NCBI GenBank assembly: GCA_016207645.1
Contig: JACQPH010000101.1
Location: forward strand, 18-64,017
DNA: 64,000 bases
Direction: 5' to 3'
DNA from: Elusimicrobiota bacterium
GTDB lineage: Bacteria; Elusimicrobiota; Elusimicrobia; Elusimicrobiales; UBA9959
In this document: in pieces, positions 1 to 64,000 of the stretch
Layout of the letters: each line of letters starts with the position of its first letter
Position numbering within the stretch: the stretch's first letter is position 1
Program-made: the position numbers and the translations under genes
The notes under the pieces: generated by a model
The model's input: the letters and a program-made list of their open reading frames with translations, nothing else
What the model was told of the DNA's origin: nothing
Databases searched by the model: none

Positions 1-40
1 CGGGGCAAAACCCCGGCCAACCCGAACCCTGAACAGTTAG
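1..40 (+). repeat. Right end of dispersed GTAAC...GTTAC palindromic element (copy 1, truncated by window edge)
   Basis: cggggcaaaaccccggccaacccgaaccctgaacagttag matches the right arm and terminal repeat of the copies at 42490-42662 and 54665-54829. Confidence 0.85.
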
Positions 41-125
41 ACCTTAATATTCTGAACGTAACTGTTAGTACACGCAACAAAAAATACATACTTTTGCGTA
101 TAACTGTGTTATATAATATTGGAGC

Positions 126-1511
126 ATGCGAGCGGAGCGCCCGGTCGCGCGCTTGCGGTTTTCCACGGCTAACAAGATGATACGAAAACTCGCGGCGGTC
201 CTGTTGTTTTCCTGGCCGGCCCTGCTGCCGCCGGCGGCGCGCTGCGCCTGGGAGAACATCCGTTACTCCGACGCCCCGCTGGCCGTGGTCTACGCCTCCA
301 CCGGCGCCTATGAAGTGGCCTATACCGCGGGGGAGGACTGCGCCAGCCCTTCCGAACTTGTCTCCTCCCCGGTTTCCGCCTGGTCGGGCTACCTTTCCCT
401 GGTGCCGGCCAATATGGTGAACCAGGGCGTCGTCGGCTTCGTCTCCACCTCCTCCGTGGCCCTGGACGGCGCGCTCTGGGGGAACCCGCCCGGCAACAGC
501 GTACAGCTCCTTTTCGGGGAGGACCTCGCGCCTTCGCTTTCCGCTCCGGCGGTGAACGTCACCAGGGTCTATGACAATACGGGCGGCGTGGTCAACTCCA
601 GCTGGGCGGTTACGTTCGGCTATTCCGGCCGGCAGCTGATCATCTCCCCCTCGGCCGACTGGCCCAAGGGCAGCGTCTTCTCGGTCTATATTTCCTCTTC
701 CATAGTGGATATAACCGGCTCTCCGGTCTCGGAGGCGGCCACGGTCTATTTCTCCGTGCTGATGGACTACCAGACGGACAATACCGCCGCCGCTTTCTCG
801 GACCGCCGGGTGCGCGTGGCCGTTCCGGCCAACGCTTATTCGCAGGATTTCTATCTCACCCTCTCCACCGACTCGGGCCGCCGGGAGGTGGCGGAGGCCA
901 ACGCCAGGCTGGCCGCCCTGCCGGGCGCGCCCGAGTTCCTCAATACCGTCGATGTGCGCCCTTACGATCCCGCCGGCAACCCGGTGCAGCCGGGCGCCCC
1001 CTGCGTGGTTACGCTGCCCTACCCGGACGACGACGGGAACGGGGTGATAGACGGCTCCGTCTCCAGGCTCAAGGCCTCGAACCTCGCGGTCTGGCACCTG
1101 GACGAGCAGCGGGGCCTCTGGGTGAAGCAGACCGGGGCCTCGCTGGACGCCTCTTCCAGGCTGGTGTCGCAGCCCGTCTCGCATTTCTCCAACTACGCGC
1201 TCCTGGCCCTGCCCGACGCCGACGTCACCCCGGTCTACGCCTTCCCGGTGCCTTTCAGGCCCAATGCCGGCAACGCGGCGAGGTACGGCAGCTGGAGCGA
1301 CCTGATCACTTTCACCAACCTGCCGGTACAGGGGAAGATACGGATCTACACCGTGACCGGGGCCCTTGTGCGCGAACTGGCCGTAACGCCGCCCTCGATG
1401 AAGTGGGACGTGAAGAACAAGGACGGGGAGCTGGTGGGCAGCGGCGTTTACCTGTGGGAAGTGACCTCCGGGAAGAACCGCAAGACCGGCAAGCTGGTGG
1501 TAATAAAGTAG
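126..1511 (+). CDS. Secreted Ig-like domain protein with C-terminal T9SS type A / FlgD-Ig-like sorting domain (start may be 177)
   Basis: Signal-peptide-like MIRKLAAVLLFSW; Big_5-like segment; C-terminus VYAFPVPFRP...IRIYTVTGALVREL...WDVKNKDGELVGSGVYLWEV...KTGKLVVIK. Confidence 0.75.
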   Translation: MRAERPVARLRFSTANKMIRKLAAVLLFSWPALLPPAARCAWENIRYSDAPLAVVYASTGAYEVAYTAGEDCASPSELVSSPVSAWSGYLSLVPANMVNQGVVGFVSTSSVALDGALWGNPPGNSVQLLFGEDLAPSLSAPAVNVTRVYDNTGGVVNSSWAVTFGYSGRQLIISPSADWPKGSVFSVYISSSIVDITGSPVSEAATVYFSVLMDYQTDNTAAAFSDRRVRVAVPANAYSQDFYLTLSTDSGRREVAEANARLAALPGAPEFLNTVDVRPYDPAGNPVQPGAPCVVTLPYPDDDGNGVIDGSVSRLKASNLAVWHLDEQRGLWVKQTGASLDASSRLVSQPVSHFSNYALLALPDADVTPVYAFPVPFRPNAGNAARYGSWSDLITFTNLPVQGKIRIYTVTGALVRELAVTPPSMKWDVKNKDGELVGSGVYLWEVTSGKNRKTGKLVVIK

Positions 1512-1523
1512 GGCCCGCTTATA

Positions 1524-2675
1524 ATGAAGAACAGGACCTTTCTGAAATTGATCGCGGCCGCCTGCTGCGCGCCGGCGCTCTTTCCCGCGGCCTCTTACGC
1601 CGGGGCCGGCAGGTCCGGCGGGGAATTCCTGCGCATCGTGCAGAGCCCCAGGGCCGTCGGCATGGGCGAGTCCGGCGCGGGAGCGCATGGCGACCTGCTG
1701 GGCGCCCTGGCCCTTAATCCCGCCGCCCTGGCCCGCTCCGGCTACAAGGAAACCGCTTTTACCTATAATTCCTGGCTCGAGGGGATAACCTCGCAGCAGG
1801 CCGCTTACGCCCACCCGCTGGCCGGCGGCAAAGGCGTGCTGGCCGCTTCGCTCAATATCCTGAGCGTCCCGTCCATAGACGGCTATAACAACGCCGGCGC
1901 GCCCGCCGGCGGCGTGGACGCCGGCGACCTGGCTTTCGGGGTCAGCTACGCGAGGCGGCTCGCCGGCCCCTGGGAGGACCTGCGCTCCGGGCTCTTCGCC
2001 GGCGGCTCGGTAAAATACGCGAGGGAGACGCTCGGGCCGGTCAAGGCCGGAGCGGCGCTCTTCGACGCCGGCGCCCTCTGGCTGAAAAGGCTGGGCAGCA
2101 GCATGCTGGGCCTGGGGCTTTCGGCGCAGTCGCTCGGCGGGGGTTTCAAGTTCGATTCCGTCGCCGAGAAGGCGCCCGCGGTGTACCGGGCCGGCGCTTC
2201 GTACATCATGGTGGTTTCCGGCGACCCGATAACGCTTTCCCTGGACTGGAAAAAACCCTGGGACTCCGGCGCCGCCGTCTGCGCCGGGGCCGAGTACCAG
2301 GCCTGGCGCGTTCTGTCGCTGCGGGCCGGCTATATCTCCGGGGAGGACCTGGGCGGCGGCCTGCGGCTGGGCGGCGGCGTGGCCATTAAACTGCTGCAGT
2401 TCGATTATTCGCTTTCTTCCTACGGCAAATTCGGCCCGGCCCACAGGTTCGGCCTGTCCTACAAATTCGACAAGCCGGTGGAAGTCACCAGATACCTGAC
2501 CTGGGACCAGGAGCAGGCCAGGCAGAAGACGGAGCGGGCCCGCCTCATGATCAGGGAAAGCCGCTATTACGACGCCGTCCTGGAGCTTAACGGGGCGCTC
2601 ATCCTGGACCCCGGCAACAAAGAGGCGCTGGAGCTCATGCGCAAGGCGCGGGGGCTGGTGGAGGTCTCTAAATAA
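1524..2675 (+). CDS. PorV/PorQ-family outer-membrane beta-barrel with C-terminal TPR-like extension
   Basis: FLRIVQSPRAVGMGE...NPAALA N-terminal motif of PorV/FadL-like barrels; LRAGY, FDYS, HRFGLSYKF strands; helical tail YYDAVLELNGALILDPGNKEA. Confidence 0.8.
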   Translation: MKNRTFLKLIAAACCAPALFPAASYAGAGRSGGEFLRIVQSPRAVGMGESGAGAHGDLLGALALNPAALARSGYKETAFTYNSWLEGITSQQAAYAHPLAGGKGVLAASLNILSVPSIDGYNNAGAPAGGVDAGDLAFGVSYARRLAGPWEDLRSGLFAGGSVKYARETLGPVKAGAALFDAGALWLKRLGSSMLGLGLSAQSLGGGFKFDSVAEKAPAVYRAGASYIMVVSGDPITLSLDWKKPWDSGAAVCAGAEYQAWRVLSLRAGYISGEDLGGGLRLGGGVAIKLLQFDYSLSSYGKFGPAHRFGLSYKFDKPVEVTRYLTWDQEQARQKTERARLMIRESRYYDAVLELNGALILDPGNKEALELMRKARGLVEVSK

Positions 2676-3523
2676 TGCTCCCGCTCGGGTTAGCGCTGGT
2701 CCTGGCCGCTCTCCAGCCCGCCGCCGCCCAGACCGCGGCGGGCGGGGGTGAACCCGGCGCGAAAGCCGCCAGGGCCGCGGTGGACGATTCCCGCGCCGGG
2801 ATGCTGAAGCTCATGGACCGGGTGATCGCCGATCCCTCCGACGAGCAGGCCCGGAGGGAACTGCGCGTGGCCGCGGGGCTGGCGGTGGAGAAGGAGCGGC
2901 TGGCCTTCGCCGCGGAGCGCGAAGAGCTCCTGGCCGGAGCGGGGCGGGAGAGGGGAAAGATAATGGCTATGCGCGCGGCCAGGAAAAAGCGGCAGGACAG
3001 CTGGGACAGGGATTTTTTGAAGGCCTGCGGGCTGGCCTCCGAGGCCCATACCGTGAAGGAAGCCGTGTCCGCCTATGAGAGCCTGCTGGAGACTTTTCCG
3101 GTCTACTCGGACAACAGGGCCTATCTGCTGGCTTCCGGGGCGAAGATAAAGGGCATCTTTTACAAGGTCATCAAGGAGATCTATCCGTACCTGCTGGCCG
3201 GGCGCGACTCGGTGGACGAACGCACTTTGGCGGCGCTGCAGTTCTCCCGGGTGGCCGCGATGCAGGAATACGGCGGTCACCCGGACACCACCGCCGCCGA
3301 GAAAGAGCTGAAGAAGGCGGAGCGGTTCAGGCGCCTGGAGCGGGAGCTGCTGCTGAAGCACGAGAACATCAAGACCGCGATGGACCTCTACGAGATAAAG
3401 CGCTACGCCGATTCGCTGAAGAATTTCGACCAGGCCCTGGCCTACGACAGGAATAACGAAGAGGCGCTGTTCTACCGGGCGCTGGCCAGGAAAAAAGCCG
3501 GCCTGCGGGAAGACGAGAGGTGA
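2675..3523 (+). CDS. Exported helical/TPR protein
   Basis: Signal peptide; C-terminal TPR (YADSLKNFDQALAYDRNNEEALFY); TAATG overlap with the upstream gene. Confidence 0.65.
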   Translation: MLPLGLALVLAALQPAAAQTAAGGGEPGAKAARAAVDDSRAGMLKLMDRVIADPSDEQARRELRVAAGLAVEKERLAFAAEREELLAGAGRERGKIMAMRAARKKRQDSWDRDFLKACGLASEAHTVKEAVSAYESLLETFPVYSDNRAYLLASGAKIKGIFYKVIKEIYPYLLAGRDSVDERTLAALQFSRVAAMQEYGGHPDTTAAEKELKKAERFRRLERELLLKHENIKTAMDLYEIKRYADSLKNFDQALAYDRNNEEALFYRALARKKAGLREDER

Positions 3524-3527
3524 GCTT

Positions 3528-6500
3528 GTGAAGATAAAACACGGACTTGCGGCCGCGGCCGCTCTGGCTTTCCTGTTCCTGGCGGGCGTTCAGACCTTCG
3601 CCGCCTCGCCCGCCCAGGTCAGCTACCAGGGCACGCTCAGGAAGAACGGCGTGCTTTTCAGCGGCACCGCCGCCATGGAGTTCCGCATTACCAACGCCGA
3701 CGGCTCCGCGGTCTATTGGGCTTCCGGGTCCACGGACGTGGTGGTCTCCACCGGTCTTTTCCGCTACGCTCTCGGCTCCCCCAACGAGGTCGATTTCGGC
3801 AATATCGTCTGGAAAGAGATCACCCCTTACGTGCAGATGAACCTGGACGGCGGCTGGCTGCCGCGCGAGCCGCTGTATACCTCCGTCTACTCGCTGCATT
3901 CCAGGACGGCCGAGTCCTCCACCGGGACTTTCACCGTCAACGGCGGCGACCTGAAGCTCGTTTCCGCCACCGGCAGCAAGGGCATTTATTTCCAGGACGG
4001 CACCGCGCAGTACAGCGCCCCCGGCTGGGTCGTCACCGGCGCTTACACTTCTTTCGCGGGAGGGGCCGGCGTCGGTACCCTGACCCCGGCCACCAGGCTG
4101 GACGTGAAGGGGGCCGCCGCCGACCCTTATATACAGTTCTGGCGCGACGAGAACGGGGTGGTGAAGGCCACCATGACCGCGGCCGGCCTGCTTTACGCCG
4201 ACGGCTCGCAGCTGAGCAACCTGCCGGCGGGGGCCGACAATATGGGGAACCATACCGCTACCCAGGCCCTGAGCATGGCCGCTTTCCCCGTAAATAACGC
4301 CGGGGCGATAACCGCCAACGGCCAGGTCACCACTTATTCCAGCGCCACGGTAGTTTCGGCTTTCGGCCTCGGCGCGCCCAGGGTCAGGCTGGCGGGCGGG
4401 GTAGAGGTGTCCTCCTACTCGGCCGGCGGCGTCTATATTTCCTCTAACGTGACCCTCGCTTCCGGGGGCAGATATTTCGGCGACGGCTCCAGGCTGACGG
4501 GTGTTAACGACAGCCTTGGCAGCCATATAGCTACCCAGACCCTGAACATGGCGGGCTACGAGATCTCCGGCGTCTCTACGATCACCGTTGCCGCGGCCCT
4601 GCGCTTCGACGCTAACGTGGCTGTCTCTTCCGCCGCCGGACTTTACAGCGGGATATATATTTCCACCAACGTGAACATAGCTCCCGGCGCCCGATATTAC
4701 GGCGACGGCTCGGGCCTGACCGGGATAGTCGGCGTGGACAACCTGGGAAACCACACCATGACGCAGGGCCTGGCCACCGGCCCGAACTGGATCTCCTACG
4801 ACGGCTCCCCCTCCGGGCTTAACCTGGACGCCCTGGGGAATATAGGCGTGAACCAGGCGGCGGGTTCCGCCAGCCTGGACGTGCGCGGCGCCGGCGGCAG
4901 CTATATACAGATCTGGCGCAACTCCTCCGGGGTCATCAGGGCCTCGATGACGGTCGCGGGCGCGTTCTACGCCGACGGCTCGCAGCTGCGCAATGTGCCG
5001 GCCGGCGGCACCGCCAACCAGGCGCTGAACATGGCTTCTTTCGATATCGCCAATGTTTCCACGGTCACGCTGAGTTCCGTGACCAGTTCCGGGATAGGGG
5101 TGGTGTTCAGTACCAATGTGCTGCTGATGAACGGGCGGCTGGGCGTCAATACCTCTCTTCCGCAGGAAAGCCTGGACGTGAACGGCAATTTCAAGAGTTC
5201 CAGCCTGTCGGGTTTCGGGAATCAATGCGTTTACGCCGATGATAACGGCAGGCTTCTCCTGTCCGGAAGCGGACTGTGCGGCAGCGCTTCCGGTTTGGAT
5301 AATCTGGGCAACCGGATCATGCTCGGCAATCTTATCACCGGCAGCAACTGGATCTCCTTCGACGGCAGCGCCGGCGGCCTGTCGGTGAACGTCAGCAGCA
5401 ATGTCGGCATAGGCGTCCTCTCGGCCGCGACGCGGCTGGACGTGCAGGGGCGGAGCGGGGACAGCTACGTGCAGATCTGGCGCGATTCCGCCGGGGTGAT
5501 AAAGGCTTCTATGACGGCCGCCGGCCTGCTCTACGCCGACGCTTCGCAGATGGTCAACCTGCCTTCAGGCGGGGACAGCCTCGGCGATCATACTTCCACG
5601 CAGACCCTTGATATGTCCGGTTTCCAGATAGTGAACGCGGGCTCGGTCACGGTCACCGCGGCCGCCGGAGTGGGCGCCGCCAGGCTGAGTCTCAATACGA
5701 ACGTGGAGATCTCTTCCGAGACCGATCCAGCGCTGGGCGCGGGCTTGCGCGTTTCCTCTAACGTGTATATAGTCGGTTTCTCTTCCGCGGCCAAATATTA
5801 CGGCGACGGCTCCGGCCTGACCGGTGTTATCAGCTCGCCCGACGGCCTGGGCAACCATACGGCCACGCAGGACCTGGCCATGACCTCCTTCGATATCACC
5901 GGCGTCTCCACTATTACGGTCAGTTCCGTCACCGGCACCGGCATAGGCGTAGTGTTCAGCACCAATGTGCTGATCATGAGCGGGAACCTGGGCGTGAACA
6001 AGGCTCTGCCGCAGGCGAGCCTGGACGTGAACGGGAATATAATGAGCTCCAGCCTTTCCGGCGCCGGGGATCAGTGCGTATATGCCGATAATACCGGCCG
6101 CCTGCTCCTGTCCGGGGTAGGGACTTGCGGAAGCGCGGCGGGGCTGGATAACCTGGGCAACCGGATCATGCTCGGCAATCTTATCACCGGCAGCAACTGG
6201 ATCTCTTTCGACGGCAGCAACGGCGGCCTGTCGGTGAATATCAGCAGCAATGTGGGCATCGGCATCCTGTCGGCCGCCACGCGGCTGGACGTGCAGGCGG
6301 CCGCGGGGGACATTTACGCGCAGATCTGGCGCAACTCCGCGGGGGTCATCCAGGCCTCGATGTCGGCCACCGGGGAGCTGTATGCGGACGCTTCCAGGAT
6401 GCGCAACCTGCCTTCAGGGGCGGACGACCTGGGCAGCCACACGGCCACGCAGGACCTGGACCTGGCCTCCAGCGATATAATCGGCGTTTCCACCATCACG

Positions 6501-9500
6501 GCGGGCTACCTGACCAGCGCCGGCCCCGGCGTGATCTTCAGCACCAATCTGCTGGTCATGGACGGCAGCCTGGGCGTGAGCACCCTGGTGCCGCAGGAAA
6601 AACTGCATGTCACGGGCAAGATACGCGCTTCCAGCCTGTCCGGCTCCGGCAACAGGTGCGTCCAGGCCAACGATTCCGGCGTGCTGGGGCTTTCCGCCGA
6701 CGCCTGCGGCCTGGCAGGGGCGGGCGGGGACAACCTGGGCGACTATACCATGACCTTCAACCTGCTGACCAACGGCAACTGGCTCTCGGGAGACGGCGGG
6801 AACGAGGGTATACAGATAGACTCGCTCGGGAACGTTTCCATCGGGGACTCCGCCAATAATGCCCGCCTCGACGTGCGCGGCGGCGCGCTCACTAATATCC
6901 AGGTATGGCGCGACGTGGCGGGGGTGACGCGGGCTTCCATAAGCAGCGGCGGCGGCCTGGCCGCCAGCAGCGCTACCGTCAACGGCCAGCTCACCGTTAA
7001 TTCCAGCGCCACCGTGACCGCGGCCCAGGGTCTGGGCTCGCCCAAGCTGAAGCTCTCCTCGAACGTGGAGATCTCCTCCGAGACCGCCGCCTCCTACGGC
7101 GGCGGCGTGCGCGTTTCCTCCAACGTGTACATAGTGGGCTATTCCTCGGCCGCCAGGTATTACGGCGACGGCTCCGCGCTGACCGGCCTGACCGGGCTGA
7201 ACGCCTCCAATATCAGCGCGGGTACGCTTTCCGACGCCAGGCTTTCCGCCAACGTGCCCCTGCTCGACGCGGTCAATACTTTCTCCAGCAGCCTCACGGT
7301 GACCGGCGCCGGCGGCGCCAGGCTCGCCCGTATCGGTTTCAACGACGCGGTGGAGTTCTCTTCCGCCGCGGCCGGCAGCTACGGCGGCGTGCAGTTCTCC
7401 ACCCATGTCTTTCTGCCGGCCGGCGCGAAGTATTACGGCGACGGCTCGCAGCTGACCGGCGTGAGCGGTTCCGACGACCTGGGGAACCATACCGCCACCC
7501 AGGACCTGGACCTGAACACCTTCAACCTGGTGAACGTGGCCTCCCTGACCGCCAGGGGCGCCGTGACCGCCTATTCCAGCGTTACCGTGGCCGGCGACCT
7601 CGGCCTGGGCGCCGCTTTGCGGTTCGACAATAATGTGGAACTCTCCTCCTCCACCGGGCTGAACCGGGGGATCCAGATCTCCACCAACGTCTACATAGTC
7701 GGCATCGCTTCCGCCGCGAAGTATTACGGCGACGGCTCCGGCCTCTACGGCGTGACCGGCGACAATATCATCGATACCCTCGCGGCCACGCTGACAGCCG
7801 GCTCCGACGCCGGCGGTTCCAGTATAACCAACCTGGGCTCGCTGACGGCCGGCGCCGATATAACCGCCGGCGGCTCCGTGGCCGCCAGCGGGGATGTAAC
7901 GGCTGCCGGGCATGTCACGGCCGGCGGCCCTCTCACCACCTATTCCAGTGCCACCGTCGCGGGGGCGCTGGGCCTTGGCGCGGCCAGGCTCCGTTTCAGC
8001 GCCGGCGTTGAGATCTCCTCCCAGACTTCCGCCGCGCTGGGCGGCGGCGTCGGCGTCTCCTCGAACGTGTACATAGTAGGTTTCTCTTCCGCCGCCAAAT
8101 ATTACGGCGACGGCTCTTCTCTCACCGGGGTCTCCGACGATCTGGGGAACCATACGGCCACGGCCGACCTGAACATGGCCTCGAACGATATCCTCTCGGT
8201 CTCCACCATTACCGTCGGGTACCTTTTCAGCCAGGGCGCCGGCGTGGCTTTCACCACCAATGCTTTTATCCTTGGCGGCCGGCTCGGCATCAATACGTCT
8301 TTGCCGCAGGAAAGTCTGGACGTGAACGGCAACATCATGAGCGCCAGCCTGTCGGGCTTCGGAGACCGGTGCGTGTATGCCGATACTACAGGTAAGCTCC
8401 AATTGGCCGGAGATGTATGCGGAACCGGCGCCGGGACTGATAATATGGGCAACCACACGATGACCCAGAATCTTAAAACCGGCGGCAACCTGATAACTTA
8501 TGGCCCCGGAGTCGGCAGCGGCCTGTCTATCAATATAAGCAGCAATGTCGGCATAGGCCTTTCTAACGCCGCGACCAGGCTGGACGCGCAGACGGGGCTG
8601 GGGGACCCTTATATGCAGTTCTGGCGCGACTCGGGCGGCACCATTATAGCTTCCATGTCGGCCACCGGCAGCCTCATGTCCTCGCGGTTCGTGGGCGACG
8701 GCTCCGGCCTGAGCAAGCTGCCGCCCCTGCCGGAGAACCTGATCACCAACGGCTTCTGGCTGTCCAATGACGGAGTTAACGGCGGCATTTACGTGAACGC
8801 CTCCAACAATGTCGGCGTCGGTACTCCTTTCCCCGGCGCCAGCCTGGACGTTAAGGCTTCCGGCGCTTACGCGCAGCTCTGGCGCGATTCCGGGGACCTG
8901 GCCGTGGCCACGATGACCGCGGAGGGCCTGTTCAGCGTCTCCTCCAACGTGTATATAGCCGGCTTCTCCTCGGCTTCCGTGTATTACGGCGCCGGCTCGG
9001 CCCTTACCGGCCTGAACGCTTCCAATATCGGCGCGGGGACGCTGGCTGACGCGCGGCTTTCCGCCAATGTGCCCCTGCTGGACGCCGCCAATACCTTCTC
9101 CAGCAGCATCACGGTGACCGGGGTTGCCGGCGCCAGGCTGGCCCGGATCGGTTTCAACGACGCGGCGGAGCTCTCTTCCGCGGCGGCCGGCAACTACGGC
9201 GGCGTGCAGTTCTCCACCAACGTCTTCCTGCCGGCGGGTGCGAAGTATTACGGGGACGGTTCCGCGCTGACCGGCATAAGCGGCCCCGATGATCTGGGCA
9301 ACCATATCGCAACCGCCGACTTGAACATGAATAACTTTAACCTGCTCAATGTAGGCGCCATAGCCCCCGATCCGGCGTCCAGCGTGACCGTGGTAGGGGT
9401 GCTGCAGTCGTTCGGGAGCGGTTATACGCAGATCTGGCGCAATTCGATAGGCGTCGCGGTGGCCTCGATGACGGACGCCGGCGTGCTTTACGCCGACGGC

Positions 9501-10469
9501 TCCCAGCTCACCGGCGTGGCCGGCGGCGGCAGCCTGTCGGCGCTGCTGGCCTCCAGCCCCGACGCGGCGAACGGCTATATTATCAACCTCAGCAGCCTGG
9601 CCGCCGGCCGGTCCGTGGCTTACGCGCCGCTGGACGTGCAGGCGTCCGCCGCCGGTACCAACAGCCAGATCTGGCGCGACGAGGCGGGCGTCTATGTGGC
9701 GTCGATGTCGGCCGCCGGAGCGTTCTACGCCGGAAGCGCGGTTATGAACAGCGCGGAGCTGTATTCTTCCCTGGTGGTTAACAATGTGGAGATAAGCTCC
9801 CATATGTCGGTGGGCAATCAGGGCGGGGTAGCGCCTTCCGTCGTCGTTATGGCCTCAAGCGTTATAGAGGAGGCGGATATAGACAATGTCAATCCGAACG
9901 TCGGGGTGCTGGGCGCCGCTCTGCTGAACCCCACCGCCGTCAGAAGCGGAAGCGGCCCCGAGATGGTTATCGGCGGCAATTTCCGGGGAGGAATAGTTCC
10001 GGGGATGGGCGTCGACAAGGACTTCCCCACTCTCATGGGCTTGAGGACCGCCGCCTGGGCCAATACCTCGGGCCAGGTGACGAACGCCTACGGTATCTGG
10101 GTGCAGAACGAGCAGACCGCGGGGGTAGTAGTGAATAATTACGGCGTTTATGTGGCGACCCCTGTATTAAGCGGCGGGGCCATAACCAACAATTACGGTA
10201 TTTATATAAGCACCCAGTCGGGGTTAGGCGCTGCTACGGACTACAACATCTATTCCGCGGGCGCCGGCAGCGTTAATCGCTTCGAGGGCGCGGTCCGGGT
10301 GGACGGAGCGTTGAGGCTGGCGTCCAAAACAAAAGCGGAGATATTGCTGCTCGATCCCGTTGATGTGGGAGAGATGTATTACTGCTCGGATTGCACCCCG
10401 AAGACCATGGTCGTTTCCACCGGGACCGCGGTCGGCAATTTCGCTAATGGCGCCGGCGGAGCTTTCTAA
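3528..10469 (+). CDS. Giant (2313 aa) repetitive tail-fibre-like surface adhesin
   Basis: Signal peptide; N-domain SPAQVSYQGTL...GLFRYALG; many recurring modules DNLGNHTATQDL, YYGDGSGLTG, NVGIG..RLDV, QIWRxSAGVIxASM; C-terminal YYCSDC. Confidence 0.8.
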   Translation: MKIKHGLAAAAALAFLFLAGVQTFAASPAQVSYQGTLRKNGVLFSGTAAMEFRITNADGSAVYWASGSTDVVVSTGLFRYALGSPNEVDFGNIVWKEITPYVQMNLDGGWLPREPLYTSVYSLHSRTAESSTGTFTVNGGDLKLVSATGSKGIYFQDGTAQYSAPGWVVTGAYTSFAGGAGVGTLTPATRLDVKGAAADPYIQFWRDENGVVKATMTAAGLLYADGSQLSNLPAGADNMGNHTATQALSMAAFPVNNAGAITANGQVTTYSSATVVSAFGLGAPRVRLAGGVEVSSYSAGGVYISSNVTLASGGRYFGDGSRLTGVNDSLGSHIATQTLNMAGYEISGVSTITVAAALRFDANVAVSSAAGLYSGIYISTNVNIAPGARYYGDGSGLTGIVGVDNLGNHTMTQGLATGPNWISYDGSPSGLNLDALGNIGVNQAAGSASLDVRGAGGSYIQIWRNSSGVIRASMTVAGAFYADGSQLRNVPAGGTANQALNMASFDIANVSTVTLSSVTSSGIGVVFSTNVLLMNGRLGVNTSLPQESLDVNGNFKSSSLSGFGNQCVYADDNGRLLLSGSGLCGSASGLDNLGNRIMLGNLITGSNWISFDGSAGGLSVNVSSNVGIGVLSAATRLDVQGRSGDSYVQIWRDSAGVIKASMTAAGLLYADASQMVNLPSGGDSLGDHTSTQTLDMSGFQIVNAGSVTVTAAAGVGAARLSLNTNVEISSETDPALGAGLRVSSNVYIVGFSSAAKYYGDGSGLTGVISSPDGLGNHTATQDLAMTSFDITGVSTITVSSVTGTGIGVVFSTNVLIMSGNLGVNKALPQASLDVNGNIMSSSLSGAGDQCVYADNTGRLLLSGVGTCGSAAGLDNLGNRIMLGNLITGSNWISFDGSNGGLSVNISSNVGIGILSAATRLDVQAAAGDIYAQIWRNSAGVIQASMSATGELYADASRMRNLPSGADDLGSHTATQDLDLASSDIIGVSTITAGYLTSAGPGVIFSTNLLVMDGSLGVSTLVPQEKLHVTGKIRASSLSGSGNRCVQANDSGVLGLSADACGLAGAGGDNLGDYTMTFNLLTNGNWLSGDGGNEGIQIDSLGNVSIGDSANNARLDVRGGALTNIQVWRDVAGVTRASISSGGGLAASSATVNGQLTVNSSATVTAAQGLGSPKLKLSSNVEISSETAASYGGGVRVSSNVYIVGYSSAARYYGDGSALTGLTGLNASNISAGTLSDARLSANVPLLDAVNTFSSSLTVTGAGGARLARIGFNDAVEFSSAAAGSYGGVQFSTHVFLPAGAKYYGDGSQLTGVSGSDDLGNHTATQDLDLNTFNLVNVASLTARGAVTAYSSVTVAGDLGLGAALRFDNNVELSSSTGLNRGIQISTNVYIVGIASAAKYYGDGSGLYGVTGDNIIDTLAATLTAGSDAGGSSITNLGSLTAGADITAGGSVAASGDVTAAGHVTAGGPLTTYSSATVAGALGLGAARLRFSAGVEISSQTSAALGGGVGVSSNVYIVGFSSAAKYYGDGSSLTGVSDDLGNHTATADLNMASNDILSVSTITVGYLFSQGAGVAFTTNAFILGGRLGINTSLPQESLDVNGNIMSASLSGFGDRCVYADTTGKLQLAGDVCGTGAGTDNMGNHTMTQNLKTGGNLITYGPGVGSGLSINISSNVGIGLSNAATRLDAQTGLGDPYMQFWRDSGGTIIASMSATGSLMSSRFVGDGSGLSKLPPLPENLITNGFWLSNDGVNGGIYVNASNNVGVGTPFPGASLDVKASGAYAQLWRDSGDLAVATMTAEGLFSVSSNVYIAGFSSASVYYGAGSALTGLNASNIGAGTLADARLSANVPLLDAANTFSSSITVTGVAGARLARIGFNDAAELSSAAAGNYGGVQFSTNVFLPAGAKYYGDGSALTGISGPDDLGNHIATADLNMNNFNLLNVGAIAPDPASSVTVVGVLQSFGSGYTQIWRNSIGVAVASMTDAGVLYADGSQLTGVAGGGSLSALLASSPDAANGYIINLSSLAAGRSVAYAPLDVQASAAGTNSQIWRDEAGVYVASMSAAGAFYAGSAVMNSAELYSSLVVNNVEISSHMSVGNQGGVAPSVVVMASSVIEEADIDNVNPNVGVLGAALLNPTAVRSGSGPEMVIGGNFRGGIVPGMGVDKDFPTLMGLRTAAWANTSGQVTNAYGIWVQNEQTAGVVVNNYGVYVATPVLSGGAITNNYGIYISTQSGLGAATDYNIYSAGAGSVNRFEGAVRVDGALRLASKTKAEILLLDPVDVGEMYYCSDCTPKTMVVSTGTAVGNFANGAGGAF

Positions 10470-10476
10470 AAGGAAC

Positions 10477-11778
10477 TTACTCCCTTTCGAAGACCAGCAG
10501 GGTTTCGGCGTGGGGGGTATTGGGGTAGAAATCGAAGCCGGCGGCGCGGACTATCCTGTATTTCTCCAGGAAGAAAGCCGCGTCCCGGCCCTGCGTTATA
10601 GGGTTGCAGGACAGGTAAATTATCCTCTTAGGCAGTATTTCCATTATCCGCTTGACGACCTTGCCGTGCAGGCCGGCGCGCGGCGGGTCCAGCACCAGGA
10701 TGTCCGTGCCGGAGAAAAGGTCCTCCCCGGTCTTCTCGGAAAGGGAACAGACGATCTCGAAATTCGAGGCCCCGTTGGCGGAGGCGTTCAGCGCGGCGTA
10801 TTTCACCGAGTTGGGCGAGCATTCCACCGCGTAGACCTTTTCCGCCAGGTCCCGCAGGGTCAGCCCTATCACGCCCACGCCGGAATAAAGGTCCACCAGC
10901 TTCCCGCATTTCCCGCGGGCGGGCAGGGCGGGGAGGGCGGCGGCGCGTATTTCCCGCAGCGCCTCGGCGAAGAGCTCCATATTGTTCTGGAAGAAGCAGT
11001 CGAAGCCGTACGAGAATTTCCCGCCCAGTATTTCCTCGGTGACGAAGTCGTCGCCCCAGGAATTTACTATCCCGTCCGCCTGGCTGACCGAGCTGACGGG
11101 GTCGGAATAGACGGCCAGGAAGCCTTCCAGGCCCTCTATGTTCATCTCGGGGAGGGTTATGTCGCGCCGCTTCATGAACAGGGCGGCCACGCGCGAACCG
11201 GGGTTCCCGGCTTCGCGTATTATGAGCGTCTTCAGGTCCGCCGTGGAAAGCTTCAGGTCGTTGAGTATTTTCAGCACCTTCAGCGCCGCGGCGTTGGTCT
11301 CCGGGCCGATCAGCGCGCAGCCTTCCGGCAGGAGGTATTTTTCGCGGTAGTTGCCGCGCTTGTGGAAGGCGAAGGAGAGGGCGCCCGGCTCGCCTGTGAA
11401 GCTGTACTCTATCTTGGTGCGGTAGCCGAAGGTTTCCTTCGCCGCGTAGAACTTGTCCAGGCGGATGGTCTCCTTCGTGGTCTGGTAAAGCAGGTCCTCG
11501 ATGAGGCCTTTCTTGGTCTCGCACTGGAAGGCGTAGTCCATCACCTGCCAGGGCGAACAGCTCAGGTAGTGGTCCTCCCTTGGCGCCACCCGCTTCGGGG
11601 AGGGTTTTATTATCTCCAGCAGCTCGGCCTCGGCGAAATTCTTTTTCTCGAAAGTGACCCTGACGCGGGCGGTCTCCTCCGGCAGCACGCCGTAGCAGAA
11701 CACCACCTTGCCCTCGCTCCTGCCCAGGGCCTTGCCCTCGCCGACTATTTTCTTGAATTCAAGCGTGATCTCGCGCAT
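10477..11778 (-). CDS. 23S rRNA m5U methyltransferase, RlmD/TrmA family
   Basis: TRAM N-terminus, GYRTK, FFQNN, DLYSGVG, LDPPRAG, YLSCNPIT, FDFYPNTPHAE. Confidence 0.9.
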   Translation of the reverse strand: MREITLEFKKIVGEGKALGRSEGKVVFCYGVLPEETARVRVTFEKKNFAEAELLEIIKPSPKRVAPREDHYLSCSPWQVMDYAFQCETKKGLIEDLLYQTTKETIRLDKFYAAKETFGYRTKIEYSFTGEPGALSFAFHKRGNYREKYLLPEGCALIGPETNAAALKVLKILNDLKLSTADLKTLIIREAGNPGSRVAALFMKRRDITLPEMNIEGLEGFLAVYSDPVSSVSQADGIVNSWGDDFVTEEILGGKFSYGFDCFFQNNMELFAEALREIRAAALPALPARGKCGKLVDLYSGVGVIGLTLRDLAEKVYAVECSPNSVKYAALNASANGASNFEIVCSLSEKTGEDLFSGTDILVLDPPRAGLHGKVVKRIMEILPKRIIYLSCNPITQGRDAAFFLEKYRIVRAAGFDFYPNTPHAETLLVFERE

Positions 11779-11848
11779 GTAAAATCCTTTAGAAGCCGTC
11801 CGGTTGTTTTATATACTACTATTAATAACAGGGGTTGCCAAAATACCG

Positions 11849-13030
11849 ATGGAAAAACTGTTCAACGCACTCGTTAAGTTCGACAGGCCGCGCGTTTTCC
11901 TGGGCCTGCTCTCCTGCGTGGCGGCCGTCTCGCTGGCCTACAGCGTCGCCGCCTCCTGGAAGGTCTACAGGCATGAGCCGCTCAGGGAGGCCGCTTCCCG
12001 CTCCCTGCTGGCCGTCAACTCCTCGTTCTTCTACGACTCCGGGCTGGCCGAGCCGCTGCCGGTCTTAGCGCTGAAGCTGGCCATGGCGGCCGGCGCCGAC
12101 CCGGACGCGGCGGTAAGGGCCGAAGGGCTGGCGGTTTTTATCGCCCTGTTCTTCCTCACCATCTTCGTGCTCCGGGGCCGCTTCGGCGGGCAGTGCGCCG
12201 TCCTCGCGGCGCTTTTTCTGGCCGCGAACCCGTATATGTGCTATTACGCCATGCAGGGCGGCTCCCATCTTTATTCCCTGTTCTTCCTGCTGCTTTTCTG
12301 GCATTACTTCGATCCCCCGGAACCTTCGCGCCGGGGCGCCCTCCTGGCCGGGCTTTACGGCGGGCTGGCCTGCCTGAGCCGGCTGGACGCCGCCTGGGCG
12401 CTGCTGATAATAGCGGCCCTGTCCTGGGCGGCCAGGCGCGGCGGCTTCGGCCTCAAGGCCGCGGGGCTGTCCCTCGCTCTGGCCTTCGCGCTGGCGTTGC
12501 CTTACGCGGTTTACCAGCGTACGCAGTACGGGAATTCCCTGTACGCCCAGGAACTCGGCCTGCGCCGCTGGGCCAATGTGGACAGGTACGCCTACGGGTC
12601 CTGGGACGGCGCCCCCGCGGGCCCGCTCAGCGTCCCCGCTTTCCTCTTCCGCGACGGGCCCGGCGGCGCGGCGCGCGACGCTTTCAGCGGGCTGGGCCGC
12701 AGCCTGGCCTACGAACTGCCGCGCACCCTTTATTATAAGTTCCTGCTGGTCCTGCTTTTCCTGGGGGTGTACGCGGCCTTTATCCGGGGGAAGGACCGCC
12801 TGCTTTTCTTCCTGGCGGCGGCCCTGCTGCCGGTGCTCCCCCTGGCCGCCATAAAGCAGGTGCCCGCCACCGGCGGGATAGAACTGCGTTATTATCTCTG
12901 GTCGCTCTGGGCGCTCTGCGCCCTGGTGGGGCTGGGCTTCCAGGAAACGCTGGCCTGGACGGAGAGCGGCATAGGCAAATGGGTAGAGGGCAGGCTGAAG
13001 ACGGCTAAGAGCGCCGGCGGGAACAAATGA
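11849..13030 (+). CDS. Polytopic membrane protein, GT-C (GT39/ArnT/PMT-like) glycosyltransferase
   Basis: Many TM helices; EPL motif, LFLAANP, LACLSR, ELRY typical of PMT_2-like proteins. Confidence 0.6.
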   Translation: MEKLFNALVKFDRPRVFLGLLSCVAAVSLAYSVAASWKVYRHEPLREAASRSLLAVNSSFFYDSGLAEPLPVLALKLAMAAGADPDAAVRAEGLAVFIALFFLTIFVLRGRFGGQCAVLAALFLAANPYMCYYAMQGGSHLYSLFFLLLFWHYFDPPEPSRRGALLAGLYGGLACLSRLDAAWALLIIAALSWAARRGGFGLKAAGLSLALAFALALPYAVYQRTQYGNSLYAQELGLRRWANVDRYAYGSWDGAPAGPLSVPAFLFRDGPGGAARDAFSGLGRSLAYELPRTLYYKFLLVLLFLGVYAAFIRGKDRLLFFLAAALLPVLPLAAIKQVPATGGIELRYYLWSLWALCALVGLGFQETLAWTESGIGKWVEGRLKTAKSAGGNK

Positions 13031-13980
13031 CCGAAGGACGGCTTCCACCAATGAAAGAGAACAATAAATACAAATTCATGGCCGCGGTAACGGGGCTTTT
13101 CCTCGTGCCCTTCCTGATACTGAGCAGCCACTTCATCTACGGAGAGAGCGAGCTGCAGAAAAAGGACGCGCTGAGCTACCTGGAACTGCGCACGGGCACG
13201 GGCGCGGGGATAATCTCCGACGTGCTTAACCTGAACTACAGCCTCTCCAGGCTGGCCGGGGGCAAGGCCGGCGCCGGGGCCGCGGCGCTTAAAGAGGAAC
13301 TGGCCGCGAGGGTCAGGGCGAACCCGTTCATCTATTCCGAGCTGGCGCTGCTGGGGAGTTCCGGCGCGGAGCTGGCCCGGTTCACGGCCGACAAAAGCGT
13401 AAGCTCGCGTCCGGACTATTCGGGAACGCAGATCTTTTCCGAGGCCAAAAGGACCCTTTCGCCCGCCGGGGCGGTGGAGTACGGGGAATACACGCCCCCG
13501 GCGCTGGTCCTCGCGGAGCCGCTCATGAAGAGCGGCCCGGCGCCGGCTTATTATCTGGCCGGCCGGCTCAGCCTGGCCTACGTGGGCGAGGTGGTCCGGC
13601 TGATGGGGCGCAATTCGTACGGCAATTTCGGCCTCGTGGACATGGGCGGGCAGGTGATCGCGGACTCCATGAGCATGTCGATCGTGAAACCGGGGCTGAA
13701 AGCCCCGGCCGAGGTCATAAAGCTGCTTTCCCTGGCCGCCGACGGCGATACGCCGAATTTCGCGAGCGAGGTCTATTTCCGCGGCCGCGTCCTGCTGGTC
13801 TCGGTCTCCAACGTGGCCGGCTCGAAATGGTGGATCTATGAAATAATGGACTCCGCCGACCTGCCGGCGCGCAAAGCGTCTTCCTGGGCCTGGCGGGTGG
13901 TGCTGTCCGGCGTCCTCCTGATCGTTCTCTTCGGCGTGATCACCTACAAGCTGGCCCTGCTCTGGCTTAAGGACGAATAA
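13027..13980 (+). CDS. Membrane protein with periplasmic Cache-like domain and no cytoplasmic output domain
   Basis: TM helices at both ends; DYSGTQIFSEAK, LVLAEP, LAGRLSL, FGLVDMGGQVIA, WWIY resemble dCache; ends right after TM2. Confidence 0.6.
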   Translation: MTEGRLPPMKENNKYKFMAAVTGLFLVPFLILSSHFIYGESELQKKDALSYLELRTGTGAGIISDVLNLNYSLSRLAGGKAGAGAAALKEELAARVRANPFIYSELALLGSSGAELARFTADKSVSSRPDYSGTQIFSEAKRTLSPAGAVEYGEYTPPALVLAEPLMKSGPAPAYYLAGRLSLAYVGEVVRLMGRNSYGNFGLVDMGGQVIADSMSMSIVKPGLKAPAEVIKLLSLAADGDTPNFASEVYFRGRVLLVSVSNVAGSKWWIYEIMDSADLPARKASSWAWRVVLSGVLLIVLFGVITYKLALLWLKDE

Positions 13981-14002
13981 GCGAGCCCTTACCGCCCTGA
14001 TT

Positions 14003-14011
14003 TGCTATAAT
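14003..14011 (+). promoter_or_regulatory. Extended -10 promoter (TGnTATAAT) upstream of the GH13 gene
   Basis: tgctataat 37 nt upstream of the ATG at 14049. Confidence 0.5.
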
Positions 14012-14048
14012 CGGGTCTGGGGAAAACCGTTCCAATAAAGGCAGGAAT

Positions 14049-15545
14049 ATGCTTCGCGCGAACCCGCATCTCATAGAGATCAACACCAGGCTGTGGCTCA
14101 AGCAGCTGCGCGTAAAGTATTCCCAGCCCGAGATGAAGCTCTCCGCCATTCCCGACGAGGAATGGCTGGAGCTGCGCCATCTGGGTTTCGACATAGTCTG
14201 GCTGATGGGCGTCTGGGAGCCCAGCCCCGAGTCCGAGCGCATAGCGCGCGGGGACAAGGCGCTGCTGGAAGACCTGAAGAACCTCCCGCCCGGCTTCGGA
14301 CCGGAGGCCGTGGGGCCTTCCCCCTATTCCGTGCACTGGTACCGCCTGAACCCGGAGCTGGGCTTCGAGTGGGAGCTGAAGGCGCTCAAGGAGAAGCTCA
14401 ACTCCATGGGCATGAAGCTGATGGTGGACCTGGTCTCCAACCATACCGCCAAGGACAATCCCTACATAGCCGAGAACCCGGACTGCTTCATAAACGGCAC
14501 GGAGGAGGATTTCAGGGCGCATCCCGACTGGTTCTTCGAGCTCGAGGCCGGGGACAGGAAGCGCTACATAGCCTACGGGCGCGACCCCAACTTCCCGGCC
14601 TGGACCGACAGCGCGCAGCTCAACTATTTCAACCCGGCTACCAGGGAGCGCATGCTTTCCGTGCTGCTGCGCATAGCCGACATGGCCGACGGCGTCCGCT
14701 GCGACATGGTGATGCTCACCCTTAACGAGATCCACGACACCACCTGGGGTTCCCTGCTGGGCCGCGGCGGCTACAAGCGCCCGCAGGAGGAGTTCTGGGA
14801 CGGCGCCATCCGCTCCGTGACCGAGAAGCACCCCGGCTTCGTCTTCCTGGCCGAGGTCTACTGGGGCCTGGAATGGCGGGTGCAGCAGATGGGCTTCGAC
14901 TATACCTACGACAAGGGCACCTACGACCGGCTGCGCTTCCAGGGCCCGCAGGAGCTGCGCGGCCACCTGCGCGCCGAAAAGCTTTACCAGAAGCGCTCCG
15001 CCCGCTTCATAGACAACCACGACGAGCAGCCCTCGCTGGGCGCTTTCGGCAGGCAGAAGTCCCTGGCCGCCGCCGTGGTGGTCTCCACGATAAAGGGGCT
15101 GCGTTTCTTCAACGACAACCAGCTGGACGGCATAAAGGCGCGGGTCCCGCTCCAGCTCAACGAGCTTTACGAGCGCGTCCCGGACCAGGAAGTGAAGAAG
15201 TTCTACGCCAAGCTGCTGAAGATCACCGACCATCCCGCCTTCCACGGAGGGGAATGGGCGCTGCTCGACGTGCGGCCCTGCGACCAGGAGAACGCCACCA
15301 ACGCCAATATACTGGCCTGGTCCTGGGCCCAGCGCCGGACCCTGAAGGTTATCGTGGTGAATTACTCCGCCGAGGTCTCCTGCGGCGTGGTGAACGTCAA
15401 CATCAGGAGCGAAGGCGAGGCTACCGCCATCTTCGAGGAACTCTCGGACCGGTTCTTCTCCTTCAGATCCTCCGACCTGAACGGCGGTCTCCGCCTCCTG
15501 CAGATGCCCCCGTACTCCGCCTACATCTTCGACGTGGAATTCTAA
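14049..15545 (+). CDS. Alpha-amylase family glycoside hydrolase (GH13)
   Basis: VDLVSNH, DGVRCDM, AEVYW, FIDNHDE conserved regions. Confidence 0.9.
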   Translation: MLRANPHLIEINTRLWLKQLRVKYSQPEMKLSAIPDEEWLELRHLGFDIVWLMGVWEPSPESERIARGDKALLEDLKNLPPGFGPEAVGPSPYSVHWYRLNPELGFEWELKALKEKLNSMGMKLMVDLVSNHTAKDNPYIAENPDCFINGTEEDFRAHPDWFFELEAGDRKRYIAYGRDPNFPAWTDSAQLNYFNPATRERMLSVLLRIADMADGVRCDMVMLTLNEIHDTTWGSLLGRGGYKRPQEEFWDGAIRSVTEKHPGFVFLAEVYWGLEWRVQQMGFDYTYDKGTYDRLRFQGPQELRGHLRAEKLYQKRSARFIDNHDEQPSLGAFGRQKSLAAAVVVSTIKGLRFFNDNQLDGIKARVPLQLNELYERVPDQEVKKFYAKLLKITDHPAFHGGEWALLDVRPCDQENATNANILAWSWAQRRTLKVIVVNYSAEVSCGVVNVNIRSEGEATAIFEELSDRFFSFRSSDLNGGLRLLQMPPYSAYIFDVEF

Positions 15546-15553
15546 AACCTCTC

Positions 15554-16282
15554 TTACGGCTCCCTCGCCAGCGTATAGGCCGCGACGGACCTGGCGCCGG
15601 CTTTTTTGAACTCGGAGGCGAGTTCTTCGAGAGTCGCGAGGGTGGTGGCTACGTCGTCCACGAGAAGGATGTTCCGGCCCTTCACCAGCTCGGGCTTTAT
15701 TATGGCGAAGGCGCCGGCGATGTTGGACCTTCTCTTTTCCTTCGAGAGGGTAGTCTGGCTTTTGGTGTTCCTGGTGCGGCCGGCCGCGCCTTCCAGGTGG
15801 AAAAGGCCGCAGGAGGGGGCCAGGGCGGCTGCCAGCAGCTCCGCCTGGTTGAAGCCGCGCTCGCGCCGCTTGGCCGGATGCAGCGGCACCGCTGCCGCGA
15901 AAGTGTAGGGCGCCAGCTCCGGGAAAGCGGGGAATGCGGAAGCCATCTTCTCCGCCAGGAAGGCCGCCAGGTCCTCGCGGGCCCGGTACTTGAAGGCGTG
16001 GACCAGGGAGCGCAGCTGCGGGTTGAAGACGAAAGCCGAGCGGGCCAGGGCCAGCGAGCGGGGGGCGCCGCCGCGGCAGTCCCGGCAGCTGCGCCCGCCG
16101 CTGTCCAGCGGCAGGCCGCAGGCTTCGCAGCGCAGGGCCGGGAGAGGCTCCAGACCCCCGCTGCAGGCCGGGCAGAGCGGGGCGTCGTCCAGGTAATGCA
16201 GGTCCAGGCCGCAATGCGCGCAGGTCGCGGGCAGAACGACATTTAAAAGATATTTCCCGATACTTCCCGGATCAAGATCCAT
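15554..16282 (-). CDS. comF: ComF family protein (double zinc ribbon + phosphoribosyltransferase)
   Basis: Four CxxC pairs; VPLH..RERGFNQ; LLVDDVATT. Confidence 0.85.
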   Translation of the reverse strand: MDLDPGSIGKYLLNVVLPATCAHCGLDLHYLDDAPLCPACSGGLEPLPALRCEACGLPLDSGGRSCRDCRGGAPRSLALARSAFVFNPQLRSLVHAFKYRAREDLAAFLAEKMASAFPAFPELAPYTFAAAVPLHPAKRRERGFNQAELLAAALAPSCGLFHLEGAAGRTRNTKSQTTLSKEKRRSNIAGAFAIIKPELVKGRNILLVDDVATTLATLEELASEFKKAGARSVAAYTLAREP

Positions 16283-16337
16283 AATCCCCCGCCCCCCTCT
16301 CTCCGCCGCGCTCTACCCTATACCCTCTACCCCGCTT

Positions 16338-19300
16338 TCAGAACTGGAAAGTCAGCGTGCTGCCGGCCTGGTAGGAGAGGTACTCCTCCTGCTTGAGGAA
16401 CTTATGCCAGAAGCGCTGCAGCCCGGCGTTGAAAGTGAGGCGCAGGTTCTTCGCCGCCTCGTAGTCGGCGCTGGTGTTGAGCGAGAAAAGCCTGTTGTTG
16501 TCGGCTATGGTGATGGGCGAGGATTTGATGGCGTAGCTGAGGGTGGTGGTCCAGACAATGCGGTTGGTGAAGAGTATGGTCTTCTTCATGAAGGGCAGCT
16601 TCAGCCCCTTGGGCAGCTGGAAGTCGGACTTGATCAGCAGGCTGGGGGTTATCGTCCTAGTATTGGCGGTCACCACGCCGAGCGCCGCCCGGGTCTTGTC
16701 GGAAACGTAGTCCGCCTTCGGGGTGAAGCGGAACTTCCTGTAATCGAAGGTGCCCTGCAGCGTGGCGTCGTTATGCGTGACGGCCTGCGTGCGCTGGTTG
16801 ACGCGCAGGTCCTTCTTCTCCGTCAGGCGCAGGTTGTAGCTGGCCGCGGTGTCCACCTTGTTGAGCAGCCTGAAGCGCAGGTCGGTCCCGTAGGTGCCGG
16901 AAGTGTCCAGCGAGACCGCCTTCACCTCGTTGGTGTTGCGCGAATACTTCAGGTTAATGGTGGCGCTGGTCGCCCAGCGGCGGGCCCGCACCAGGGTCTC
17001 GAGCTGCGAGAGGGAGAGTATCATGTCCGGGAAAGTGCGGTTGACGCTCTTCGAGATGGTCCCCGTGACCTCGGAGCGCTGCACCGAGTTGCTGAAATTG
17101 TTGGTCAGCGAAAGAGTGCTGAGCGGCGCCGCCGAGCCTTTGAGCGTGTAGCCCTCGAAAGGCTGCCAGCGCTGCGTGGAGCTTACGGTGTCGCGCAGCG
17201 TCACGGAATTGCGCTGGGCGAAGGGGCTGGCCGGCCTCATGGAGTCGCGCAGCCAGAGGCGGGACCTGGTGTCGTACTCCTTCTCGACGTTGGCCCAGGA
17301 GTCGCCGTCCTGGATCTGGTAGTTCGAGGAGAGCACCAGGGAGCGCAGGAGGCGGTTCCTGGGGGCCAGGTCGTTCATGTTGAGGGTAAGGCTCACGCCG
17401 CCCTGCGCGGTCCGGTTCACGCTCTTGATGCGGCCGGCCGGGAAGAGCTGCGAGGTCTGCGCCACCGTGACGGTGGTGACGTTGAGATTGTTGCTCTCTA
17501 TGGTGGTCACGGAATAGTTCACGGCCGGGTTCAGCCAGCGCGCGAACAGCAGGTTGGAATTGGCGTCCACGGTCTGCTGCAGGGACTTGTTGTAGTGCTC
17601 GGACCTCAGCGGGTCGGAGACCGGCGCGCGCTCTTCGCGGGCCGTCTGCAGCGAGTAACCGGGGTTGAGGGAGGAACCGTTCCAGGGGATGAAGGAGAAC
17701 TTGGCGCCGTAGGCGTCCGTGCGCTCCTTTGTTCTGAACAGGCTGTCCGCGACCAGCAGCTTGGAGGCGTCGTAATCCACCTTGCTGAGCCCGAGCGAAT
17801 AGTTCAGGCTGATGGAACGGGGCAGCACCGGCAGCGCGCCCGGCACCGAGTAGGACAGGTTGGCGGCGTAAAGGTTCCTGTCGTCCGTGCGGCTGAGCAG
17901 GCTGTAGTCCGTTATGCCTTTCGAATAGTTCAGGCCGATCGTGGGCAGGGCCTTTATATTGAGGCTGCCGGAGGCCGCGCCGTCGAATTTCTTCACGCGC
18001 CCCTGCTGCAGGGAGTTCACCAGGTTGTTCGAACCGGTGGTAAGCGTGTTCGGCGTCACGGTTATCTGGCGCGCGGCCGTGACGTTCACCGGGAAGAAGG
18101 ACAGCCGGGTGATATTGAGGTAGCCGGTGTTCTGCTCGTTGTCCTGGTTGGCTATGGCGGTGACCGGAGTCTGGAAGCTGCGGTCCATGAAGCGGTGCTT
18201 GCCGCCGAAGCTGAACCAGCCCGGGATCTCGAAGACGCCCTCCACCTTGCGGGCGCTGCCTGTGCGCGTGAGCGGGTCGGCCACGTGCAGCTCGTTGAAA
18301 TAGACCGTGCCGGCGTGCCCGCTCCCGTCCGTGGCCTCCAGGCCGACGATGAACTGCGGCACCTGCTGCAGGCTGGGTGTGCCCCTGGAGGAGATCTCCA
18401 CGCCCTGGGTAGACCGCACCCAGAAGTCGGGTATCTTGTCCCCGCCCGGGGTGTCCTCCTGGCCTATGGTGATAAGCTTCCAGCCGGTGAAGTCGAGCGG
18501 CACCGAGGCCTTGAAGTAATTATTGACGTCGCCGGACTTGACGTAGAAGTTAACCCCGCTCTGCGCCCCGCTCTCGCTCTTGACCAGGAAGCGGACCTTC
18601 TCGTGCTGGGAAACGTCTATGGCCGTGCTGAACTTGCGGTAGACGTGGACCGTGGAGGAGGAATAGATGTTCTCGTAGTTCAGGGACAGGGTCTGCTCCG
18701 AGAGCGTGCCTGAATTGCTCTTCTGCTTCTGCTCGGAGGCCGAGCCGTAGAGGTCGTTGTAGACTATGGTCGCTTCGCCGCCCGCCTCGTGGATGGGCGT
18801 GTAGCCGGGGTTGTCGACGTTGTTCACCGCTATGGCCTGGATGGAGCCGGTGTTGGTGCTCGACTGCACCGTCCAGGTGTTGCCCACGGCGGAGATGCGC
18901 GCGAATTTGACCACGCCGGAGTTGGACCCTCCCGGCGACTTCTTCAGCGAGATGCGGACCTGCTTCACGGCGTTCCACTTGAAGGTGTCGGTGGACGTTA
19001 TGGCCAGCGGCAGGTAAAGGGTATGCCAGCCGTTGAAGTTTATCTGGTTCTTTTCGGTCCCCGAGTCGTTATTGTCCCTGAACTTGGAGCCGTTCACGTA
19101 GCCGAAGCTGCCGCCGGTGAAATCCTGCGCGTCCAGGCGGCCGTTCTTGTTCAGGTCCTCCGAGTCCAGCCGCCCGTTGCCGGCGCCGTAGCGCTTCTCG
19201 CTGGCGCCCACCTTGTAAAGCCAGCCGATATCCTCGGTGCTGGAGACCTGCTGGTCGCAGTTCAGGTCCTCGCTCTTCGGCGCGGCCGTCAGCACCAGGC

Positions 19301-21683
19301 CGGAGGCGCAGGTGAAGTTCTGCCCGCCGGTATTGTCGGCGTCCTCGTTGATCTGGCCGAGGTGGATATTGAATAAAGGCCCGGCGGCGCCGGTCGAGCC
19401 GTGGACCACCAGTTCCAGCACGTTCTTCTGCGAGAAATCCAGGCCGGTGGCGGAAAGCGGGTAGACTATGGAGATCTCCTGCGAGGTGGTGAAGTCGTAG
19501 CTTACCGACAGCACCTGCTGGGTGCCTTCGGAAGCGGAGGCGGGGTTTATCTCGCTGATCTTTACGTTCTCGTTGTACCAGTCCTGCGGCAGCGCCAGCG
19601 GGTCGGCCGGCCCCGCCGTGGGGTTGGCCGCTATGAACCAGAAATTCTTGTCCATGGACGGGGAATCTTCCTGCTTCACCCCTTCCATATTGTCTATCAG
19701 GGCGTTCTCGTTCAGATTCGGGTTCAGGCGGCTCTGTGCCGCCTCCGCCCCGAGAGAGGCTTTCAGGCCCAGCAGGTTCAGGCCTTTCAGCTGCGTGTCG
19801 CCCTCGTAGACCATCATGCTGTTGGTGAGGTCCGTGATATTGGGCACCGTATTGGCCTTGATGCCGCCCTGGTACAGCAGGGTGGAGCCGAGCGAGAAAT
19901 GGCTGCCGAAATCGTAGGAGACCCGGCCGCCTACCAGGGACTGGTTGCCCACGCCGCCGAAGGGGGAGACCTCGTAGACTATCTCTATCTTGGAGTCCTG
20001 GCCCACGCGCTCCGGGTAGTAGAAAGTTATGAAGCCGGAGTCGTAATCGATGAAGTATTCCTCGTTGCGGCCCAGCTTCTTGCCGTCCACGCGCACCACC
20101 TCGGACTGCAGCACGATGCTCGGCTCCAGCAGGAAGGTCTTGAACCGGTAGGAATACTCCACGCGGAGCACGCGCTTGGAGCTCGGCGCGGCGGAGTAGA
20201 TCTGCGGATCCGGGCTGGTGGCCGGCTCGCCGTCGAGCGTGAAGGGCTGCTTGAGCTGGAAGATGCCCTGTTCGAAATCCACCTCGATGGTGTCCGGGTA
20301 TTTCGGCATGTTGTTGGTAATGGTGGGCAGGACCTCGGTGCGGTTGAGGTCCTGCACCTTCAGTATGAAGTTGCCGTTGCCGTTGTCGCGCACGATATTG
20401 GACTGCCCTATGGAATAATAGGTCTTCAGTTCGCGCTTATGGGAGACCTGCTGCGCCGCCAGGGCCGTGTCGGAGGAGAGCGCGATATCGCTGGGCGTCT
20501 TTATTATGGCCGGTACCGCGAGCGTCGCCGCCGTGTCCAGCGTGGACGTGGAGCTGTTCTGCGACAGCTGGGTGCCGCCGGCGTTCTGGAAGTCGATGAT
20601 CACCACTTCCTGCGGGCTGAGCGTACGGTTGAAGGTCACGAGACCCTTGGAGTAGTCCATCACGTAGTCGATGCCGGGGCTCAGGAGCTGGAAGCGCCCG
20701 GTATAGGTGGAGGTCTGCACGGCCAGGTCCTTGCCGGTCAGCGCGAAGACCGTCACGCCGTCCACCTGGGCCAGGGTCTGCTGGTCTATGTAGACGCGCT
20801 CGGTGCCGGATTTGACGGGCAGGCGCGCCGTGTTGCCGAAGGTCACGTCGTAATACTTGCGGCGCAGGTAATTGGTGTCGAGGATGTCCACGCCCTGCGA
20901 CTGGGTGTTGCCGGTGAACTGCCTGGTCTTGGTCTGGCCCTTGGTGCGCGAGCCCACGAAGGTCATCTTGAGGCGGTTGGTCTTCAGGTCCGCCCTGATG
21001 CCGAACAGCTGCTTGTTGTAGGAGACGAACTCGGTGGCGGGCAGCGAGAGGTCTATGTCGCCGAAGGAGACGTTCTGCACCACCTCGCTGGGGTCGCCCT
21101 GGTAGACCACGGAGATGTCCTGCTTGTCCAGCTTGGTGTCGTCGTAGTCGACGTTGACCGTGATCTTCTGGCCGACCTTGCCCTGCATGCGCACCTGCAT
21201 CTGCTGGGTGATCTCGAAGAGGCTGAGGCTGCGCGCCCTGGTGGCGGTGGTCTGCTCGTTCAGGAATTTCTTGCCGCTGTAGCTGAGGGCTATCACCTTG
21301 CGGCCGGTCACGGAGAGGCTGGTGCCGGATTCGCGGAACTCCACCTGCTGCTCCGGGGCGGCCGGCTCCTCGGTCGGGAGCGTGGCCGGCTGCGGGGGGA
21401 GGAGCTCTTCGGATTTGAAGCGGCCGGTCTCCACGGCCTCCCGCGCGGAATTCCAGGAGTCCCGGCTGTAGGAAAAAGGCAGCTCGCCGGAAAAGTCGCC
21501 GGGCTCTCCGGTCTCCGCGGCGGTGGAAACCCCGGGGCTCGAGAGGATCGCGCCCGGGTCCTCCCTTTCCAGCAGCAGGAAGCGGCCCCCCGACGGCAAG
21601 GGCGCGTCGAAATCCTCGGCGCGCAGGGGCGCGGCGCAGGCCAGGGCCGTGAGGAGCAGGATAGTCGTTGCTTTCGCGTTCAC
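16338..21683 (-). CDS. sprA: SprA/Sov-like giant outer-membrane translocon (T9SS)
   Basis: QQMQVRMQGKVGQKITVNVDYDDT, FGDIDLSLP, QLFGIRADL, YFIDYDSGFITF, IDNMEG, SEDLNKNGRLD, YFNELHV, FQT motifs recalled from SprA; alternating beta strands; terminal TLTFQF beta-signal. Confidence 0.7.
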   Translation of the reverse strand: MNAKATTILLLTALACAAPLRAEDFDAPLPSGGRFLLLEREDPGAILSSPGVSTAAETGEPGDFSGELPFSYSRDSWNSAREAVETGRFKSEELLPPQPATLPTEEPAAPEQQVEFRESGTSLSVTGRKVIALSYSGKKFLNEQTTATRARSLSLFEITQQMQVRMQGKVGQKITVNVDYDDTKLDKQDISVVYQGDPSEVVQNVSFGDIDLSLPATEFVSYNKQLFGIRADLKTNRLKMTFVGSRTKGQTKTRQFTGNTQSQGVDILDTNYLRRKYYDVTFGNTARLPVKSGTERVYIDQQTLAQVDGVTVFALTGKDLAVQTSTYTGRFQLLSPGIDYVMDYSKGLVTFNRTLSPQEVVIIDFQNAGGTQLSQNSSTSTLDTAATLAVPAIIKTPSDIALSSDTALAAQQVSHKRELKTYYSIGQSNIVRDNGNGNFILKVQDLNRTEVLPTITNNMPKYPDTIEVDFEQGIFQLKQPFTLDGEPATSPDPQIYSAAPSSKRVLRVEYSYRFKTFLLEPSIVLQSEVVRVDGKKLGRNEEYFIDYDSGFITFYYPERVGQDSKIEIVYEVSPFGGVGNQSLVGGRVSYDFGSHFSLGSTLLYQGGIKANTVPNITDLTNSMMVYEGDTQLKGLNLLGLKASLGAEAAQSRLNPNLNENALIDNMEGVKQEDSPSMDKNFWFIAANPTAGPADPLALPQDWYNENVKISEINPASASEGTQQVLSVSYDFTTSQEISIVYPLSATGLDFSQKNVLELVVHGSTGAAGPLFNIHLGQINEDADNTGGQNFTCASGLVLTAAPKSEDLNCDQQVSSTEDIGWLYKVGASEKRYGAGNGRLDSEDLNKNGRLDAQDFTGGSFGYVNGSKFRDNNDSGTEKNQINFNGWHTLYLPLAITSTDTFKWNAVKQVRISLKKSPGGSNSGVVKFARISAVGNTWTVQSSTNTGSIQAIAVNNVDNPGYTPIHEAGGEATIVYNDLYGSASEQKQKSNSGTLSEQTLSLNYENIYSSSTVHVYRKFSTAIDVSQHEKVRFLVKSESGAQSGVNFYVKSGDVNNYFKASVPLDFTGWKLITIGQEDTPGGDKIPDFWVRSTQGVEISSRGTPSLQQVPQFIVGLEATDGSGHAGTVYFNELHVADPLTRTGSARKVEGVFEIPGWFSFGGKHRFMDRSFQTPVTAIANQDNEQNTGYLNITRLSFFPVNVTAARQITVTPNTLTTGSNNLVNSLQQGRVKKFDGAASGSLNIKALPTIGLNYSKGITDYSLLSRTDDRNLYAANLSYSVPGALPVLPRSISLNYSLGLSKVDYDASKLLVADSLFRTKERTDAYGAKFSFIPWNGSSLNPGYSLQTAREERAPVSDPLRSEHYNKSLQQTVDANSNLLFARWLNPAVNYSVTTIESNNLNVTTVTVAQTSQLFPAGRIKSVNRTAQGGVSLTLNMNDLAPRNRLLRSLVLSSNYQIQDGDSWANVEKEYDTRSRLWLRDSMRPASPFAQRNSVTLRDTVSSTQRWQPFEGYTLKGSAAPLSTLSLTNNFSNSVQRSEVTGTISKSVNRTFPDMILSLSQLETLVRARRWATSATINLKYSRNTNEVKAVSLDTSGTYGTDLRFRLLNKVDTAASYNLRLTEKKDLRVNQRTQAVTHNDATLQGTFDYRKFRFTPKADYVSDKTRAALGVVTANTRTITPSLLIKSDFQLPKGLKLPFMKKTILFTNRIVWTTTLSYAIKSSPITIADNNRLFSLNTSADYEAAKNLRLTFNAGLQRFWHKFLKQEEYLSYQAGSTLTFQF

Positions 21684-21696
21684 ATTGTATAGAAAC

Positions 21697-21858
21697 GTAA
21701 CTGCTCAGGTCGCTATAGGGAGTTCGGGTTGGCCGGGGTTTTGCCCCGCGAACCCCGGAAGTGGAAACCCTTGCGTCGGTTTCCCCCCGTAGCGGGGCCC
21801 CCCTTCCGCAAGGGGTTCGAGAAAAAAAACCCCCGCCAACCCTCCACTACCTGTACAC
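21697..21858 (-). repeat. Dispersed palindromic element, copy 2 (inverted; one terminal repeat eroded)
   Basis: Near reverse complement of 54665-54829; lies between the divergent sprA-like gene and lptF. Confidence 0.9.
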
Positions 21859-21952
21859 AAAACCACAGAGCCGGCCCGATCTCCCGGGCAGGCCAAATAA
21901 CGCCGTCGTGAAAAATTTCCACGGCGCCGCCGATATATAATAGAATAAATAA

Positions 21953-23062
21953 ATGGCCGTGCCTATAGCCCGCCTCTACGTGCTCCGGGTGTTCGCCAGG
22001 TTCCTGGCGCTTTCCCTTTTCGTCTTCGTTTCCCTGCTGGTCATGCTGAACTTCGTGCAGGTGGTCAGCCGGGGCGTGCTGTCCGGCTACTCGTTTTATT
22101 TCCTGGCGAAGAGCATGTTCTACCTCCTGCCCGGCATCGTCGGGATGTCCCTGCCGCTGGCCTTCCTGCTGGCCCTGCTGCTGAGCCTGGGGGCTATGTC
22201 GCGGGACGGGGAGATAATAGCCCTGCGCGCCGGCGGCTACTCCTTCTTCGAGATCTTCTCCCTGGTCTTCGGGGCGGCGCTCCTGTCCTCGCTCCTGCTG
22301 GCCGCCGTCAACGGCTGGATCGGCCCCGCCGGGCAGAAGCTCTCCGGGGATTACACCGAGACCATGCTGACCCGCGTCACCAAGATAGCCCTGAAACCGC
22401 GCACCTTCCACAGGCTCTCGGACTGGACGCTCTACGCCGAAGAGGTCAACAGCCTGACCGGCGCCATGCGCGGCGTGAAGCTGTTCCGGAGGATCAACAA
22501 GGGCGAAGCGCCGGCTTTCGCCAACAAGATCAACGCCGCCGCGGGCCGCTACAGCATGCTGAACGAAAGCGGCCTGGAGATAGAGCTTTCCGACGGCCAG
22601 TTCAGCCAGACCGACTTCGGGCGCCCGGAGCAGGCGCTCTACGGGCGTTTCGCCACTTACTCCACCATGCTCCCGTTCTTCTCCGATTCCGGCGTCCGCC
22701 GCAGGCTCGGCCCCAAGGAGCTGACCTCTTCCGAGCTGTTCTCCCGCGCCGCCGCGTCCGGGAACCCGGACCAGGCGGCCAGGTACAGGGTGGAGGCGCT
22801 GTCCAGGTTCGCCATGGCCCTGGCGCCGCTGGCCTTCTTCCTCGTCGGCGCGCCGCTGGGGGTCGGGCTGGAGAAGCGCGGGCGCTCCGCCGGCTTCGCG
22901 CTGGCGCTGCCGGTGATCCTGTTCTTCTACGGGCTGACCGTAGCCGGGATGGTCCTGAGCCGCAAACACCCTGCGCTGTACCCGTGGGCCATCTTCCTGC
23001 CGGGGCTGCTCACTTCCTGCGCGGGCGCCTGGCTGTGGAAGCGCAGGCTTTACGCCAGATGA
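21953..23062 (+). CDS. lptF: LPS export ABC transporter permease LptF
   Basis: LptF/G topology; MSRDGEIIALRAGG; paired with an adjacent paralogue. Confidence 0.8.
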   Translation: MAVPIARLYVLRVFARFLALSLFVFVSLLVMLNFVQVVSRGVLSGYSFYFLAKSMFYLLPGIVGMSLPLAFLLALLLSLGAMSRDGEIIALRAGGYSFFEIFSLVFGAALLSSLLLAAVNGWIGPAGQKLSGDYTETMLTRVTKIALKPRTFHRLSDWTLYAEEVNSLTGAMRGVKLFRRINKGEAPAFANKINAAAGRYSMLNESGLEIELSDGQFSQTDFGRPEQALYGRFATYSTMLPFFSDSGVRRRLGPKELTSSELFSRAAASGNPDQAARYRVEALSRFAMALAPLAFFLVGAPLGVGLEKRGRSAGFALALPVILFFYGLTVAGMVLSRKHPALYPWAIFLPGLLTSCAGAWLWKRRLYAR

Positions 23063-24147
23063 AAAAGATCTTCTTCCGCTATATCGCCAGGAGCTTCTGG
23101 GCCCCCTTCGGGTTCGGCCTGGCGGTGTTCTGTCTGCTGCTGCTCTTCGGCAGCCTCTTCGACACCCTTAACTTCTTCATCCGGAGCGGGGCCGGCGCGG
23201 GGGTGTTCTTCCGCTACGTGCTCTACCAGACCCCGTACTTCATGGTCAAGATCGCGCCCATAGCCACGCTGCTGGCCGTACTGTTCTCCCTCGGCGGCAT
23301 GATGGCCAGGGGAGAATGGAAGGCGGGCCTCGCCGGCGGCTGGCGGCCGTTCGACATGATAAAGCCGCTGCTGGCCTGCTCGCTGCTGGCCGGCGCGGGC
23401 CAGTTCCTGCTGCAGGAGACCGTGGCCCCTGAACTTTTCCTCCGCTCCACCCACCTGTACGAGGAGAAGATGCGCGGCCGCGAGGACTGGCAGCGCCTGG
23501 TGAAGAAGAACGTGGCTTTCTCCTCCGGCGGCGAGACCTTCGTGACCGCCGCCCTTTTCGACGGGCGCCGCAAGACCATGGCCGGGCTGGTGGCGAACAC
23601 GTACCGCGGCGGCCGGCTCTGGCTGGAGGCCAGCGCCGGCAGCGCGCGCTGGGACCCGGGCGAAAAGCGCTGGATCTTCTCCCGCGCCGTGGTGACCACC
23701 TTTTCCGGGGAAGGGAGCCCGCGCACTGAGCGCTTCGCCGAATACGCCTCCGCCGTCGCCGTGCCGCCGGAGGACCTGGTGCTGGAGCGCCTGGTGCCCG
23801 ACGGGGTTTCCACCCGCGACGTGCTGCGCCGCCTCTCCCTGCTAAAGGCCGTCGGGGCGCCCTCCAGCGAGGAGAGCACCCTGCTGTGGGTGAAGCTGGC
23901 CGCCCCGCTCGCCAACCCGGTGATGGCGCTCATCGGCGCCGCCATGGCCATGCTGATGCGCGGCGGGAACAGGCTCTTCAGCGTCGGGTTCGCCGTCGGG
24001 GCCGGCTTCCTGTTCTGGGCGATGATTATAATGGGCCAGGAGGCCGGCAATGCCGAGCTCCTGCCGCCGCTGGCCGCCGGCCTGGCCCCCGCCGGGTTTT
24101 TCGCCCTGGCCTCCCTCTGGGGCCTGCGCCGCGCCCGCGCGATTTAG
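23059..24147 (+). CDS. lptG: LPS export ABC transporter permease LptG
   Basis: ATGA overlap with lptF; PIATLLAVLFSLG, GEWKA, KLAAPLA, LLPPLAAGLAP. Confidence 0.8.
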   Translation: MKKIFFRYIARSFWAPFGFGLAVFCLLLLFGSLFDTLNFFIRSGAGAGVFFRYVLYQTPYFMVKIAPIATLLAVLFSLGGMMARGEWKAGLAGGWRPFDMIKPLLACSLLAGAGQFLLQETVAPELFLRSTHLYEEKMRGREDWQRLVKKNVAFSSGGETFVTAALFDGRRKTMAGLVANTYRGGRLWLEASAGSARWDPGEKRWIFSRAVVTTFSGEGSPRTERFAEYASAVAVPPEDLVLERLVPDGVSTRDVLRRLSLLKAVGAPSSEESTLLWVKLAAPLANPVMALIGAAMAMLMRGGNRLFSVGFAVGAGFLFWAMIIMGQEAGNAELLPPLAAGLAPAGFFALASLWGLRRARAI

Positions 24148-24154
24148 CAGTAAT

Positions 24155-24195
24155 AAAAAAGTCCCCGCCGTACAAGAGACGGCGGGGACTTTTTT
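24155..24195. terminator. Bidirectional intrinsic terminator
   Basis: aaaaaa-gtccccgccgt-loop-acggcggggac-tttttt between convergent lptG and tkt. Confidence 0.9.
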
Positions 24196-24209
24196 GGGTG
24201 CGGTTCTCG

Positions 24210-26174
24210 CTATCTCACTATCTTCTTCGCCTTGGCCGCTATCGCTTCTGCGGTAATGCCCATCGCCTCGTACACTTTCGCCGTCGGGGCCGACTTGCCG
24301 AAAGTTTCCACGCCCAGCACTTCCACTTCGGCGCCTACCAGGTCGGTCCAGCCGATGCTGCGGCCGGCTTCCACCGCCAGCTTGGGCAGGTTGGGGAGGA
24401 ATAAGGATTCCTTGTAGGCCTTGTCCTGCTCGCGGAACAGCTCGAAGGAAGGCACCGAGATGATGCGCGCCGCTATGCCGTCCTTTTCCAGCAGCGCCGC
24501 GGCCTCGAAAAGCGTGGAGACTTCTGAGCCCGACGCTATCAGCTCTATCGAAGGCACGGTGGACGGGCCGCGCAGCAGGTAGGCGCCGCGCTTGAGGCCG
24601 GCCGCTATCTTCTCCCGGTACTGCGTCATCAGCGGCAGCTTCTGGCGGGTGAAAGCCAGGCAGACCGGGCGCTTCAGGCGCACGGCGGCTTCCCAGGCGT
24701 AAAGCGTTTCCCAGGCGTCGGCCGGGCGCAGCACTAAAAGGCCGGGGATCAGGCGCAGGCTCATCAGCTGCTCCACAGGCTGGTGGGTGGGGCCGTCCTC
24801 GCCCAGGCCTATGCTGTCGTGGGTGAACACGAAAATGGAGGGCGTCCGCATCAGGGCCGCCAGGCGGATGGCCGGGCGCATATAGTCCGAGAAGATCAGG
24901 AAGGTGGCGCCGAAGGGTATCAGCCCGCCGTGCAGGGCGAGGCCGTTCACTATGGAGGCCATGCCGTGCTCGCGGATGCCGAAATGCAGCGTGCGCTCCG
25001 GCTCCTTGAGGAAATCCGTCTTGTTGGACGGGCCCAGGTCGGCCGAGCCGCCGGTGAACCCGGGCAGCGCGTCGGCGATCAGGTTGATCACTTTCCCCGA
25101 GGCTTCGCGGGTGGCCACGGGCTTGTCGAAGAAAGTGGTGGGGGGATCGAACAGCTGCTCCGGGATCTCGCGGCCCAGCATGGCCTTGGCCAGCTCGGCT
25201 TTTTCCGGCATGGCCTCGGCGTATTTCTTCCACAGCTTCAACCAGCGCTTGCGGTCCTTCTCGCCGTAGGCGGCCTGCTCGGCGAAGCGGGCGCGGGCCG
25301 CTTCGGGCACGAAGAAAGGTTCTTCGGAGGGCCAGTTCAGCGCTTTCTTGGTGGCCAGGATCTCGGCGGGCTTGAGCGGCTCGCCGTGCACGCAACTGCT
25401 GTCCTGCTTCGGGCTGGCGAAGCCGATATGGGTCTTCACGATTATCATCGAAGGCTGTTCGGTCTCGCGCTTCGCTTTCCTGATGGCGGCGTTTATTTCG
25501 TCGAGGTTATTGCCGTCCTCCACTTCCAGCACCTGCCAGTCCTGGGACTGGAAGCGCTTCTTCATATCCTCGTTGAAGGCGAGGCCGGTGGAACCCTCTA
25601 TCGTGATATTGTTGGAATCGAAAAGGCAGATGAGCTTGCCGAGCTTGAGGTGTCCGGCGAGCGAGGCGGCCTCGTAGGAGACGCCTTCCATCAGGTCCCC
25701 GTCGCCGCAGAGGACGTAAGTGAAATGGTCGACGAGGGAGAAGTCGGGGGTGTTCAGTTTTTTTGCCAGCAGTTGTTCTGCCAGCGCCATCCCCACGGCG
25801 TTGGCGAAGCCCTGGCCGAGGGGGCCGGTGGTGGTCTCGACGCCCTTGGTGTGGCCGTGCTCGGGGTGGCCGGGGGTGAGGCTGTCGAGCTGGCGGAACT
25901 TTTTGAGGTCCTCCATGGTGAGGCCGTAGCCGTAAAGGTGTAACATCGAATAAAGCATGGCGGAGCCGTGCCCGGCGGAGAGCACGAAGCGGTCCCGGTC
26001 GAACCACTCGGGGTCGGAGGGGACGAATTTGAGGTGGCCGGCCCAGACGGCGTAGGCCATGGGCGAGGCGCCGAGCGGCAGGCCCGGATGGCCGGAATCG
26101 GCCTGCCCGACCATATCTATGGAAAGTGTCCTCAGGGTGTTCACGCACAGGTTGTCGGTAGCGTCGAATTTCAT
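24210..26174 (-). CDS. tkt: Transketolase
   Basis: [42 protein letters not shown]; ATG overlaps the NUDIX stop. Confidence 0.97.
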
Positions 26175-26740
26175 TTTTTCTCCTGTAATTTTATCTTCCA
26201 CGCCTGCAAAGCTATGATGGTCTTGGCGTCCATGACGGCGCCCTTCTTGAGAAGTCCCCAGGCCTTTTCGAAAGTCATGATCTCGACGTTGACGAACTCG
26301 TCCTCGTCGAGGTTCTGCCGCGCGCCGCCGCGCAGCCCGGAAGCGGTATAAATATGGAGCACTTCGCTGGAAAAAGCCGTGGTGGGCCAGAAAGAAATAA
26401 GCGGCTTGATGGAGGCCGCCGTATATCCCGTCTCTTCTTTTAATTCCGCCTTAACCCTCTTCAGCGGCTTGTCGGAAATAGAATTCAGCTTCCCCGCAGG
26501 TATCTCCAGGGTCGCTTCCGCCACGGGATACCGGTACTGCCTGACAAAAACTATCCGCCCGTCGTCCAGCACCGGCAATACAGCTACCGCTCCGGGATGC
26601 GACATAAAAGCCCTAGTCGCCTTCCTCCCGTTCGGCAAAGTCACCGTATCCGCCCTGAAATCCACCGCCCCCGAATAAACCACCCGCTTCTTATGGAACG
26701 TCTCTCTCAGTCCCGCATGCCCTCTAACTTTATTCACCAT
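26171..26740 (-). CDS. NUDIX hydrolase, ADP-ribose pyrophosphatase-like
   Basis: [35 protein letters not shown]. Confidence 0.88.
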
Positions 26741-26928
26741 CCTTCAATTATATAATTTCCACAAAACCCCCCGCCTCAATAAATCATCAATTTCCTGTTC
26801 GCCCGACGTCTGTCGCGGGCGACGGGGGGCGGAACGCAAATACATGTGGGGCAATATGACCCCCTATTACCTCGGTGGCTGAGAATGGAATTTGTGAATT
26901 GCGTGGTTTGGGATAATTTAGAGCACTA

Positions 26929-26968
26929 CTAACCCTCCCCCTCTTTGAGGGAGGGTTAGGGTGGGGGG
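26929..26968. repeat. REP-like hairpin (CCCCACCCTAACCCTCCC...GGGAGGG type) overlapping the AbiEii stop
   Basis: ctaaccctccc-cctctttga-gggagggttag-ggtgggg. Confidence 0.6.
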
Positions 26969-27726
26969 CGCTTTCCAAAGAGCCTGAGCCGCCGGATGAG
27001 CTCCCCCAGGGGCGGAACCGGCTGCTTTTTTGCCAGGAGCATCAGGCCCTGGAGCAGGCTTCTGCGGAATTCTTCAAGCCGGGCATGGACAACCGCGGGA
27101 GTCTCGGCCGGGTCCAGGGCGAAGCCGCAGGCCTCGGAACGCAGTTGGGCGCCTGAGACGCTGATAATCAGGCTCTCGGGGTTAAGGCCGGCGTCAAGTT
27201 CGGCCCCGAGCGCGACCAGCCGCTCCAGGCTCATCCCAGGAACCTGCCCCAGGATCCAGATCAGGTCGTATAGATCCTTCTCCGCGCAGCGGCTCACCAG
27301 GGCGGCCGACTTCATCTTGAGAAGTGTCTCCAGATCCGCGACGATGACGCCATCAGGCAACTCCACGAAACGGCCTGCCCTGAAGAGAGCAGGATCCTCT
27401 ACCACATCCACCGTGAAGAAGTGGCCCTTCAACCGGCATACAGCGCGGTAGTAGGGACCCGCATGGTTTTCAGTCTCGAACCCGGCGCCAATGCTTTTCA
27501 GTGAGCGGACAGCGAGGATCGCCGCCTCGTGACTCTGCCGGTCGCGCGCGAAGAGGTCCAGATCGTCGGATCTCCGGTGTCCGGCATAGAATCCGCTCAG
27601 CGCGGTTCCGCCGACCAGGGCGCACCCCGGGTTAGGCCGGTGGAACACCTGCCGGAGCGCCTCAAGGAGAGGGCCCGGCAGCGCCCGGTCCGCTAGATCC
27701 AGCCGAGGCGAGTTGCTGTTGCCCAC
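26956..27726 (-). CDS. Nucleotidyltransferase AbiEii/AbiGii-family toxin (type IV TA)
   Basis: LVGGTAL..FYAGHRRSDDLDLF; MK..ALVSR..KDLYDL. Confidence 0.85.
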   Translation of the reverse strand: MGNSNSPRLDLADRALPGPLLEALRQVFHRPNPGCALVGGTALSGFYAGHRRSDDLDLFARDRQSHEAAILAVRSLKSIGAGFETENHAGPYYRAVCRLKGHFFTVDVVEDPALFRAGRFVELPDGVIVADLETLLKMKSAALVSRCAEKDLYDLIWILGQVPGMSLERLVALGAELDAGLNPESLIISVSGAQLRSEACGFALDPAETPAVVHARLEEFRRSLLQGLMLLAKKQPVPPLGELIRRLRLFGKRPPP

Positions 27727-28172
27727 AGTTCCTCCAACTGCCGCCGGCGCACCGGCGGAAGGTACTTCTTGTATTGCGGAAAACGGTCCCAGACAGCCCG
27801 CCCCAGCATACGGGCCGATAGGAAGAAGCCATAAACCTCCACCAGGCGCGCCACCGCCCGCCCCTCGCCGCGCACAAGCGCCGCCGCGAAGAGGCCCGCA
27901 TCGGGGTAAAGCCGGTCCCAGAGAAGGCCGGCGCCCAGAGCGGCCCGCTGTTCCGGGGATTCCAGGCAGGGCAGCGGCAGAGAGAGTTCATCCATGCTGG
28001 CACCCAGCGCCTGGCTCAATCTTTGCAGGTGGCTGGCGCGGACATCGATCTCCGGGCGCCCCTGCCTGAACCAGCGGGAAACAGCCTGCCGTGATATCCC
28101 GGCCATTCTCGCCAAATCGCTCTGAGAGATTGCGCGGCTACCGGCAATAATTGAAATTGTGTTGATGTTCAT
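27693..28172 (-). CDS. XRE-type HTH protein, putative antitoxin
   Basis: SQSDLARMAGISRQAVSRW HTH; C-terminal LLWD; overlaps the toxin gene. Confidence 0.8.
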   Translation of the reverse strand: MNINTISIIAGSRAISQSDLARMAGISRQAVSRWFRQGRPEIDVRASHLQRLSQALGASMDELSLPLPCLESPEQRAALGAGLLWDRLYPDAGLFAAALVRGEGRAVARLVEVYGFFLSARMLGRAVWDRFPQYKKYLPPVRRRQLEELWATATRLGWI

Positions 28173-28179
28173 TGATAAT

Positions 28180-28222
28180 ATTATACATCACAAAAACCAG
28201 TTTGTCAACTATAATTGACAAA
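28180..28222 (-). promoter_or_regulatory. Consensus sigma70 promoter with overlapping palindromic operator
   Basis: Minus strand TTGACA (28208-28203), 17-nt spacer, TATAAT (28185-28180), 7 nt before the ATG; inverted repeat tttgtcaa-ctataa-ttgacaaa at 28201-28222. Confidence 0.85.
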
Positions 28223-28308
28223 TCCTTGAAGTTTTACAAACAGATATACCAGCAAAATCCCCATCGGGGCCTTTCTGTCGCTTATTAATGATGGACTAAT
28301 AATTTTAC

Positions 28309-29781
28309 TTAAGGAACGCGGGTTTCCGGCCCTTCCCCCTCCGGCGCGGTGGAGAACGCATCCTTGAGAAGTTTGGACTGCCGTTCAAACGCCTGCCGGG
28401 CGTTCCTGGGATGGCTCATGAGGGCTATTTCCTGGGTTATCAGCCGGGAGACGTGCATTATATGTCGTTCCCTGTTTTCGGCTTCCCTGGCGAACAGCGG
28501 GTGGTCCCTGTTAATGTGTATGATCTCGCCTTCCGTGAAGGATTCCGGGGCGGAAGCGCCGAAATGGTCCATGATAAGCGCCAGCCCCTGCCTGCCTATC
28601 TTCAGTTTTTTCACCAGGGCGCTCGGCGTGACCTGCCGGAGCTTCGGCCTTTTCGCCCTTTTCTTCCCGGCGGCCGGTTTTGGGCGCTCCTCCGCCCCGC
28701 TCCCGGAGTGTCCGGCGCCCGCGGCTTCTTTTTTCCGCCTCTCGTCCGGGATAAAGCCGGCGGGGCACCACTCAAGGTTTTTCAGCAGGGCGCTCTGGAT
28801 GTTGGCCATCACTTCCTTCAGCGCCCTTGAAACCCGCCTGTTCTCCTTTTCATCCCTGAGCGCCGCCAGCTCGTGCGCTATTCTTTCGCAGACCCGCTTC
28901 ATGACCTGCGCGAAGGCCGCGTATTCCGCGTTGTCGGTTATGAAACTCGTCCTGTCGGAGGAGATCAGCAGAAAATCCGCGTGGACCTCCCCCGAGATCC
29001 TCGCTGTTTCGCCCCCGATCAGCTTTTCAAGTCCGAAAAGGTCCCGTTTGACGGTCACCTGCCTCACCCTGCATTCTATCCCCGCCGCCGCCGGGTCCGA
29101 ATGCGTCCGCGGCGCTATCACGATCTCACCATGGACCACGCCGAAGGGCGTGCCTTCCAGGAACGGGATCCTGGCGCCCACCGCGAACCGCGGCTGGATC
29201 CTGCGGCCGTTCAGGAACACCGAGAATTCCGGGGCTTTAAGCGGCACGCTTTCCTGGAGCCGGCGCTCTACCGTTTCCGGATCGAAGGCCCTGCTCAGCT
29301 CGTGCAGCGTGATCCTGGTGCCGTCCGCCAGGGACGGCTCCGGGGCTTCTATCGTGAGGGGGAGCCGCCAGTGCTCCGCCGACCGGTTCCATTCAGATTT
29401 GTCGAAGCTGACCGTGGCCGCGAACTCCCCTTTTTTCGTGAAGATCTCGAACCTGTTGCAGGCCGAAAGCGAAGAGAATTTCCCTATGCCGAACTCCCCT
29501 ATCCTTTCCCGCTGGAATTTCGGGGTCTTTCGGTGCTGCTTCTTGAAGGTGGAGCCTATGGTGAAATACTGCTTCAGCCCCTCCCGGTCCATGCCGGAAC
29601 CGTTGTCGGTTATGACGATCTTATCGGGCCCAAGGGACACACTCACCTCGGTGGCATCCGCGTCATAGGCGTTGTTGACAAGTTCTCGCACCAGCTCCAC
29701 AGCCTCGCTGTAGAGCCTTTCACCGATGGTCACTATGTGGCTTTTCTCGATAGTGACCGGTATCGTCTCCGTTTTGTCCAT
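28309..29781 (-). CDS. GHKL (HATPase_c_3 / MORC-like) ATPase
   Basis: RELVNNAYDADA, DNGSGM, GEFGIG, GTRITL motifs; second domain with GEVHADFL..SSDRTSF; INRDHP. Confidence 0.8.
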   Translation of the reverse strand: MDKTETIPVTIEKSHIVTIGERLYSEAVELVRELVNNAYDADATEVSVSLGPDKIVITDNGSGMDREGLKQYFTIGSTFKKQHRKTPKFQRERIGEFGIGKFSSLSACNRFEIFTKKGEFAATVSFDKSEWNRSAEHWRLPLTIEAPEPSLADGTRITLHELSRAFDPETVERRLQESVPLKAPEFSVFLNGRRIQPRFAVGARIPFLEGTPFGVVHGEIVIAPRTHSDPAAAGIECRVRQVTVKRDLFGLEKLIGGETARISGEVHADFLLISSDRTSFITDNAEYAAFAQVMKRVCERIAHELAALRDEKENRRVSRALKEVMANIQSALLKNLEWCPAGFIPDERRKKEAAGAGHSGSGAEERPKPAAGKKRAKRPKLRQVTPSALVKKLKIGRQGLALIMDHFGASAPESFTEGEIIHINRDHPLFAREAENRERHIMHVSRLITQEIALMSHPRNARQAFERQSKLLKDAFSTAPEGEGPETRVP

Positions 29782-29949
29782 AATGGCTTATTGTGAATAT
29801 TATATAATTTGCCGCAGGGGAACCCTACACGATCCGGCGACAGACCCCCTCCTCCTTCTCTCCGCAAAATTCCTTTAGTCCCCTGATTATTTATATAATT
29901 AAAGCCGGCGGGTTTGTCTGAACGCCGGCGGTTTCGCTTTATTATATCG

Positions 29950-32900
29950 ATGCAACCTGGATTTATACATCTTCATAACCACTCCGAGTACTCGCTGCTT
30001 GACGGGATGCTGCGCCTTTCGGACGGGCACGGCAATCCCTCCGAGTTCCTCAAAGGCCTCGGCGCGCGGCCAGGCAACGCCCTCGCCATCACCGACCACG
30101 GCAACATGTACGGCGCCATGGAGTTCTACTTCATGGCCAACGCCGCCGGCCTCAAACCCATCATAGGCTGCGAATGCTACGTCACCCGCGGCTCCCGCAA
30201 GGACCGCGACAAGAGCACCACCCGCCGCGACAACGGCCATATGACCGTCCTCGCGAAGAACGAGACCGGCTACCGCAACCTCATGAAGATGGTCTCCGCC
30301 TCCTTCCTCGAAGGCTTCTACCACGACCCCAGGATCGACGCCGAGCTCCTCGCCAGGCACGCCGACGGCCTCGTCTGCCTCTCCGGCTGCCTCAAGTCCC
30401 ACATCTCCAGGAACTGCGCCGAGAACCATCTCGACGAAGCCGCCAAGATGGCCATGGAGTACCAGGACATCCTCGGCAAAGGCAACTTCTACCTCGAGCT
30501 CATGGACCACACCATCCCGGAGGAAATAGCCGCCATGGCCGGCCTCGTCGAAATAGCCAAACGCACCGGCATCCCTCTCGTCGCCACCAACGATTGCCAC
30601 TACCAGAAAAAAGAGGACTGGGAAGCCCACGAAGCCCATGTCTGCATCTCCACCGGCAAGACGCTGGACGACCCCGACCGGATGAGGCAGACCCAGCACG
30701 AGCTTTACTACAAGTCCCCCGAAGAGATGATCAAGCTCTTCTCCCACACCCCCGAAGCCGTCAAGAACACCCTCGTCATCGCCGACATGTGCAATATCAA
30801 GATCGACACCAAGACGCTGCACCTGCCCGCTTTCGACATTCCCCAGCCGTACAAAGACAAGCACCCCGAAGGCGACGGCGACTACTATTATCTTAAGGAC
30901 CTCTGCGAAGAAGGCCTGAGGAAAAAAGTCCCCAATGCCGGCGAGGACTACCGCAAGCGCCTCGAATTCGAGCTCGACACCATCAGGAAGATGGGCTTCT
31001 CCAGCTACTTCCTGATAGTTATGGATTTCATAAAGCACGGCCGCGGCATCGGCGTGCCCGTCGGCCCCGGCCGCGGCTCCGGCGCCGGCTCGCTGGTCGC
31101 CTACACCCTCGACATCACCCGCGTGGACCCGCTGCCCAATTCCCTGCTGTTCGAGCGCTTCCTCAACCCCGGCCGCAAGAGCATGCCGGACCTCGACATC
31201 GATTTCTCCGACGACGGCCGCGAGAAGGTGGTGCAGTACGTCCGCGAGAAGTACGGCTCCAGCCGCGTCGCCAATATCATCACCTACGGCACCATCAAGG
31301 CCAAGAGCGCCGTGCGCGACGTCGGCCGCGTGATGAGCATCCCGCTCGCCGAGATCAACGCCATCGCCAAGCTGGTCCCCGCCGAGCTCGGCACCACCCT
31401 CTACAAGGCCCTCAACGAGGTCAACGAGCTGAAAGAATACCAGCGCGACCCCAAGCTCAAAAAGATGTTCGAGATAGCGATGAAGGTGGAGGGCCTGCGC
31501 CGCCAGACAGGCGTGCACGCCGCCGGCGTCGTGATCTCCAGGGACGACGTCACCGACTACGTCCCGCTGGCCAACCGCAACAACAAGGACGTCATCACCA
31601 CCCAGTACGACGGCAACATGCTCGGCGCCCTCGGCATGCTCAAGGTGGACTTCCTCGGCCTGCGCACCCTCACCATCATCGAGACCGCCTCCGAGTTCAT
31701 CCGCAAGCTGCCCGGCCAGGAAAATTTCGACATCTACTCGGTCCCGATGGACGACAAGAAGTCCTTCGACCTGCTCTGCGAGGGCAAGACCACCGGCGTG
31801 TTCCAGCTGGAAAGCGACGGCATGAAGAAGCTGGTGAAGGGCCTCAAGCCCACCGCCTTCAGCGACATCGCCGCCCTGGTCGCCCTGTACCGCCCCGGCC
31901 CCATCGAGAGCGGCATGCTGGAGATGTTCGTGGACCGCAAGCACGGCCGCAAGAAGATCACCTACGACCACCCGCTGCTCGAGCCCATCCTGAAGGACAC
32001 CTACGGCACGATGGTGTACCAGGAACAGGTGATGGAAATTTCGAAGAAGCTGGCCGACTTCACGCCCAGCGAGGCCGACGATTTCCGCAAGGCCATGGGC
32101 AAGAAGAAGCTCGACGTCATGGAGAAGCTGCGCGTCAAGTTCGTGGAGCAGTCCAGGAAGTACCACGACATCTCCAACAAGCTCTCCAGCAAGATCTTCG
32201 ACGATATGGCGAAGTTCGCCGGCTACGGCTTCAATAAGTCCCACTCGGTGGCCTACGCGCTGATCGCCTACCATACCGCCTGGCTGAAGGCCAATTACCC
32301 GGTTGAGTTCATGGCCGCGCTGCTGACCAGCGAGATAGGCAAGAGCGCCGTCAACTCCGAGGAGAAGGAGAACAAGCTGGTCACCTATATCGGCGAGGCC
32401 CAGGACATGGAGATCCAGATCCTGGGCCCGAGCGTGAACCGCTCCCGGAAGAAATTTTCGATAGAGGAAGTCCAGGGCAAGCCCGCCATCCGCTTCGCGC
32501 TGACCGCCGTGAAGAACGTGGGGGAGGGCGTGGTGGAGACCCTGGTGGCCGAGCGGGAAAGGAACGGTCCTTACCGCTCCTTCGAGGAATTCACGCTGCG
32601 CGCCGACTCCAAGCAGCTCAACAAGCGCGTCGTGGAGTCGCTGGCCAAGGGCGGGGCTTTCGACGGCTTCTACCCGGCCGGGAAGCCGGAGCTCTCCCGC
32701 ACGAAGGCCATGGAGGCGGTAGAGGCCTTCTGCGGCGGCAAGATAGCCGATATCAACCAGGCCCTGCTCTTCGGCGAGGAAAAAAAGGGCCCCGCCGTGA
32801 TGAGCGAGCACGCGCTGCTCAAGAACGAGCGCGAGGTGCTGGGTTTTTATTTCTCCGGGCACCCGCTGAACAGCTACCGGCGGCACCTGAGCATGGTGTC

Positions 32901-33462
32901 CAACGCGCAGGCTGACAAGGTCCTGGCGGGCGGCTTCGCCGAGGGCGCCATGGTGCGCGTGGCCGGGATAGTGGCGCAGTTCAAGAATATGCAGAGCAAG
33001 AAGACCGGGGAAACCTGGGCTAAATTCGAGGTGGAGGATCTGACCGGGAACGTCGAGGTATGCCTGTTCTCGAAGAAGTACAGGATGTACGGCTCCCAGC
33101 TCGGTCCGAACAAGGTGGTGGTGGTGACCGGCAAGGTGCAGAAATCCGATTTCGGCGAGCAGAACTACGAGCTGATCGCCGAGGAGGCCTACCCGCTGTT
33201 CGAGGCCATGAACAAATGGGCCCGCGGCCTGGTGGTCAATTTGCCGGAGGGCATCCTTTTCGACGAGAAGCAGCTGCACGAGCTGAAGTCGGCCATAGGC
33301 AAAAGCCACGGCTTGTGCCCGGTTTATTTCCAGGTGAACGCCAGGGGGCGGGGCACCTACATGATAGAGACCACGGAGCGGGTGGCGCTGAGCGACGCGC
33401 TGCTGCACGATATCGAACGGCTCCTGGGGGACAAGACCTGGAAAGTGGAAAGCGGATCCTGA
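29950..33462 (+). CDS. dnaE: DNA polymerase III alpha subunit
   Basis: HLHNHSEYSLLDG PHP domain, [28 protein letters not shown] fold. Confidence 0.97.
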   Translation: MQPGFIHLHNHSEYSLLDGMLRLSDGHGNPSEFLKGLGARPGNALAITDHGNMYGAMEFYFMANAAGLKPIIGCECYVTRGSRKDRDKSTTRRDNGHMTVLAKNETGYRNLMKMVSASFLEGFYHDPRIDAELLARHADGLVCLSGCLKSHISRNCAENHLDEAAKMAMEYQDILGKGNFYLELMDHTIPEEIAAMAGLVEIAKRTGIPLVATNDCHYQKKEDWEAHEAHVCISTGKTLDDPDRMRQTQHELYYKSPEEMIKLFSHTPEAVKNTLVIADMCNIKIDTKTLHLPAFDIPQPYKDKHPEGDGDYYYLKDLCEEGLRKKVPNAGEDYRKRLEFELDTIRKMGFSSYFLIVMDFIKHGRGIGVPVGPGRGSGAGSLVAYTLDITRVDPLPNSLLFERFLNPGRKSMPDLDIDFSDDGREKVVQYVREKYGSSRVANIITYGTIKAKSAVRDVGRVMSIPLAEINAIAKLVPAELGTTLYKALNEVNELKEYQRDPKLKKMFEIAMKVEGLRRQTGVHAAGVVISRDDVTDYVPLANRNNKDVITTQYDGNMLGALGMLKVDFLGLRTLTIIETASEFIRKLPGQENFDIYSVPMDDKKSFDLLCEGKTTGVFQLESDGMKKLVKGLKPTAFSDIAALVALYRPGPIESGMLEMFVDRKHGRKKITYDHPLLEPILKDTYGTMVYQEQVMEISKKLADFTPSEADDFRKAMGKKKLDVMEKLRVKFVEQSRKYHDISNKLSSKIFDDMAKFAGYGFNKSHSVAYALIAYHTAWLKANYPVEFMAALLTSEIGKSAVNSEEKENKLVTYIGEAQDMEIQILGPSVNRSRKKFSIEEVQGKPAIRFALTAVKNVGEGVVETLVAERERNGPYRSFEEFTLRADSKQLNKRVVESLAKGGAFDGFYPAGKPELSRTKAMEAVEAFCGGKIADINQALLFGEEKKGPAVMSEHALLKNEREVLGFYFSGHPLNSYRRHLSMVSNAQADKVLAGGFAEGAMVRVAGIVAQFKNMQSKKTGETWAKFEVEDLTGNVEVCLFSKKYRMYGSQLGPNKVVVVTGKVQKSDFGEQNYELIAEEAYPLFEAMNKWARGLVVNLPEGILFDEKQLHELKSAIGKSHGLCPVYFQVNARGRGTYMIETTERVALSDALLHDIERLLGDKTWKVESGS

Positions 33463-33491
33463 CGCCTACGAATAAATATAAGGAAGGACTG

Positions 33492-34238
33492 ATGAAAAAA
33501 CTTAATTCCGTGCTCGCGCTGCTGCTGCTGGCCGCGGTTCCCGCCCCGGCGAAAGACAAGGAGAAAGGCGAGTCCGTTGTCATCCCCGACGTGGAAATGA
33601 TCGACGTGCCGACCGCCGGCATCCTCGACTATTACGGCTTTATGGTCAAGACCCGCTTCTATTCCGGCGGCGGCGTGCTGGGCGGGCTGAACTTCGGCGT
33701 GCAGGAGCGCCTGAACCTCGGGGCCTCGATGTCGGTGGATCGCCTGGTCGGTTCCGATTCCCCGATAAAGATGCGGCGCCCCGAGATCCAGGTCAAGTTC
33801 CGCTTCTTCGACGGCGGCTATTACATACCGGCGGCCGCCGTAGGTTACGACGGGCAGGGCTACTACTACGATCCGGCCGACAAGAAATACCTGGAGAAGG
33901 GCAAAGGCCTCTACCTGGTCGGCTCCAAGGAAATAGGCCTGGCCGGCCTCGCCCTGCACGGAGGCTTCAACGTGCCGGACTTCGACAATAACTACCTTTT
34001 CGGCTTCCTCGGCCTGAACTACACCCTGGAGGACAAGATAGCCTTCATGCTGGAGTACGACAGCCTGTTCCACAGCGACGACCCGGCCAGGTTCAACGCC
34101 GGCATCCGCCTCTACGTCACCCCCTACTTCCAGCTGGACATGGGCGTGCGCGAGATAGGCCGCAACGGCGCCTTCGACAACGGCGCGAAGCGCAAGGCCG
34201 AGCGCATGGTGCAGATGCGGTACAATACGAGCTTTTAA
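33492..34238 (+). CDS. Outer-membrane beta-barrel protein (YjbH-like)
   Basis: Signal peptide; IDVPTAGIL; alternating strands; C-terminal Phe; RBS aggaagga. Confidence 0.6.
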   Translation: MKKLNSVLALLLLAAVPAPAKDKEKGESVVIPDVEMIDVPTAGILDYYGFMVKTRFYSGGGVLGGLNFGVQERLNLGASMSVDRLVGSDSPIKMRRPEIQVKFRFFDGGYYIPAAAVGYDGQGYYYDPADKKYLEKGKGLYLVGSKEIGLAGLALHGGFNVPDFDNNYLFGFLGLNYTLEDKIAFMLEYDSLFHSDDPARFNAGIRLYVTPYFQLDMGVREIGRNGAFDNGAKRKAERMVQMRYNTSF

Positions 34239-34268
34239 AGGATGAGGCGGTAATTCAAGGAGAAATTT

Positions 34269-35303
34269 ATGGCGAAAAAAATAGGCGTACTTACGGGCGG
34301 GGGGGACTGCCCCGGGCTTAACCCGGCTATAAAGGGCTGCGTCTGGGCCGCCGAGAAGTTCGGCTATGAATGCTTAGGCCTCACCGACGGCTGGAAGGGC
34401 CTGGTGGAAGGGCTTACCACGCCGCTGAGCCGTGAGAATACGGAATACATCATAATGAAAGGCGGCACCATGCTGGGCACCTCCCGCACCAACCCTTTCA
34501 AGAAGCCGGAGAACGTGGCGAAATGCCTGGAGACCTTCAAGAAGCTGGACCTGCACGCCCTGGTGGCCATGGGCGGCGAGGACACGCTGGGCGTGGCCAC
34601 CCGCTTCTACGGCGAGCACAAGCTCAACGTGGTCGGCGTGCCCAAGACCATGGACAACGACCTGAGCGCCACCGACTACACCTTCGGTTTCGATACCTCG
34701 GTGACCAAGGCGATGGAAGCCGCCGAGGCCCTGACGGACACCGGGCGCAGCCACCGCCGGGTGATGGTGCTGGAAGTGATGGGCCGCCACGCCGGCTGGG
34801 TGGCGCTGTTCACGGCCATAGCCTCCTCCGCCGATTTCGTCTGCATCCCCGAGAAGGAGATAGACACCGCGGCCCTCCTGGCCAAGATAAAGGCGGCCTA
34901 CGCGAAGAAGAAGTTCGCCCTCGTGGTGACCAGCGAGGCCTCGGCCCTGCCCGCGGCGGGCGAAGGCGGGCAGAAGCGCGAGCTGGACCAGTTCGGCCAC
35001 GTGATCCTGAAGGACCGGGGCATGGGCGAGCGCATCGCCGGCTTCATCGAGAAGAACACCGGCTTCGAGACCCGCTCCGCCGTGATAGGGCATATGCAGC
35101 GCGGCGGCGCCCCGACGCTGTTCGACCGCATGCTGGGCGTACGGGTGGGCGTGAAGGCCGCCGAGCTGGTGCGCGACGGGCAGTTCGGGCAGATGTCGGC
35201 CCTCGTCGGCAACAAGATAGTGGGCGTGCCGCTGGAAAAAGCCACCGGCGAGCTCAAGACCGTTTCCAGCGACTGGAACGGCCTGATGGAAGTCCTCTTT
35301 TAG
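34269..35303 (+). CDS. pfkA: 6-phosphofructokinase (group III type)
   Basis: TGGGDCPGLN, GGTMLGTSR, GGEDT, PKTMDND, MGRHAGW. Confidence 0.92.
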   Translation: MAKKIGVLTGGGDCPGLNPAIKGCVWAAEKFGYECLGLTDGWKGLVEGLTTPLSRENTEYIIMKGGTMLGTSRTNPFKKPENVAKCLETFKKLDLHALVAMGGEDTLGVATRFYGEHKLNVVGVPKTMDNDLSATDYTFGFDTSVTKAMEAAEALTDTGRSHRRVMVLEVMGRHAGWVALFTAIASSADFVCIPEKEIDTAALLAKIKAAYAKKKFALVVTSEASALPAAGEGGQKRELDQFGHVILKDRGMGERIAGFIEKNTGFETRSAVIGHMQRGGAPTLFDRMLGVRVGVKAAELVRDGQFGQMSALVGNKIVGVPLEKATGELKTVSSDWNGLMEVLF

Positions 35304-35318
35304 CCCTTAGGAGCATTT

Positions 35319-35864
35319 ATGACCGAAAACACCGAAGCTAAAGCGCCGGAGCAGTTCCAGCGAAAGACCATACTTATCAAGAAGACCCTGCAGTACCACT
35401 ACATGGCCCTGATCCTGGCCAGCGTGGCGCTGGCCTTCATAGTCTTCGGGCTGGAGGCCATCTGGACCGTTTCCAAGGTGGTCAACGAGAACCCCTACCT
35501 GATGCCGCTGCTCGACATCATAAAGGATATGGCCCCGCTGTTCGCCATCAAGATAGCGACTTACCTGGTGATAGTGATCATCGTGTCCGCCGTCATCTCC
35601 CACCGCATGGCCGGCCCCATCTTCAAGTTCGAGAAAAGCTGCGGCACGGTGGCCGACGGCGACCTGACCCACCGCGTGTACCTGCGCAAGGGCGACCAGC
35701 TGACCGACCTGCAGGACAGCTTCAATATCATGGCGGGCGCGGTCCACGAGATAGTCAAGGAATACGAGAAATTCCGCGTCGAGGCCGACGCGGCGGGCCT
35801 GGGCGCGAAAGCCGAGGCCCTCTCGAAGAAGATAACGGAGATAATGCCGAAGTTCAAGGTGTGA
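35319..35864 (+). CDS. Small membrane protein with HAMP domain
   Basis: Two TM helices then SHRMAGPI...GDLT..LRKGDQLTDL. Confidence 0.75.
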   Translation: MTENTEAKAPEQFQRKTILIKKTLQYHYMALILASVALAFIVFGLEAIWTVSKVVNENPYLMPLLDIIKDMAPLFAIKIATYLVIVIIVSAVISHRMAGPIFKFEKSCGTVADGDLTHRVYLRKGDQLTDLQDSFNIMAGAVHEIVKEYEKFRVEADAAGLGAKAEALSKKITEIMPKFKV

Positions 35865-35870
35865 GGTAAC

Positions 35871-37145
35871 ATGAAGTTCGCCCTGCTGCTGGCCCTGCTC
35901 GCGGCTCCCGCCGCGGCCCGGGAGAGCGGCGAAACGCTCACCATAGACGAAGCCGTCTCCATAGCGGTGAAGAACAGCCCCGCCGCCCTGGCGGCGGAGC
36001 AGGACATAATCATCGCCAGGCAGCGCATGCGCGAGGCCCGCTTCCTGGCCCTCCCGCAGCTCACTCTTTCCGGCACGCTCAGCCGCGCGAACCTGGAATA
36101 CCCGGCCCTGCTCGGTCCGGAGCTCGGCGGCCGCTACGTGGACCCCCGGGCCGGGGACGAATTCTACTCCCTGCGCGCGCAGGCCCTGCAGCCGCTCTAT
36201 ACCGGCGGGATGAACACCAATACGCTCAAGCTGGCCAGGACCGCCCATAGCCGGGCCAAGACCAATTACGAGGCCGTCAGGGCCGACGCCGCCCTGGCGG
36301 CCAAGAAAGCTTTTTACGGCCTGCTTTACCAGCGCCGCCTGGCCGAGTCCGCGGCGCGCTGGCTGGGCCGCGGGCGGGAACTGGATTCCTCCCTGCGCAA
36401 GGACGCTTTCGAGGCCCTGGAAGCGGCCATGCTGCTGTCCGGGCTTTCCGACCACGCCCAGCAGGCGGGCAGCGGGGCCGAGGCGGCGCTCACCGACCTG
36501 CGCCGGGCGCTTAACCGCGAGCCCGGCTACCAGGTCGACATCGACGGCGGTTTCGAGCCGCTCCCGGTAAGGACGGACGCCACCGGCAGCCTGGTCACGG
36601 CCATGGAGGCCCGCTCCGAGCTGAAGAGCGAGCTCTACAAGGCGCAGATGGACGACATCGCCGTGAACATGGCCCTGGTGCGCCGCTATCCCACCATCTA
36701 CCTCGGGGCCAGTTACGACGTCACTTCCTATAATCTCACGCCGCTGACCGGGGACCCGGACAGGTCCAGCAACTGGCTGGCCTCCCTCGCCATTCATTTC
36801 CCGCTCTCCTACGATATCTGGACGCAGGTGCAGCAGCGCAGGGCGCAGCAGCGCCAGGGCGAGCTGAAGCGCGCCGAGCTCCAGGACGCCATACGGTTCG
36901 AGATCCTCTCGGCGCACCGGGAAGCCGCTTTCTGGCAGGCCGAGGCCGCCAAGCTGGGCGCGGAAGTCTCCGGGATGAAGGAAGATTACGAGGCGGCCCT
37001 GCGCGGGGCCGGCCCTTCGATGGCGGCCCTGCGCGCTTTATGCGCGCTTTGCGAGCTGGAGAGGAAGTCGCTGGACGCCGTCTATAAGCAGCTGCTCGCC
37101 CGCATAAAGCTGGAATGGGCGCAGGGCAGGGACTTGGCGAAGTAA
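35871..37145 (+). CDS. TolC family outer-membrane protein
   Basis: LTIDEAVSIAVKNSP, LPQLTL, QPLYTGG, RSEL, YPTI. Confidence 0.8.
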   Translation: MKFALLLALLAAPAAARESGETLTIDEAVSIAVKNSPAALAAEQDIIIARQRMREARFLALPQLTLSGTLSRANLEYPALLGPELGGRYVDPRAGDEFYSLRAQALQPLYTGGMNTNTLKLARTAHSRAKTNYEAVRADAALAAKKAFYGLLYQRRLAESAARWLGRGRELDSSLRKDAFEALEAAMLLSGLSDHAQQAGSGAEAALTDLRRALNREPGYQVDIDGGFEPLPVRTDATGSLVTAMEARSELKSELYKAQMDDIAVNMALVRRYPTIYLGASYDVTSYNLTPLTGDPDRSSNWLASLAIHFPLSYDIWTQVQQRRAQQRQGELKRAELQDAIRFEILSAHREAAFWQAEAAKLGAEVSGMKEDYEAALRGAGPSMAALRALCALCELERKSLDAVYKQLLARIKLEWAQGRDLAK

Positions 37146-37147
37146 AC

Positions 37148-37220
37148 GTAACTACCCGGGTAGTGGAGGGTTGGACGGGGTTTTGTTTCGCGAACCCCAT
37201 ACAGCGATTTGAGTGGTTAT
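37148..37220 (+). repeat. Dispersed palindromic element, copy 3 (internally deleted)
   Basis: Left arm gtaactacccgggtagtggagggttgg..ggggttttgtttcgcgaacccc joined directly to a right-end-like segment atacagcgatttgagtggttat. Confidence 0.8.
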
Positions 37221-37234
37221 AGTGCGGGTGTAAA

Positions 37235-38194
37235 ATGCGGTTTAAATTAGAACACATTATTCTCTCCTTGCTTTTCGCCGCCTGCCCCGGCCGTATCTCG
37301 GCGCAGGCGACCGACGACGACATCTTGCGGGACGCGCTGTGGACCCGCCTCGCCTCGTCGAAGCCGCCGGCCAGGCCTTCCGTGGGCCTCGCCCTCTCCG
37401 GCGGCGGCGCCCGGGGCTTCGCCCATACCGGGGTGCTGGAGACCCTGGAATACGCGGGTTTCCCGGTGGACTACGTCGCCGGCACTTCCATAGGGGCGGT
37501 GATAGGCTCGCTTTACGCCTCCGGCTCCACCGTCCCGGACATCTGGCGGTTCGGCAGGGCCGCCAGGGAACTGAAGATCACCAGGGATTTCAAGAGCATA
37601 AAGCTGCTGAGCCTGCTTATCACCAACAGGCTGATAACCCCGACGCACATAAACAGTTTTCTCGACGCGCGCTTCGGGGGGCTCACTTTCGAGGGCCTCA
37701 GGGTGCCTTTCGCCTGCTCCGCCATGGACCTGCGCACCGGCGAGAAAATAGTCTTTACGGAGGGGCCGCTGGCCATAGCGGTGAAGGCCAGCTCCAACCT
37801 GCCCGGGATCTTCGCCCCGGTGCAGTACCGCCACCGCTACCTGGTGGACGGCGGCGTGGTGGATTTCGTCCCCATAGGCGCGGCCAGGCAGCTGGGCGCC
37901 GATTGGGTGCTCGCCAGCGTCATCAGCAACGTCTCCAGCCGCGCGCCGGAGAACGTCCTGATGTCGCTCCTCCAGGTCATAGACATCCGCGGCTCGCTGC
38001 TGGCGCTTTCGGCGGAGAAGGCGGCGGGGTTCGTCATCAAGTCCGAGGTGGGGGATATGACGGTGGCGGATTTCGACAGGTGCGAGGAGGCCGGGGAGAC
38101 CGGGCTGATCGAGGCCAACCGCCGCATCGACGCCGCGCGCGAGGCCCTGCTGCTCTACGCCGCGCCGCGGCTGGCGGAGAAACCGGGACCATGA
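37235..38194 (+). CDS. Patatin-like phospholipase
   Basis: GGGARG, GTSIG, DGG motifs; signal peptide. Confidence 0.9.
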   Translation: MRFKLEHIILSLLFAACPGRISAQATDDDILRDALWTRLASSKPPARPSVGLALSGGGARGFAHTGVLETLEYAGFPVDYVAGTSIGAVIGSLYASGSTVPDIWRFGRAARELKITRDFKSIKLLSLLITNRLITPTHINSFLDARFGGLTFEGLRVPFACSAMDLRTGEKIVFTEGPLAIAVKASSNLPGIFAPVQYRHRYLVDGGVVDFVPIGAARQLGADWVLASVISNVSSRAPENVLMSLLQVIDIRGSLLALSAEKAAGFVIKSEVGDMTVADFDRCEEAGETGLIEANRRIDAAREALLLYAAPRLAEKPGP

Positions 38195-39165
38195 GGCTCC
38201 TGCTGCCCGCGCTCCTCCTCTTCTGCTCCGTTCCGGCGCAGGCCTTCCTCTTCGGAGGCGCTTCGGATAAAAGGGCGGCGGCCGGCCTGGAAAAACTGCG
38301 CTCCGCCTTCGCGGCCGGCGACTGCGGAGCCGTGCTGGAGCTCTCGCCGGCCTTCCTCAGGGAGAAACCGCCGGCGGAACTGCGCGAGGAGGGCTACGGC
38401 TATATAGGGCGCTGCTACGAGTCTACCGGCGCCGCCGACAAGGCCATCAGCCTTTATAAACTCGCCCAGGGCCTTTACCCGGAGAACCTGCTGTTCGCCT
38501 CCAGGCTGGCGCTCATCTACAACCAGGCCGGCTTCCCCGAGAACGCGGCCCCGCTTTTCCTGAAGGTGCTTTCCAGGAAGAGCGACGACGCGGCCGCCAA
38601 CCTCGGCCTGGCCAGGGCCTACGCCGCCCTCGGTTTCCTTACCCGCGCCAAGGAATTCTACTCGCGCGCCGTGATCCTGCAGGACTTTCTCGACCAGGCC
38701 GTCCTCCGGGAATACGCCCTCTGCATGCTGCGCAAGCGCGACTGGGAGGAAACGCTTTTTATCTCCGGCGTCGGGGCCGGGGCGGCGCCGCTCTCGCCTT
38801 TCTGGCCGCTGGCCGAGGCCAGGGTGAGGGCCGGGCAGGGAAATTACGATAAGGCCCTTTCCGCTATCGACGGGGCGCTGCTCCTCGGGTCTTCGAGGCA
38901 ATTGCGGCTGGAGCGGGCCCTTTACCTGCTCCTGGGCGGCCTGCCCCTCCGGGCGATAGAGGCCGCGGACGCCGAGCTGGCCCTGGACGGGAAGGACCCG
39001 CTGGCTTCGGCGGTGAAAGGCATGGCGCTTTATTCGCAGGGGAAGAGGACAGAGGCGGAGCCGTATTTCCTGGCCGCCCGGTGCGGCGGCCCTTTCACGG
39101 CCGGCATAGCCGGGTCTTTTCTCGGCCCGCACCGGAAAGCGGCGGAGGCGGCATGCGAAAAATGA
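38191..39165 (+). CDS. Exported TPR protein
   Basis: Signal peptide; tandem TPR-like helices; ATGA overlaps at both ends. Confidence 0.75.
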   Translation: MRLLLPALLLFCSVPAQAFLFGGASDKRAAAGLEKLRSAFAAGDCGAVLELSPAFLREKPPAELREEGYGYIGRCYESTGAADKAISLYKLAQGLYPENLLFASRLALIYNQAGFPENAAPLFLKVLSRKSDDAAANLGLARAYAALGFLTRAKEFYSRAVILQDFLDQAVLREYALCMLRKRDWEETLFISGVGAGAAPLSPFWPLAEARVRAGQGNYDKALSAIDGALLLGSSRQLRLERALYLLLGGLPLRAIEAADAELALDGKDPLASAVKGMALYSQGKRTEAEPYFLAARCGGPFTAGIAGSFLGPHRKAAEAACEK

Positions 39166-39959
39166 AGTTCTGGAAGCTGTCCGGCGCGGGCAATGATTTC
39201 GTCCTGCTGACCGGCGGGCGGCCCGGCGCGGCGGCCCTTAGGAAGCTGGCCAGGAAACTATGCTCCCGGACCCTGGGCGTGGGCGCCGACGGGCTGCTCC
39301 ATGCAGGCCGCGCCGGCGGGAACGCCGTGAACGTGCGCTATTTCAACGCCGACGGCTCCGCGGCTTTCTGCGGCAACGGTTCACGCTGCGCCGCCTGGTG
39401 GGCTTACAGCAGCGGCCTGGTGAAGGGCAGGAAATTCCTGCTTAAGACCGCGGCCGGAGACCTGCCGGCCGAGATAGTTTCGGCCGGGAAAGTGAAAATG
39501 CGGATGCCCGACGTGCCGGAGGTCCGGCTGGACTTCAAGGGAAGATATCCGAAGGGGGTCCATTCGCTGCATTTCCTGAACACGGGCGTGCCGCATGCCG
39601 TGGTGCCGGTGAAGGACCTGGAGAACACCGACGTGCGGGGACTCGGCAGGGCGCTAAGGTTCAACGGGGCTTTCGGGCCGGCCGGGGCCAACGTGGATTT
39701 CGTGAAAGCGGGGCGCTCCGGCGTCGCGGTGCGCACCTACGAGCGCGGCGTCGAGGACGAGACCCTGGCCTGCGGCACCGGCCTTACGGCCGGCGCCGTG
39801 GCCCTGGCGCTGGCCGGGCTGGCGAAGTCCCCGGTCTCCCTCACCGCGCGCAGCGGCGACAAGTTCAGGGTCTGGCTGAAGCCGGCGGGGCCGGGCGCCT
39901 CGGAGATCTACATCCAGGGTCCGGCCAGGATAGTTTTCAAAGGAGAAATTGAAATATGA
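39162..39959 (+). CDS. dapF: Diaminopimelate epimerase
   Basis: GAGNDF, FCGNGSRC, NTGVPH, YERGVEDETLACGTG. Confidence 0.95.
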   Translation: MKFWKLSGAGNDFVLLTGGRPGAAALRKLARKLCSRTLGVGADGLLHAGRAGGNAVNVRYFNADGSAAFCGNGSRCAAWWAYSSGLVKGRKFLLKTAAGDLPAEIVSAGKVKMRMPDVPEVRLDFKGRYPKGVHSLHFLNTGVPHAVVPVKDLENTDVRGLGRALRFNGAFGPAGANVDFVKAGRSGVAVRTYERGVEDETLACGTGLTAGAVALALAGLAKSPVSLTARSGDKFRVWLKPAGPGASEIYIQGPARIVFKGEIEI

Positions 39960-40834
39960 AGCTACAAGGCTGTTTTACCGCGATAGTGACCCCTTTCAGG
40001 AACGGCGCCGTGGACTTCGCGGCGCTGAGGAAAATAGTCCGCTTCCAGGTCCGGAACGGGATAAACGGCCTGGTGCCCTGCGGCTCCACCGGCGAGGCCG
40101 CCACCCTCTCGCCGGAGGAATACCTGGAAGTCATCGGTACCGTGGCGGCGGAGGCCGGCGGGAAGGTCCCGGTGGTGCCCGGCGTCGGCACTAATTCCAC
40201 CGCCAAGTCCGTGGAAATGGTAAAGAAGGTCTCGGCCCTCGGCGTGGACGGGCTGCTGGCCATAGTGCCCTACTACAATAAGCCCACCCAGGAAGGAATG
40301 ACCGTTCATTTCTCGGAAATAGCCCGGGCCACCAGGCTGCCCGTCATCCTTTACAATATCCCCGGCCGCACCGGAGTGAATATGCTGCCTGCCACCGTCC
40401 TGGGCCTGCGCGCCAGGTTTTCCAACATAGCCGGGATAAAGGAAGCCTCGGGCAGCCTGGACCAGGTCAGCGAGCTGGTGAACGGCGCCGACCCCGGTTT
40501 CGCCGTGCTGAGCGGCGACGATTCCCTGACGCTGCCGATGATGTCGGTCGGGGCCAGGGGCGGCATCTCGGTAGTCTCCAACGTGGCGCCCGCCGCGTCC
40601 TCGAAACTGTGCTCGCTTTTCCTGGAGGGAAAGACCGCCGCGGCGGCGCGGCTGCACCATAAGCTCTTCCCGCTCGTCAAGGCGCTGTTCACGGAGACCA
40701 ATCCCATCCCGGTCAAATACGCCGTTTCCCTGCTCGGGCTCTGCCGGCCGGAACCGCGCCTGCCGCTGCTGCCGCTCTCCGAAGCGCGCCGCGCCCCCCT
40801 CAAGAAAGCCCTTAAGGCGGCCGGAGTATTATGA
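39956..40834 (+). CDS. dapA: 4-hydroxy-tetrahydrodipicolinate synthase
   Basis: GSTGE, PYYNKP, YNIPGRTG, GIKEASG, ETNPIPVK. Confidence 0.96.
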   Translation: MKLQGCFTAIVTPFRNGAVDFAALRKIVRFQVRNGINGLVPCGSTGEAATLSPEEYLEVIGTVAAEAGGKVPVVPGVGTNSTAKSVEMVKKVSALGVDGLLAIVPYYNKPTQEGMTVHFSEIARATRLPVILYNIPGRTGVNMLPATVLGLRARFSNIAGIKEASGSLDQVSELVNGADPGFAVLSGDDSLTLPMMSVGARGGISVVSNVAPAASSKLCSLFLEGKTAAAARLHHKLFPLVKALFTETNPIPVKYAVSLLGLCRPEPRLPLLPLSEARRAPLKKALKAAGVL

Positions 40835-40856
40835 CGGGGCGCGCCCGGTAATAACC

Positions 40857-42452
40857 ATGCCGAAGACAGCCGAACTGGCGGCGGCACTGGCGCTGTCGGC
40901 CTGTTTCGCCCTGCTCGCCTTCCGGAGCGGGGCCGGGGAATCGGCCACTTTCGACGAACCGTTCAATATAGTTTCCGGCTGGACCTTCCGGCAGACGGGC
41001 CGAAGGCCCCCGGCCCAGGGGAACCCGCCTCTGCTGCTGCGTTGGTTCTCGGCGCCGCTGCCGGCGGCCGGCGTACTCAGGCCTTTCGACGAAGCCGCGT
41101 ACAGGTCGGGGCCCAGGACCTACGGCTTCAATTTCATTTATTCCAATACGGCCGCCCCGGACAGCCTGCTGAGCCGCTGCCGGGCCGCCAATATTCTCCT
41201 CGGCGTTCTGCTCGCTCTGCTGGCCGGGGCCTGGGCCTTCCGGCTCGGCGGCGCGGCCGCAGGCCTTTTCTCCCTGGCGGCTTTCGCTTTCATGCCGCCG
41301 CTGCTGGCCCACTCCCATCTGGCCACCAGCGACATCGGCAACGCCCTGCTCTGTACGGCGGCGGTCTATCTTTTATGGCGCGGCGCCCGCGCCCCCTCCG
41401 TGAAAGCCGCCCTGGCCGCCGGCCTGGTCTTCGGCCTGGCCCTGGCCGGGAAATATACGGCGGTAGTGCCGGCGCCGCTCTGCCTTCTTTATCTTTATTT
41501 ATGGGGAGGGTCGAGGTTGAAATGGTACGCCCTCTGGGTCGGAGGGGCCGCGCTGGGGCTTTGCCTGGGCTGTTACCCGGTCTCGCCGCTGGAATGGCTG
41601 ACTACCGGGGCGGCCGTCTTCAGGGAGATGAAGTCCGGCCATCTGACCTACCTGCTGGGTGAAGTCGGCGCCGCGGGAAGCTGGTATTATTTCCCGCTGG
41701 CCTTCCTGCTTAAAACCCCGCTGCCGGCTCTGTTGCTGGCTTCAGCGGGTTTCCGCGGCTTCGACCCGCGCCGCTCCGAAGCGGACCGGGAGCGGTTCCT
41801 CTATTTGCTGGCGCCGGCCGGGGCCTGGCTGCTTATGGGTGTCGTTTCCAGCACGCAGCTGGGGATAAGGCATATACTGCCGGTCTATCCGCTTTTATGC
41901 GTCTGGTCGGGGCTGGCCGCCGCCGGGCTTTGGACCCCGGGCCGGCTGTTGCCGCGCGGAGCGGTCTGCCTGCTGTACGCCTGGCTGGCCGCCGGCACGC
42001 TGCTGGCCTTCCCCGGCTATATTTCCTACTTCAACGAAGCGGCCGGCGGGGCGCGGGGCGGGCACAGGTATTTCCTGGATTCCAACCTGGACTGGGGGCA
42101 GGGTCTGAAAGAGCTGGGGGACTACGTTAAAGAACAGGGCGCGGGCCATATCTATCTCAGCTATTTCGGCTGCGCCGATCCGCATGCCTACGGGATAAAA
42201 TACGCCCCCGTCCTGATGACCGCCTGCGCGAAACTGCCCGGCGACGGCCTGCCGCCGGAAGGGCAGAAAAAGAAGCTCCTGGCCGTCTCCGTCACGAACC
42301 GGTTCGGCTTGTACTATACCCCCAGCACGCTGTTCAGCTGGCTGGACGGACGCGAACCGGTCAAAAGAATAAGGGATTCCATCTGGGTCTATGATGTAAG
42401 CGGAGACAGGCAGGCGCTGAAGCTGCTGGCCTACCCGGGAGTGGCTAAATAG
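40857..42452 (+). CDS. GT-C (GT39/ArnT-like) membrane glycosyltransferase
   Basis: TFDE, PPL, LATSD, DSNLDWGQ motifs; many TM helices. Confidence 0.8.
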   Translation: MPKTAELAAALALSACFALLAFRSGAGESATFDEPFNIVSGWTFRQTGRRPPAQGNPPLLLRWFSAPLPAAGVLRPFDEAAYRSGPRTYGFNFIYSNTAAPDSLLSRCRAANILLGVLLALLAGAWAFRLGGAAAGLFSLAAFAFMPPLLAHSHLATSDIGNALLCTAAVYLLWRGARAPSVKAALAAGLVFGLALAGKYTAVVPAPLCLLYLYLWGGSRLKWYALWVGGAALGLCLGCYPVSPLEWLTTGAAVFREMKSGHLTYLLGEVGAAGSWYYFPLAFLLKTPLPALLLASAGFRGFDPRRSEADRERFLYLLAPAGAWLLMGVVSSTQLGIRHILPVYPLLCVWSGLAAAGLWTPGRLLPRGAVCLLYAWLAAGTLLAFPGYISYFNEAAGGARGGHRYFLDSNLDWGQGLKELGDYVKEQGAGHIYLSYFGCADPHAYGIKYAPVLMTACAKLPGDGLPPEGQKKKLLAVSVTNRFGLYYTPSTLFSWLDGREPVKRIRDSIWVYDVSGDRQALKLLAYPGVAK

Positions 42453-42489
42453 GGGAGCTCTAAGCTGTCCCGCATTATAATTATTCCTT

Positions 42490-42662
42490 GTAACTGTTCA
42501 GGTGCTGCTGGAGGGGTGGCCGGGGTTTTGTTTCGCGAACCCCATGCGGAAGGGGGGGCCCCGCCGGGCGGGGGGAAACCGACGCAAGGGTTTCCAACTT
42601 CCGGGGTTCGCGGGGCAAAACCCCGGCCACCCCGGACCCCGGAGAGGGACCAGAATAGTTAC
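42490..42662 (+). repeat. Dispersed palindromic element, copy 4 (full length)
   Basis: gtaactgttcag...cagaatagttac with nested stems; between convergent genes. Confidence 0.9.
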
Positions 42663-43984
42663 TATTTCTTTAAAATCGCGGCGGCGGCTTCCAGGCCTTC
42701 CTTTACGCTCTCTTCCATGAAGGAATACTTCCAGGCCCCGTAGCGCCCTATGGAGAAGGCCTTCCTCGCCTTGAACCAGTCGAAGATCACCGGCAGGGCA
42801 GCGGCCCGTTCCCGGTTGTAGATGACATAGGCGCAGGGGATCTTCAGCCAGAGCTTCTCCACTATCTGTCCGGCGCTTTTTATAAGGCCGCAGGCCTTGA
42901 GCCCCTTTATAGCGGCCGCCTCCGCCGAGGCCAGGTCCAGGGGGGAACCCGGGGTCGCGATCTCGATATAGAAAGAGGCGCAGCCGCGCGGCGCCAGCGC
43001 TTTGGAAAAATTGGTGGCGATGCCGGTGCGGTAGAACAGGAACTCGGGCCCGGGGAAATAGCCCCAGTGCATGGGAGACTTTACGCCCTTCACGCCGAGG
43101 TTAAGCACGTAGACGGTATTGTGGCGGAGGCCGGCGGCGGCCCGCCTGACAGCGGCCGGCGCGTCCGCCGCGCTTTCGACGAAGTACTTGAGCGGGGAAG
43201 TGTTTATCAGCCGCTTAAAATGCACCGGGCCGAAATGCTTCACGTTCGCCACGCCCTTTTTCAGGTCGAGGCTTTCCACTTCCAGTCCGAGGCGCAGGCC
43301 TTTAAGGTCCCGCGCCAGCGCCGCGGGCAGGGCGCCGATGCCGCCGCGCTTCGGGTAATTGAACACGGTATTATAGCCCAGTATTTCCGGCTTCCCGCCG
43401 TAAGCGCCCTTCAGTACCGTCTCCGGGCTGGGCATGGGCACGAAGGGGGCGCACCATTCCGTGGTCAGCCGCTCCAGCGGGTACTGCCAGAGCTTGGCGT
43501 TGTAGGGCAGCATGAAATGCTTCGAGATCCCGTCGCCGAAGACGCGCCGGGTCCAGCGGGTGAAAACCTCCGGCTTGTTCCCCCGCGGCGGGGCTTTCCC
43601 GGCGGCCTGCGCCTGCCTGGCCGCGTACGCGGCCAGGAAACCGCTCACGCATTCGGACTTCACGCGGGGCGGCAGGGCGCGGAGGTTGGCCTGGAAAGGG
43701 TAGGGCGTCCAGGCCCCGTGCGCGAAGACGCGGGCGTCGCGCTTTACGCGGGCGCAGTTCCCGCCGAGGGCATCCAGTATGAACCTGGAGGTTTCCGGCC
43801 AGCGCAGGTGGAGCAGATGGCCGGAATAGTCGAAAAGGAAGGGGCCTTTTTTCAGCGTGGCCGCCAGCCCGCCCGGCCGGTTCTCGCGTTCGGCTACCAG
43901 GTAATCTTTTTTCCCTTCCAGAGCCTTCGCGGCGGAAAGCCCGGCCAGGCCGCCGCCGATGATGAGGACGTCGGTGCTGAGCAT
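42662..43984 (-). CDS. FAD-dependent oxidoreductase (HemY / UDP-galactopyranose mutase-like)
   Basis: IIGGGLAGL, FDYSGH, PYNAKLW, YP..GG, GRYGAWKY; glycan-cluster context. Confidence 0.75.
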   Translation of the reverse strand: MLSTDVLIIGGGLAGLSAAKALEGKKDYLVAERENRPGGLAATLKKGPFLFDYSGHLLHLRWPETSRFILDALGGNCARVKRDARVFAHGAWTPYPFQANLRALPPRVKSECVSGFLAAYAARQAQAAGKAPPRGNKPEVFTRWTRRVFGDGISKHFMLPYNAKLWQYPLERLTTEWCAPFVPMPSPETVLKGAYGGKPEILGYNTVFNYPKRGGIGALPAALARDLKGLRLGLEVESLDLKKGVANVKHFGPVHFKRLINTSPLKYFVESAADAPAAVRRAAAGLRHNTVYVLNLGVKGVKSPMHWGYFPGPEFLFYRTGIATNFSKALAPRGCASFYIEIATPGSPLDLASAEAAAIKGLKACGLIKSAGQIVEKLWLKIPCAYVIYNRERAAALPVIFDWFKARKAFSIGRYGAWKYSFMEESVKEGLEAAAAILKK

Positions 43985-43985
43985 G

Positions 43986-45251
43986 TCAGTGTTTCTTGAT
44001 TATCTCTATCTCGGGAAGAGGGAAGATCAGGCCGATGCCCTTGCTCAGCGCCTCTTTTTCCCTCTCGACGAACTCGGCCTTGAAATGCCAGGGTAGCACG
44101 AGGTAATAATCGGGGGACAGGGCCCTCGATTCCGCCTCGCTGATTATCGGTATATCCGTGCCGAGGGTATGCGCGCCGTATTTCTCCGGGTTGCGCTCGG
44201 CGGCGAAATCCACGACGTGGTTGTCTATCCCGCACCACTGGAGGATGGTGTTGCCCTTGGTGGAGGCGCCGTAGATATGGAGCTTCTTCCCTTCCTTCTT
44301 GAGCTTCCTGAGCAGCAGCTGGAGCTCGTCCCGGTGCAGGGCTATCCTGTCCTGGAAGTTCTTGTAAGGCTTGTCGGTGTCCAGCTCGAGGTCGAACTCC
44401 TCCTGGTGCAGGCGCTGGAGATTCCGCGCGAAATCCCCGCTCCTGTATTTGAAGTTGTCCGCGTGGGTGGCGTAGCAGCGCAGGCTGCCGCCGTTGATGT
44501 CGTTCTGCGCGGCGTTGAAGATCTTCAGCCCGCCGGCCTTGAGGATATGCTCGATGACGGCGAGGCTGTAGTATTCCAGGTGCTCGTGGCAGATAGTGTC
44601 GTAGGAGTTCATCCTGAGCATCGAGGGCATGTAGGACATCTCGAAGATCCAGATCCCCTCCGGGGCCAGCGCGCTCTTTATGCCTTTGGCGAAAGCTATC
44701 GGGTCCTCCAGGTCGTAGAACATCGCTATCGAGGTGACGATGTCGAACTTCTCCAGCCCGACGCGGGCGGCCAGCTCCGCGGAGGGGAAGGTGTCCCGGA
44801 CTACCGTGGCGGTCTCCCCGCCTATCCCCTGCGCCACGTCGGAAGGGTCCACGCCGAACTTTTTATAGGCGCCGGGGTAATAGCTGAAAAGGGTGCCGTC
44901 GTTGCAGCCGATATCCAGGACCAGGGCCGCCGGCTTGTTCACTATGGCGGCCGCTTCCTCGGCTATGCCCTTCAGGTGGTTCTTCATCGTGGCGTTCGTG
45001 CCGGAGCGGTACCAGTAGGTGGAATAGAGGATCTCCGGGGGAACGGAGTGCTCCATCTGCAGCAGGCCGCAGGCTTTTTCGTCCCGCTTCGGGTCGCAGC
45101 GGACGAGGGACATAGGGATCTTCCTCTGGGGCGGGAGCTCCTTGCCCGGCTTGACGAACAGGCCCTGCAGGTACTGGTCTCCGAGGTCTATAACGGGCGT
45201 CAGGGCGGCCGAACCGCAGACCCTGCATGTTTTCCTGTGGATCAGGTGCAT
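43986..45251 (-). CDS. NDP-hexose C-methyltransferase (EryBIII/TylC3-like)
   Basis: CRVCGS zinc site, DIGCNDG, YDTICHEH, YGASTKGNT, LPWHF. Confidence 0.88.
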   Translation of the reverse strand: MHLIHRKTCRVCGSAALTPVIDLGDQYLQGLFVKPGKELPPQRKIPMSLVRCDPKRDEKACGLLQMEHSVPPEILYSTYWYRSGTNATMKNHLKGIAEEAAAIVNKPAALVLDIGCNDGTLFSYYPGAYKKFGVDPSDVAQGIGGETATVVRDTFPSAELAARVGLEKFDIVTSIAMFYDLEDPIAFAKGIKSALAPEGIWIFEMSYMPSMLRMNSYDTICHEHLEYYSLAVIEHILKAGGLKIFNAAQNDINGGSLRCYATHADNFKYRSGDFARNLQRLHQEEFDLELDTDKPYKNFQDRIALHRDELQLLLRKLKKEGKKLHIYGASTKGNTILQWCGIDNHVVDFAAERNPEKYGAHTLGTDIPIISEAESRALSPDYYLVLPWHFKAEFVEREKEALSKGIGLIFPLPEIEIIKKH

Positions 45252-45312
45252 AGCGTTCTCCTTGCCGAATAACTAATATATAGATTTTCGCTGGCTGAAA
45301 GCAAACCGCCGC

Positions 45313-46395
45313 TCAGGCCTTTCCCGGTCCCAGGTATTTCCGTACGGCTTCCTTCAGCTTGTTGATATCGATGAGCCCCATGCAGGCCGGCGCTTCGCAC
45401 TTGATCCTGGGGGCGGTGCTTTCGTAAGGGTACATGTAGCAGGGCGCGCAGGCCAGCCCCAGCGTTATAGCCGTATTCTTCTCGCCGTAGGGCGCGGTCA
45501 CGGCGGGGCTGGTGGGCCCCAGCACGGTAATGGCCGGGGCGCCGGCCGCGGCGGCCAGCGGGCCCAGGCCGCCGTCCGTGTTTATGAAGAGACGGCAGTT
45601 TTTAAGCAGCGCGGCTATTTTATTGGTCTCGGCGCCGGCCAGCCTGACCGGCCCGCTCTTCGCCAGGTCCAGCACCTTGTCCGCCGCATCTTTCTCGTCC
45701 GGCCCCGCGAACACCAGTACCTTCGCCCCGTATTCCGAAGACAGCCAGTCTATAAGTTCGGCGAAAACGTTTATGTTCCCCGCGTCCCAGTTCTTGTACA
45801 CCTGGGCTTTGCTGATGCTCGGGTGCACGCCTACAACCAGGTCGGTCTTCGGGTCTATCCCTTTCTCCCGGAGAAAAGAGAGAGCGTATTCTTCGTCGGG
45901 CGCGGAGAGCCACAGGGACATGTCCGGCTTCCCCGCCGCGGGGTCCAGGCCCAGGCAGGACAGCAGGTCCAGGTTCTTCTCCACCTGGTGCTTTTTCCGG
46001 TCCGAGTCCACCCGGCAGTCCTGCAGGAAGGGCAGGGTGCGCCAGCGCGCGAAATCGTAGTAATGGCTTATCCTTTTCTTCGCCCCGGCGCAGAAAGCGA
46101 ACAGGTTGTAGACCAGCCGGTTGGAGGGGTAGGAGGTGATGCTGGCGTCGTAGCTCTCCCGGCGGAGGGCAAGGAGGGTCTTGAGATGGCCGTAAAGGCT
46201 GGCGGGGTCGGTCTTAGCATACTGTATCAGCACCGGCCTTATATAGGGGCAATTGGCGAAAAGCTCCACGCATTTCCTGTCCCGCACCACCAGGGTCATC
46301 GGCTCTTCGCCGTACTTTTCCCGGAGGCGGCGGATCAGCGGTATCATGTAGACCGTATCGCCCAGGCCTTTGAGGGAGATCAGCAGTATCTTCAT
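45313..46395 (-). CDS. Glycosyltransferase family 9 (heptosyltransferase-like)
   Basis: GLGD, K.W, FINTDGG, GPT, C.PC...C...CM. Confidence 0.85.
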   Translation of the reverse strand: MKILLISLKGLGDTVYMIPLIRRLREKYGEEPMTLVVRDRKCVELFANCPYIRPVLIQYAKTDPASLYGHLKTLLALRRESYDASITSYPSNRLVYNLFAFCAGAKKRISHYYDFARWRTLPFLQDCRVDSDRKKHQVEKNLDLLSCLGLDPAAGKPDMSLWLSAPDEEYALSFLREKGIDPKTDLVVGVHPSISKAQVYKNWDAGNINVFAELIDWLSSEYGAKVLVFAGPDEKDAADKVLDLAKSGPVRLAGAETNKIAALLKNCRLFINTDGGLGPLAAAAGAPAITVLGPTSPAVTAPYGEKNTAITLGLACAPCYMYPYESTAPRIKCEAPACMGLIDINKLKEAVRKYLGPGKA

Positions 46396-48287
46396 GCCGC
46401 TTTCTTCCCGGCCACCAGGCAGATCTCGGTATAAGCGCTTTTAAAAGGGGTGCTTTTCACCGGCGGGTCGAAGGAAACGTCGAATATTTTCATTATAGCG
46501 CCCTGCACGCTGAAAGGGTCGAGACCTATGAAATCGGCCTCTTTGAAGCCGTTGGCGGGGAAAAGCGAGGAGAGCCCGCCGTAGGTGTAGGACTTTTCAT
46601 AGTCGTTGCCGGCGAACCAGTAGAGCAGCAGCTGGTAGAAGCGCCAGAGAGAGTACCTGGCAGGGACGAAAGTGACCAGCAGGCCGTCGTCCTTGAGGAT
46701 GCGCCGCATCTCTTCGAGGAAAGCCGCCTCGCCGCCGAGATGCTCCATCACCCCCGAGCTGTAGATCAGGTCGAACTTCTTGTCCTCGAAGGGTGTCTTC
46801 TCGCAATCGCCCACGAAGGCCAGCGGGAATTCCTTTTTGGCCAGCTCGATGGCTACCGGGCTCCTGTCCAGGGCGTAGCATTCGACGTCCGCCCTGCCCC
46901 GCTTTATCCTCTTAAGGTTGATGGCCGAGCCGCAGCCCACTTCCAGCACCTTTTTCCTGTCCCCCTTGAGCTTGTCCAGGCAGCCGTTCAGCACCTTGTC
47001 CCTTTGCGAGGCTATCCAGGCCTCGGCCTTGGAGGTCTTATGTGTTTCCCATTTCCTGTCCCAGTCGGCGTTGGTTTCCTCCGGCCTGGGCCTCAGCCTT
47101 TCTATGACGGCGTTCAGCGTGTAAGCGGCCAGGAGGATGAGGAAGGGGTCGATAGGCACCCTGTACCGCATCACGACCACGAAGAACAGATGCACCAGGG
47201 TGTAAGAAGCGAACAGCGCGAGCAGCAGCGAGGTTCTTTTGAACTGCTTCAGGGAAAGGAAGAAGCCTATGAAAGCCAGCGGGATATAGAGCCCGGAAGT
47301 GGCCATGGCCGCGTATTTCTGCCAGGGGTAGGCCATCATCGGGTAAAGCCGCCAGAAATGTTTGAACCGCAGCCAGCACAGCGCGTAGAATTTGTCGGGG
47401 TTGGCGCTGATCCAGTCGAAGGCCTTCTTCCTGCAGAGCTTGTCCCTTTCCGGGATGGGCAGGGTCAGCAGGTACGGCCAGTCCTTCGGGATGGCCGGCT
47501 CGGTGAGCTCCGCGCTCTGCGGCTGGTCGAGCTCGCCCATCGTTTCGGACCAGAAAGCGGTGTCGCACGAGGAGCCGTAGAGCTGGCACCAGGGCGTGTT
47601 GACGGGCATGATGTAGCTCTTGTCGTAATGGAAATAATTCCTGAAGCTCCAGGGCACTATCACCGCCAGCGCGCAGAGGCCTGCCAGGAAGCCGGTCCTG
47701 AAGCTTTTCGTGTTCCACCAGAGCCAGGCGCAGGCGAACAGGAAGAAGGGGAGCGTGGTGGACTTGGTCAGGCCGGTAAGCCCGTACAGGACGCCGGTGA
47801 CGGCGGCGTTCTTCCAGCCCGGCTCCTGGGCGGTCTTCACCGTGCTGAAGACGGCGGCGGCCAGCATGAAAGTTAGGAAGGTCTCGCTGATCACGTCGCC
47901 GGTATAGGCCAGGAGATAGGGATAGAAGCTCAGCAGGACGGCCGCTATCCTGCCGACGTTCTCCGAGAACAGCCTTTTCCCCGTCTTGTAGATGAGCACG
48001 CAGGTGCAGGCCCCGAGCACGGCCTGCAGGACCCTGACCGCCGCGACGGACTTGCCGAACACGGAAAAGATCCCGGCGAGGAAAAAAGCGAAACCGGGTG
48101 CCCGCGTAGTGCCGCCGAAGCCTGAGCCCTGCGCTATCCCCAGCGCTATGTCCATCCAGCTGGAGGCGTCCGGGGACAGCTTGTCGGGGGAAAGGGGCAG
48201 GACATAGGCGAGCCTCAGCGCGAGCGCAAAAAGGAAAACCGCGGCCGGGAATCTGTTTTCTCCGTCCAGGAGCCCGCGGAGCTTCAT
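46392..48287 (-). CDS. GT-C (GT39-like) glycosyltransferase fused to a C-terminal class I SAM methyltransferase
   Basis: N-terminal ~400 aa: PD, RAPG, SET, PWSFRN, RYRVP; C-terminal LEVGCGS, FDLIYSSGVMEH, RILK. Confidence 0.8.
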   Translation of the reverse strand: MKLRGLLDGENRFPAAVFLFALALRLAYVLPLSPDKLSPDASSWMDIALGIAQGSGFGGTTRAPGFAFFLAGIFSVFGKSVAAVRVLQAVLGACTCVLIYKTGKRLFSENVGRIAAVLLSFYPYLLAYTGDVISETFLTFMLAAAVFSTVKTAQEPGWKNAAVTGVLYGLTGLTKSTTLPFFLFACAWLWWNTKSFRTGFLAGLCALAVIVPWSFRNYFHYDKSYIMPVNTPWCQLYGSSCDTAFWSETMGELDQPQSAELTEPAIPKDWPYLLTLPIPERDKLCRKKAFDWISANPDKFYALCWLRFKHFWRLYPMMAYPWQKYAAMATSGLYIPLAFIGFFLSLKQFKRTSLLLALFASYTLVHLFFVVVMRYRVPIDPFLILLAAYTLNAVIERLRPRPEETNADWDRKWETHKTSKAEAWIASQRDKVLNGCLDKLKGDRKKVLEVGCGSAINLKRIKRGRADVECYALDRSPVAIELAKKEFPLAFVGDCEKTPFEDKKFDLIYSSGVMEHLGGEAAFLEEMRRILKDDGLLVTFVPARYSLWRFYQLLLYWFAGNDYEKSYTYGGLSSLFPANGFKEADFIGLDPFSVQGAIMKIFDVSFDPPVKSTPFKSAYTEICLVAGKKAA

Positions 48288-48312
48288 CTTTCCACGCCCG
48301 CGGCGGCGCCGC

Positions 48313-49062
48313 TCATTTCTTCAGCAGCCATATGTAAGTGGGCATCAGCCAGTAAAGGTAGTTGAAAACGAACAGGGCGGCGGCCTGGGCGAAAGAGCCG
48401 GGGGCGACCATCTCGGTCGCCGAGAACCCGACCGGGTCCCGCAGTATCTTCCGGGTGTAGTCGACGACCTCGAATCCGCGGACCATATCCCTGATCCCGC
48501 CCAGGGTCAGCAGGGTCTCGTAGTAGGAATCGCCGGTCCCGGCCAGCCTGACGTAAACGTGGGCCAGCGGCTTGGGCAGCCACGAAAGGAGCGGCAGCCT
48601 GTGGTGGGGCTCGAGGAAGCCCAGGCGGTTCGCGGCCGCCAGGTAGCAGACGCCGCCGGGTTTGAGCACCCGGCGGATCTCGGAGAACAGTTTCGCGCGG
48701 TCCGGCACGTGCTCGTACACGTGGTTGCAGACCACGACGTCGAAGGAAGCGTCGGCGAACTCCAGCCCTATCCCGTCCTGCGCGACGAAGGCCAGGTTCC
48801 CGGCCTTGAAGCTCGCTTTGGCGTGCTCGACAGCTCTGATGTCGATATCCGCCCCGACGACCTTCCCGAACTCGGAGGCCAGGAGGTTGGCGATGAAGCC
48901 CATGGAGCAGCCGATGTCCAGCAGTTCCAGACCGCCGAGCGCGCCGCCGTAATGGTCGGAGAGGACGGAAAGTATCTTCCGGCCCTTCTGTTCCCTTTTG
49001 GAACTGTCGGACATTTCAGGCTCTATCGCCGAGTAATCGTATTGGTACTTGTCGTTAGCCAT
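48313..49062 (-). CDS. Class I SAM-dependent methyltransferase
   Basis: LDIGCS, FDVVVCNHVYEHV, RVLKPGG. Confidence 0.85.
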   Translation of the reverse strand: MANDKYQYDYSAIEPEMSDSSKREQKGRKILSVLSDHYGGALGGLELLDIGCSMGFIANLLASEFGKVVGADIDIRAVEHAKASFKAGNLAFVAQDGIGLEFADASFDVVVCNHVYEHVPDRAKLFSEIRRVLKPGGVCYLAAANRLGFLEPHHRLPLLSWLPKPLAHVYVRLAGTGDSYYETLLTLGGIRDMVRGFEVVDYTRKILRDPVGFSATEMVAPGSFAQAAALFVFNYLYWLMPTYIWLLKK

Positions 49063-49094
49063 AAGGCGGGGCCGGGGGGAAAAGGCCGGCTCGT

Positions 49095-50054
49095 CTAGTC
49101 GCGGCGGTCTTTCTGCTGCTGCAGGAGCAGCCTTTCCAGCAGTTTCCGGTTGGTGTGGATCAGATTGGAGGTGATCCCCATCAGCAGCATGAAAAAGCCG
49201 ATTATAAGCAGGCCCACGCCGATGGTGAGGGACTGCGCGTAGCCGGTGGGGATGTTCCGGTACACCGACAGGGTGATATAGTAATAAACGAACCTGGCCG
49301 TCAGGAAAAGCCCCGGCAGGCAGAAGAGGGCGGACAGGGAAATGAAAACTTTCAGCGGCGAATAGATATAGACCAGGGTCAGGATGTCCAGCGTGGACTT
49401 CGCCACATATTCCAGGCTGTTGCCCATCAGCCGGGACTTCCTGATGGGCGGGTTCACCGTTATCGGCACGTGCGCGATGCGCACCTTATGGCTGGAGAGC
49501 CGGACCAGGGTCTCCAGGGTATAGGTATAGCTGCTGGCTATCACGTCTATCCAGAGCGCCGCGCTCCGGCTGAAGGCCCGGAAGCCGGAGGTGGCGTCGG
49601 GTATATGCTGGGAGCAGATGAACGAAACTACCCCGCTGCCGGCCCTCTGGGCCAGTTTTTTCAGGCAGGAGAAATGTTCGATGTCGTCGATGTTCCTGGC
49701 GCCCACCACGAACTCGGCCTGTTTCTCCAGGATGGGCTTTATGAGTTCGGGGATGTACCTGCCGGGATACTGGTTGTCGGCGTCGGTGTTGACGATGATG
49801 TCCGCGGCCAGGCCGAGCGAGGCGTCTATGCCGGCCCTGAAGCCGACGGCCAGGCCCTGGTGGTAGGGGAGCTGCACGACCCTGGTCACCCTGGGGTGGG
49901 CTTTTGCGACTTCGGCCGTCCTGTCCGCGCTGCCGTCGTCGATAACGACGATGCCGATCTCGCTTATGCCCGCGATCTTTTCCGGGATGTCGTTTATGGC
50001 GGCCGCGAGGAATTCTTCCTCGTTGTAGCATGGGATCTGGACCACTAATTTCAT
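49095..50054 (-). CDS. GT2 polyprenol-phosphate glycosyltransferase
   Basis: IPCYNE, DDGS, DADNQY, DATSGFRA; two C-terminal TM helices. Confidence 0.88.
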   Translation of the reverse strand: MKLVVQIPCYNEEEFLAAAINDIPEKIAGISEIGIVVIDDGSADRTAEVAKAHPRVTRVVQLPYHQGLAVGFRAGIDASLGLAADIIVNTDADNQYPGRYIPELIKPILEKQAEFVVGARNIDDIEHFSCLKKLAQRAGSGVVSFICSQHIPDATSGFRAFSRSAALWIDVIASSYTYTLETLVRLSSHKVRIAHVPITVNPPIRKSRLMGNSLEYVAKSTLDILTLVYIYSPLKVFISLSALFCLPGLFLTARFVYYYITLSVYRNIPTGYAQSLTIGVGLLIIGFFMLLMGITSNLIHTNRKLLERLLLQQQKDRRD

Positions 50055-50138
50055 CGGTACCCTTTCCTCCCCGCGAAGCGTTCCCGCCGTAAAACCTGCG
50101 GATATTATACTACATAAAGCGCGGCGGCCCGGCGGGGC

Positions 50139-51998
50139 TCAGCCGTACTTTTTCAGCCACAGGAACAGCGAGACCAGGCAGGTCAGCCTGCGGGTATTGT
50201 CGCGGCGCCCTTCGCAGTGCTCCTTCAGCAGTTTTTCGGCGAAAGCGTAGTCGCAGAAGCCGGGGGCGGCGGCGCGCGCCGCGCTTATGGAATCCAGCGT
50301 GAATTCCTTCAGCCCGCCTTTCAGCCATTCCCCGGTGGGCATGCTGAAGCCTTTTTTCGGCATTTTCAATATTTCTTCCGGCAGGTACTTCCTGAGGGCC
50401 TTGCGGATGATGTGTTTCGTGGTGAAGCCCTTCAGCTTCAGGCCGAGCGGGACCTCCTCGGAGAGGTCCATCATCTCATTGTCCAGGAAAGGCACGCGGG
50501 CTTCCTGGGAATTGAACATGGTCACGAGGTCGGTGGCGTGCAGGGCGCAATAGGGCAGGAAGACGTTCAGGTCCAGGTAGAGCAGCCTGTTCAGCAGGCG
50601 GCCGCCGGCCACGTCCGGCAGATGCTGCGCGAACACTTCGAAAGGGTCCTCGTGTTCCACGCCCGGCAGGAGCAGTTTTATCTCGTCGGCGGTGAAGATC
50701 TCCTTGTACTTCAGGTGGGCTACTTCCGGCCTGAAGGCCGCGCCGCGGGTGAAGGACTTCAGCTTGAAGTCCAGGCTGAGGCGGCTGGTGGAGACGGGGA
50801 GGCGCTCCGCGGCCGCGCGCAGGGCCGCCTGCACCGGGCCGGGCAGGTACTGGTAGAAGCGGCCTACCTTGGCGGCGGACAGCGTCGGGTAGCCGGCGAA
50901 AAGTTCGTCCCCGCCCGCGCCGGTCAGCGCCACGGTTATGTCCTTCCTGGACAGCGCCGAGACGCGGCCCATCGCCAGGTAGGTCCAGTCCCCGTGCGGC
51001 TCGGCGAAGCGCTCCACGGCCGCGGGGAGGTCCTTTATGATGTCGGCGGGGCCGAGCAGGCAGTCGTGATGGTCGGTGCCGTATTTCCGGGCTACCAGGC
51101 GGGCGCCGTCCAGCTCGTTATAGGTGCCGCCGTCCTCGTAGCCCACGGTATAGGTTTTCGGCTTTACGCCGAGTTTGGCCATCATGGCCACTATGGCGGT
51201 GGAATCGAGGCCGCTGGAAAGGAAGACTCCCAGCGGCACGTCGCTGACCAGCTGGCGCTTCACGGAATTGAGCAGGGCCGCTTCTATGCGCTCCTCCGCT
51301 TCCCGCTCGGTCATCTTCACGGGGCGGAAGCGGTACTGCCAGTAGCGCTTCAACTCGGCTTTCCCGCCGCCTATCTTTATGCAGTGGCCCTGCGGCAGGC
51401 GGCGTATATGCCTGAAGACGGAGCGGGGGGAGGAAATGTAGTAGAAGGAAAGGTAGTTGGCCAGCGCCTGGCCGTCCAGGTCGCGGGGCACCGCTGTATA
51501 GGCCAGCAGGGCCTTTATTTCAGAGGCGAAGAAGAGGGAGCCGCCGATATCGGCGTAGAAAAGCGGCTTCACTCCGGCGCGGTCGCGCGCGAGGAACAGT
51601 TCCTCCTTGCGGGCGTCCCAGACGGCCAGCGCGAACATGCCGTTGAGCCTTTCCAGGCAGTTCTCGCCCAGCTCCTCGTAGAGGTGGACTATGACCTCCG
51701 TGTCGGAATTGGTACTGAAGCGGTGGCGGCCTTCCAGTTCTTTCCGCAGCTCACGGTAATTGTAGATCTCGCCGTTGAGGAACACGGCCAGGGAGCCGTC
51801 TTCGCTGTACACCGGCTGGCGCCCGCCTTCCAGGTCTATGATCTTCAGGCGGCGCATCCCCAGGCCGCAGTGGCGGTCTACGAGCAGGCCCTCGTCCTCC
51901 GGGCCGCGGTGGTACATCTCGAAGAGCGGCCCCTTGAGCTCGGCTTCCCGCACCGGGGCCTTCGAGGCGTAGTTTATCCTGCCGGTTATTCCGCACAT
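50139..51998 (-). CDS. asnB: Asparagine synthase (glutamine-hydrolysing)-like amidotransferase
   Basis: MCGI N-terminus, HRGP, NGEIYN, LSSGLDS, GGDELFAGY, RVPFLD. Confidence 0.9.
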   Translation of the reverse strand: MCGITGRINYASKAPVREAELKGPLFEMYHRGPEDEGLLVDRHCGLGMRRLKIIDLEGGRQPVYSEDGSLAVFLNGEIYNYRELRKELEGRHRFSTNSDTEVIVHLYEELGENCLERLNGMFALAVWDARKEELFLARDRAGVKPLFYADIGGSLFFASEIKALLAYTAVPRDLDGQALANYLSFYYISSPRSVFRHIRRLPQGHCIKIGGGKAELKRYWQYRFRPVKMTEREAEERIEAALLNSVKRQLVSDVPLGVFLSSGLDSTAIVAMMAKLGVKPKTYTVGYEDGGTYNELDGARLVARKYGTDHHDCLLGPADIIKDLPAAVERFAEPHGDWTYLAMGRVSALSRKDITVALTGAGGDELFAGYPTLSAAKVGRFYQYLPGPVQAALRAAAERLPVSTSRLSLDFKLKSFTRGAAFRPEVAHLKYKEIFTADEIKLLLPGVEHEDPFEVFAQHLPDVAGGRLLNRLLYLDLNVFLPYCALHATDLVTMFNSQEARVPFLDNEMMDLSEEVPLGLKLKGFTTKHIIRKALRKYLPEEILKMPKKGFSMPTGEWLKGGLKEFTLDSISAARAAAPGFCDYAFAEKLLKEHCEGRRDNTRRLTCLVSLFLWLKKYG

Positions 51999-53794
51999 GG
52001 TTTAAACAGTACCAGTTTATTGCCGTGATAGTCGAAAAGTTTTTCGCGGCAGAGGGCGCCGGCGGCCTCCAGTTCCTTCGCTATGGAGGGGAGGTCCGTC
52101 CTCAGCCCGGCGAAGGGGCTGTACGGCAGCAGCAGGAAGTCGAAGGCGCCGTCCCGGAAAGCCCGCGCCGCCTTCTCCGCCGAGAAACCCGGCGGCAGGT
52201 CCCTGTCCCAGGCCAGCTTGCCGGCCATGCCGTGTTTGGCCAGGTAGTAGTGGCTCGGCTCCACTTCCATCGGCGCGTAGATCTTCAGGCCGGGCCTGTT
52301 CAGGGACTTGAAATATTCCACGGCCTCCCAGTAGGGGAAGCTGTTCCCGTGATAATTGAACACGGTCCTGCGCTGGTAGGGGTTCTTCGCGAAGACGGAC
52401 TGGAAAACGAACAGGGCCAGCAGGCCGGCGGCCAGCGGCTTCGCCAGGCGCCCGGGCAGGGCCGCGGCCAGGTCCGAGACCGCCAGCAGCAGCATGAGCA
52501 CCAGGCCGATGTAGAAAGGCTGCGCGTGGCGCACGAAGCCGACGGCCAGGGTGGCGCTTATCATGAGATAATAAGCGGCGGAAAAGTACAGCAGCAGGGC
52601 CGTTTCCAGGTTCCTGCGGCGGTACAGGACATAGGCGGCGGAGGCCGCCAGCAGCGCGGTTATGGGCGCGCCGCAGGTCATATAGATCACTTTCAGATTT
52701 AAGGTCATTATAGCCGGGTCGTACAGGTATTCGTAGACCAGGGCGGTGTTCCGTATGCCGTAGGCCGCGCTTATCAGAATGAAAGGCAGCCCGACGAGAA
52801 GCGGCATGGCCAGGGTTTTCAGGCCGTATAGCCAGGCTTCGCGCCGCTGCGGATAGACCAACCATAAAGCCGCCAGGGCCGGGATGAAGGAGAGCACGAG
52901 GCCGAGCAGCAGCTGTTTATAGAAGAAACCGGCCGCGGTCCAGAAGGCGCATTTGAGGAACTCCTCCCGCTCCCCGGTAGCCGCGGCTTTCATGAAATGG
53001 AAAATGGAGGCCGCGAAGAACAGCACCGTGCCGGCCTCCAGCTCGGCGCTGGTGCCCAGGTTGAAGAAGGTGGGGAAAAAGGCCGCCAGCAGGTAGGCCA
53101 GGCGCGGCGGCGGGCCGGCCTTCATCAGTTTCAGCAGGCGCAGCAGGTAGACGGCGGCCAGTACCAGCAGAAAGAACTGCGCCGCGCGCGGCGCCGCCTC
53201 GTTAACTCCCAGCAGCAGGTAGGCCGGCAGGTAGAGGAACTTCGCCAGCGGGGGATAGCGCAGGACGGTCTCGAACCGGCCTATGGCTTCGGCCAGGCCG
53301 AAGCGCAGCGAGGCGAAGAAGAACAGATTCCCGGCGGCGGCGAGGCCCAGCACGGCGGCGCCCCGGCCCGGCAGTTCCATGCCTTTCCGGTAAAGCCCGA
53401 CCGCGGCCGCGGCCGTTATGGCGGCCAGCGGCAGGAAGAGCGCCGGCAGCAGGCGTATGTCCAGACCCAGGGCTGTGGTAGCGCGGCCCAGCAGCCAGGC
53501 CGGCGGACCGGCATGGGACTGGTCGTCGGCGCCGGTGGGAAGGGGGGTAAGCCATAAGAAAAGAGAGGCGGCGGCGGCCAGCAGGACGGCCGGCCAGAGC
53601 TCTTTCAGTTCGGGGAAAGAGGCTTCCGGGGAAACTTCGCCGAGAGGGCTGTAGAGCGCGGCCGCCGAAAGGAGGATAAAAAAGTTGAGGAGCGCCCACT
53701 GCGCGGGCCAGGGCAGCGGCAGATGCCAGACCGGGTAGAAAATATACGAGAAGGCCGTCAGCAGGAAGAGCGCCCAGTTCAGCCGGACCTTCAT
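51986..53794 (-). CDS. Polytopic membrane protein, possible GT-C glycosyltransferase
   Basis: Many TM helices; DD in first loop; RYPPL; FVRH. Confidence 0.55.
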   Translation of the reverse strand: MKVRLNWALFLLTAFSYIFYPVWHLPLPWPAQWALLNFFILLSAAALYSPLGEVSPEASFPELKELWPAVLLAAAASLFLWLTPLPTGADDQSHAGPPAWLLGRATTALGLDIRLLPALFLPLAAITAAAAVGLYRKGMELPGRGAAVLGLAAAGNLFFFASLRFGLAEAIGRFETVLRYPPLAKFLYLPAYLLLGVNEAAPRAAQFFLLVLAAVYLLRLLKLMKAGPPPRLAYLLAAFFPTFFNLGTSAELEAGTVLFFAASIFHFMKAAATGEREEFLKCAFWTAAGFFYKQLLLGLVLSFIPALAALWLVYPQRREAWLYGLKTLAMPLLVGLPFILISAAYGIRNTALVYEYLYDPAIMTLNLKVIYMTCGAPITALLAASAAYVLYRRRNLETALLLYFSAAYYLMISATLAVGFVRHAQPFYIGLVLMLLLAVSDLAAALPGRLAKPLAAGLLALFVFQSVFAKNPYQRRTVFNYHGNSFPYWEAVEYFKSLNRPGLKIYAPMEVEPSHYYLAKHGMAGKLAWDRDLPPGFSAEKAARAFRDGAFDFLLLPYSPFAGLRTDLPSIAKELEAAGALCREKLFDYHGNKLVLFKPCAE

Positions 53795-53859
53795 TTCGTC
53801 GCCCTTATAAGCGCGCGAGCGGCAGCGAGCTTTCCCCGTAAGTTTAGCCGGACCTTCAT
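53791..53859 (-). CDS. 22-aa mini-ORF MKVRLNLRGKLAAARALIRATK (relay unit 2)
   Basis: ATG overlaps the stop of unit 1; TGA overlaps the ATG of 51986..53794. Confidence 0.4.
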   Translation of the reverse strand: MKVRLNLRGKLAAARALIRATK

Positions 53860-53924
53860 TTCGTCGCCCTTATAAGCGCGCGAGCGGCAGCGAGCTTTCC
53901 CCGTAAGTTTAGCCGGACCTTCAT
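53856..53924 (-). CDS. 22-aa mini-ORF MKVRLNLRGKLAAARALIRATK (relay unit 1)
   Basis: ATG overlaps the TGA of the methyltransferase; own TGA overlaps the next ATG. Confidence 0.4.
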   Translation of the reverse strand: MKVRLNLRGKLAAARALIRATK

Positions 53925-54643
53925 TTCGTCGCCCTTATAAGCAGGGAGCCGGCTATTTCCCGCAGGAGCGGAAGGCGCTCCAGGAGGGCGCCGAACTTAT
54001 CGGCGGCCGGGGCCAGCGCCCCGGGCACCCAGGGGTGCAGGAAATCGAAAGGCTCCGTCTTCACCCCGGAAAAGCCGGCGTCCAGCAGCGTCCCTTTTAT
54101 CTGCCAGCGGAAAAAAGCGGTCTCGTCGGGCGAGTCGCCCATGAAGGCCTTGAGCGGCGGGATATTCTTCTGGAGCATGATCTGCGGGTTCAGCATGTTG
54201 GGTTCGGTGAAAACGAAGTTCCCGCCGGGCTTGAGCACGCGCAGCATCTCCGGGAGGGCTTTGGGCAGGTTCAGGTGGTGCAGCACGGAGCTGCCGTAGA
54301 CGCAGTCGAAGGAATTCTCCGGGAAGTCCAGTTCCTCCACGTTCATGACCCGATACTTCACGTTGGGCGCGGGGTTCTGCGCGCGGGCCCTTTCCACCAG
54401 TTCCGGGGAGAGTTCTACGGCGGTGATGTCCGCGCCGCTGCGGGCTATCAGGGCCGTGAAGATCCCGGTGCCGCAGCCTATCTCCAGGGCCTTTTTGTGA
54501 GGCCCGAGGGCTCCGGCCGACCTATACATCCTCGCCCTGCGCTCGGCGCGGAGCCGCCCGGCCGGGCCGGACCAGCCCCAGTAGAACTCGGCGTTCCCGG
54601 AAATTTTCCGCCCGTGGGCCAGTTCGTTCTCTATTCTTTCCAT
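53921..54643 (-). CDS. Class I SAM-dependent methyltransferase
   Basis: LEIGCGTG, FDCVYGSSVLHH, RVLKPGG, EPN. Confidence 0.88.
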   Translation of the reverse strand: MERIENELAHGRKISGNAEFYWGWSGPAGRLRAERRARMYRSAGALGPHKKALEIGCGTGIFTALIARSGADITAVELSPELVERARAQNPAPNVKYRVMNVEELDFPENSFDCVYGSSVLHHLNLPKALPEMLRVLKPGGNFVFTEPNMLNPQIMLQKNIPPLKAFMGDSPDETAFFRWQIKGTLLDAGFSGVKTEPFDFLHPWVPGALAPAADKFGALLERLPLLREIAGSLLIRATK

Positions 54644-54660
54644 TCAGTCGATCGTAAGGG

Positions 54661-54833
54661 ATCCGTAACTGCTCAGGTAGTGGAGGGTTGGCAGGGGTTT
54701 TGTTTCGCGAACCCCTTGCGGAAGGGGGGCCCCGCTTCGGGGGGAAACCGACGCAAGGGTTTCCCTCTTCCGGGGTTCGCGGGGCAAAACCCCAGCCAGC
54801 CCGAACCCCGTAGCGACCTGAGCAGTTACGGAT
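54661..54833 (+). repeat. Dispersed palindromic element, copy 5 (most intact)
   Basis: Perfect 18-bp terminal inverted repeat atccgtaactgctcaggt / acctgagcagttacggat enclosing nested stems. Confidence 0.92.
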
Positions 54834-54853
54834 ATTTACAGGTTCTTTACCCG

Positions 54854-55990
54854 TTACTTGCCGACGCTTACCGTGAGCGAAGCCTTCACGGCGTCGGTCA
54901 CGGTCTTGATCTGCCCGTCGGTCAGTTCCGGGAACATCGGCAGCGAGAAGACGGTGTCCTGCACGGCTTCGCAGACGGGCAGGTCGCCGCGCTTGCCGCC
55001 CAGCCGCGCGTACGCCTCCTGCAGGTGCAGCGCTATCGGGTAGTAGATCTGGTTGGCGATGCCCTGTTCGGTCAGGTATTTCTGCGCATTGTCGCGCTTG
55101 GCCTTGGTGTCGAAGCGGATGGTGTAATAGTTGAAGGAGTGCCGCGCGTTGGCCGGCACCACCGGGGTGACGCAGACGCCTTTCAGGGCTTCGGCGTACT
55201 TGGCGGCCACCGTGTTGCGCAGCTCGGTCCACTTCTCCACGTGCTTGAGGCGCACTGAGAGCACGGCGGCCTGCACGGTGTCGAGGCGGCTGTTGAAGCC
55301 CTCCATCTCGTGGTGATAGCGCACCTTGCTGCCGTGGTTGCGCAGCTGCTTGAGGGTTTCCAGTATCCTGTCGTCGCTGGTGGTGACGGCCCCGCCGTCG
55401 CCGAAAGCGCCCAGGTTCTTGGCCGGGAAGAAGCTGTAAGTGCCGCAGTCGCCTATGGAGCCGAGGTATTTCCAGCCGCCGCCGTTCAGCTTGTACTTGC
55501 CGGTAAAAGCCTGCGCGGTGTCCTCTATGAGCCTGAGGTCGTGTTTCTTCGCCAGCGCCAGGAAGGCGTCCATGTCGCAGGGCATGCCGTAGAGGTGCAC
55601 CGGGACGATGGCCTTCGTCTTTCTGGTGATCTTCTTCTCCGCCGACCTGGGGTCGAGATTATAGGTCACCGGGTCTATGTCGGCGAACACCGGGATGGCG
55701 CCGACCTGGCTGATGGTCTCGCTGGTGGCTATGAAAGTGAAGGGGGAGGTGATGACCTCGTCGCCGGCCTTTATGCCGCTGGCGAGGAAGGCCATCCGCA
55801 GGGCGTCGGTGCCGTTGGCCACGCCTACCGCGTACTTCGCGCCGTTATGGGCGGCGAACTCCTTCTCGAACCCGGCGACTTCCTCGCCCAGTATGAAATT
55901 GGCCTTGTTGAAAACGTTCTTTACCGCGGTCTCTATCTCGTCCTTTATGGGGGGGTAGCCCGCCAGCATGTCTACCATGGGTACTTTCAT
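54854..55990 (-). CDS. DegT/DnrJ/EryC1/StrS sugar aminotransferase
   Basis: NGTDAL, PVHLYG, EDTAQA, SFFPAKNLGAFGDGG, NSRLD; RBS aggagg. Confidence 0.93.
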   Translation of the reverse strand: MKVPMVDMLAGYPPIKDEIETAVKNVFNKANFILGEEVAGFEKEFAAHNGAKYAVGVANGTDALRMAFLASGIKAGDEVITSPFTFIATSETISQVGAIPVFADIDPVTYNLDPRSAEKKITRKTKAIVPVHLYGMPCDMDAFLALAKKHDLRLIEDTAQAFTGKYKLNGGGWKYLGSIGDCGTYSFFPAKNLGAFGDGGAVTTSDDRILETLKQLRNHGSKVRYHHEMEGFNSRLDTVQAAVLSVRLKHVEKWTELRNTVAAKYAEALKGVCVTPVVPANARHSFNYYTIRFDTKAKRDNAQKYLTEQGIANQIYYPIALHLQEAYARLGGKRGDLPVCEAVQDTVFSLPMFPELTDGQIKTVTDAVKASLTVSVGK

Positions 55991-56077
55991 GATCTTCCTC
56001 CTGAGCGTTCGTCTCATAATTATTATATTAAAGTAAGCCGTGAAAGGCCACCCGCCCGTGTAACTCTTTCTCAACTT

Positions 56078-56086
56078 TGTTATAAT
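56078..56086 (+). promoter_or_regulatory. Extended -10 promoter (TGnTATAAT) for the GT2-rmlD-wecA operon
   Basis: tgttataat in the AT-rich divergent intergenic region. Confidence 0.5.
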
Positions 56087-56142
56087 CTAAACCGGCATGG
56101 CCGTCCGATACGCATAGCGCCCGATACGGCACCGACATAGTC

Positions 56143-56859
56143 ATGAAAACCACTATAGTGATCCCGTCTTATAACGAGATGAAAACCCTGCCGGCCGTGC
56201 TGAAGGCCCTGGCCGGGCTGGCCCTCGAAAAAGAGGTGATAGTGGTGGACGACGGCTCCCGCGACGGCACCCGCGACTGGCTGGACAAAGCCGTTTCCGC
56301 CAAAGAATTTCCCTACGAACTGAAGGTCATAAAGCATGAAAAGAACGCCGGCAAGGGCGGCGCCCTGCTCACGGGATTCGGCGCGGCCTCCGGGGACATC
56401 GTGATAGTCCAGGACGCGGACCTGGAGTACGACCCGAACTACATCCCTTCCATCGTGAAGCCCATCGCGGAGGGCCGGGCCGACGCGGTATTCGGCTCCA
56501 GGCTCCTCGTCCGGGGCAAGGCCGAGCCCTATAATATCTTCTACCTCTGGGGGAACGAGTTCCTCACTTTCCTCGTGAACATTTTTTTCGGCTCCAGGAT
56601 GACGGATTCCTATACCTGCTACAAGGCCTTCCGCGCCCCGCTGCTCAGAAAAATGCGCCTTGTTTCGGCGGGGTTCGAGATAGAGGCGGAAATGTCCTGC
56701 AAGACCGCTTTCCTGGGGCTCAGGTTCGAGGAATTCCCGATAGTCTACGCTTCCCGCTCCCGGCGGGACGGCAAGAAAATAAATTACAAGGACGCCATAA
56801 AAGGCGTGCTCAAGATACTCGCGCTGAGGTTTACCCTGCGACGGGCGGACTTCGATTAA
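56143..56859 (+). CDS. GT2 DPM1-like glycosyltransferase
   Basis: IPSYNE, DDGS, NAGKG, QDADLEYDP, TCYK. Confidence 0.9.
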   Translation: MKTTIVIPSYNEMKTLPAVLKALAGLALEKEVIVVDDGSRDGTRDWLDKAVSAKEFPYELKVIKHEKNAGKGGALLTGFGAASGDIVIVQDADLEYDPNYIPSIVKPIAEGRADAVFGSRLLVRGKAEPYNIFYLWGNEFLTFLVNIFFGSRMTDSYTCYKAFRAPLLRKMRLVSAGFEIEAEMSCKTAFLGLRFEEFPIVYASRSRRDGKKINYKDAIKGVLKILALRFTLRRADFD

Positions 56860-57729
56860 ATGAAGGCTTTGATCATAGGCGCTTCGGGGCAGGTGGGGGG
56901 GACTCTGTCCTCCCTCTGCGTGAGGCGCAAGATAGAGGTTTACGGCACTTCCCGCTTCGGGCAGGGCTTCCTTTACCTGGACCTGGCCGCTCCCGCCAGC
57001 GTCTCCGCCGCTTTCGCGAAAGCCCGCCCGGACCTGGTGCTGCTCTGCTCGGCTATGACGCACGTGGACGGCTGCGAGCGCGACCCGGAGCTGGCCCGCA
57101 GCGTGAACGCCGCCGGCCCGGCCCTGGTGGCCGCCGAATGCCGCCGGTCAGGGGCCAAACTGGCCTATTTCTCCACGGAATACGTTTTCGACGGGAGGAA
57201 CGGGCCCTACGGCGAGGAGGACGCGCCTAACCCGGTGAGCGTCTATGGCCGTACCAAGCTGGAAGGCGAGCGCGCCGTGCTGGAACTGGAAGGGGCGCTG
57301 TCGGTGCGCACTACCGTGGTTTACAGCCACAACCCCGCTTCCAAGAACTTCATCATGCAGCTGATAAACAATCACCGTTCCGGGCTCAGGATGCGCGTAC
57401 CCTCGGACCAGGTCTCCAACCCCACCTACGCCCCCGACCTGGCCGCCGCCGTGCTGGACCTGGCGGAGAAAGGCGCTTCCGGGATCTATAACGTGGTGGC
57501 CCCCGACCGGCTGGGCCGTTACGATTTCGCGCTGAAGGCCTGCGCCGCTTTCGGCTTCGACCCCGGCTTCCTGGAGCCCGCGCTTACTTCGGAACTCGGC
57601 CAGGCGGCCGAAAGGCCCCTGGTAGCGGGCCTTAAGACGGAAAAGCTGGAGCGGGAACTGGGCCGCGGCCTTCCTCCGGCGGAGGAAAGCCTGCGCAGGA
57701 TCGCCGCTCTGATAAAGCAATATGAATGA
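56860..57729 (+). CDS. rmlD: dTDP-4-dehydrorhamnose reductase-like SDR
   Basis: GASGQVG, VDGCE, STEYVFDG, YGRTKLEGE, DQVSNPT. Confidence 0.8.
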   Translation: MKALIIGASGQVGGTLSSLCVRRKIEVYGTSRFGQGFLYLDLAAPASVSAAFAKARPDLVLLCSAMTHVDGCERDPELARSVNAAGPALVAAECRRSGAKLAYFSTEYVFDGRNGPYGEEDAPNPVSVYGRTKLEGERAVLELEGALSVRTTVVYSHNPASKNFIMQLINNHRSGLRMRVPSDQVSNPTYAPDLAAAVLDLAEKGASGIYNVVAPDRLGRYDFALKACAAFGFDPGFLEPALTSELGQAAERPLVAGLKTEKLERELGRGLPPAEESLRRIAALIKQYE

Positions 57730-58759
57730 ACTGCTGGAGAATTTCAGGCTTTACTTCCTCGCTTTCCTGCTGCCGCTGTCGCTGTCGCTGTGCCTGACCC
57801 CGCTGCTGCGGCTCCTGGCCCTGAAGTTCGGCCATCTCGACAAGCCCACCGAGATCAAGACCCATAAACATCCCACTCCGCTGCTGGGCGGGGCGGCGGT
57901 TTTCGCCTCCTTCGCCGCCGCGCTGCTCTTCATGCGGTTTTACACTTCCTTTCCCACCGGCACGCTGCGCGACCTGCGCGTGCTGCTGCTGGGCGGGGCC
58001 GTTATGTTCGCGCTGGGTTTCGTGGACGACATGCGCAAGCCGCACGGCCTCGGCGTGAAGACCAAGTTCGCCGTGCAGTTCGCGGTGGCCGTCTGCACGG
58101 CCTACTACGGCATACGGATACACTTCCTGCACCCGGATTACCTGAGCTTCGCGCTGAGCGTGTTCTGGATAGTGGGGGTTTCCAACGCTTTCAACATAAT
58201 CGACATCATGGACGGGCTTTCGGCGGGGCAGGTGGTGCTGGCGGCCTTCGGTTTCCTGCTTATCGCCTTCCCGTCGGAATCCATCTACGTGAATTTCGCC
58301 TCGGCGGCCCTGGCGGGCGCGGCGCTGGGTTTCCTGCCCTATAACATGTCCCACAGGTACAAGATCTTCATGGGCGATTCCGGCAGTCTTTCCTGCGGTT
58401 TCGTGCTGGCGGTGATAGCCATGGGCACCAAGTATACGGAAGTGAACCCGCTGGGCGTCTACGCACCGCTCATCATCCTGGCGGTGCCTATTTACGATAC
58501 GCTTTTCGTTTCGGTGATGCGCATGAGGCGGGGCCATTCCCCTTTCCTGGGCAGCCAGGACCATTTCGCGCTGAGGCTGGAAAAGATAGGCTTTTCGCGG
58601 CGCAAAGTGGTGCGCCTCACTTCGCTGGTCACGCTCGGCCTGGCGGTCTTCGCCTGGCTTATCACCCAGGTCCCCCTGGGCTGGGGCGTCCTGATAGCCT
58701 GCATCCTGGCCGCGGAATTCCTCCTCGTCGGCGCAGCCATCGCCAAGATCAAGATATAA
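57722..58759 (+). CDS. wecA: Undecaprenyl-phosphate GlcNAc-1-P transferase (WecA/MraY family)
   Basis: GFVDD, NAFNIIDIMDGL, FMGDSGS, H motif. Confidence 0.85.
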   Translation: MNELLENFRLYFLAFLLPLSLSLCLTPLLRLLALKFGHLDKPTEIKTHKHPTPLLGGAAVFASFAAALLFMRFYTSFPTGTLRDLRVLLLGGAVMFALGFVDDMRKPHGLGVKTKFAVQFAVAVCTAYYGIRIHFLHPDYLSFALSVFWIVGVSNAFNIIDIMDGLSAGQVVLAAFGFLLIAFPSESIYVNFASAALAGAALGFLPYNMSHRYKIFMGDSGSLSCGFVLAVIAMGTKYTEVNPLGVYAPLIILAVPIYDTLFVSVMRMRRGHSPFLGSQDHFALRLEKIGFSRRKVVRLTSLVTLGLAVFAWLITQVPLGWGVLIACILAAEFLLVGAAIAKIKI

Positions 58760-58786
58760 TAACCGAAGCCGCCGCCGCGCGCCGTC

Positions 58787-59179
58787 TTACTCCGCCGTGA
58801 CTTCGAATTCCGGGGGGTTGTCCATGGTGCGCTTTACCAGGCACTGGCCGGCGGCTTTGATCAAGGCGTCTTTGTACTTGGGGGGGAAGTCTTTGGGGAG
58901 GGTTATCTTTAAGACGGCCCTGGTCAGGAGGCGGGTGGCGGGGTCCTGTTCGAAAGAGGCGGTTATTTTAAGGCCCTCGGCGCCCAGGCCGCGGGACTGG
59001 AGGAAGCCCAGGGCGAAGATGCCGGCGCAGGTGCCCAGCGAGGCCAGGAAAAGGTCGAACGGGGTGGGGGCCGAGCCTTCTCCGCCGCCGCTCGCATGCT
59101 GGTCGGTCCTGATCTCGAAGCCGTGCCATTGCGCGTTCACTTTTTTTCCGCCCGGGAAAGTTATTTCCATTTCGCTCAT
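58787..59179 (-). CDS. OsmC-like protein
   Basis: TDQ..GG...PTPFDLFLASLGTC...QCLV. Confidence 0.85.
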   Translation of the reverse strand: MSEMEITFPGGKKVNAQWHGFEIRTDQHASGGGEGSAPTPFDLFLASLGTCAGIFALGFLQSRGLGAEGLKITASFEQDPATRLLTRAVLKITLPKDFPPKYKDALIKAAGQCLVKRTMDNPPEFEVTAE

Positions 59180-59215
59180 GATTTCTTCCCTGAAAAACCT
59201 GATTCTTACCGCTTG

Positions 59216-59254
59216 GTAACTACCCGAACCCCTTATAGCGACCTGGGTAGTTAC
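59216..59254 (+). repeat. Dispersed palindromic element, copy 6 (minimal 39-bp form)
   Basis: gtaactaccc-gaaccccttatagcgacct-gggtagttac: both termini plus the right-end motif. Confidence 0.8.
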
Positions 59255-59269
59255 ACCGCTTAATCCTTA

Positions 59270-60430
59270 CTAGAAAGTGTGCCGGTTCAGCTCTTTGGTG
59301 ATGCCGGGGATTATCGTGCTCTTGCCGTCGCCCATGGCGTGCAGCTTGAGGATCTCGCCGTAGGACTTCTCGAAAGCGTCCACCACGGCCGGGTCGAAAG
59401 CCCTGCCCTTTTCGCCGTTGATGTACTCGCGGGCCTTCTCCGGGTCCCATTTCGGCTTGTAGACCCGCTGCGAGCAGAGGGCGTCGAAAACGTCGGCCAC
59501 CGAGACTATGCGCGCGTAGATGGAGATCCGCTCCGCCTTCAGGCGGTTCGGGTAGCCCGTGCCGTCGTATTTCTCGTGGTGCGAGCCGGCCACCTTGCAG
59601 GCTATCTGGAGCAGGTTGCTTTCGGCGTTGCAGAGGATCTTGGCGCCGTAGAGGGTGTGCTTCTTGATCTCCTCGAACTCCTCGGCGGTCAGCTTGCCGG
59701 GCTTGAGCAGGATGGCGTCGGCTATGCCCACCTTGCCTATGTCGTGCAGCGGGCTGGCGTAGCGGATGTTCTCCACCTCCCGCTCCGGCAGGCCCAGGCC
59801 GTGCGCTATCAGCGCGGAGTACTCGCTGATATGGCGCAGATGCACGGCGGTGTCCTGCTGGTCGCGGTACTCGGCGGTCACGGCCAGGCGGTAAATGGTC
59901 TCGAGCTGCGACTTGGAAAGGCTCTCGTAAAGCTGGGCGTTCTCTATGCCCGAAGCGGCCAGCGAGCTGATGAGCTGCAGTATGCCCTCGTCGTCCGCGT
60001 TGAAGGGGTTGCCGTTCTTGTTCATGGCCTCGAACACGCCGATGATGTGCCCGCTCACGTTCTTGAGCGGTACGGCCAGGATATTGTGGGTGCGGTAGCC
60101 CGTCAGGCGGTCTATGTCGTGCGTGAAGCGCTGGTCCTGGTAGGCGTCGCGGATGTTGAGGATCTGCCCGGTGGAGGCCACGTGCCCCACTATGCCCTTG
60201 CCGAAAGGCACGCGGATCTCGGTATGCTGCATGCCCAGCGCCACCTTGGACCAGAGCTCGTTGGTCTGGCGGTCGAAAATGAAGACGCTGCAGCGGTCGC
60301 AGGCGAGGATGGTCTTGACCTGCTCGGCAATCAGCTCCAGGAGCTTGTTGAGGTTGGTCTCCTTGGCGACGCCGCCGCCGAAATCCACAAGGAGCTTAAG
60401 GCGGTTCTCTAATTCTTCGACCCTGGTCAT
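59270..60430 (-). CDS. GAF + HD-GYP cyclic-dinucleotide phosphodiesterase
   Basis: GAF (GIVGHVA, DAYQD, TGYRT, NK); HDIGK; HHEKYDGTGYP; ADVFDAL. Confidence 0.92.
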   Translation of the reverse strand: MTRVEELENRLKLLVDFGGGVAKETNLNKLLELIAEQVKTILACDRCSVFIFDRQTNELWSKVALGMQHTEIRVPFGKGIVGHVASTGQILNIRDAYQDQRFTHDIDRLTGYRTHNILAVPLKNVSGHIIGVFEAMNKNGNPFNADDEGILQLISSLAASGIENAQLYESLSKSQLETIYRLAVTAEYRDQQDTAVHLRHISEYSALIAHGLGLPEREVENIRYASPLHDIGKVGIADAILLKPGKLTAEEFEEIKKHTLYGAKILCNAESNLLQIACKVAGSHHEKYDGTGYPNRLKAERISIYARIVSVADVFDALCSQRVYKPKWDPEKAREYINGEKGRAFDPAVVDAFEKSYGEILKLHAMGDGKSTIIPGITKELNRHTF

Positions 60431-61887
60431 GGTATTATTTTAGCATTATCCCCGCTCATTTCGTCGAGGAAGACGCTGTAGTGCACCGCGCGGGCGGTGG
60501 GGTAGGCTTTCCTGAGGCCGGAGCCTATCTGCGCCAGGCAGGAGGTGGCGCCTACCACCACCGTGTCGGCCTGCACCGAGGCTATATGCCTGAGCTTGCG
60601 GTCCAGCACCATGCCGGAGAGCTCCGGCTGGGTGAAGGCGAAAGCGCCGGCCCCGCCGCAGCACCAGTCGCTCTCCGGCAGCTCGCGGTACTGCTTCCCG
60701 GCCAGCTTCCGCAGCACCGCCCTGGGCTCCAGGCGTATCCCCTGGCCGTGGCAGGCCCGGCAGGAATCGTGGTAGGTGACGCGGCCGGCTTTTTCCGCGG
60801 CCGGGCCGGCAGGGGGCGCCTGGTCGGGGCGGATGAATTCCAGTATGTCCTTCACCGCGGCGGCGAAGGCTCTGGCCCTGGGGCGCCACTGTTCGTCGCC
60901 CGTAAAAAGCTGCTCGTAGGATTTCATGAAGGCCGCGCAGGAAGAGCAGTCCGCTATCACCGGGAAGTCCCCGGCTTCCGCCTTAAGTTCCTCGTAGCGG
61001 GCGATATTGCGGCGCGCGAACTCGCGGGCGTCCTCCAGGCGGCCGTAGTTGTGGGCCAGCAGGCCGCAGCACTGGCTGTCCATGAAGACGCCGTCCCCGG
61101 CGCTCCTTTTAAGCACCCGCACCGTGGCCAGGGCGGTTTCCGTGAAAACGTAGTTCGGGCCGCAGGCCGCGAAATAGGCCCAGTTCACCCCGCGTTTCCC
61201 CCCGGGGGCCAGCGCCGGGTCCTTCCGGAGCAGCTCGGCGGCGAAGCGCAGCGGGGCCCGCTCTATGGAACTCTCCGCTTCCGCCAGTCCCGGCATGCCT
61301 ATGAAATCGTAAAGCCCCATCCTGGCGGCCAGCCGCGGCAGGCCGGTCCTCTTCGCCAGGTAGGCCAGCTTCAGCCAGAAGCCGAAGAGCTTAGGCGCGT
61401 TCAGCAGCCCGGCCACCGCGGCGCGGGCGAAGAAGCCTTCCCCGTAGCCGGTAAGAGAGCGGCGGCCCTCCAGCACTATGTCCGGCGTGGCCACCTTGGC
61501 GTAGCAGACGCTGGAGCAGGCGCCGCAGAGCAGGCAGGTGGACAGCGATTCGGCCGCCTGGTCCGGGTCCTTCGCCCGCCCTTCCACCAGCATGCGCACG
61601 AACTGGTTGCGGCCGCGCGCGGAGATGGTCTCCCTGCCGGTCAGCATATAAGTGGGGCAGGAGGTCTCGCAGTAGCCGCAGCGGTTGCATTGCGCGGCGG
61701 CGTCGTAAAGGTTCTTTTCGCCGAGATCCGTAAGCAGGTTCCCCAGATGCCCGCCGGAATCCTCGTGCGGGTAAAGTTCGTTCACCTCGTTGTGGAAACG
61801 GGAGGCGCCGGGGGAGTCCTGGGCCTGCCCCCGTTCCGCCTGGTTCCCCGCCCGCTCTTCGCCGTCCGCCGGTTCGTTCTCGTTCAT
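60427..61887 (-). CDS. glcF: Glycolate/lactate oxidase Fe-S subunit (GlcF-like)
   Basis: CNRCGYCETSCP, CLLCGACSSVC, two CCG domains (QCCG, WCCG); start at MNENEP with GGAA-type RBS. Confidence 0.85.
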   Translation of the reverse strand: MNENEPADGEERAGNQAERGQAQDSPGASRFHNEVNELYPHEDSGGHLGNLLTDLGEKNLYDAAAQCNRCGYCETSCPTYMLTGRETISARGRNQFVRMLVEGRAKDPDQAAESLSTCLLCGACSSVCYAKVATPDIVLEGRRSLTGYGEGFFARAAVAGLLNAPKLFGFWLKLAYLAKRTGLPRLAARMGLYDFIGMPGLAEAESSIERAPLRFAAELLRKDPALAPGGKRGVNWAYFAACGPNYVFTETALATVRVLKRSAGDGVFMDSQCCGLLAHNYGRLEDAREFARRNIARYEELKAEAGDFPVIADCSSCAAFMKSYEQLFTGDEQWRPRARAFAAAVKDILEFIRPDQAPPAGPAAEKAGRVTYHDSCRACHGQGIRLEPRAVLRKLAGKQYRELPESDWCCGGAGAFAFTQPELSGMVLDRKLRHIASVQADTVVVGATSCLAQIGSGLRKAYPTARAVHYSVFLDEMSGDNAKIIP

Positions 61888-61910
61888 GGAGGTAATGCCG
61901 GTCCTTTCCT

Positions 61911-64000
61911 TCAGCCCAGGGCCTTGTAAACCCACGGGTTCAGCAAGTTCCGCGGGTCGAATTCCTTCTTGAGCCTGGTCTGTATGACGCCGGGCTCGAA
62001 GGCGTCCCAGCCGGGGCTTTCTTCCGGCCGCTTCCGGGGGGGCACCGCGCCGGCGGAAAGGGCGAAAGTGGCCGCCAGGATCACGCCGTAGGCGCCCAGC
62101 GAGCCGCAGAACAGCTTCACCGCGTCGTAGCCGGCCACGTTCTTCACGGTCTTGCCGCCCAGCTCCAGCAAAGCGCCGTCCGCCAGCGCCACCTCGAGCC
62201 CCAGCAGGAGGCCGCGTATTTCCGGGCAGGCCTTGGAGGCTATCAGCCCGCCCACGCTGCCCTTCAGCGCGGGGAGGTCCAGGTGGAAGCCGGCCTCTTT
62301 CAACTGCCTGGAAAGCTCGTCGAAAGCCATGCCCGCCTCCACGCGGGCGGTCAGGTTCTCCCTGTCTATATCGGGCTTGCCGGAAAGCAGGTGAAGTTCC
62401 AGCGGCCTGGAGCCCTCCATTATCCGTTCCGCCTTGAGCCTGGTGCCCAGGCCGGTGACCGCGGTGCGGGCGCCGGAGGCGGAGCGCAGGCGCAGCTCGT
62501 CCAGGATGCCGCGCGCGTGCACGCTCAGGGCGGCCCTGCCGGAGAACATGGCGGAAGTTTCCGGCTCCGCCGGCCTGCTCCCGAAAGCTTTCGAGACCGT
62601 GTCGCCGGCGGCCTGGTCGCCGGCCACCGGCAGGATCTTGTCCGGGTTGGCCAGCCCGGCGGGGTCGAAGGCCCGCTTGATGCCCTGGAAGAGATCCAGT
62701 TCCCGGCGGGTGTAGAGCCAGTTCATGGCCACCCGCTTCTCCACGCCTATGCCGTGCTCTCCGGAGATGGTCCCGCCCAGCCTGATGCAGGCCTTGAGGA
62801 TCTCGTAGCCGGCCTTTTTCACGCGCTTCACTTCCTGGAGGTCCCGGCGGTCGAAGATGATGTTGGGGTGCAGGTTCCCGTCGCCGGCGTGGAAAAGCAG
62901 GCCGGAAGTGAGCTTGTACTTCGAGATTATCGCGCGGACCTCCCGCAGGGCCTCCGTCAGGCGGGGCCTGGGCACTACGCCGTCCTCCACCAGCACGTCG
63001 GGGGCCAGCCTGGCCATGGCCGGGTAGGCGCCCTTGCGGGCGGCCCACAGCCGCTCGCGCTCGGCTTCGTCCCCGGCCACCCGGAAAGCGGAGCAGCCTT
63101 TCTCCCCGCAGAGCCGGCGCGCGGCTTCGAGGTCGTGCTCTATCTTCGCCGGCTCGTCGCCGTCCAGCTCCAGGAGCAGCACGGCCTCCGTGCCGGCGGG
63201 GAAAGGGTCCTCGCCGCCGCGGCGGGCGGCGTCCAGCGAGACCTTGTCCATGGCCTCCAGGGCGCGCGGCAGGATGCCGCCGCCGATTATCCGGCTGACC
63301 GCGTCCATGGCGCCTTCCAGCGAGGGGAAAGCCGCCGAGGCCGTCTTGATATGCGCGGGGAGGGGCAGGATCTTGAGCCAGGCGGCGGTCACCACGCCCA
63401 GCGTGCCTTCGGAGCCCACCAGCACGCTCATCAGGTCCGGGCCCCTGTCCCGGTAGGACCAGGTGTTCACCTCCCCTTCCGGGGTCACCACTTCCAGCTT
63501 CTCGACGTTGTCGGAGGTGACGCCGTACTTGAGGCAGAGCGGGCCGCCGGCGTTCTCGCCGATGTTCCCGCCTATGGTGGAGACTTTCTGGCTGGCGGGG
63601 TCCGGGGCGTAAAAAAAGCCGAAAGGCTCGAGCGCCTTCTGCAGCTCCAGGTTGACCACGCCGGGCTCCACCAGGGCCAGGCGGGCGGCGGTGTCTATCC
63701 GCCGGATCTTCCTGAGGCGGACCAGGTTGAGTATGACCCCGCCCTTCAGCGGTATTGTGCCGCCTGAAAGGTTGGTGCCGGCCAGCCTGGGCAGGAAGGG
63801 GATGCCGGCGCCGTAAAGCAGCCTGACCACCGGGGCCACCTGGCCGGCCGAGGTGAAGGTTATCACGGCTTCGGGGCGCGCCCGGGCCATGCCGGCGTCG
63901 TAGGAATACATCAGTATCTCGGCCTCGTCCGTGCGGAGATTCTCCCGGCCCACTATGGCTTCCAGTTCGGCCCGTATAGGCGTGATCCTGTCGTTCTTGA
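61911..64000 (-). CDS. glcD: FAD-linked oxidase, GlcD with fused GlcE-like C-terminal part (5' end outside window)
   Basis: PDPASQKVSTIGGN, GSEGTLG, HAGDGNLH, GEHGIG, FDP..LANP, then a second partial FAD domain GGKTVKNVAGYD...FDPRNLLNP. Confidence 0.85.
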   Translation of the reverse strand, partial: KNDRITPIRAELEAIVGRENLRTDEAEILMYSYDAGMARARPEAVITFTSAGQVAPVVRLLYGAGIPFLPRLAGTNLSGGTIPLKGGVILNLVRLRKIRRIDTAARLALVEPGVVNLELQKALEPFGFFYAPDPASQKVSTIGGNIGENAGGPLCLKYGVTSDNVEKLEVVTPEGEVNTWSYRDRGPDLMSVLVGSEGTLGVVTAAWLKILPLPAHIKTASAAFPSLEGAMDAVSRIIGGGILPRALEAMDKVSLDAARRGGEDPFPAGTEAVLLLELDGDEPAKIEHDLEAARRLCGEKGCSAFRVAGDEAERERLWAARKGAYPAMARLAPDVLVEDGVVPRPRLTEALREVRAIISKYKLTSGLLFHAGDGNLHPNIIFDRRDLQEVKRVKKAGYEILKACIRLGGTISGEHGIGVEKRVAMNWLYTRRELDLFQGIKRAFDPAGLANPDKILPVAGDQAAGDTVSKAFGSRPAEPETSAMFSGRAALSVHARGILDELRLRSASGARTAVTGLGTRLKAERIMEGSRPLELHLLSGKPDIDRENLTARVEAGMAFDELSRQLKEAGFHLDLPALKGSVGGLIASKACPEIRGLLLGLEVALADGALLELGGKTVKNVAGYDAVKLFCGSLGAYGVILAATFALSAGAVPPRKRPEESPGWDAFEPGVIQTRLKKEFDPRNLLNPWVYKALG

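Follow-up and report, generated by a model that had tools for sequence, protein, structure and literature searches.

The window, a 64-kb stretch of Elusimicrobiota DNA, carries six copies of a non-coding repeat in its intergenic regions. All six had been reported by an earlier sequence-only reading, and both their presence and their placement between open reading frames (6/6 copies) were confirmed. Copy 5, of 165 nt, serves as the reference; its parts and the other copies are as follows.

1..40, plus strand: copy truncated by the contig start, which lies inside the element, so that its 3′ end remains
21697..21858, minus strand: copy with an intact 3′ terminus (GTAACTGCTCAGG on the plus strand, 21697-21709) and a degenerate 5′ terminus
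37148..37220, plus strand: 73-nt internal-deletion derivative without a core, in which the left terminus and the P1 5′ arm are fused to a degenerate right end
42490..42662, plus strand: full copy of 173 nt (covariance model [CM] score, 124.1 bits)
42482-42489 and 42663-42670: duplication around the preceding copy, TATTCCTT and TATTTCTT (1 mismatch in 8)
54665..54829, plus strand: copy 5, full, 165 nt (predicted RNA fold and CM R1)
54665..54677, plus strand: left terminal inverted repeat of copy 5, GTAACTGCTCAGG (terminus alignment)
54685..54715, plus strand: P1 5′ arm of copy 5, partner of 54772-54802 (paired-change counts)
54716..54729, plus strand: junction strand J1/2 of copy 5, TTGCGGAAGGGGGG, conserved and unpaired (GCGGA and a G-run in every genus seen)
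54730..54742, plus strand: P2 hairpin of copy 5, CCCCG-CTT-CGGGG (covariation; expandable loop)
54743..54764, plus strand: P3 hairpin of copy 5, GGAAACC-GACGCAAG-GGTTTCC, with a GCAA loop and a C-G closing pair
54772..54802, plus strand: P1 3′ arm of copy 5 (paired-change counts)
54817..54829, plus strand: right terminal inverted repeat of copy 5, CCTGAGCAGTTAC (terminus alignment)
59216..59254, plus strand: mini-MITE of 39 nt, consisting of the two termini only
59208-59215 and 59255-59262: 8-bp duplication of the mini-MITE, ACCGCTTG and ACCGCTTA

Copy 5 scores 126.4 bits with CM R1. Folded as RNA, it reaches -114.9 kcal/mol (z = -10.1), and its opposite strand reaches -98.6 kcal/mol (z = -7.7). 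The nested fold, the compensatory differences between copies, and the U-G pairs available on one strand only, all described from the sequence beforehand, are real.

Termini, target site duplications, and abundance

Alignment of 36 copies revealed inverted termini of 13 bp, GTAACTRCYCAGG, that are common to the copies. The sequence-only reading had seen no clear target site duplication, a point that the flanking sequences overturn: 8-bp flanks agreed with at most one mismatch in 12 of 24 pairings, 7 of them perfectly, whereas ∼0.6 would be expected from permuted pairings. Flanks of 5 to 7 and 9 to 11 bp yielded 0 matches, and a length of 4 yielded 4. The duplication is absent at copy 5 (5/8 mismatches). 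Mini-elements that run from terminus to terminus are also flanked by duplications, and the same termini enclose several unrelated interiors in addition to forming these bare mini-elements. The ∼165-nt repeat in this genome is a non-autonomous DNA transposon (MITE). Empty sites were sought by blastn in five relatives with the sequences flanking copies 4 and 5, but broken synteny or a differing spacer left no clean case; in one relative (G081), the site of copy 4 seems occupied, although the contig begins inside the element.

The prediction of many copies per genome also held, with 161 related loci found on 100 of 167 contigs when the whole 2.8-Mb genome was searched with copy 5 by blastn. The elements are 39 to 230 nt long and non-coding. 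The exact terminus pattern GTAACTRCYCAGG occurs 65 times in the genome, and its reversed control occurs 0 times; by genome, the exact counts were 432 in G088, 65 in G000, 35 in G085, 6 in G080, and at most 2 in the rest (control, 0). The assembly, which is 81% complete, is interrupted where repeats occur. Since 104 of its 334 contig ends adjoin an element locus, fragmentation of the metagenome-assembled genomes (MAGs) in this group can be attributed to the repeat, and the termini together with the CM could be used for flagging and scaffolding Elusimicrobia assemblies.

Source of the termini

As described in the literature, IS66 family elements have termini beginning GTAA and generate 8-bp repeats, and ISDge4, a member of the ISBst12 group from Deinococcus geothermalis, has the termini GTGACTACTCAGCA and GTAACTGCTCAGCA and an 8-bp repeat (PMC12898284). 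The first 12 nt of the element's terminus, GTAACTGCTCAG, are identical (12/12) to the ISDge4 motif as given in that paper, which is a printed motif and not a sequence record. The A/G variant at position 7 of the element's terminus also occurs in the two ends of ISDge4, and the target duplication of the element is likewise 8 bp. Like MITEs derived from ISBst12-group elements, the element is short, non-coding, and multicopy. Since its termini match those of a known IS group (the ISBst12 group of IS66), the vehicle is not new. The earlier proposal of an undescribed MITE/REP-like element or repeated structured RNA, selected to pair in a single strand, is supported; the vehicle, however, is known, and a REP/RAYT origin is unsupported. 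Most likely, the element was moved in trans by an ISBst12-group (IS66 family) DDE transposase that the assembly lacks.

Profile searches with PF03050, PF01609, and PF07282 gave 0 matches in this genome (81% complete MAG). PF03050, a profile that may not detect ISBst12-group enzymes, matched in 2 of 43 genomes of the genus (G088 and G081), where the IS66 element has other termini (9/13 matching). Terminus pairs 260 to 8,000 nt apart in this assembly comprised just two short or chance cases. Scanning for an open reading frame between two termini produced 32 candidates, in all of which the right end carries 3 mismatches, and the best (C83) has no Pfam family. The search of this MAG for an autonomous partner sharing the termini returned no IS-sized pair and no IS66, IS4/5, or TnpB domain. 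Unlike a typical ISBst12-derived MITE, the element has no IS-sized counterpart or group transposase with these termini in the assembly and relatives searched, and a text search found no literature linking ISBst12 and MITEs. Its interior is unlike trimmed IS ends, because it is present elsewhere without these termini.

Several other origins were considered and rejected. A HUH/RAYT gene flanked by the same termini, which the sequence-only reading had suggested looking for, was not found: none of the four Y1_Tnp open reading frames in the genome is flanked by the element, as a REP/REPIN-RAYT origin would lead one to expect. The Y1 query was also unmatched in the element-rich genome G086 (at least 40 CM matches), in G003 (30 CM matches), and in G083, G074, G021, and G078. 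Integron attC sites do not fit copies dispersed on 100 contigs, in both orientations, among housekeeping neighbors, and with 8-bp duplications. Remnants of IS200/IS605 PATE or omega RNA are countered by the 0 matches to PF07282 and by the presence of inverted termini and the duplication. The REP of this genome is more likely to be another short repeat, AAAAGGTGCCAGCCTCCTTTTT.

A conserved three-way junction inside the element

In the interior, a long, variable stem (P1) and two hairpins (P2 and P3) meet at a three-way junction, which also contains a purine-rich strand of invariant sequence (GCGGA-N2-GGGGG). The sequence of P1 is free. P2 has a CCCC/GGGG base and an expandable top, and P3 (GGAAACC/GGUUUCC) is closed by a GNRA-type loop (GCAA within this genus, GGGA elsewhere). 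A 2x2 site is either Watson-Crick or purine-purine. The helices tolerate large inserts, and other small repeats are nested within the hairpin loops. The conserved junction is asymmetric, not palindromic. Two core types (I and II) swap within the same frame at one locus; therefore, conversion or replacement occurs.

The complementarity between cttgcg and cgcaag noted earlier exists, but it is not kept in other genera. The pseudoknot it had suggested, between J1/2 and the P3 loop, is not supported: UUGCG:CGCAA is invariant in the genus, yet other genera have UAGCG with CGGGA, an uncompensated loss of 2 of the 5 pairs. A variant in G016 and G075, in which GUUGGGG is paired with GCGCAAC, is ambiguous for this pseudoknot. 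No Rfam 15 family matched the window, or the type II core, at its gathering score, in agreement with the presumed novelty; in E-value mode, only generic microRNA-hairpin models appeared, with no score above 31.6 bits where the thresholds are 72 or higher. Our literature searches found nothing on structured noncoding RNA or covarying RNA motifs in Elusimicrobia and, on Elusimicrobia miniature inverted-repeat elements, nothing beyond a generic IS survey.

Covariation and strand asymmetry

A set of 39 sequences is 95.8% paired, compared to 83.0% for shuffles and 38 to 54% for slid partners, and both partners vary in 20 of the 25 P1 pairs. The same was seen at a single orthologous location, the hisS-aspS spacer, where ten copies are 95.5% paired and both partners vary in 24 of the 42 pairs (19 in P1, 4 of 7 in P2, and 1 in P3). 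Gene conversion between copies could mimic such in-place compensation at the aspS spacer. These counts amount to very strong covariation and uphold what had been claimed from the six copies.

Wobble pairs are strand specific, as had also been proposed. When this genome's own subfamily is excluded, P1 contains 34 G-U and 10 A-C pairings, so one strand is selected to fold; because the G-T wobble also forms in single-stranded DNA, the asymmetry does not separate RNA from single-stranded DNA. The CM discriminates between strands by ∼100 bits.

Distribution and genomic context of the module

The CM matches 54 of 80 genomes in the family, including 41 of 42 within the genus. When 151 genomes were sampled evenly from the phylum, 6 matched, with three other families among them. 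Most copies found in this way lack GTAAC termini, and some carry different ones; in G103 and G170, the module is surrounded by different inverted termini. The core is retained between genera, between families, and in a second class, and the stems are saturated with change. The module is often found at the same intergenic position in several species. Copies at one orthologous spacer are kept by 14 or more of 31 genomes, although copies at the aspS spacer have decayed or been lost in several species. The interior module is much older and more widespread than the MITE.

Orientation was scored in co-directional contexts, with counts that depend on a rough GC3-based gene caller. A first sample in the genus gave 25 sense and 8 antisense copies, a bias that weakened to 41 versus 21 (P = 0.015) after de-duplication and the addition of four genomes. 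Counts were 4 sense versus 8 antisense in other genera and 14:14 in this genome. The antisense copies, one third of the co-directional copies in the genus, score 135 bits, compared to 137 bits for sense copies. No GC-skew strand bias was found (44 versus 42), and neighboring copies lie on the same strand in 21 cases and on opposite strands in 13 (P = 0.23). Many copies end 10 to 50 nt upstream of a same-strand start codon. The downstream gene was on the same strand for 30 of 41 copies in the first sample and for 48 of 74 when more copies were included.

Interpretation

We favor, with about even confidence, a two-layer view in which a MITE is the vehicle and an older foldback module acts as folded RNA. 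The data show the first layer, a MITE, which was most likely moved in trans by an ISBst12-group DDE transposase. They also show the second, the older foldback module, whose three helices are kept by compensatory changes on one strand. Transcription of the intergenic region would then allow the module to act as folded RNA, the weakest step of the proposal; in 5′ leaders and operon spacers it might, for instance, affect stability or processing or bind a protein. The module may repeatedly have been captured by transposon termini, or it may have entered their hairpin loops, and it would have spread in this way. Several results speak against this view: no transposase with these termini was found in the incomplete, repeat-broken assembly or in the relatives searched, antisense copies in the genus score as well as sense copies, other genera and this genome show no sense bias, and the downstream genes share no theme. 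Among candidate functions, an RNA role is the most likely; the GNRA-type loop, the 2x2 site, the insert-tolerant helices, and the 41:21 sense bias are RNA-like traits. More tentatively, the apical three-way junction may be a new class of functional RNA specific to Elusimicrobiota, either a protein-binding scaffold or a small self-cleaving or processing ribozyme, that would have been captured independently by at least three transposon vehicles (GTAACTGCTCAGG, GAGATCACTTAAAAA, and CTCGACCTCACCC).

The fold could instead serve the element's own spread, as snap-back single-stranded DNA, a site for the transposase or a host factor, or an RNA copying intermediate, such that only folding copies multiply. 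Antisense copies are as intact as sense copies, copies in this genome are oriented at random, and recently expanded subfamilies are particular to each genome, all of which would be expected if so; small repeats nest in the hairpin loops, one core occurs within different inverted termini in different lineages, and a G-T wobble is possible in DNA. We nevertheless regard this explanation as rather unlikely. Cut-and-paste or copy-paste transposition by a DDE enzyme requires the termini and not the apical junction, no fitting HUH/Y1 partner was found (the Y1 genes are unflanked, and six element-bearing genomes have no match to the Y1 query used), TnpB is absent from this genome by PF07282, and a GC-skew bias is lacking. 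Retention also looks likelier than turnover, because 14 or more of the 31 genomes still have a copy at one orthologous spacer. A neutral palindrome, its arms homogenized by hairpin-templated repair or gene conversion and its core conserved via recent common descent, is improbable: although many copies within a genome are young (∼90% identical) and the swap of type I and type II cores at one locus shows conversion or replacement, the core has been retained from genus to genus and family to family, and in a second class, despite saturation of the stems, the junction that is conserved has an asymmetric form, and homogenization at the DNA level is not expected to favor G-T over A-C as observed (34:10).

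Two further explanations accept an RNA and differ in its form. Ribozymes and protein-binding RNAs are usually recognized by invariant unpaired junction bases, variable stems, a GNRA-type loop, and a high copy number per genome. These features, together with intactness that is independent of neighbor orientation and the lack of a matching Rfam family, would suit a new multicopy class made up of free-standing small RNA genes or self-cleaving ribozymes, each copy having a start of its own. That such genes are present is doubtful, given that upstream alignments contain no conserved promoter-like sequence, no terminator follows the copies, and copies in the aspS spacer decay or vanish in several species. 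A cis-regulatory leader for the downstream gene (a riboswitch, a T-box-like element, or a protein-dependent attenuator) is suggested by the many copies just before same-strand start codons, four of which precede aspS and one metG in the first sample. It is very improbable, and a riboswitch or leader RNA is largely ruled out by the gene list and the 41:21 orientation counts. The 30 downstream proteins are unrelated housekeeping products with no common theme (aminoacyl-tRNA synthetases, purM, purN, ETF, AcrB, fumarase, nadC, tmk, glmU, peptidases, and 5 without a family), the same-strand bias fell to 48/74, and one third of the copies are antisense, with no bias in this genome.

If the module works as RNA, as the two-layer view proposes, it would be a new candidate family of structured RNA, unusually rich in covariation, and a natural example of how several transposon systems can spread a functional RNA. 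It could also provide post-transcriptional control on a global scale in a phylum that is uncultured and poorly known. If it is a new RNA class, a structured RNA would be spreading as MITE cargo and rewiring the leaders of many housekeeping genes.

Comparison with known repeat families

By the usual definition, a MITE has conserved ends and a throwaway interior; here, the interior is conserved and covaries across the phylum, and the ends are interchangeable. REP sequences and REPINs are long-lived intergenic hairpin repeats with strand-specific structure, present in tens to hundreds of copies per genome. The element differs from them in its inverted termini and 8-bp duplication and in that Y1 genes do not co-occur with it. 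ERIC/IRU, Correia (CREE), BOX, and RUP repeats are imperfect palindromes of 100 to 200 nt that are found in either orientation in transcribed intergenic DNA. They are modular, can carry optional inserts, often lie near gene ends, and are thought to form RNA hairpins that affect mRNA stability or processing, and their conserved parts are the termini or arms. In the element described here, by contrast, an asymmetric apical junction with invariant unpaired bases is the most conserved part, and the stems and termini change across the phylum. This combination of covariation and a conserved junction resembles that of the curated structured RNAs of Rfam.

Copies of the repeat in the window and in the genome

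All six copies of the repeat recognized in the sequence-only reading are present in the window, where the repeat finder links them to one another (direct families D14, D15, D18, and D19; inverted pairs I1 to I6, I8, and I10). Each lies between ORFs, as had been claimed:

1-40: 3′ end of a copy, truncated by the contig start
21697-21858, minus strand: copy with a decayed 5′ end
37148-37220: internal-deletion derivative
42490-42662: full copy 4
54665-54829: full copy 5 (165 nt, the reference copy)
59216-59254: mini-element of 39 nt, consisting of the two termini only

The predicted fold of copy 5 has an energy of -114.9 kcal/mol (z = -10.1; 200 shuffles), and that of its complement -98.6 kcal/mol (z = -7.7). 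The expectation of many copies per genome held: when copy 5 was compared by blastn with the whole assembly of this genome (G000, where the window is C74:18-64017; 2.80 Mb in 167 contigs, 62% G+C, 81% complete), 213 matches were obtained, which merged into 161 loci on 100/167 contigs. Because 76 loci touch contig ends, and a locus is found no more than 200 nt from 104 of the 334 contig ends, the repeat is a main cause of the fragmentation of the assembly, and 161 loci is a lower bound.

Two other repetitive features occur in the window. A plus-strand ORF of 2,313 aa (3528-10469) is built from numerous diverged internal repeats, the periods of which are ∼560 to 850 nt (families D1 to D12, D16, D17, and D20). 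Three tandem 65-nt units (53776-53970; family D13), the second and third 98% and 66% identical to the first, are flanked by two minus-strand genes.

Termini and target-site duplication

An alignment of 36 internal copies yielded the common termini GTAACTRCYCAGG ... CCTGRGYAGTTAC. Of 26 terminus-to-terminus pairings, 24 could be compared over their full flanks; one locus contributed two pairings, which differ in the right end used. The 8-bp flanks agreed with at most one mismatch in 12/24 pairings, seven of them perfectly, compared to ∼0.6/24 predicted from random pairing of left and right flanks; no pairing agreed at this level for flank lengths of 5 to 7 or 9 to 11 bp, and four did so at 4 bp. 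Agreement this far above random indicates an exact 8-bp target-site duplication, which had escaped the sequence-only reading. The duplication is TATTCCTT/TATTTCTT at copy 4 and ACCGCTTG/ACCGCTTA at the mini-element 59216-59254; copy 5 lacks an 8-bp flanking duplication. With its common inverted termini and target duplication, the ∼165-nt repeat is a MITE in G000, as the proposal of a MITE-like mobile element had anticipated.

Exact termini number 65 in G000, 432 in G088, 35 in G085, 6 in G080, and at most two in each of the other 39 genomes of the genus; the reversed-pattern control gave none in any genus genome. In the 2.6 Mb of G088 this is an extreme load, with bounded elements of ∼97 to 185 nt.

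The same termini also enclose other interiors: a second subfamily of the structured core with a different long stem, deletion derivatives of ∼60 nt and 33 nt, and an unrelated G/C-rich hairpin repeat. The latter, CCCCCCTTGTGGGGGAAGGTTAGGATGGGGGG, has 20 matches in G000, mostly free-standing and some wrapped by the MITE termini (GTAAC termini present at, e.g., C83:33642, C84, C155, and C157; absent at C5, C30, and C96).

A conserved interior within interchangeable ends

In blastn searches, positions ∼18 to 138 of copy 5, excluding the termini, were matched in 19/24 other genomes of the genus; the 16 genomes searched in two further families of the order gave no match. The exact 20-nt pattern of hairpin P3 occurs in at least 66 stretches of the species-representative collection. 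Among the matches listed, 63 belong to records whose titles name Elusimicrobia, -ales, -aceae, or -ota, two to an unclassified "bacterium" MAG, and one to Robbsia andropogonis, where the neighboring sequence is unrelated. The architecture around the pattern is constant across copies:

5′ end: CGGAGGG
P1: long stem with complementary arms that differ wholly among copies and species
Unpaired strand: (U/A)(U/A)GCGGA(A/U)(A/G)GGGGG
P2: hairpin with a CCCC/GGGG base and a variable top, sometimes with inserts of 60 to 100 nt
P3: hairpin GGAAACC-loop-GGUUUCC
3′ of P3: short return strand, followed by the P1 3′ arm
3′ tail: conserved CCGACUNNNCAUCUCGCGG, in many copies

A covariance model of this module, a check suggested by the sequence-only reading, was built from 39 module sequences, and at most 40 candidates per genome were scored. 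The module was detected in 54/80 genomes of the family (own genus, 41/42; g10, 1/3; g12, 3/3; g16, 3/3; g17, 5/7), with no match in the remaining eight genera. It was also detected in 6/151 genomes sampled evenly over the phylum, including one genome in each of three other families (f4, f6, and f18), with 0/45 in family f2 and 0/44 in f13. The module is thus widespread in the family and present beyond it.

The surroundings of the core vary. In G103 it lies in a hairpin ending GAGATCACTTAAAAA (seven exact forward and seven reverse matches; control, 0), G170 has CTCGACCTCACCC as ends, and one core subfamily has the closing helix GCCGGKGATTTT. The same core is found inside different ends, so it is the apex that is conserved, whereas the ends can be exchanged. 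The interior predates the MITE and is more widely distributed.

A ∼48-nt mini-element, GAAGCTATGCTAGTGCCGTATCAAAGGGCTATGCCCCTCAGACGGCC, is nested just 3′ of P3 in 13/15 of its matches in G000 (e.g., C60:22218 and C125:5085) and stands alone in the other two (C37:14114 and C101:6430). A variant lies within the P1 3′ arm of two copies of the repeat, and the mini-element is present in relatives too (L058 and L166).

Constraint on the fold

In the 39-sequence alignment, standard pairs occupy 95.8% of cells, compared to 83.0% (sd 0.6) with partners shuffled (none of 500 shuffles attained the observed 95.8%) and 38 to 54% with partners slid by 1 to 3 columns. Two-sided changes were found in 20/25 P1 pairs and 2/5 P2 pairs; the invariance of P3 is uninformative here, because P3 was the search pattern. 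G-U pairs in P1 outnumber A-C mismatches 53 to 10 (34 to 10 excluding the subfamily of G000 itself), and the covariance model discriminates the strands by ∼100 bits. The strong covariation, the G-U excess, and the strand separation together uphold the earlier proposal of selection for pairing in a single strand: the structure of the module is selected on one strand.

A cleaner test is offered by an orthologous setting, the hisS-aspS spacer. The module lies directly upstream of aspS, on the aspS strand, in 14 of the 31 genomes examined: ten modules are full, one is partial at a contig end, two are truncated by contig starts, and one carries nested inserts. The ten full copies show two-sided changes in 24/42 pairs (P1, 19; P2, 4; P3, 1), with 95.5% of cells paired, compared to 83.4% shuffled and 36 to 54% slid. 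The other 17 loci comprise six with a "type II" element, three remnants (one reduced to GCGGAGGGTG|CTATCCTGCGG), three without a spacer (G000 included), one with another palindrome, and four whose gene start was mislocated by the script and which gave no covariance-model match.

The type II element (L152, L154, L157, L158, L167, and L168) shares the 5′ CGGAGGGG, P1, and the 3′ tail with the module and differs in its inner core (..GGCUUGCGUAGCGCC..GCGCGGCCACGGUGUGGCCGA..). It has five matches in G000 (C56, C151, and C164 among them), and its core has no Rfam match. At L159, in genome G079, the position at which other species carry the module is filled by a different long palindrome, GCGGTCCGGCCTCCTTGCC ... 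GGCAAGGAGGCCGGACCGC.

Several details are typical of RNA. In the own genus P3 has a C-G-closed GCAA loop (GACGCAAG in 21/53 sequences) and in three other genera a GGGA loop (ACGGGAG in 21/53), both of the GNRA type; a 2×2 site in P1 is CG/CG in 19/39 sequences and otherwise purine-purine (AG/AG in 8, AA/GG in 4); and P2 and P3 tolerate additional hairpins. The pseudoknot considered earlier is not supported: the CUUGCG/CGCAAG complementarity exists and is invariant in the genus, but other genera, with UAGCG in the strand and CGGGA in the loop, lose two of five pairs without compensation.

Genomic setting and possible function

Genes downstream of the module include aspS, metG, purM, purN, purS, ETF, AcrB, fumarase, nadC, tmk, glmU, M20 peptidases, and H+-PPase, among others. 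The 30 downstream proteins scanned are unrelated housekeeping proteins (five without a family), which makes a riboswitch-like regulator very unlikely. Rfam contains no match for the module, and a text search of the published literature found no description of the element. By these searches the cargo is a previously undescribed structured module, restricted to the phylum, whose covariation is exceptional; the whole element is classed as a structured intergenic repeat/MITE. That the core represents a new functional RNA class is a real possibility, although less likely than not.

Many copies are followed, 10 to 50 nt past their end, by a same-strand start codon. By a rough GC3-based gene caller, co-directional settings in the genus held 41 modules in the sense orientation (the strand of the neighboring genes) and 21 antisense (p = 0.015; four genomes added, duplicates removed), compared to 25 and 8 in an initial smaller sample; in other genera the counts were 4 and 8. 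By the same caller, orientation in G000 is random (14 sense, 14 antisense, 8 divergent, 7 convergent), with 74/117 cores too close to contig ends to be classed; relative to GC skew it is random also (44 versus 42). Antisense and sense copies are equally intact by the covariance model (means of 135 and 137 bits; n = 13 and 17). One reading, to which we give roughly an even chance, is that transcription of its spacer would let the module act as a folded RNA, and that it was repeatedly captured by transposon ends or entered the loops of their hairpins by insertion; nesting of this kind is frequent in these elements. In the main alternative the element would need the fold for its own propagation, either as single-stranded DNA or as an RNA intermediate, which would account for the slight role of orientation.

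Y1/HUH transposases

A Y1/HUH partner, an idea raised in the sequence-only reading, was rejected. None of the four Y1_Tnp ORFs in G000 is flanked by the element, and the genes are not co-distributed with it: related proteins occur in 62/80 family genomes, genera without the element included, and the Y1 query had no match in the element-bearing genomes G086, G003, G083, G074, G021, and G078.

Three of the G000 proteins are paralogs of ∼320 aa with an N-terminal Y1_Tnp domain (C15:11172-12128, C141:16044-17021, and C65:26119-27078); the C15 paralog is flanked by GGGGACGTTGC/GCAACGTCCCC and a ∼200-nt duplication of a host gene. A separate short repeat, AAAAGGTGCCAGCCTCCTTTTT, has 52 matches in G000 with at most three mismatches, often as inverted pairs (e.g., C9:7274, C66:12295, and C75:12020), and makes up the long insert in P2 of some element copies. 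A near copy lies immediately 3′ of a 252-aa Y1_Tnp ORF (C117, 18966-19301), directly after its stop codon, and the two are a candidate REP/RAYT pair.

Source of the termini

Neither matches to PF03050, PF01609, or PF07282 nor IS-sized pairs of MITE termini were found in the 81% complete G000 assembly; the autonomous partner is thus either unassembled or lost. Within the genus, PF03050 is matched in 2/43 genomes, G088 and G081, in an element with ends GTAAATATTCAGTAAACCCG that agree with the MITE terminus at 9/13 positions. The termini resemble those of ISDge4 of Deinococcus geothermalis, an element assigned within the IS66 family to the ISBst12 group (PMC12898284). The opening 12 bases of the second ISDge4 terminus, as printed, match the MITE terminus exactly (12/12), and the A/G difference at position 7 between the two ISDge4 ends recurs as a polymorphism among the MITE ends (PMC12898284). 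The IS66 family makes 8-bp repeats and has termini beginning GTAAGCG (PMC11946415). Judged by its termini, the vehicle appears to be a MITE of the ordinary kind, whose IS group can be identified; the conserved apex with interchangeable ends is the opposite of what an ordinary MITE presents.

Follow-up and report, generated by a model that had tools for sequence, protein, structure and literature searches.

Type IX secretion (T9SS) is placed in the Bacteroidota or the FCB superphylum by two reviews (PMC11205867, PMC10994853), which also regard the GldLM motor as essential and the release of the carrier from SprA as an energy-requiring step. Extraction of the carrier–substrate complex from SprA costs energy in F. 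johnsoniae (PMC10994853). Both this species and P. gingivalis have PorP/SprF carriers specific to substrates with type-B C-terminal sorting domains (CTDs), with adjacent cargo and carrier genes, one carrier for one or few cargoes, and the carrier acting as surface anchor (PMC12618676 and PMC9143113). Type-A tails in Bacteroidota all use a single PorV. In the attachment complex of Porphyromonas gingivalis, which contains the pairs PorZ–PorQ and PorU–PorV, a CTD protein sits on a PorV/PorQ-type barrel through its uncleaved CTD.

Among the papers examined from full-text searches (PMC7031533, PMC12204202 and PMC8542988), none describes such a system in Elusimicrobia or Elusimicrobiota. Here we analyze a 64 000-nt stretch of DNA (the window) from an Elusimicrobiota metagenome-assembled genome of 167 contigs and 2.8 Mb, estimated to be 81% complete with 1.4% contamination. 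A preliminary description of the sequence had proposed a divergent or minimal T9SS-like exporter, and this proposal is supported by the SprA homology and fold, the carriers and the CTDs reported below, together with the lack of any detected canonical gldLMN. Its further suggestion of a different energizer goes beyond the data, in which the known motor simply failed to appear. The window probably holds parts of a stripped-down T9SS relative found throughout the Elusimicrobiota, with one carrier per cargo and with neither motor nor sortase.

A shortened relative of SprA

The gene at window positions 16338..21683 on the minus strand encodes a putative translocon, a giant outer-membrane barrel of 1781 amino acids with a signal peptide and the C-terminus ...TLTFQF. 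It matches the SprA model TIGR04189 in three stretches (136 bits, E 8.1e-40), below the 200-bit equivalog cut-off, and has no match to Pfam SprA_N (PF14349) at E ≤ 0.01, so that it stays under both curated SprA/Sov thresholds. Single-sequence phmmer searches of the PDB with this protein and with the PorV-like protein found no match, and a family profile was needed. With the profile of the SprA-like family (A1), the only PDB matches are F. johnsoniae SprA (6h3i and 6h3j; E 1.2e-18), in the collinear stretches 151–278/160–288, 525–604/700–779, 986–1066/1313–1403 and 1090–1188/1465–1564 (profile/SprA). A further profile (A3) picks up Bacteroidetes and Gemmatimonadaceae proteins annotated as ‘cell surface protein SprA’, with intermediates of 2000–2165 amino acids. 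The ESM Atlas returned only clusters of the protein's own family, in which 12–20% of members carry SprA_N. In NCBI, the SprA-like proteins are named ‘hypothetical’.

We folded the protein as two halves with AF2 and used residues 100–1199 and 1120–1781 for Foldseek searches. The N-terminal model has a pLDDT of 75.9, and the C-terminal model, with about 27 long strands, one of 86.1. SprA chains take ranks 1–4 with both segments (E 6.5e-45 to 2.4e-30 for residues 100–1199 and 3.8e-11 to 7.2e-9 for residues 1120–1781). In VIA-align comparisons, residues 154–1199 map to SprA 168–1578 (Z 16.8–17.9) and residues 1227–1781 to SprA 1631–2401 (Z 16.3, rmsd 6.6 Å), although for this second part SprA and TonB-dependent transporters are told apart only by rmsd and not by Z (16.3 versus 17.2). 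Long strands sum to roughly 35–37 over both half models, a rough estimate of our own to be set beside a 36-strand barrel; in the halves, no closed barrel, lateral gate or cap could be seen as such. Each half is nevertheless predicted to fold like SprA, in keeping with a giant barrel with a cap.

The 1781-aa protein is thus a shortened but genuine SprA relative, and its collinearity with the F. johnsoniae protein begins near residue 154 and continues to the C-terminal end, which agrees with the preliminary reading of a SprA-like barrel shorter than SprA itself (1781 versus 2403 amino acids). The loss of about 620 residues is spread over both halves, the aligned spans being 1046 versus 1411 and 555 versus 771 residues.

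The SprA-like gene is present as a single copy in the genome. Of 151 genomes surveyed across the phylum, 141 carry such a gene, as do 60 of the 62 genera; the proteins are always about 1730–1950 amino acids long, and in none of the 151 genomes is the TIGR04189 cut-off reached. Every named homologue carries an Elusimicrobia name, and the 80 closest loci include 73 titled Elusimicrobia, -ota, -ales, -aceae or Elusimicrobium and seven titled only ‘bacterium’. The organism, for which an Elusimicrobiota lineage had been called probable, is therefore a member of this phylum and lies outside the FCB group; it is not an FCB bacterium with a canonical gldKLMN set.

A CTD protein and the neighbouring PorV/PorQ-family barrel

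At 126..1511 on the plus strand, the window encodes a cargo or adaptor protein of 461 amino acids with a Big_5 Ig-like domain (25.1 bits), ending in GVYLWEVTSGKNRKTGKLVVIK; the start of its signal peptide is more likely at an internal Met near nt 177. The full protein scores 26.2 bits on the type-A CTD model TIGR04183 (cut-off 23) and 17.1 bits on Pfam Por_Secre_tail (PF18962), below the cut-off of 27, and its tail aligns with the final stretch of the PorZ model, about 90 positions long (E 6e-10). The type-A-like CTD covers residues 375–461 (nt 1248..1508, plus strand) and ends three residues before the stop; taken in isolation, it scores 29.0 bits on TIGR04183 and 38.7 bits on the PorZ tail, with no type-B match. 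A Sec-exported protein thus terminates in a type-A CTD, in line with the preliminary description.

The next gene, at 1524..2675 on the plus strand, encodes a 383-aa PorV/PorQ-family barrel of the 14-strand type, a putative dedicated carrier or anchor. Its score of 112.5 bits on NF033709 (cut-off 90) places it in the PorV/PorQ family and bears out its earlier reading as PorV-like, while the equivalog scores, 71 for PorQ (NF033711, cut-off 220) and 38.4 for PorV (NF033710, cut-off 250), are too low for an orthologue of either. It has 90 orthologues, some of which NCBI names ‘PorV/PorQ family protein [Elusimicrobiota]’. The barrel had also been credited with a periplasmic TPR tail. Residues ∼316–383 (nt 2469–2672) do form a periplasmic helical extension of about 68 residues with a TPR-like consensus, conserved in the family alignment (A5), but calling it TPR was an overstatement: Pfam TPR has no match on the barrel, and the matches sit in a separate gene. 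This gene (2675..3523, plus strand; GC3 0.86) overlaps the stop of the PorV-like gene by 1 nt and encodes an exported 282-aa TPR protein (TPR_11 20.7 bits and TPR_2 16.7 bits, both below curated cut-offs).

Co-folding of the window's barrel with its CTD gave an ipSAE of 0.87, compared with 0.00 for the best control. Among solved complexes, 116 of 157 attain this mark, compared with two of 215 mismatched pairs. The pLDDT of the partner does not fall below 72, and at least 76% of the contacts are common to the runs. The model supports CTD–barrel binding, with a predicted binding mode like that of the F. johnsoniae translocon (6H3I, 6H3J, 8GL6 and 8GL8). Because solved PorV–CTD complexes exist (8gl6), the co-fold is to be taken as likeness and not as proof of binding.

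Putative dedicated carriers across the genome and the phylum

A genome-wide count found a CTD tail in 19 of 2132 ORFs; 13 ORFs are positive for TIGR04183. The genome encodes 18 PorV-like barrels, and for 12 of them the gene immediately upstream, on the same strand and at a distance of -4 to 77 nt, encodes a CTD-tailed protein; given the number of CTD-tailed ORFs, only about 0.16 such pairs would be expected by chance. Six of the 18 PorV-like genes and six of the 13 TIGR04183-positive ORFs are unpaired. When the best PorV-like locus was taken from each of 30 genomes, a CTD gene was found upstream in 15, with none detectable in the other half. Provision of each cargo with its own carrier barrel is the main organizing principle, and one that the earlier reading had missed.

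The classes of tail and barrel also correspond, which, like the gene pairing, is a new observation: a type-A-like tail goes with a PorV/PorQ-like barrel, and a type-B-like tail with a long-tailed PorP-like one. All nine type-A/PorZ-like tails precede barrels scoring 107.8–177.1 bits on NF033709. All three type-B-leaning tails (TIGR04131 24.4–38.4 bits) lie beside barrels that score 55.5–59.5 bits on NF033709 and 27.4–41.4 bits on PorP/SprF and that bear long tails. TPR matches are present on the two complete PorP-like barrels; the extension of the third, cut by a contig end, has none. Tails in the genome score highest against the PorZ tail (up to 62.9 bits) and also match that of PorU, and the barrels score higher for PorQ than for PorV. 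The cargoes include two peptidases, one of type M4 and one of type S8, and adhesin-like giants in which fn3, Kelch and beta-helix domains occur.

This arrangement resembles the type-B/PorP–SprF systems in its adjacent cargo and carrier genes, in having a carrier for one or few cargoes and in the probable anchoring role of that carrier, and three of the pairs join a type-B-leaning tail to a PorP/SprF-matching barrel. Unlike Bacteroidota, however, the one-to-one rule here extends to type-A-like tails (nine pairs), and, unlike PorP/SprF, the PorP-like barrels still score on the PorV/PorQ model and have long periplasmic tails. PorV-family genes are found in 40 of 41 genomes, with one to three copies in family f2 and up to 39–40 in others, so that the 18 carriers here, and up to ∼40 elsewhere in the phylum, contrast with the one general PorV that serves type-A cargo in F. 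johnsoniae. The seating of a CTD protein on a PorV/PorQ-type barrel recalls PorZ–PorQ and PorU–PorV, although retention of the CTD is in our case only presumed, PorZ and PorU bodies were not found, and the cargoes are adhesin-like giants and peptidases. This strict correspondence of classes yields many natural pairs for the study of carrier specificity. Together, the pore, carriers and tagged cargo also give a means of predicting the surface proteins of a phylum about which little is known, here adhesin-like giants and M4 and S8 proteases.

Searches for motor, ring and sortase

Curated model searches found no gldK, gldL, gldM or gldN in the window, as had been noted before, and no GldL, GldM or GldN anywhere in the 81%-complete genome. 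The GldK model, run on this genome only, matched two short frames (279 and 319 amino acids) at no more than 58.2 bits; we rejected them as GldK, being far below the cut-off of 350 in a genome with no GldL/M/N. Within the phylum, GldM was matched in one of 81 genomes (E 0.005, 15.3 bits, with a stop inside) and GldL in four of 61, all weakly (best 24.7 bits versus a cut-off of 68.3), while GldN was matched in none of 61. The PorU model NF033707 has matches in 27 of 41 genomes, none above its 420-bit cut-off, and those listed cover almost only model positions ∼860–1095, its CTD; the exceptions reaching the PorU body score 52.3 bits (genome G004) and 30.5 bits (G010). PorZ matches in the proteins scanned are confined to the last ∼90 model positions. 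Unlike the F. johnsoniae system, the phylum thus shows SprA-like proteins, PorV-family carriers and secretion tails with no convincing match to the GldL/PorL–GldM/PorM motor, the ring protein GldN/PorN or the PorU sortase; the same holds for the ring partner GldK/PorK in this genome and for the body of PorZ in the proteins scanned. The Gld and PorU models are Bacteroidota-trained, and the 14 control genomes, none of them a positive control for the T9SS, gave no match; one of these, Bacteroides thetaiotaomicron, gave no SprA or Gld match.

We considered MotA, MotB and FliG-like modules as a substitute energizer. The genome has three, with no FlhA, and on one contig (C150) the gene order is TPR-tailed PorP-like barrel, HAMP kinase, FliG-like protein. 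FliG_C is found in 18 of 61 genomes, and in none of the 22 from family f2 or the 19 from family f12. Both of these families retain PorV-like genes as well as the SprA-like gene, which is present in 44 of 45 genomes of f2 and 35 of 44 of f12, and therefore the module cannot be the general energizer.

A proposed export route and its alternatives

We propose that Sec-exported CTD proteins would cross the outer membrane through a single shortened SprA-type barrel, the 1781-aa protein serving as the pore. Each cargo would pass to a PorV/PorQ- or PorP-like barrel of its own, the product of the next gene downstream, and this barrel would grip the CTD. This carrier probably keeps the CTD uncleaved and attached to its cargo, and would therefore double as the surface anchor. 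Since neither a GldL/M motor nor the ring protein GldN nor a PorU sortase could be detected, the cargo would have to leave the pore spontaneously, with binding or folding as the drive, or with power from another source, and a motor may not be needed. Given the energy requirement of carrier release in F. johnsoniae, a motor-less system would need a different release step.

More tentatively, the SprA pore, carrier barrel and CTD tag may form a module older and wider than the Bacteroidota machine, of which the Elusimicrobiota would have a version without the GldLM-type motor, hub or sortase. A private carrier would then pull the cargo from the pore and remain as its permanent anchor. Binding and folding would meet the cost, unless some lineages use an unrelated stator–rotor module coupled via the periplasmic TPR tails of the carriers. 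A whole phylum outside the FCB group keeps pore, carriers and tagged cargo with no detectable motor, ring or sortase, and the Elusimicrobiota thus provide a minimal system, made by nature, in which to ask why the T9SS needs its motor. It is also an evolutionary clue, either to a core that came first, with motor and attachment complex added later, or to their loss.

The strongest alternative, though an unlikely one, is a conventional T9SS in which the energy chain (a GldL/M-like motor, a ring or hub and perhaps a sortase) has diverged too far for the models or been replaced by non-homologous parts. Since the SprA-like protein itself falls below the curated cut-off in all 151 genomes, its partners may do so too, and the Gld models were run without a T9SS-positive control genome. 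The energy-dependence of carrier release in F. johnsoniae (PMC10994853) speaks for some motor, and the MotA/MotB plus FliG-like modules, one of them two genes from a TPR-tailed PorP-like barrel, are candidate replacement parts. Against divergence, local GldL/M/N HMMs gave no weak-but-consistent matches in closed, single-contig genomes. Replacement by these modules is countered by the absence of FliG_C from f2 and f12, and FliG-type rotors are cytoplasmic, without reach to the outer membrane.

It is improbable that the SprA-like barrel is not the exit pore and instead has another envelope role, such as lipopolysaccharide or outer-membrane biogenesis, with the cargo–barrel pairs acting alone or by another route. 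This reading draws on the genomic surroundings. The genes conserved next to the SprA-like gene are lptFG and comF, not those for cargo or carriers: among 80 related loci, comF is a neighbour in 54, lptF in 52 and lptG in 50, with a PorV-like gene within 10 kb in only two. In the window, these conserved neighbours, which we treat as context only, are a downstream ComF-like phosphoribosyltransferase gene (15554..16282, minus strand; DZR_2 and Pribosyltran domains) and the divergent lptF and lptG (21953..24147, plus strand; LptF_LptG 208 and 213 bits). The preliminary description had grouped the SprA-like, PorV-like and CTD genes within 22 kb; all three are where it placed them, but they do not form a single cluster, as a tRNA methyltransferase gene and PMT_2-like, GH13-like and ComF-like genes lie between the CTD/PorV-like unit and the SprA-like unit. 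By simple arithmetic, with 18 PorV-like genes in 2.8 Mb, the chance of finding one within 14 kb is about one in six, and the closeness seen here is incidental and not conserved.

Distribution bears on the question from both sides. Two genomes (G013 and G042) have PorV-like matches and no SprA-like match, and family f2 keeps the SprA-like gene, yet PorU-model CTD matches occur in only two of 13 f2 genomes. On the other hand, f2 genomes do have CTD-cargo/PorV-like pairs (loci L114, L115, L116 and L118), and one genome (G022) appears to have lost both components together, with a SprA-like remnant containing two stop codons and no PorV-like match. In both homology and fold, the protein follows SprA from end to end, the cap region included. 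Folded multi-domain proteins would not fit through the narrow bore of a 14-strand FadL-type barrel, which argues against export of such cargo by the carriers alone.

Contamination or recent transfer from an FCB-group bacterium, which would make the locus uninformative on Elusimicrobiota, could be suspected in so fragmented an assembly, but is already effectively refuted by the phylum-wide occurrence of the gene at a consistent length and always below the Bacteroidota cut-off, its syntenic flanks, a GC3 matching the rest of the contig, and closest homologues (80–87% identity) that are all Elusimicrobia.

Other features of the window

Rfam searches of the window and six related loci gave no match at the gathering score, and upstream of the SprA-like gene and of the TPR-tailed barrel on contig C150 no match, and so no c-di-GMP or other riboswitch, appeared even at E ≤ 1. 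Two long ORFs on the minus strand, of 418 amino acids (21713–22969; GC3 0.62) and 741 amino acids (13989–16214; GC3 0.58), were rejected as shadow frames; the three key genes have a GC3 of 0.82–0.91, the coding signature of the genome, compared with 0.53–0.62 in shadow ORFs. Downstream of the 282-aa TPR protein, a gene at 3528..10469 on the plus strand encodes a giant repetitive exported protein of 2313 amino acids without a CTD, which matches no Pfam or NCBIfam family. By phmmer it is related to ORFs on contigs C152, C122, C105, C13 and C150, forming a fibre-like family. The third gene after the TPR-tailed barrel on C152 belongs to it and does not encode a truncated FliG-like protein. Five of the six members of this giant-fibre family lie within three genes of a CTD-protein gene.

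Two gene units and a giant relative of SprA

The window is contig C74 of a 2.8-Mb MAG of 167 contigs (completeness 81.2%, contamination 1.4%) with a G+C content of 63%. Real genes and shadow frames were told apart by GC3, which is 0.82–0.92 in the former and 0.53–0.62 in the latter. By this measure the genes of the 22-kb span (126–21683) in the preliminary description are real, and they form two unrelated units. The first, on the forward strand, encodes an exported 461-aa protein that combines a Big_5 Ig-like domain with a C-terminal sorting domain (CTD; 126–1511), a 383-aa barrel (1524–2675), an exported 282-aa TPR protein (2675–3523) and a repetitive exported protein of 2313 aa without a family (3528–10469). 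The second, on the reverse strand, consists of the gene for the 1781-aa SprA-like giant (16338–21683) and a ComF-like gene directly after it (15554–16282), with lptF and lptG divergent from the giant's gene. Genes for a TrmA-like methyltransferase, a PMT_2-like protein, a 317-aa unknown and a GH13-like protein separate the two units. Opposite-strand ORFs of 418 and 741 aa were rejected as shadow frames by GC3, and the divergent spacer of 270 nt that separates the SprA-like gene from lptF (21684–21952) gave no match to Rfam, even at E ≤ 1, and thus shows no c-di-GMP riboswitch.

The giant, described as SprA-like from its sequence, is indeed a genuine relative of SprA. NCBIfam TIGR04189 (SprA/Sov) matches it in three stretches (E = 8.1e-40), with 136 bits against an equivalog cut-off of 200, and Pfam SprA_N does not match. 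As a single-sequence query the giant finds nothing in the PDB; a profile built from 24 members of its family finds Flavobacterium johnsoniae SprA alone (E = 1.2e-18), in collinear pieces (giant residues 151–278, 525–604, 986–1066 and 1090–1188 to SprA 160–288, 700–779, 1313–1403 and 1465–1564). Among longer proteins, a profile of giant residues 100–1199 gives 68 matches, which include proteins named ‘cell surface protein SprA’ by their sources (Bacteroidetes, Terrimonas, Reichenbachiella, Gemmatimonadaceae) and unnamed intermediates of 2018–2165 aa (E = 1e-121 to 1e-53).

Owing to a 1200-residue limit, the giant was folded as two AlphaFold2 models, residues 100–1199 (pLDDT 75.9) and 1120–1781 (pLDDT 86.1, about 27 long strands). 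Four SprA chains top the Foldseek PDB ranking for both halves. For the N-terminal part they score E = 6.5e-45 to 2.4e-30, with the next match at 6e-7; for the C-terminal part they score 3.8e-11 to 7.2e-9 (TMq about 0.5), ahead of TonB-dependent transporters at 1e-6 (TMq 0.2–0.3). VIA-align places giant residues 154–1199 onto SprA 168–1578 (Z 16.8–17.9, 796–891 residues aligned) and 1227–1781 onto 1631–2401 (Z 16.3, rmsd 6.6 Å, 411 aligned), the latter Z being non-discriminating alone as TonB-dependent transporters tie it (17.2, but with an rmsd of 13.7 Å). By our count the two half models hold about 35–37 strands, which is compatible with a closed 36-strand barrel and no more. The protein has a signal peptide, and its last residue is aromatic, as is usual for outer-membrane barrels. 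Compared with SprA (2403 aa) it is 620 residues shorter, the loss being distributed over both halves.

The suspected Elusimicrobiota lineage is confirmed by the names of homologues and of related loci. Among the best 120 of 307 matches (E ≤ 1e-5), named homologues are throughout ‘hypothetical protein’ entries from Elusimicrobia, Elusimicrobiota or Elusimicrobiales MAGs. Relatives are encoded in 310 genome stretches; of the best 80 loci, 73 are titled Elusimicrobia/-ota/-ales/-aceae or Elusimicrobium sp. and seven just ‘bacterium’. Across the sampled phylum the gene is present in 141 of 151 genomes (129 of 137 of high quality; 60 of 62 genera), with open frames of about 1730–1950 aa, none of the 151 genomes scoring above the curated cut-off. 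Five of the ten genomes without a match were searched again with a profile of the C-terminal part, which recovered a fragment at a contig edge (G085) and a remnant with two stop codons (G022), and nothing in G013, G042 or G141. The gene is thus phylum-wide and vertically kept, a distribution that excludes contamination or recent transfer as its source.

One putative carrier barrel per cargo

The barrel at 1524–2675 scores 112.5 bits with the PorV/PorQ family model NF033709 (cut-off 90) and passes neither equivalog. In an approximate proteome of 2132 ORFs, phmmer finds 13 barrels of this type and jackhmmer 18, the number also given by a genome search with NF033709. Immediately upstream of 12 of the 18, on the same strand and with a gap of –4 to 77 nt, lies a gene with a CTD-like tail; because the 2132 ORFs hold 19 C-terminal CTDs (local CTD model), chance alone would give about 0.16 such adjacencies. 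Seen from the cargo side, 15 TIGR04183 matches correspond to 13 ORFs (two have none in the filtered set), and seven of these are directly followed by a PorV-like gene. NF033709 matches 40 of 41 phylum genomes, 28 above cut-off, with 1–3 copies per genome in family f2 and at least 39–40 in three genomes. A CTD-ending frame lies directly upstream in 15 of the 30 best-scoring PorV-like loci (one per genome), four from f2. The organising principle is that each cargo has a carrier of its own.

The pairs fall into two classes that follow the same logic as in Bacteroidota T9SS. Nine tails match the type-A model or the tails of PorZ (up to 62.9 bits) or PorU, without a type-B match at E ≤ 0.01, and their barrels score 107.8–177.1 bits with NF033709 and higher with the PorQ than with the PorV model. 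Three tails, on contigs C119, C152 and C150, lean to type B (24.4–38.4 bits, above their type-A score). Their barrels reach just 55.5–59.5 bits with NF033709 and 27.4–41.4 bits with PorP/SprF, the C152 barrel scoring 32.6 with Pfam PF11751, above its cut-off. All three have long C-terminal tails, with TPR matches in the C152 and C150 barrels; in the C119 barrel, which is cut short where the contig stops, the extension gave no TPR match. The tail on C83 was matched by no CTD model. Cargo domains include fn3, Kelch propellers, beta-helix, CarboxypepD_reg, M4 peptidase and S8 subtilase.

Co-folding of the window's barrel (residues 27–383) with the neighbouring CTD (375–461) gave 0.87 against 0.00 for the best control (partner pLDDT at least 72; at least 76% of contacts common to runs). 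Of 157 solved complexes 116 attained this mark, as did 2 of 215 mismatched pairs. Since PorV–CTD complexes are already solved (8gl6), this shows likeness to the known binding mode and is not proof; the binding itself is predicted.

Several further barrels in this genome were observed. The PorV-like barrel at C53:22477–23853 has a CsgG/TolB_N/LpoB-like domain at its C-terminus. Pfam UPF0164, a family described as Treponema-specific, matches several paralogues, suggesting that the same barrel family reaches spirochaetes. At C160:120–2048, a 642-aa protein without a family follows a CTD cargo; as its ending (...TRYNYSF) resembles that of an outer-membrane barrel, it may be another, unrecognised carrier type. 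At C152:1336–2832 and C150:15816–17147, a HAMP histidine kinase comes after each TPR-tailed PorP-like barrel; the two kinases are paralogous (blastp E = 3e-26), a hint that these type-B-like pairs may belong to sensory modules.

Motor, ring and sortase

The reported absence of gldKLMN from the window extends to the genome: curated models find no GldL, GldM or GldN, and the GldK model matches only two short frames (279 and 319 aa; best 58 bits, cut-off 350). In high-quality phylum genomes, GldM is matched in 1 of 81 (15.3 bits, with a stop inside the frame), GldL in 4 of 61 (at most 24.7 bits, cut-off 68.3) and GldN in none of 61. The PorU model matches 27 of 41 genomes, almost wholly over its last ~230 positions, which are PorU's own CTD; its body is weakly matched in two (G004, 52.3 bits; G010, 30.5 bits). 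PorZ matches in the proteins scanned are confined to the PorZ tail. These negatives mean ‘not found with curated models’, as the control set holds no genome of known T9SS; its sole Bacteroidota member, B. thetaiotaomicron, has no SprA or Gld match.

A motor that has diverged or been replaced is an unlikely reading, and one candidate for a replacement was considered. This genome has five MotA-family genes, three of which lie in modules of MotA, MotB and a 480–540-aa FliG_C protein (C150:17257–25711, C107:279–4799 and C92:140–4681), with FliG_M in two, FliF_C in the C107 module and MotB twice on C92; the search for FlhA found none. The C150 module lies two genes from a TPR-tailed PorP-like barrel, with the gene for a HAMP histidine kinase between those for the barrel and the FliG-like protein. 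FliG_C occurs in 18 of 61 phylum genomes and in none of 22 from f2 or 19 from f12; as these families keep pore and carriers without it, the module was rejected as a general energiser. A role for the SprA-like barrel other than as cargo pore would suit its conserved neighbourhood (lptF at 52, lptG at 50 and comF at 54 of the best 80 of 310 loci) and the near absence of carrier genes beside it (2 of the same 80), but is quite improbable given the likeness to SprA along the full length and the joint loss of SprA-like and PorV-like genes in G022.

Comparison with known systems and proposed mode of action

We favour a cargo pore with cognate carriers that functions in the manner of the T9SS outer-membrane core. 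The canonical T9SS, as defined by motor, ring and attachment complex, does not include it, because these parts were looked for and not found. Cargo, which has signal peptides, would be exported by Sec, and the cognate barrel would recognise its CTD at the SprA-like pore. With no sortase found and tails resembling those of PorZ and PorU, the two CTD proteins known to remain on PorQ and PorV in P. gingivalis, the CTD would be retained on the cargo and the barrel would serve as anchor. The carrier–cargo complex would leave the pore sideways, as PMC10994853 describes for F. johnsoniae, where extraction of the complex from SprA is the energy-requiring step.

Cognate carriers are known for type-B cargo in Bacteroidota, according to PMC12618676 and PMC9143113, and some of the present barrels are already labelled ‘PorV/PorQ family protein’ by NCBI. 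What is new is that the rule also covers type-A-like cargo, that motor and sortase are apparently lacking, and that the phylum is another one. In their passages on type IX secretion or this phylum, PMC7031533, PMC12204202 and PMC8542988 describe no such system.

Fibre-like giants and an assembly repeat

YYGDGS..LTG and DNLGNHTATQ units recur in the 2313-aa protein (3528–10469, forward strand), which lacks a CTD and matches neither Pfam nor NCBIfam families. It is part of a fibre-like family sharing an N-terminal ‘..YQG.L’ motif after the signal peptide, with further members in this genome at C152:1–1339, C105:1–8725, C13:7965–9176 and C150:8223–11576 and on C122. A small CTD-protein gene lies at most three genes away in five of the six members, and the sixth takes up a whole contig of 2.9 kb; the small CTD protein and its barrel may form an export or anchoring platform for a tagless fibre. 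At the right end of C92 (about nt 4780–4839), a 31-mer is found again in about 27 other contigs, where its position is often terminal; this dispersed repeat has probably broken up the assembly.
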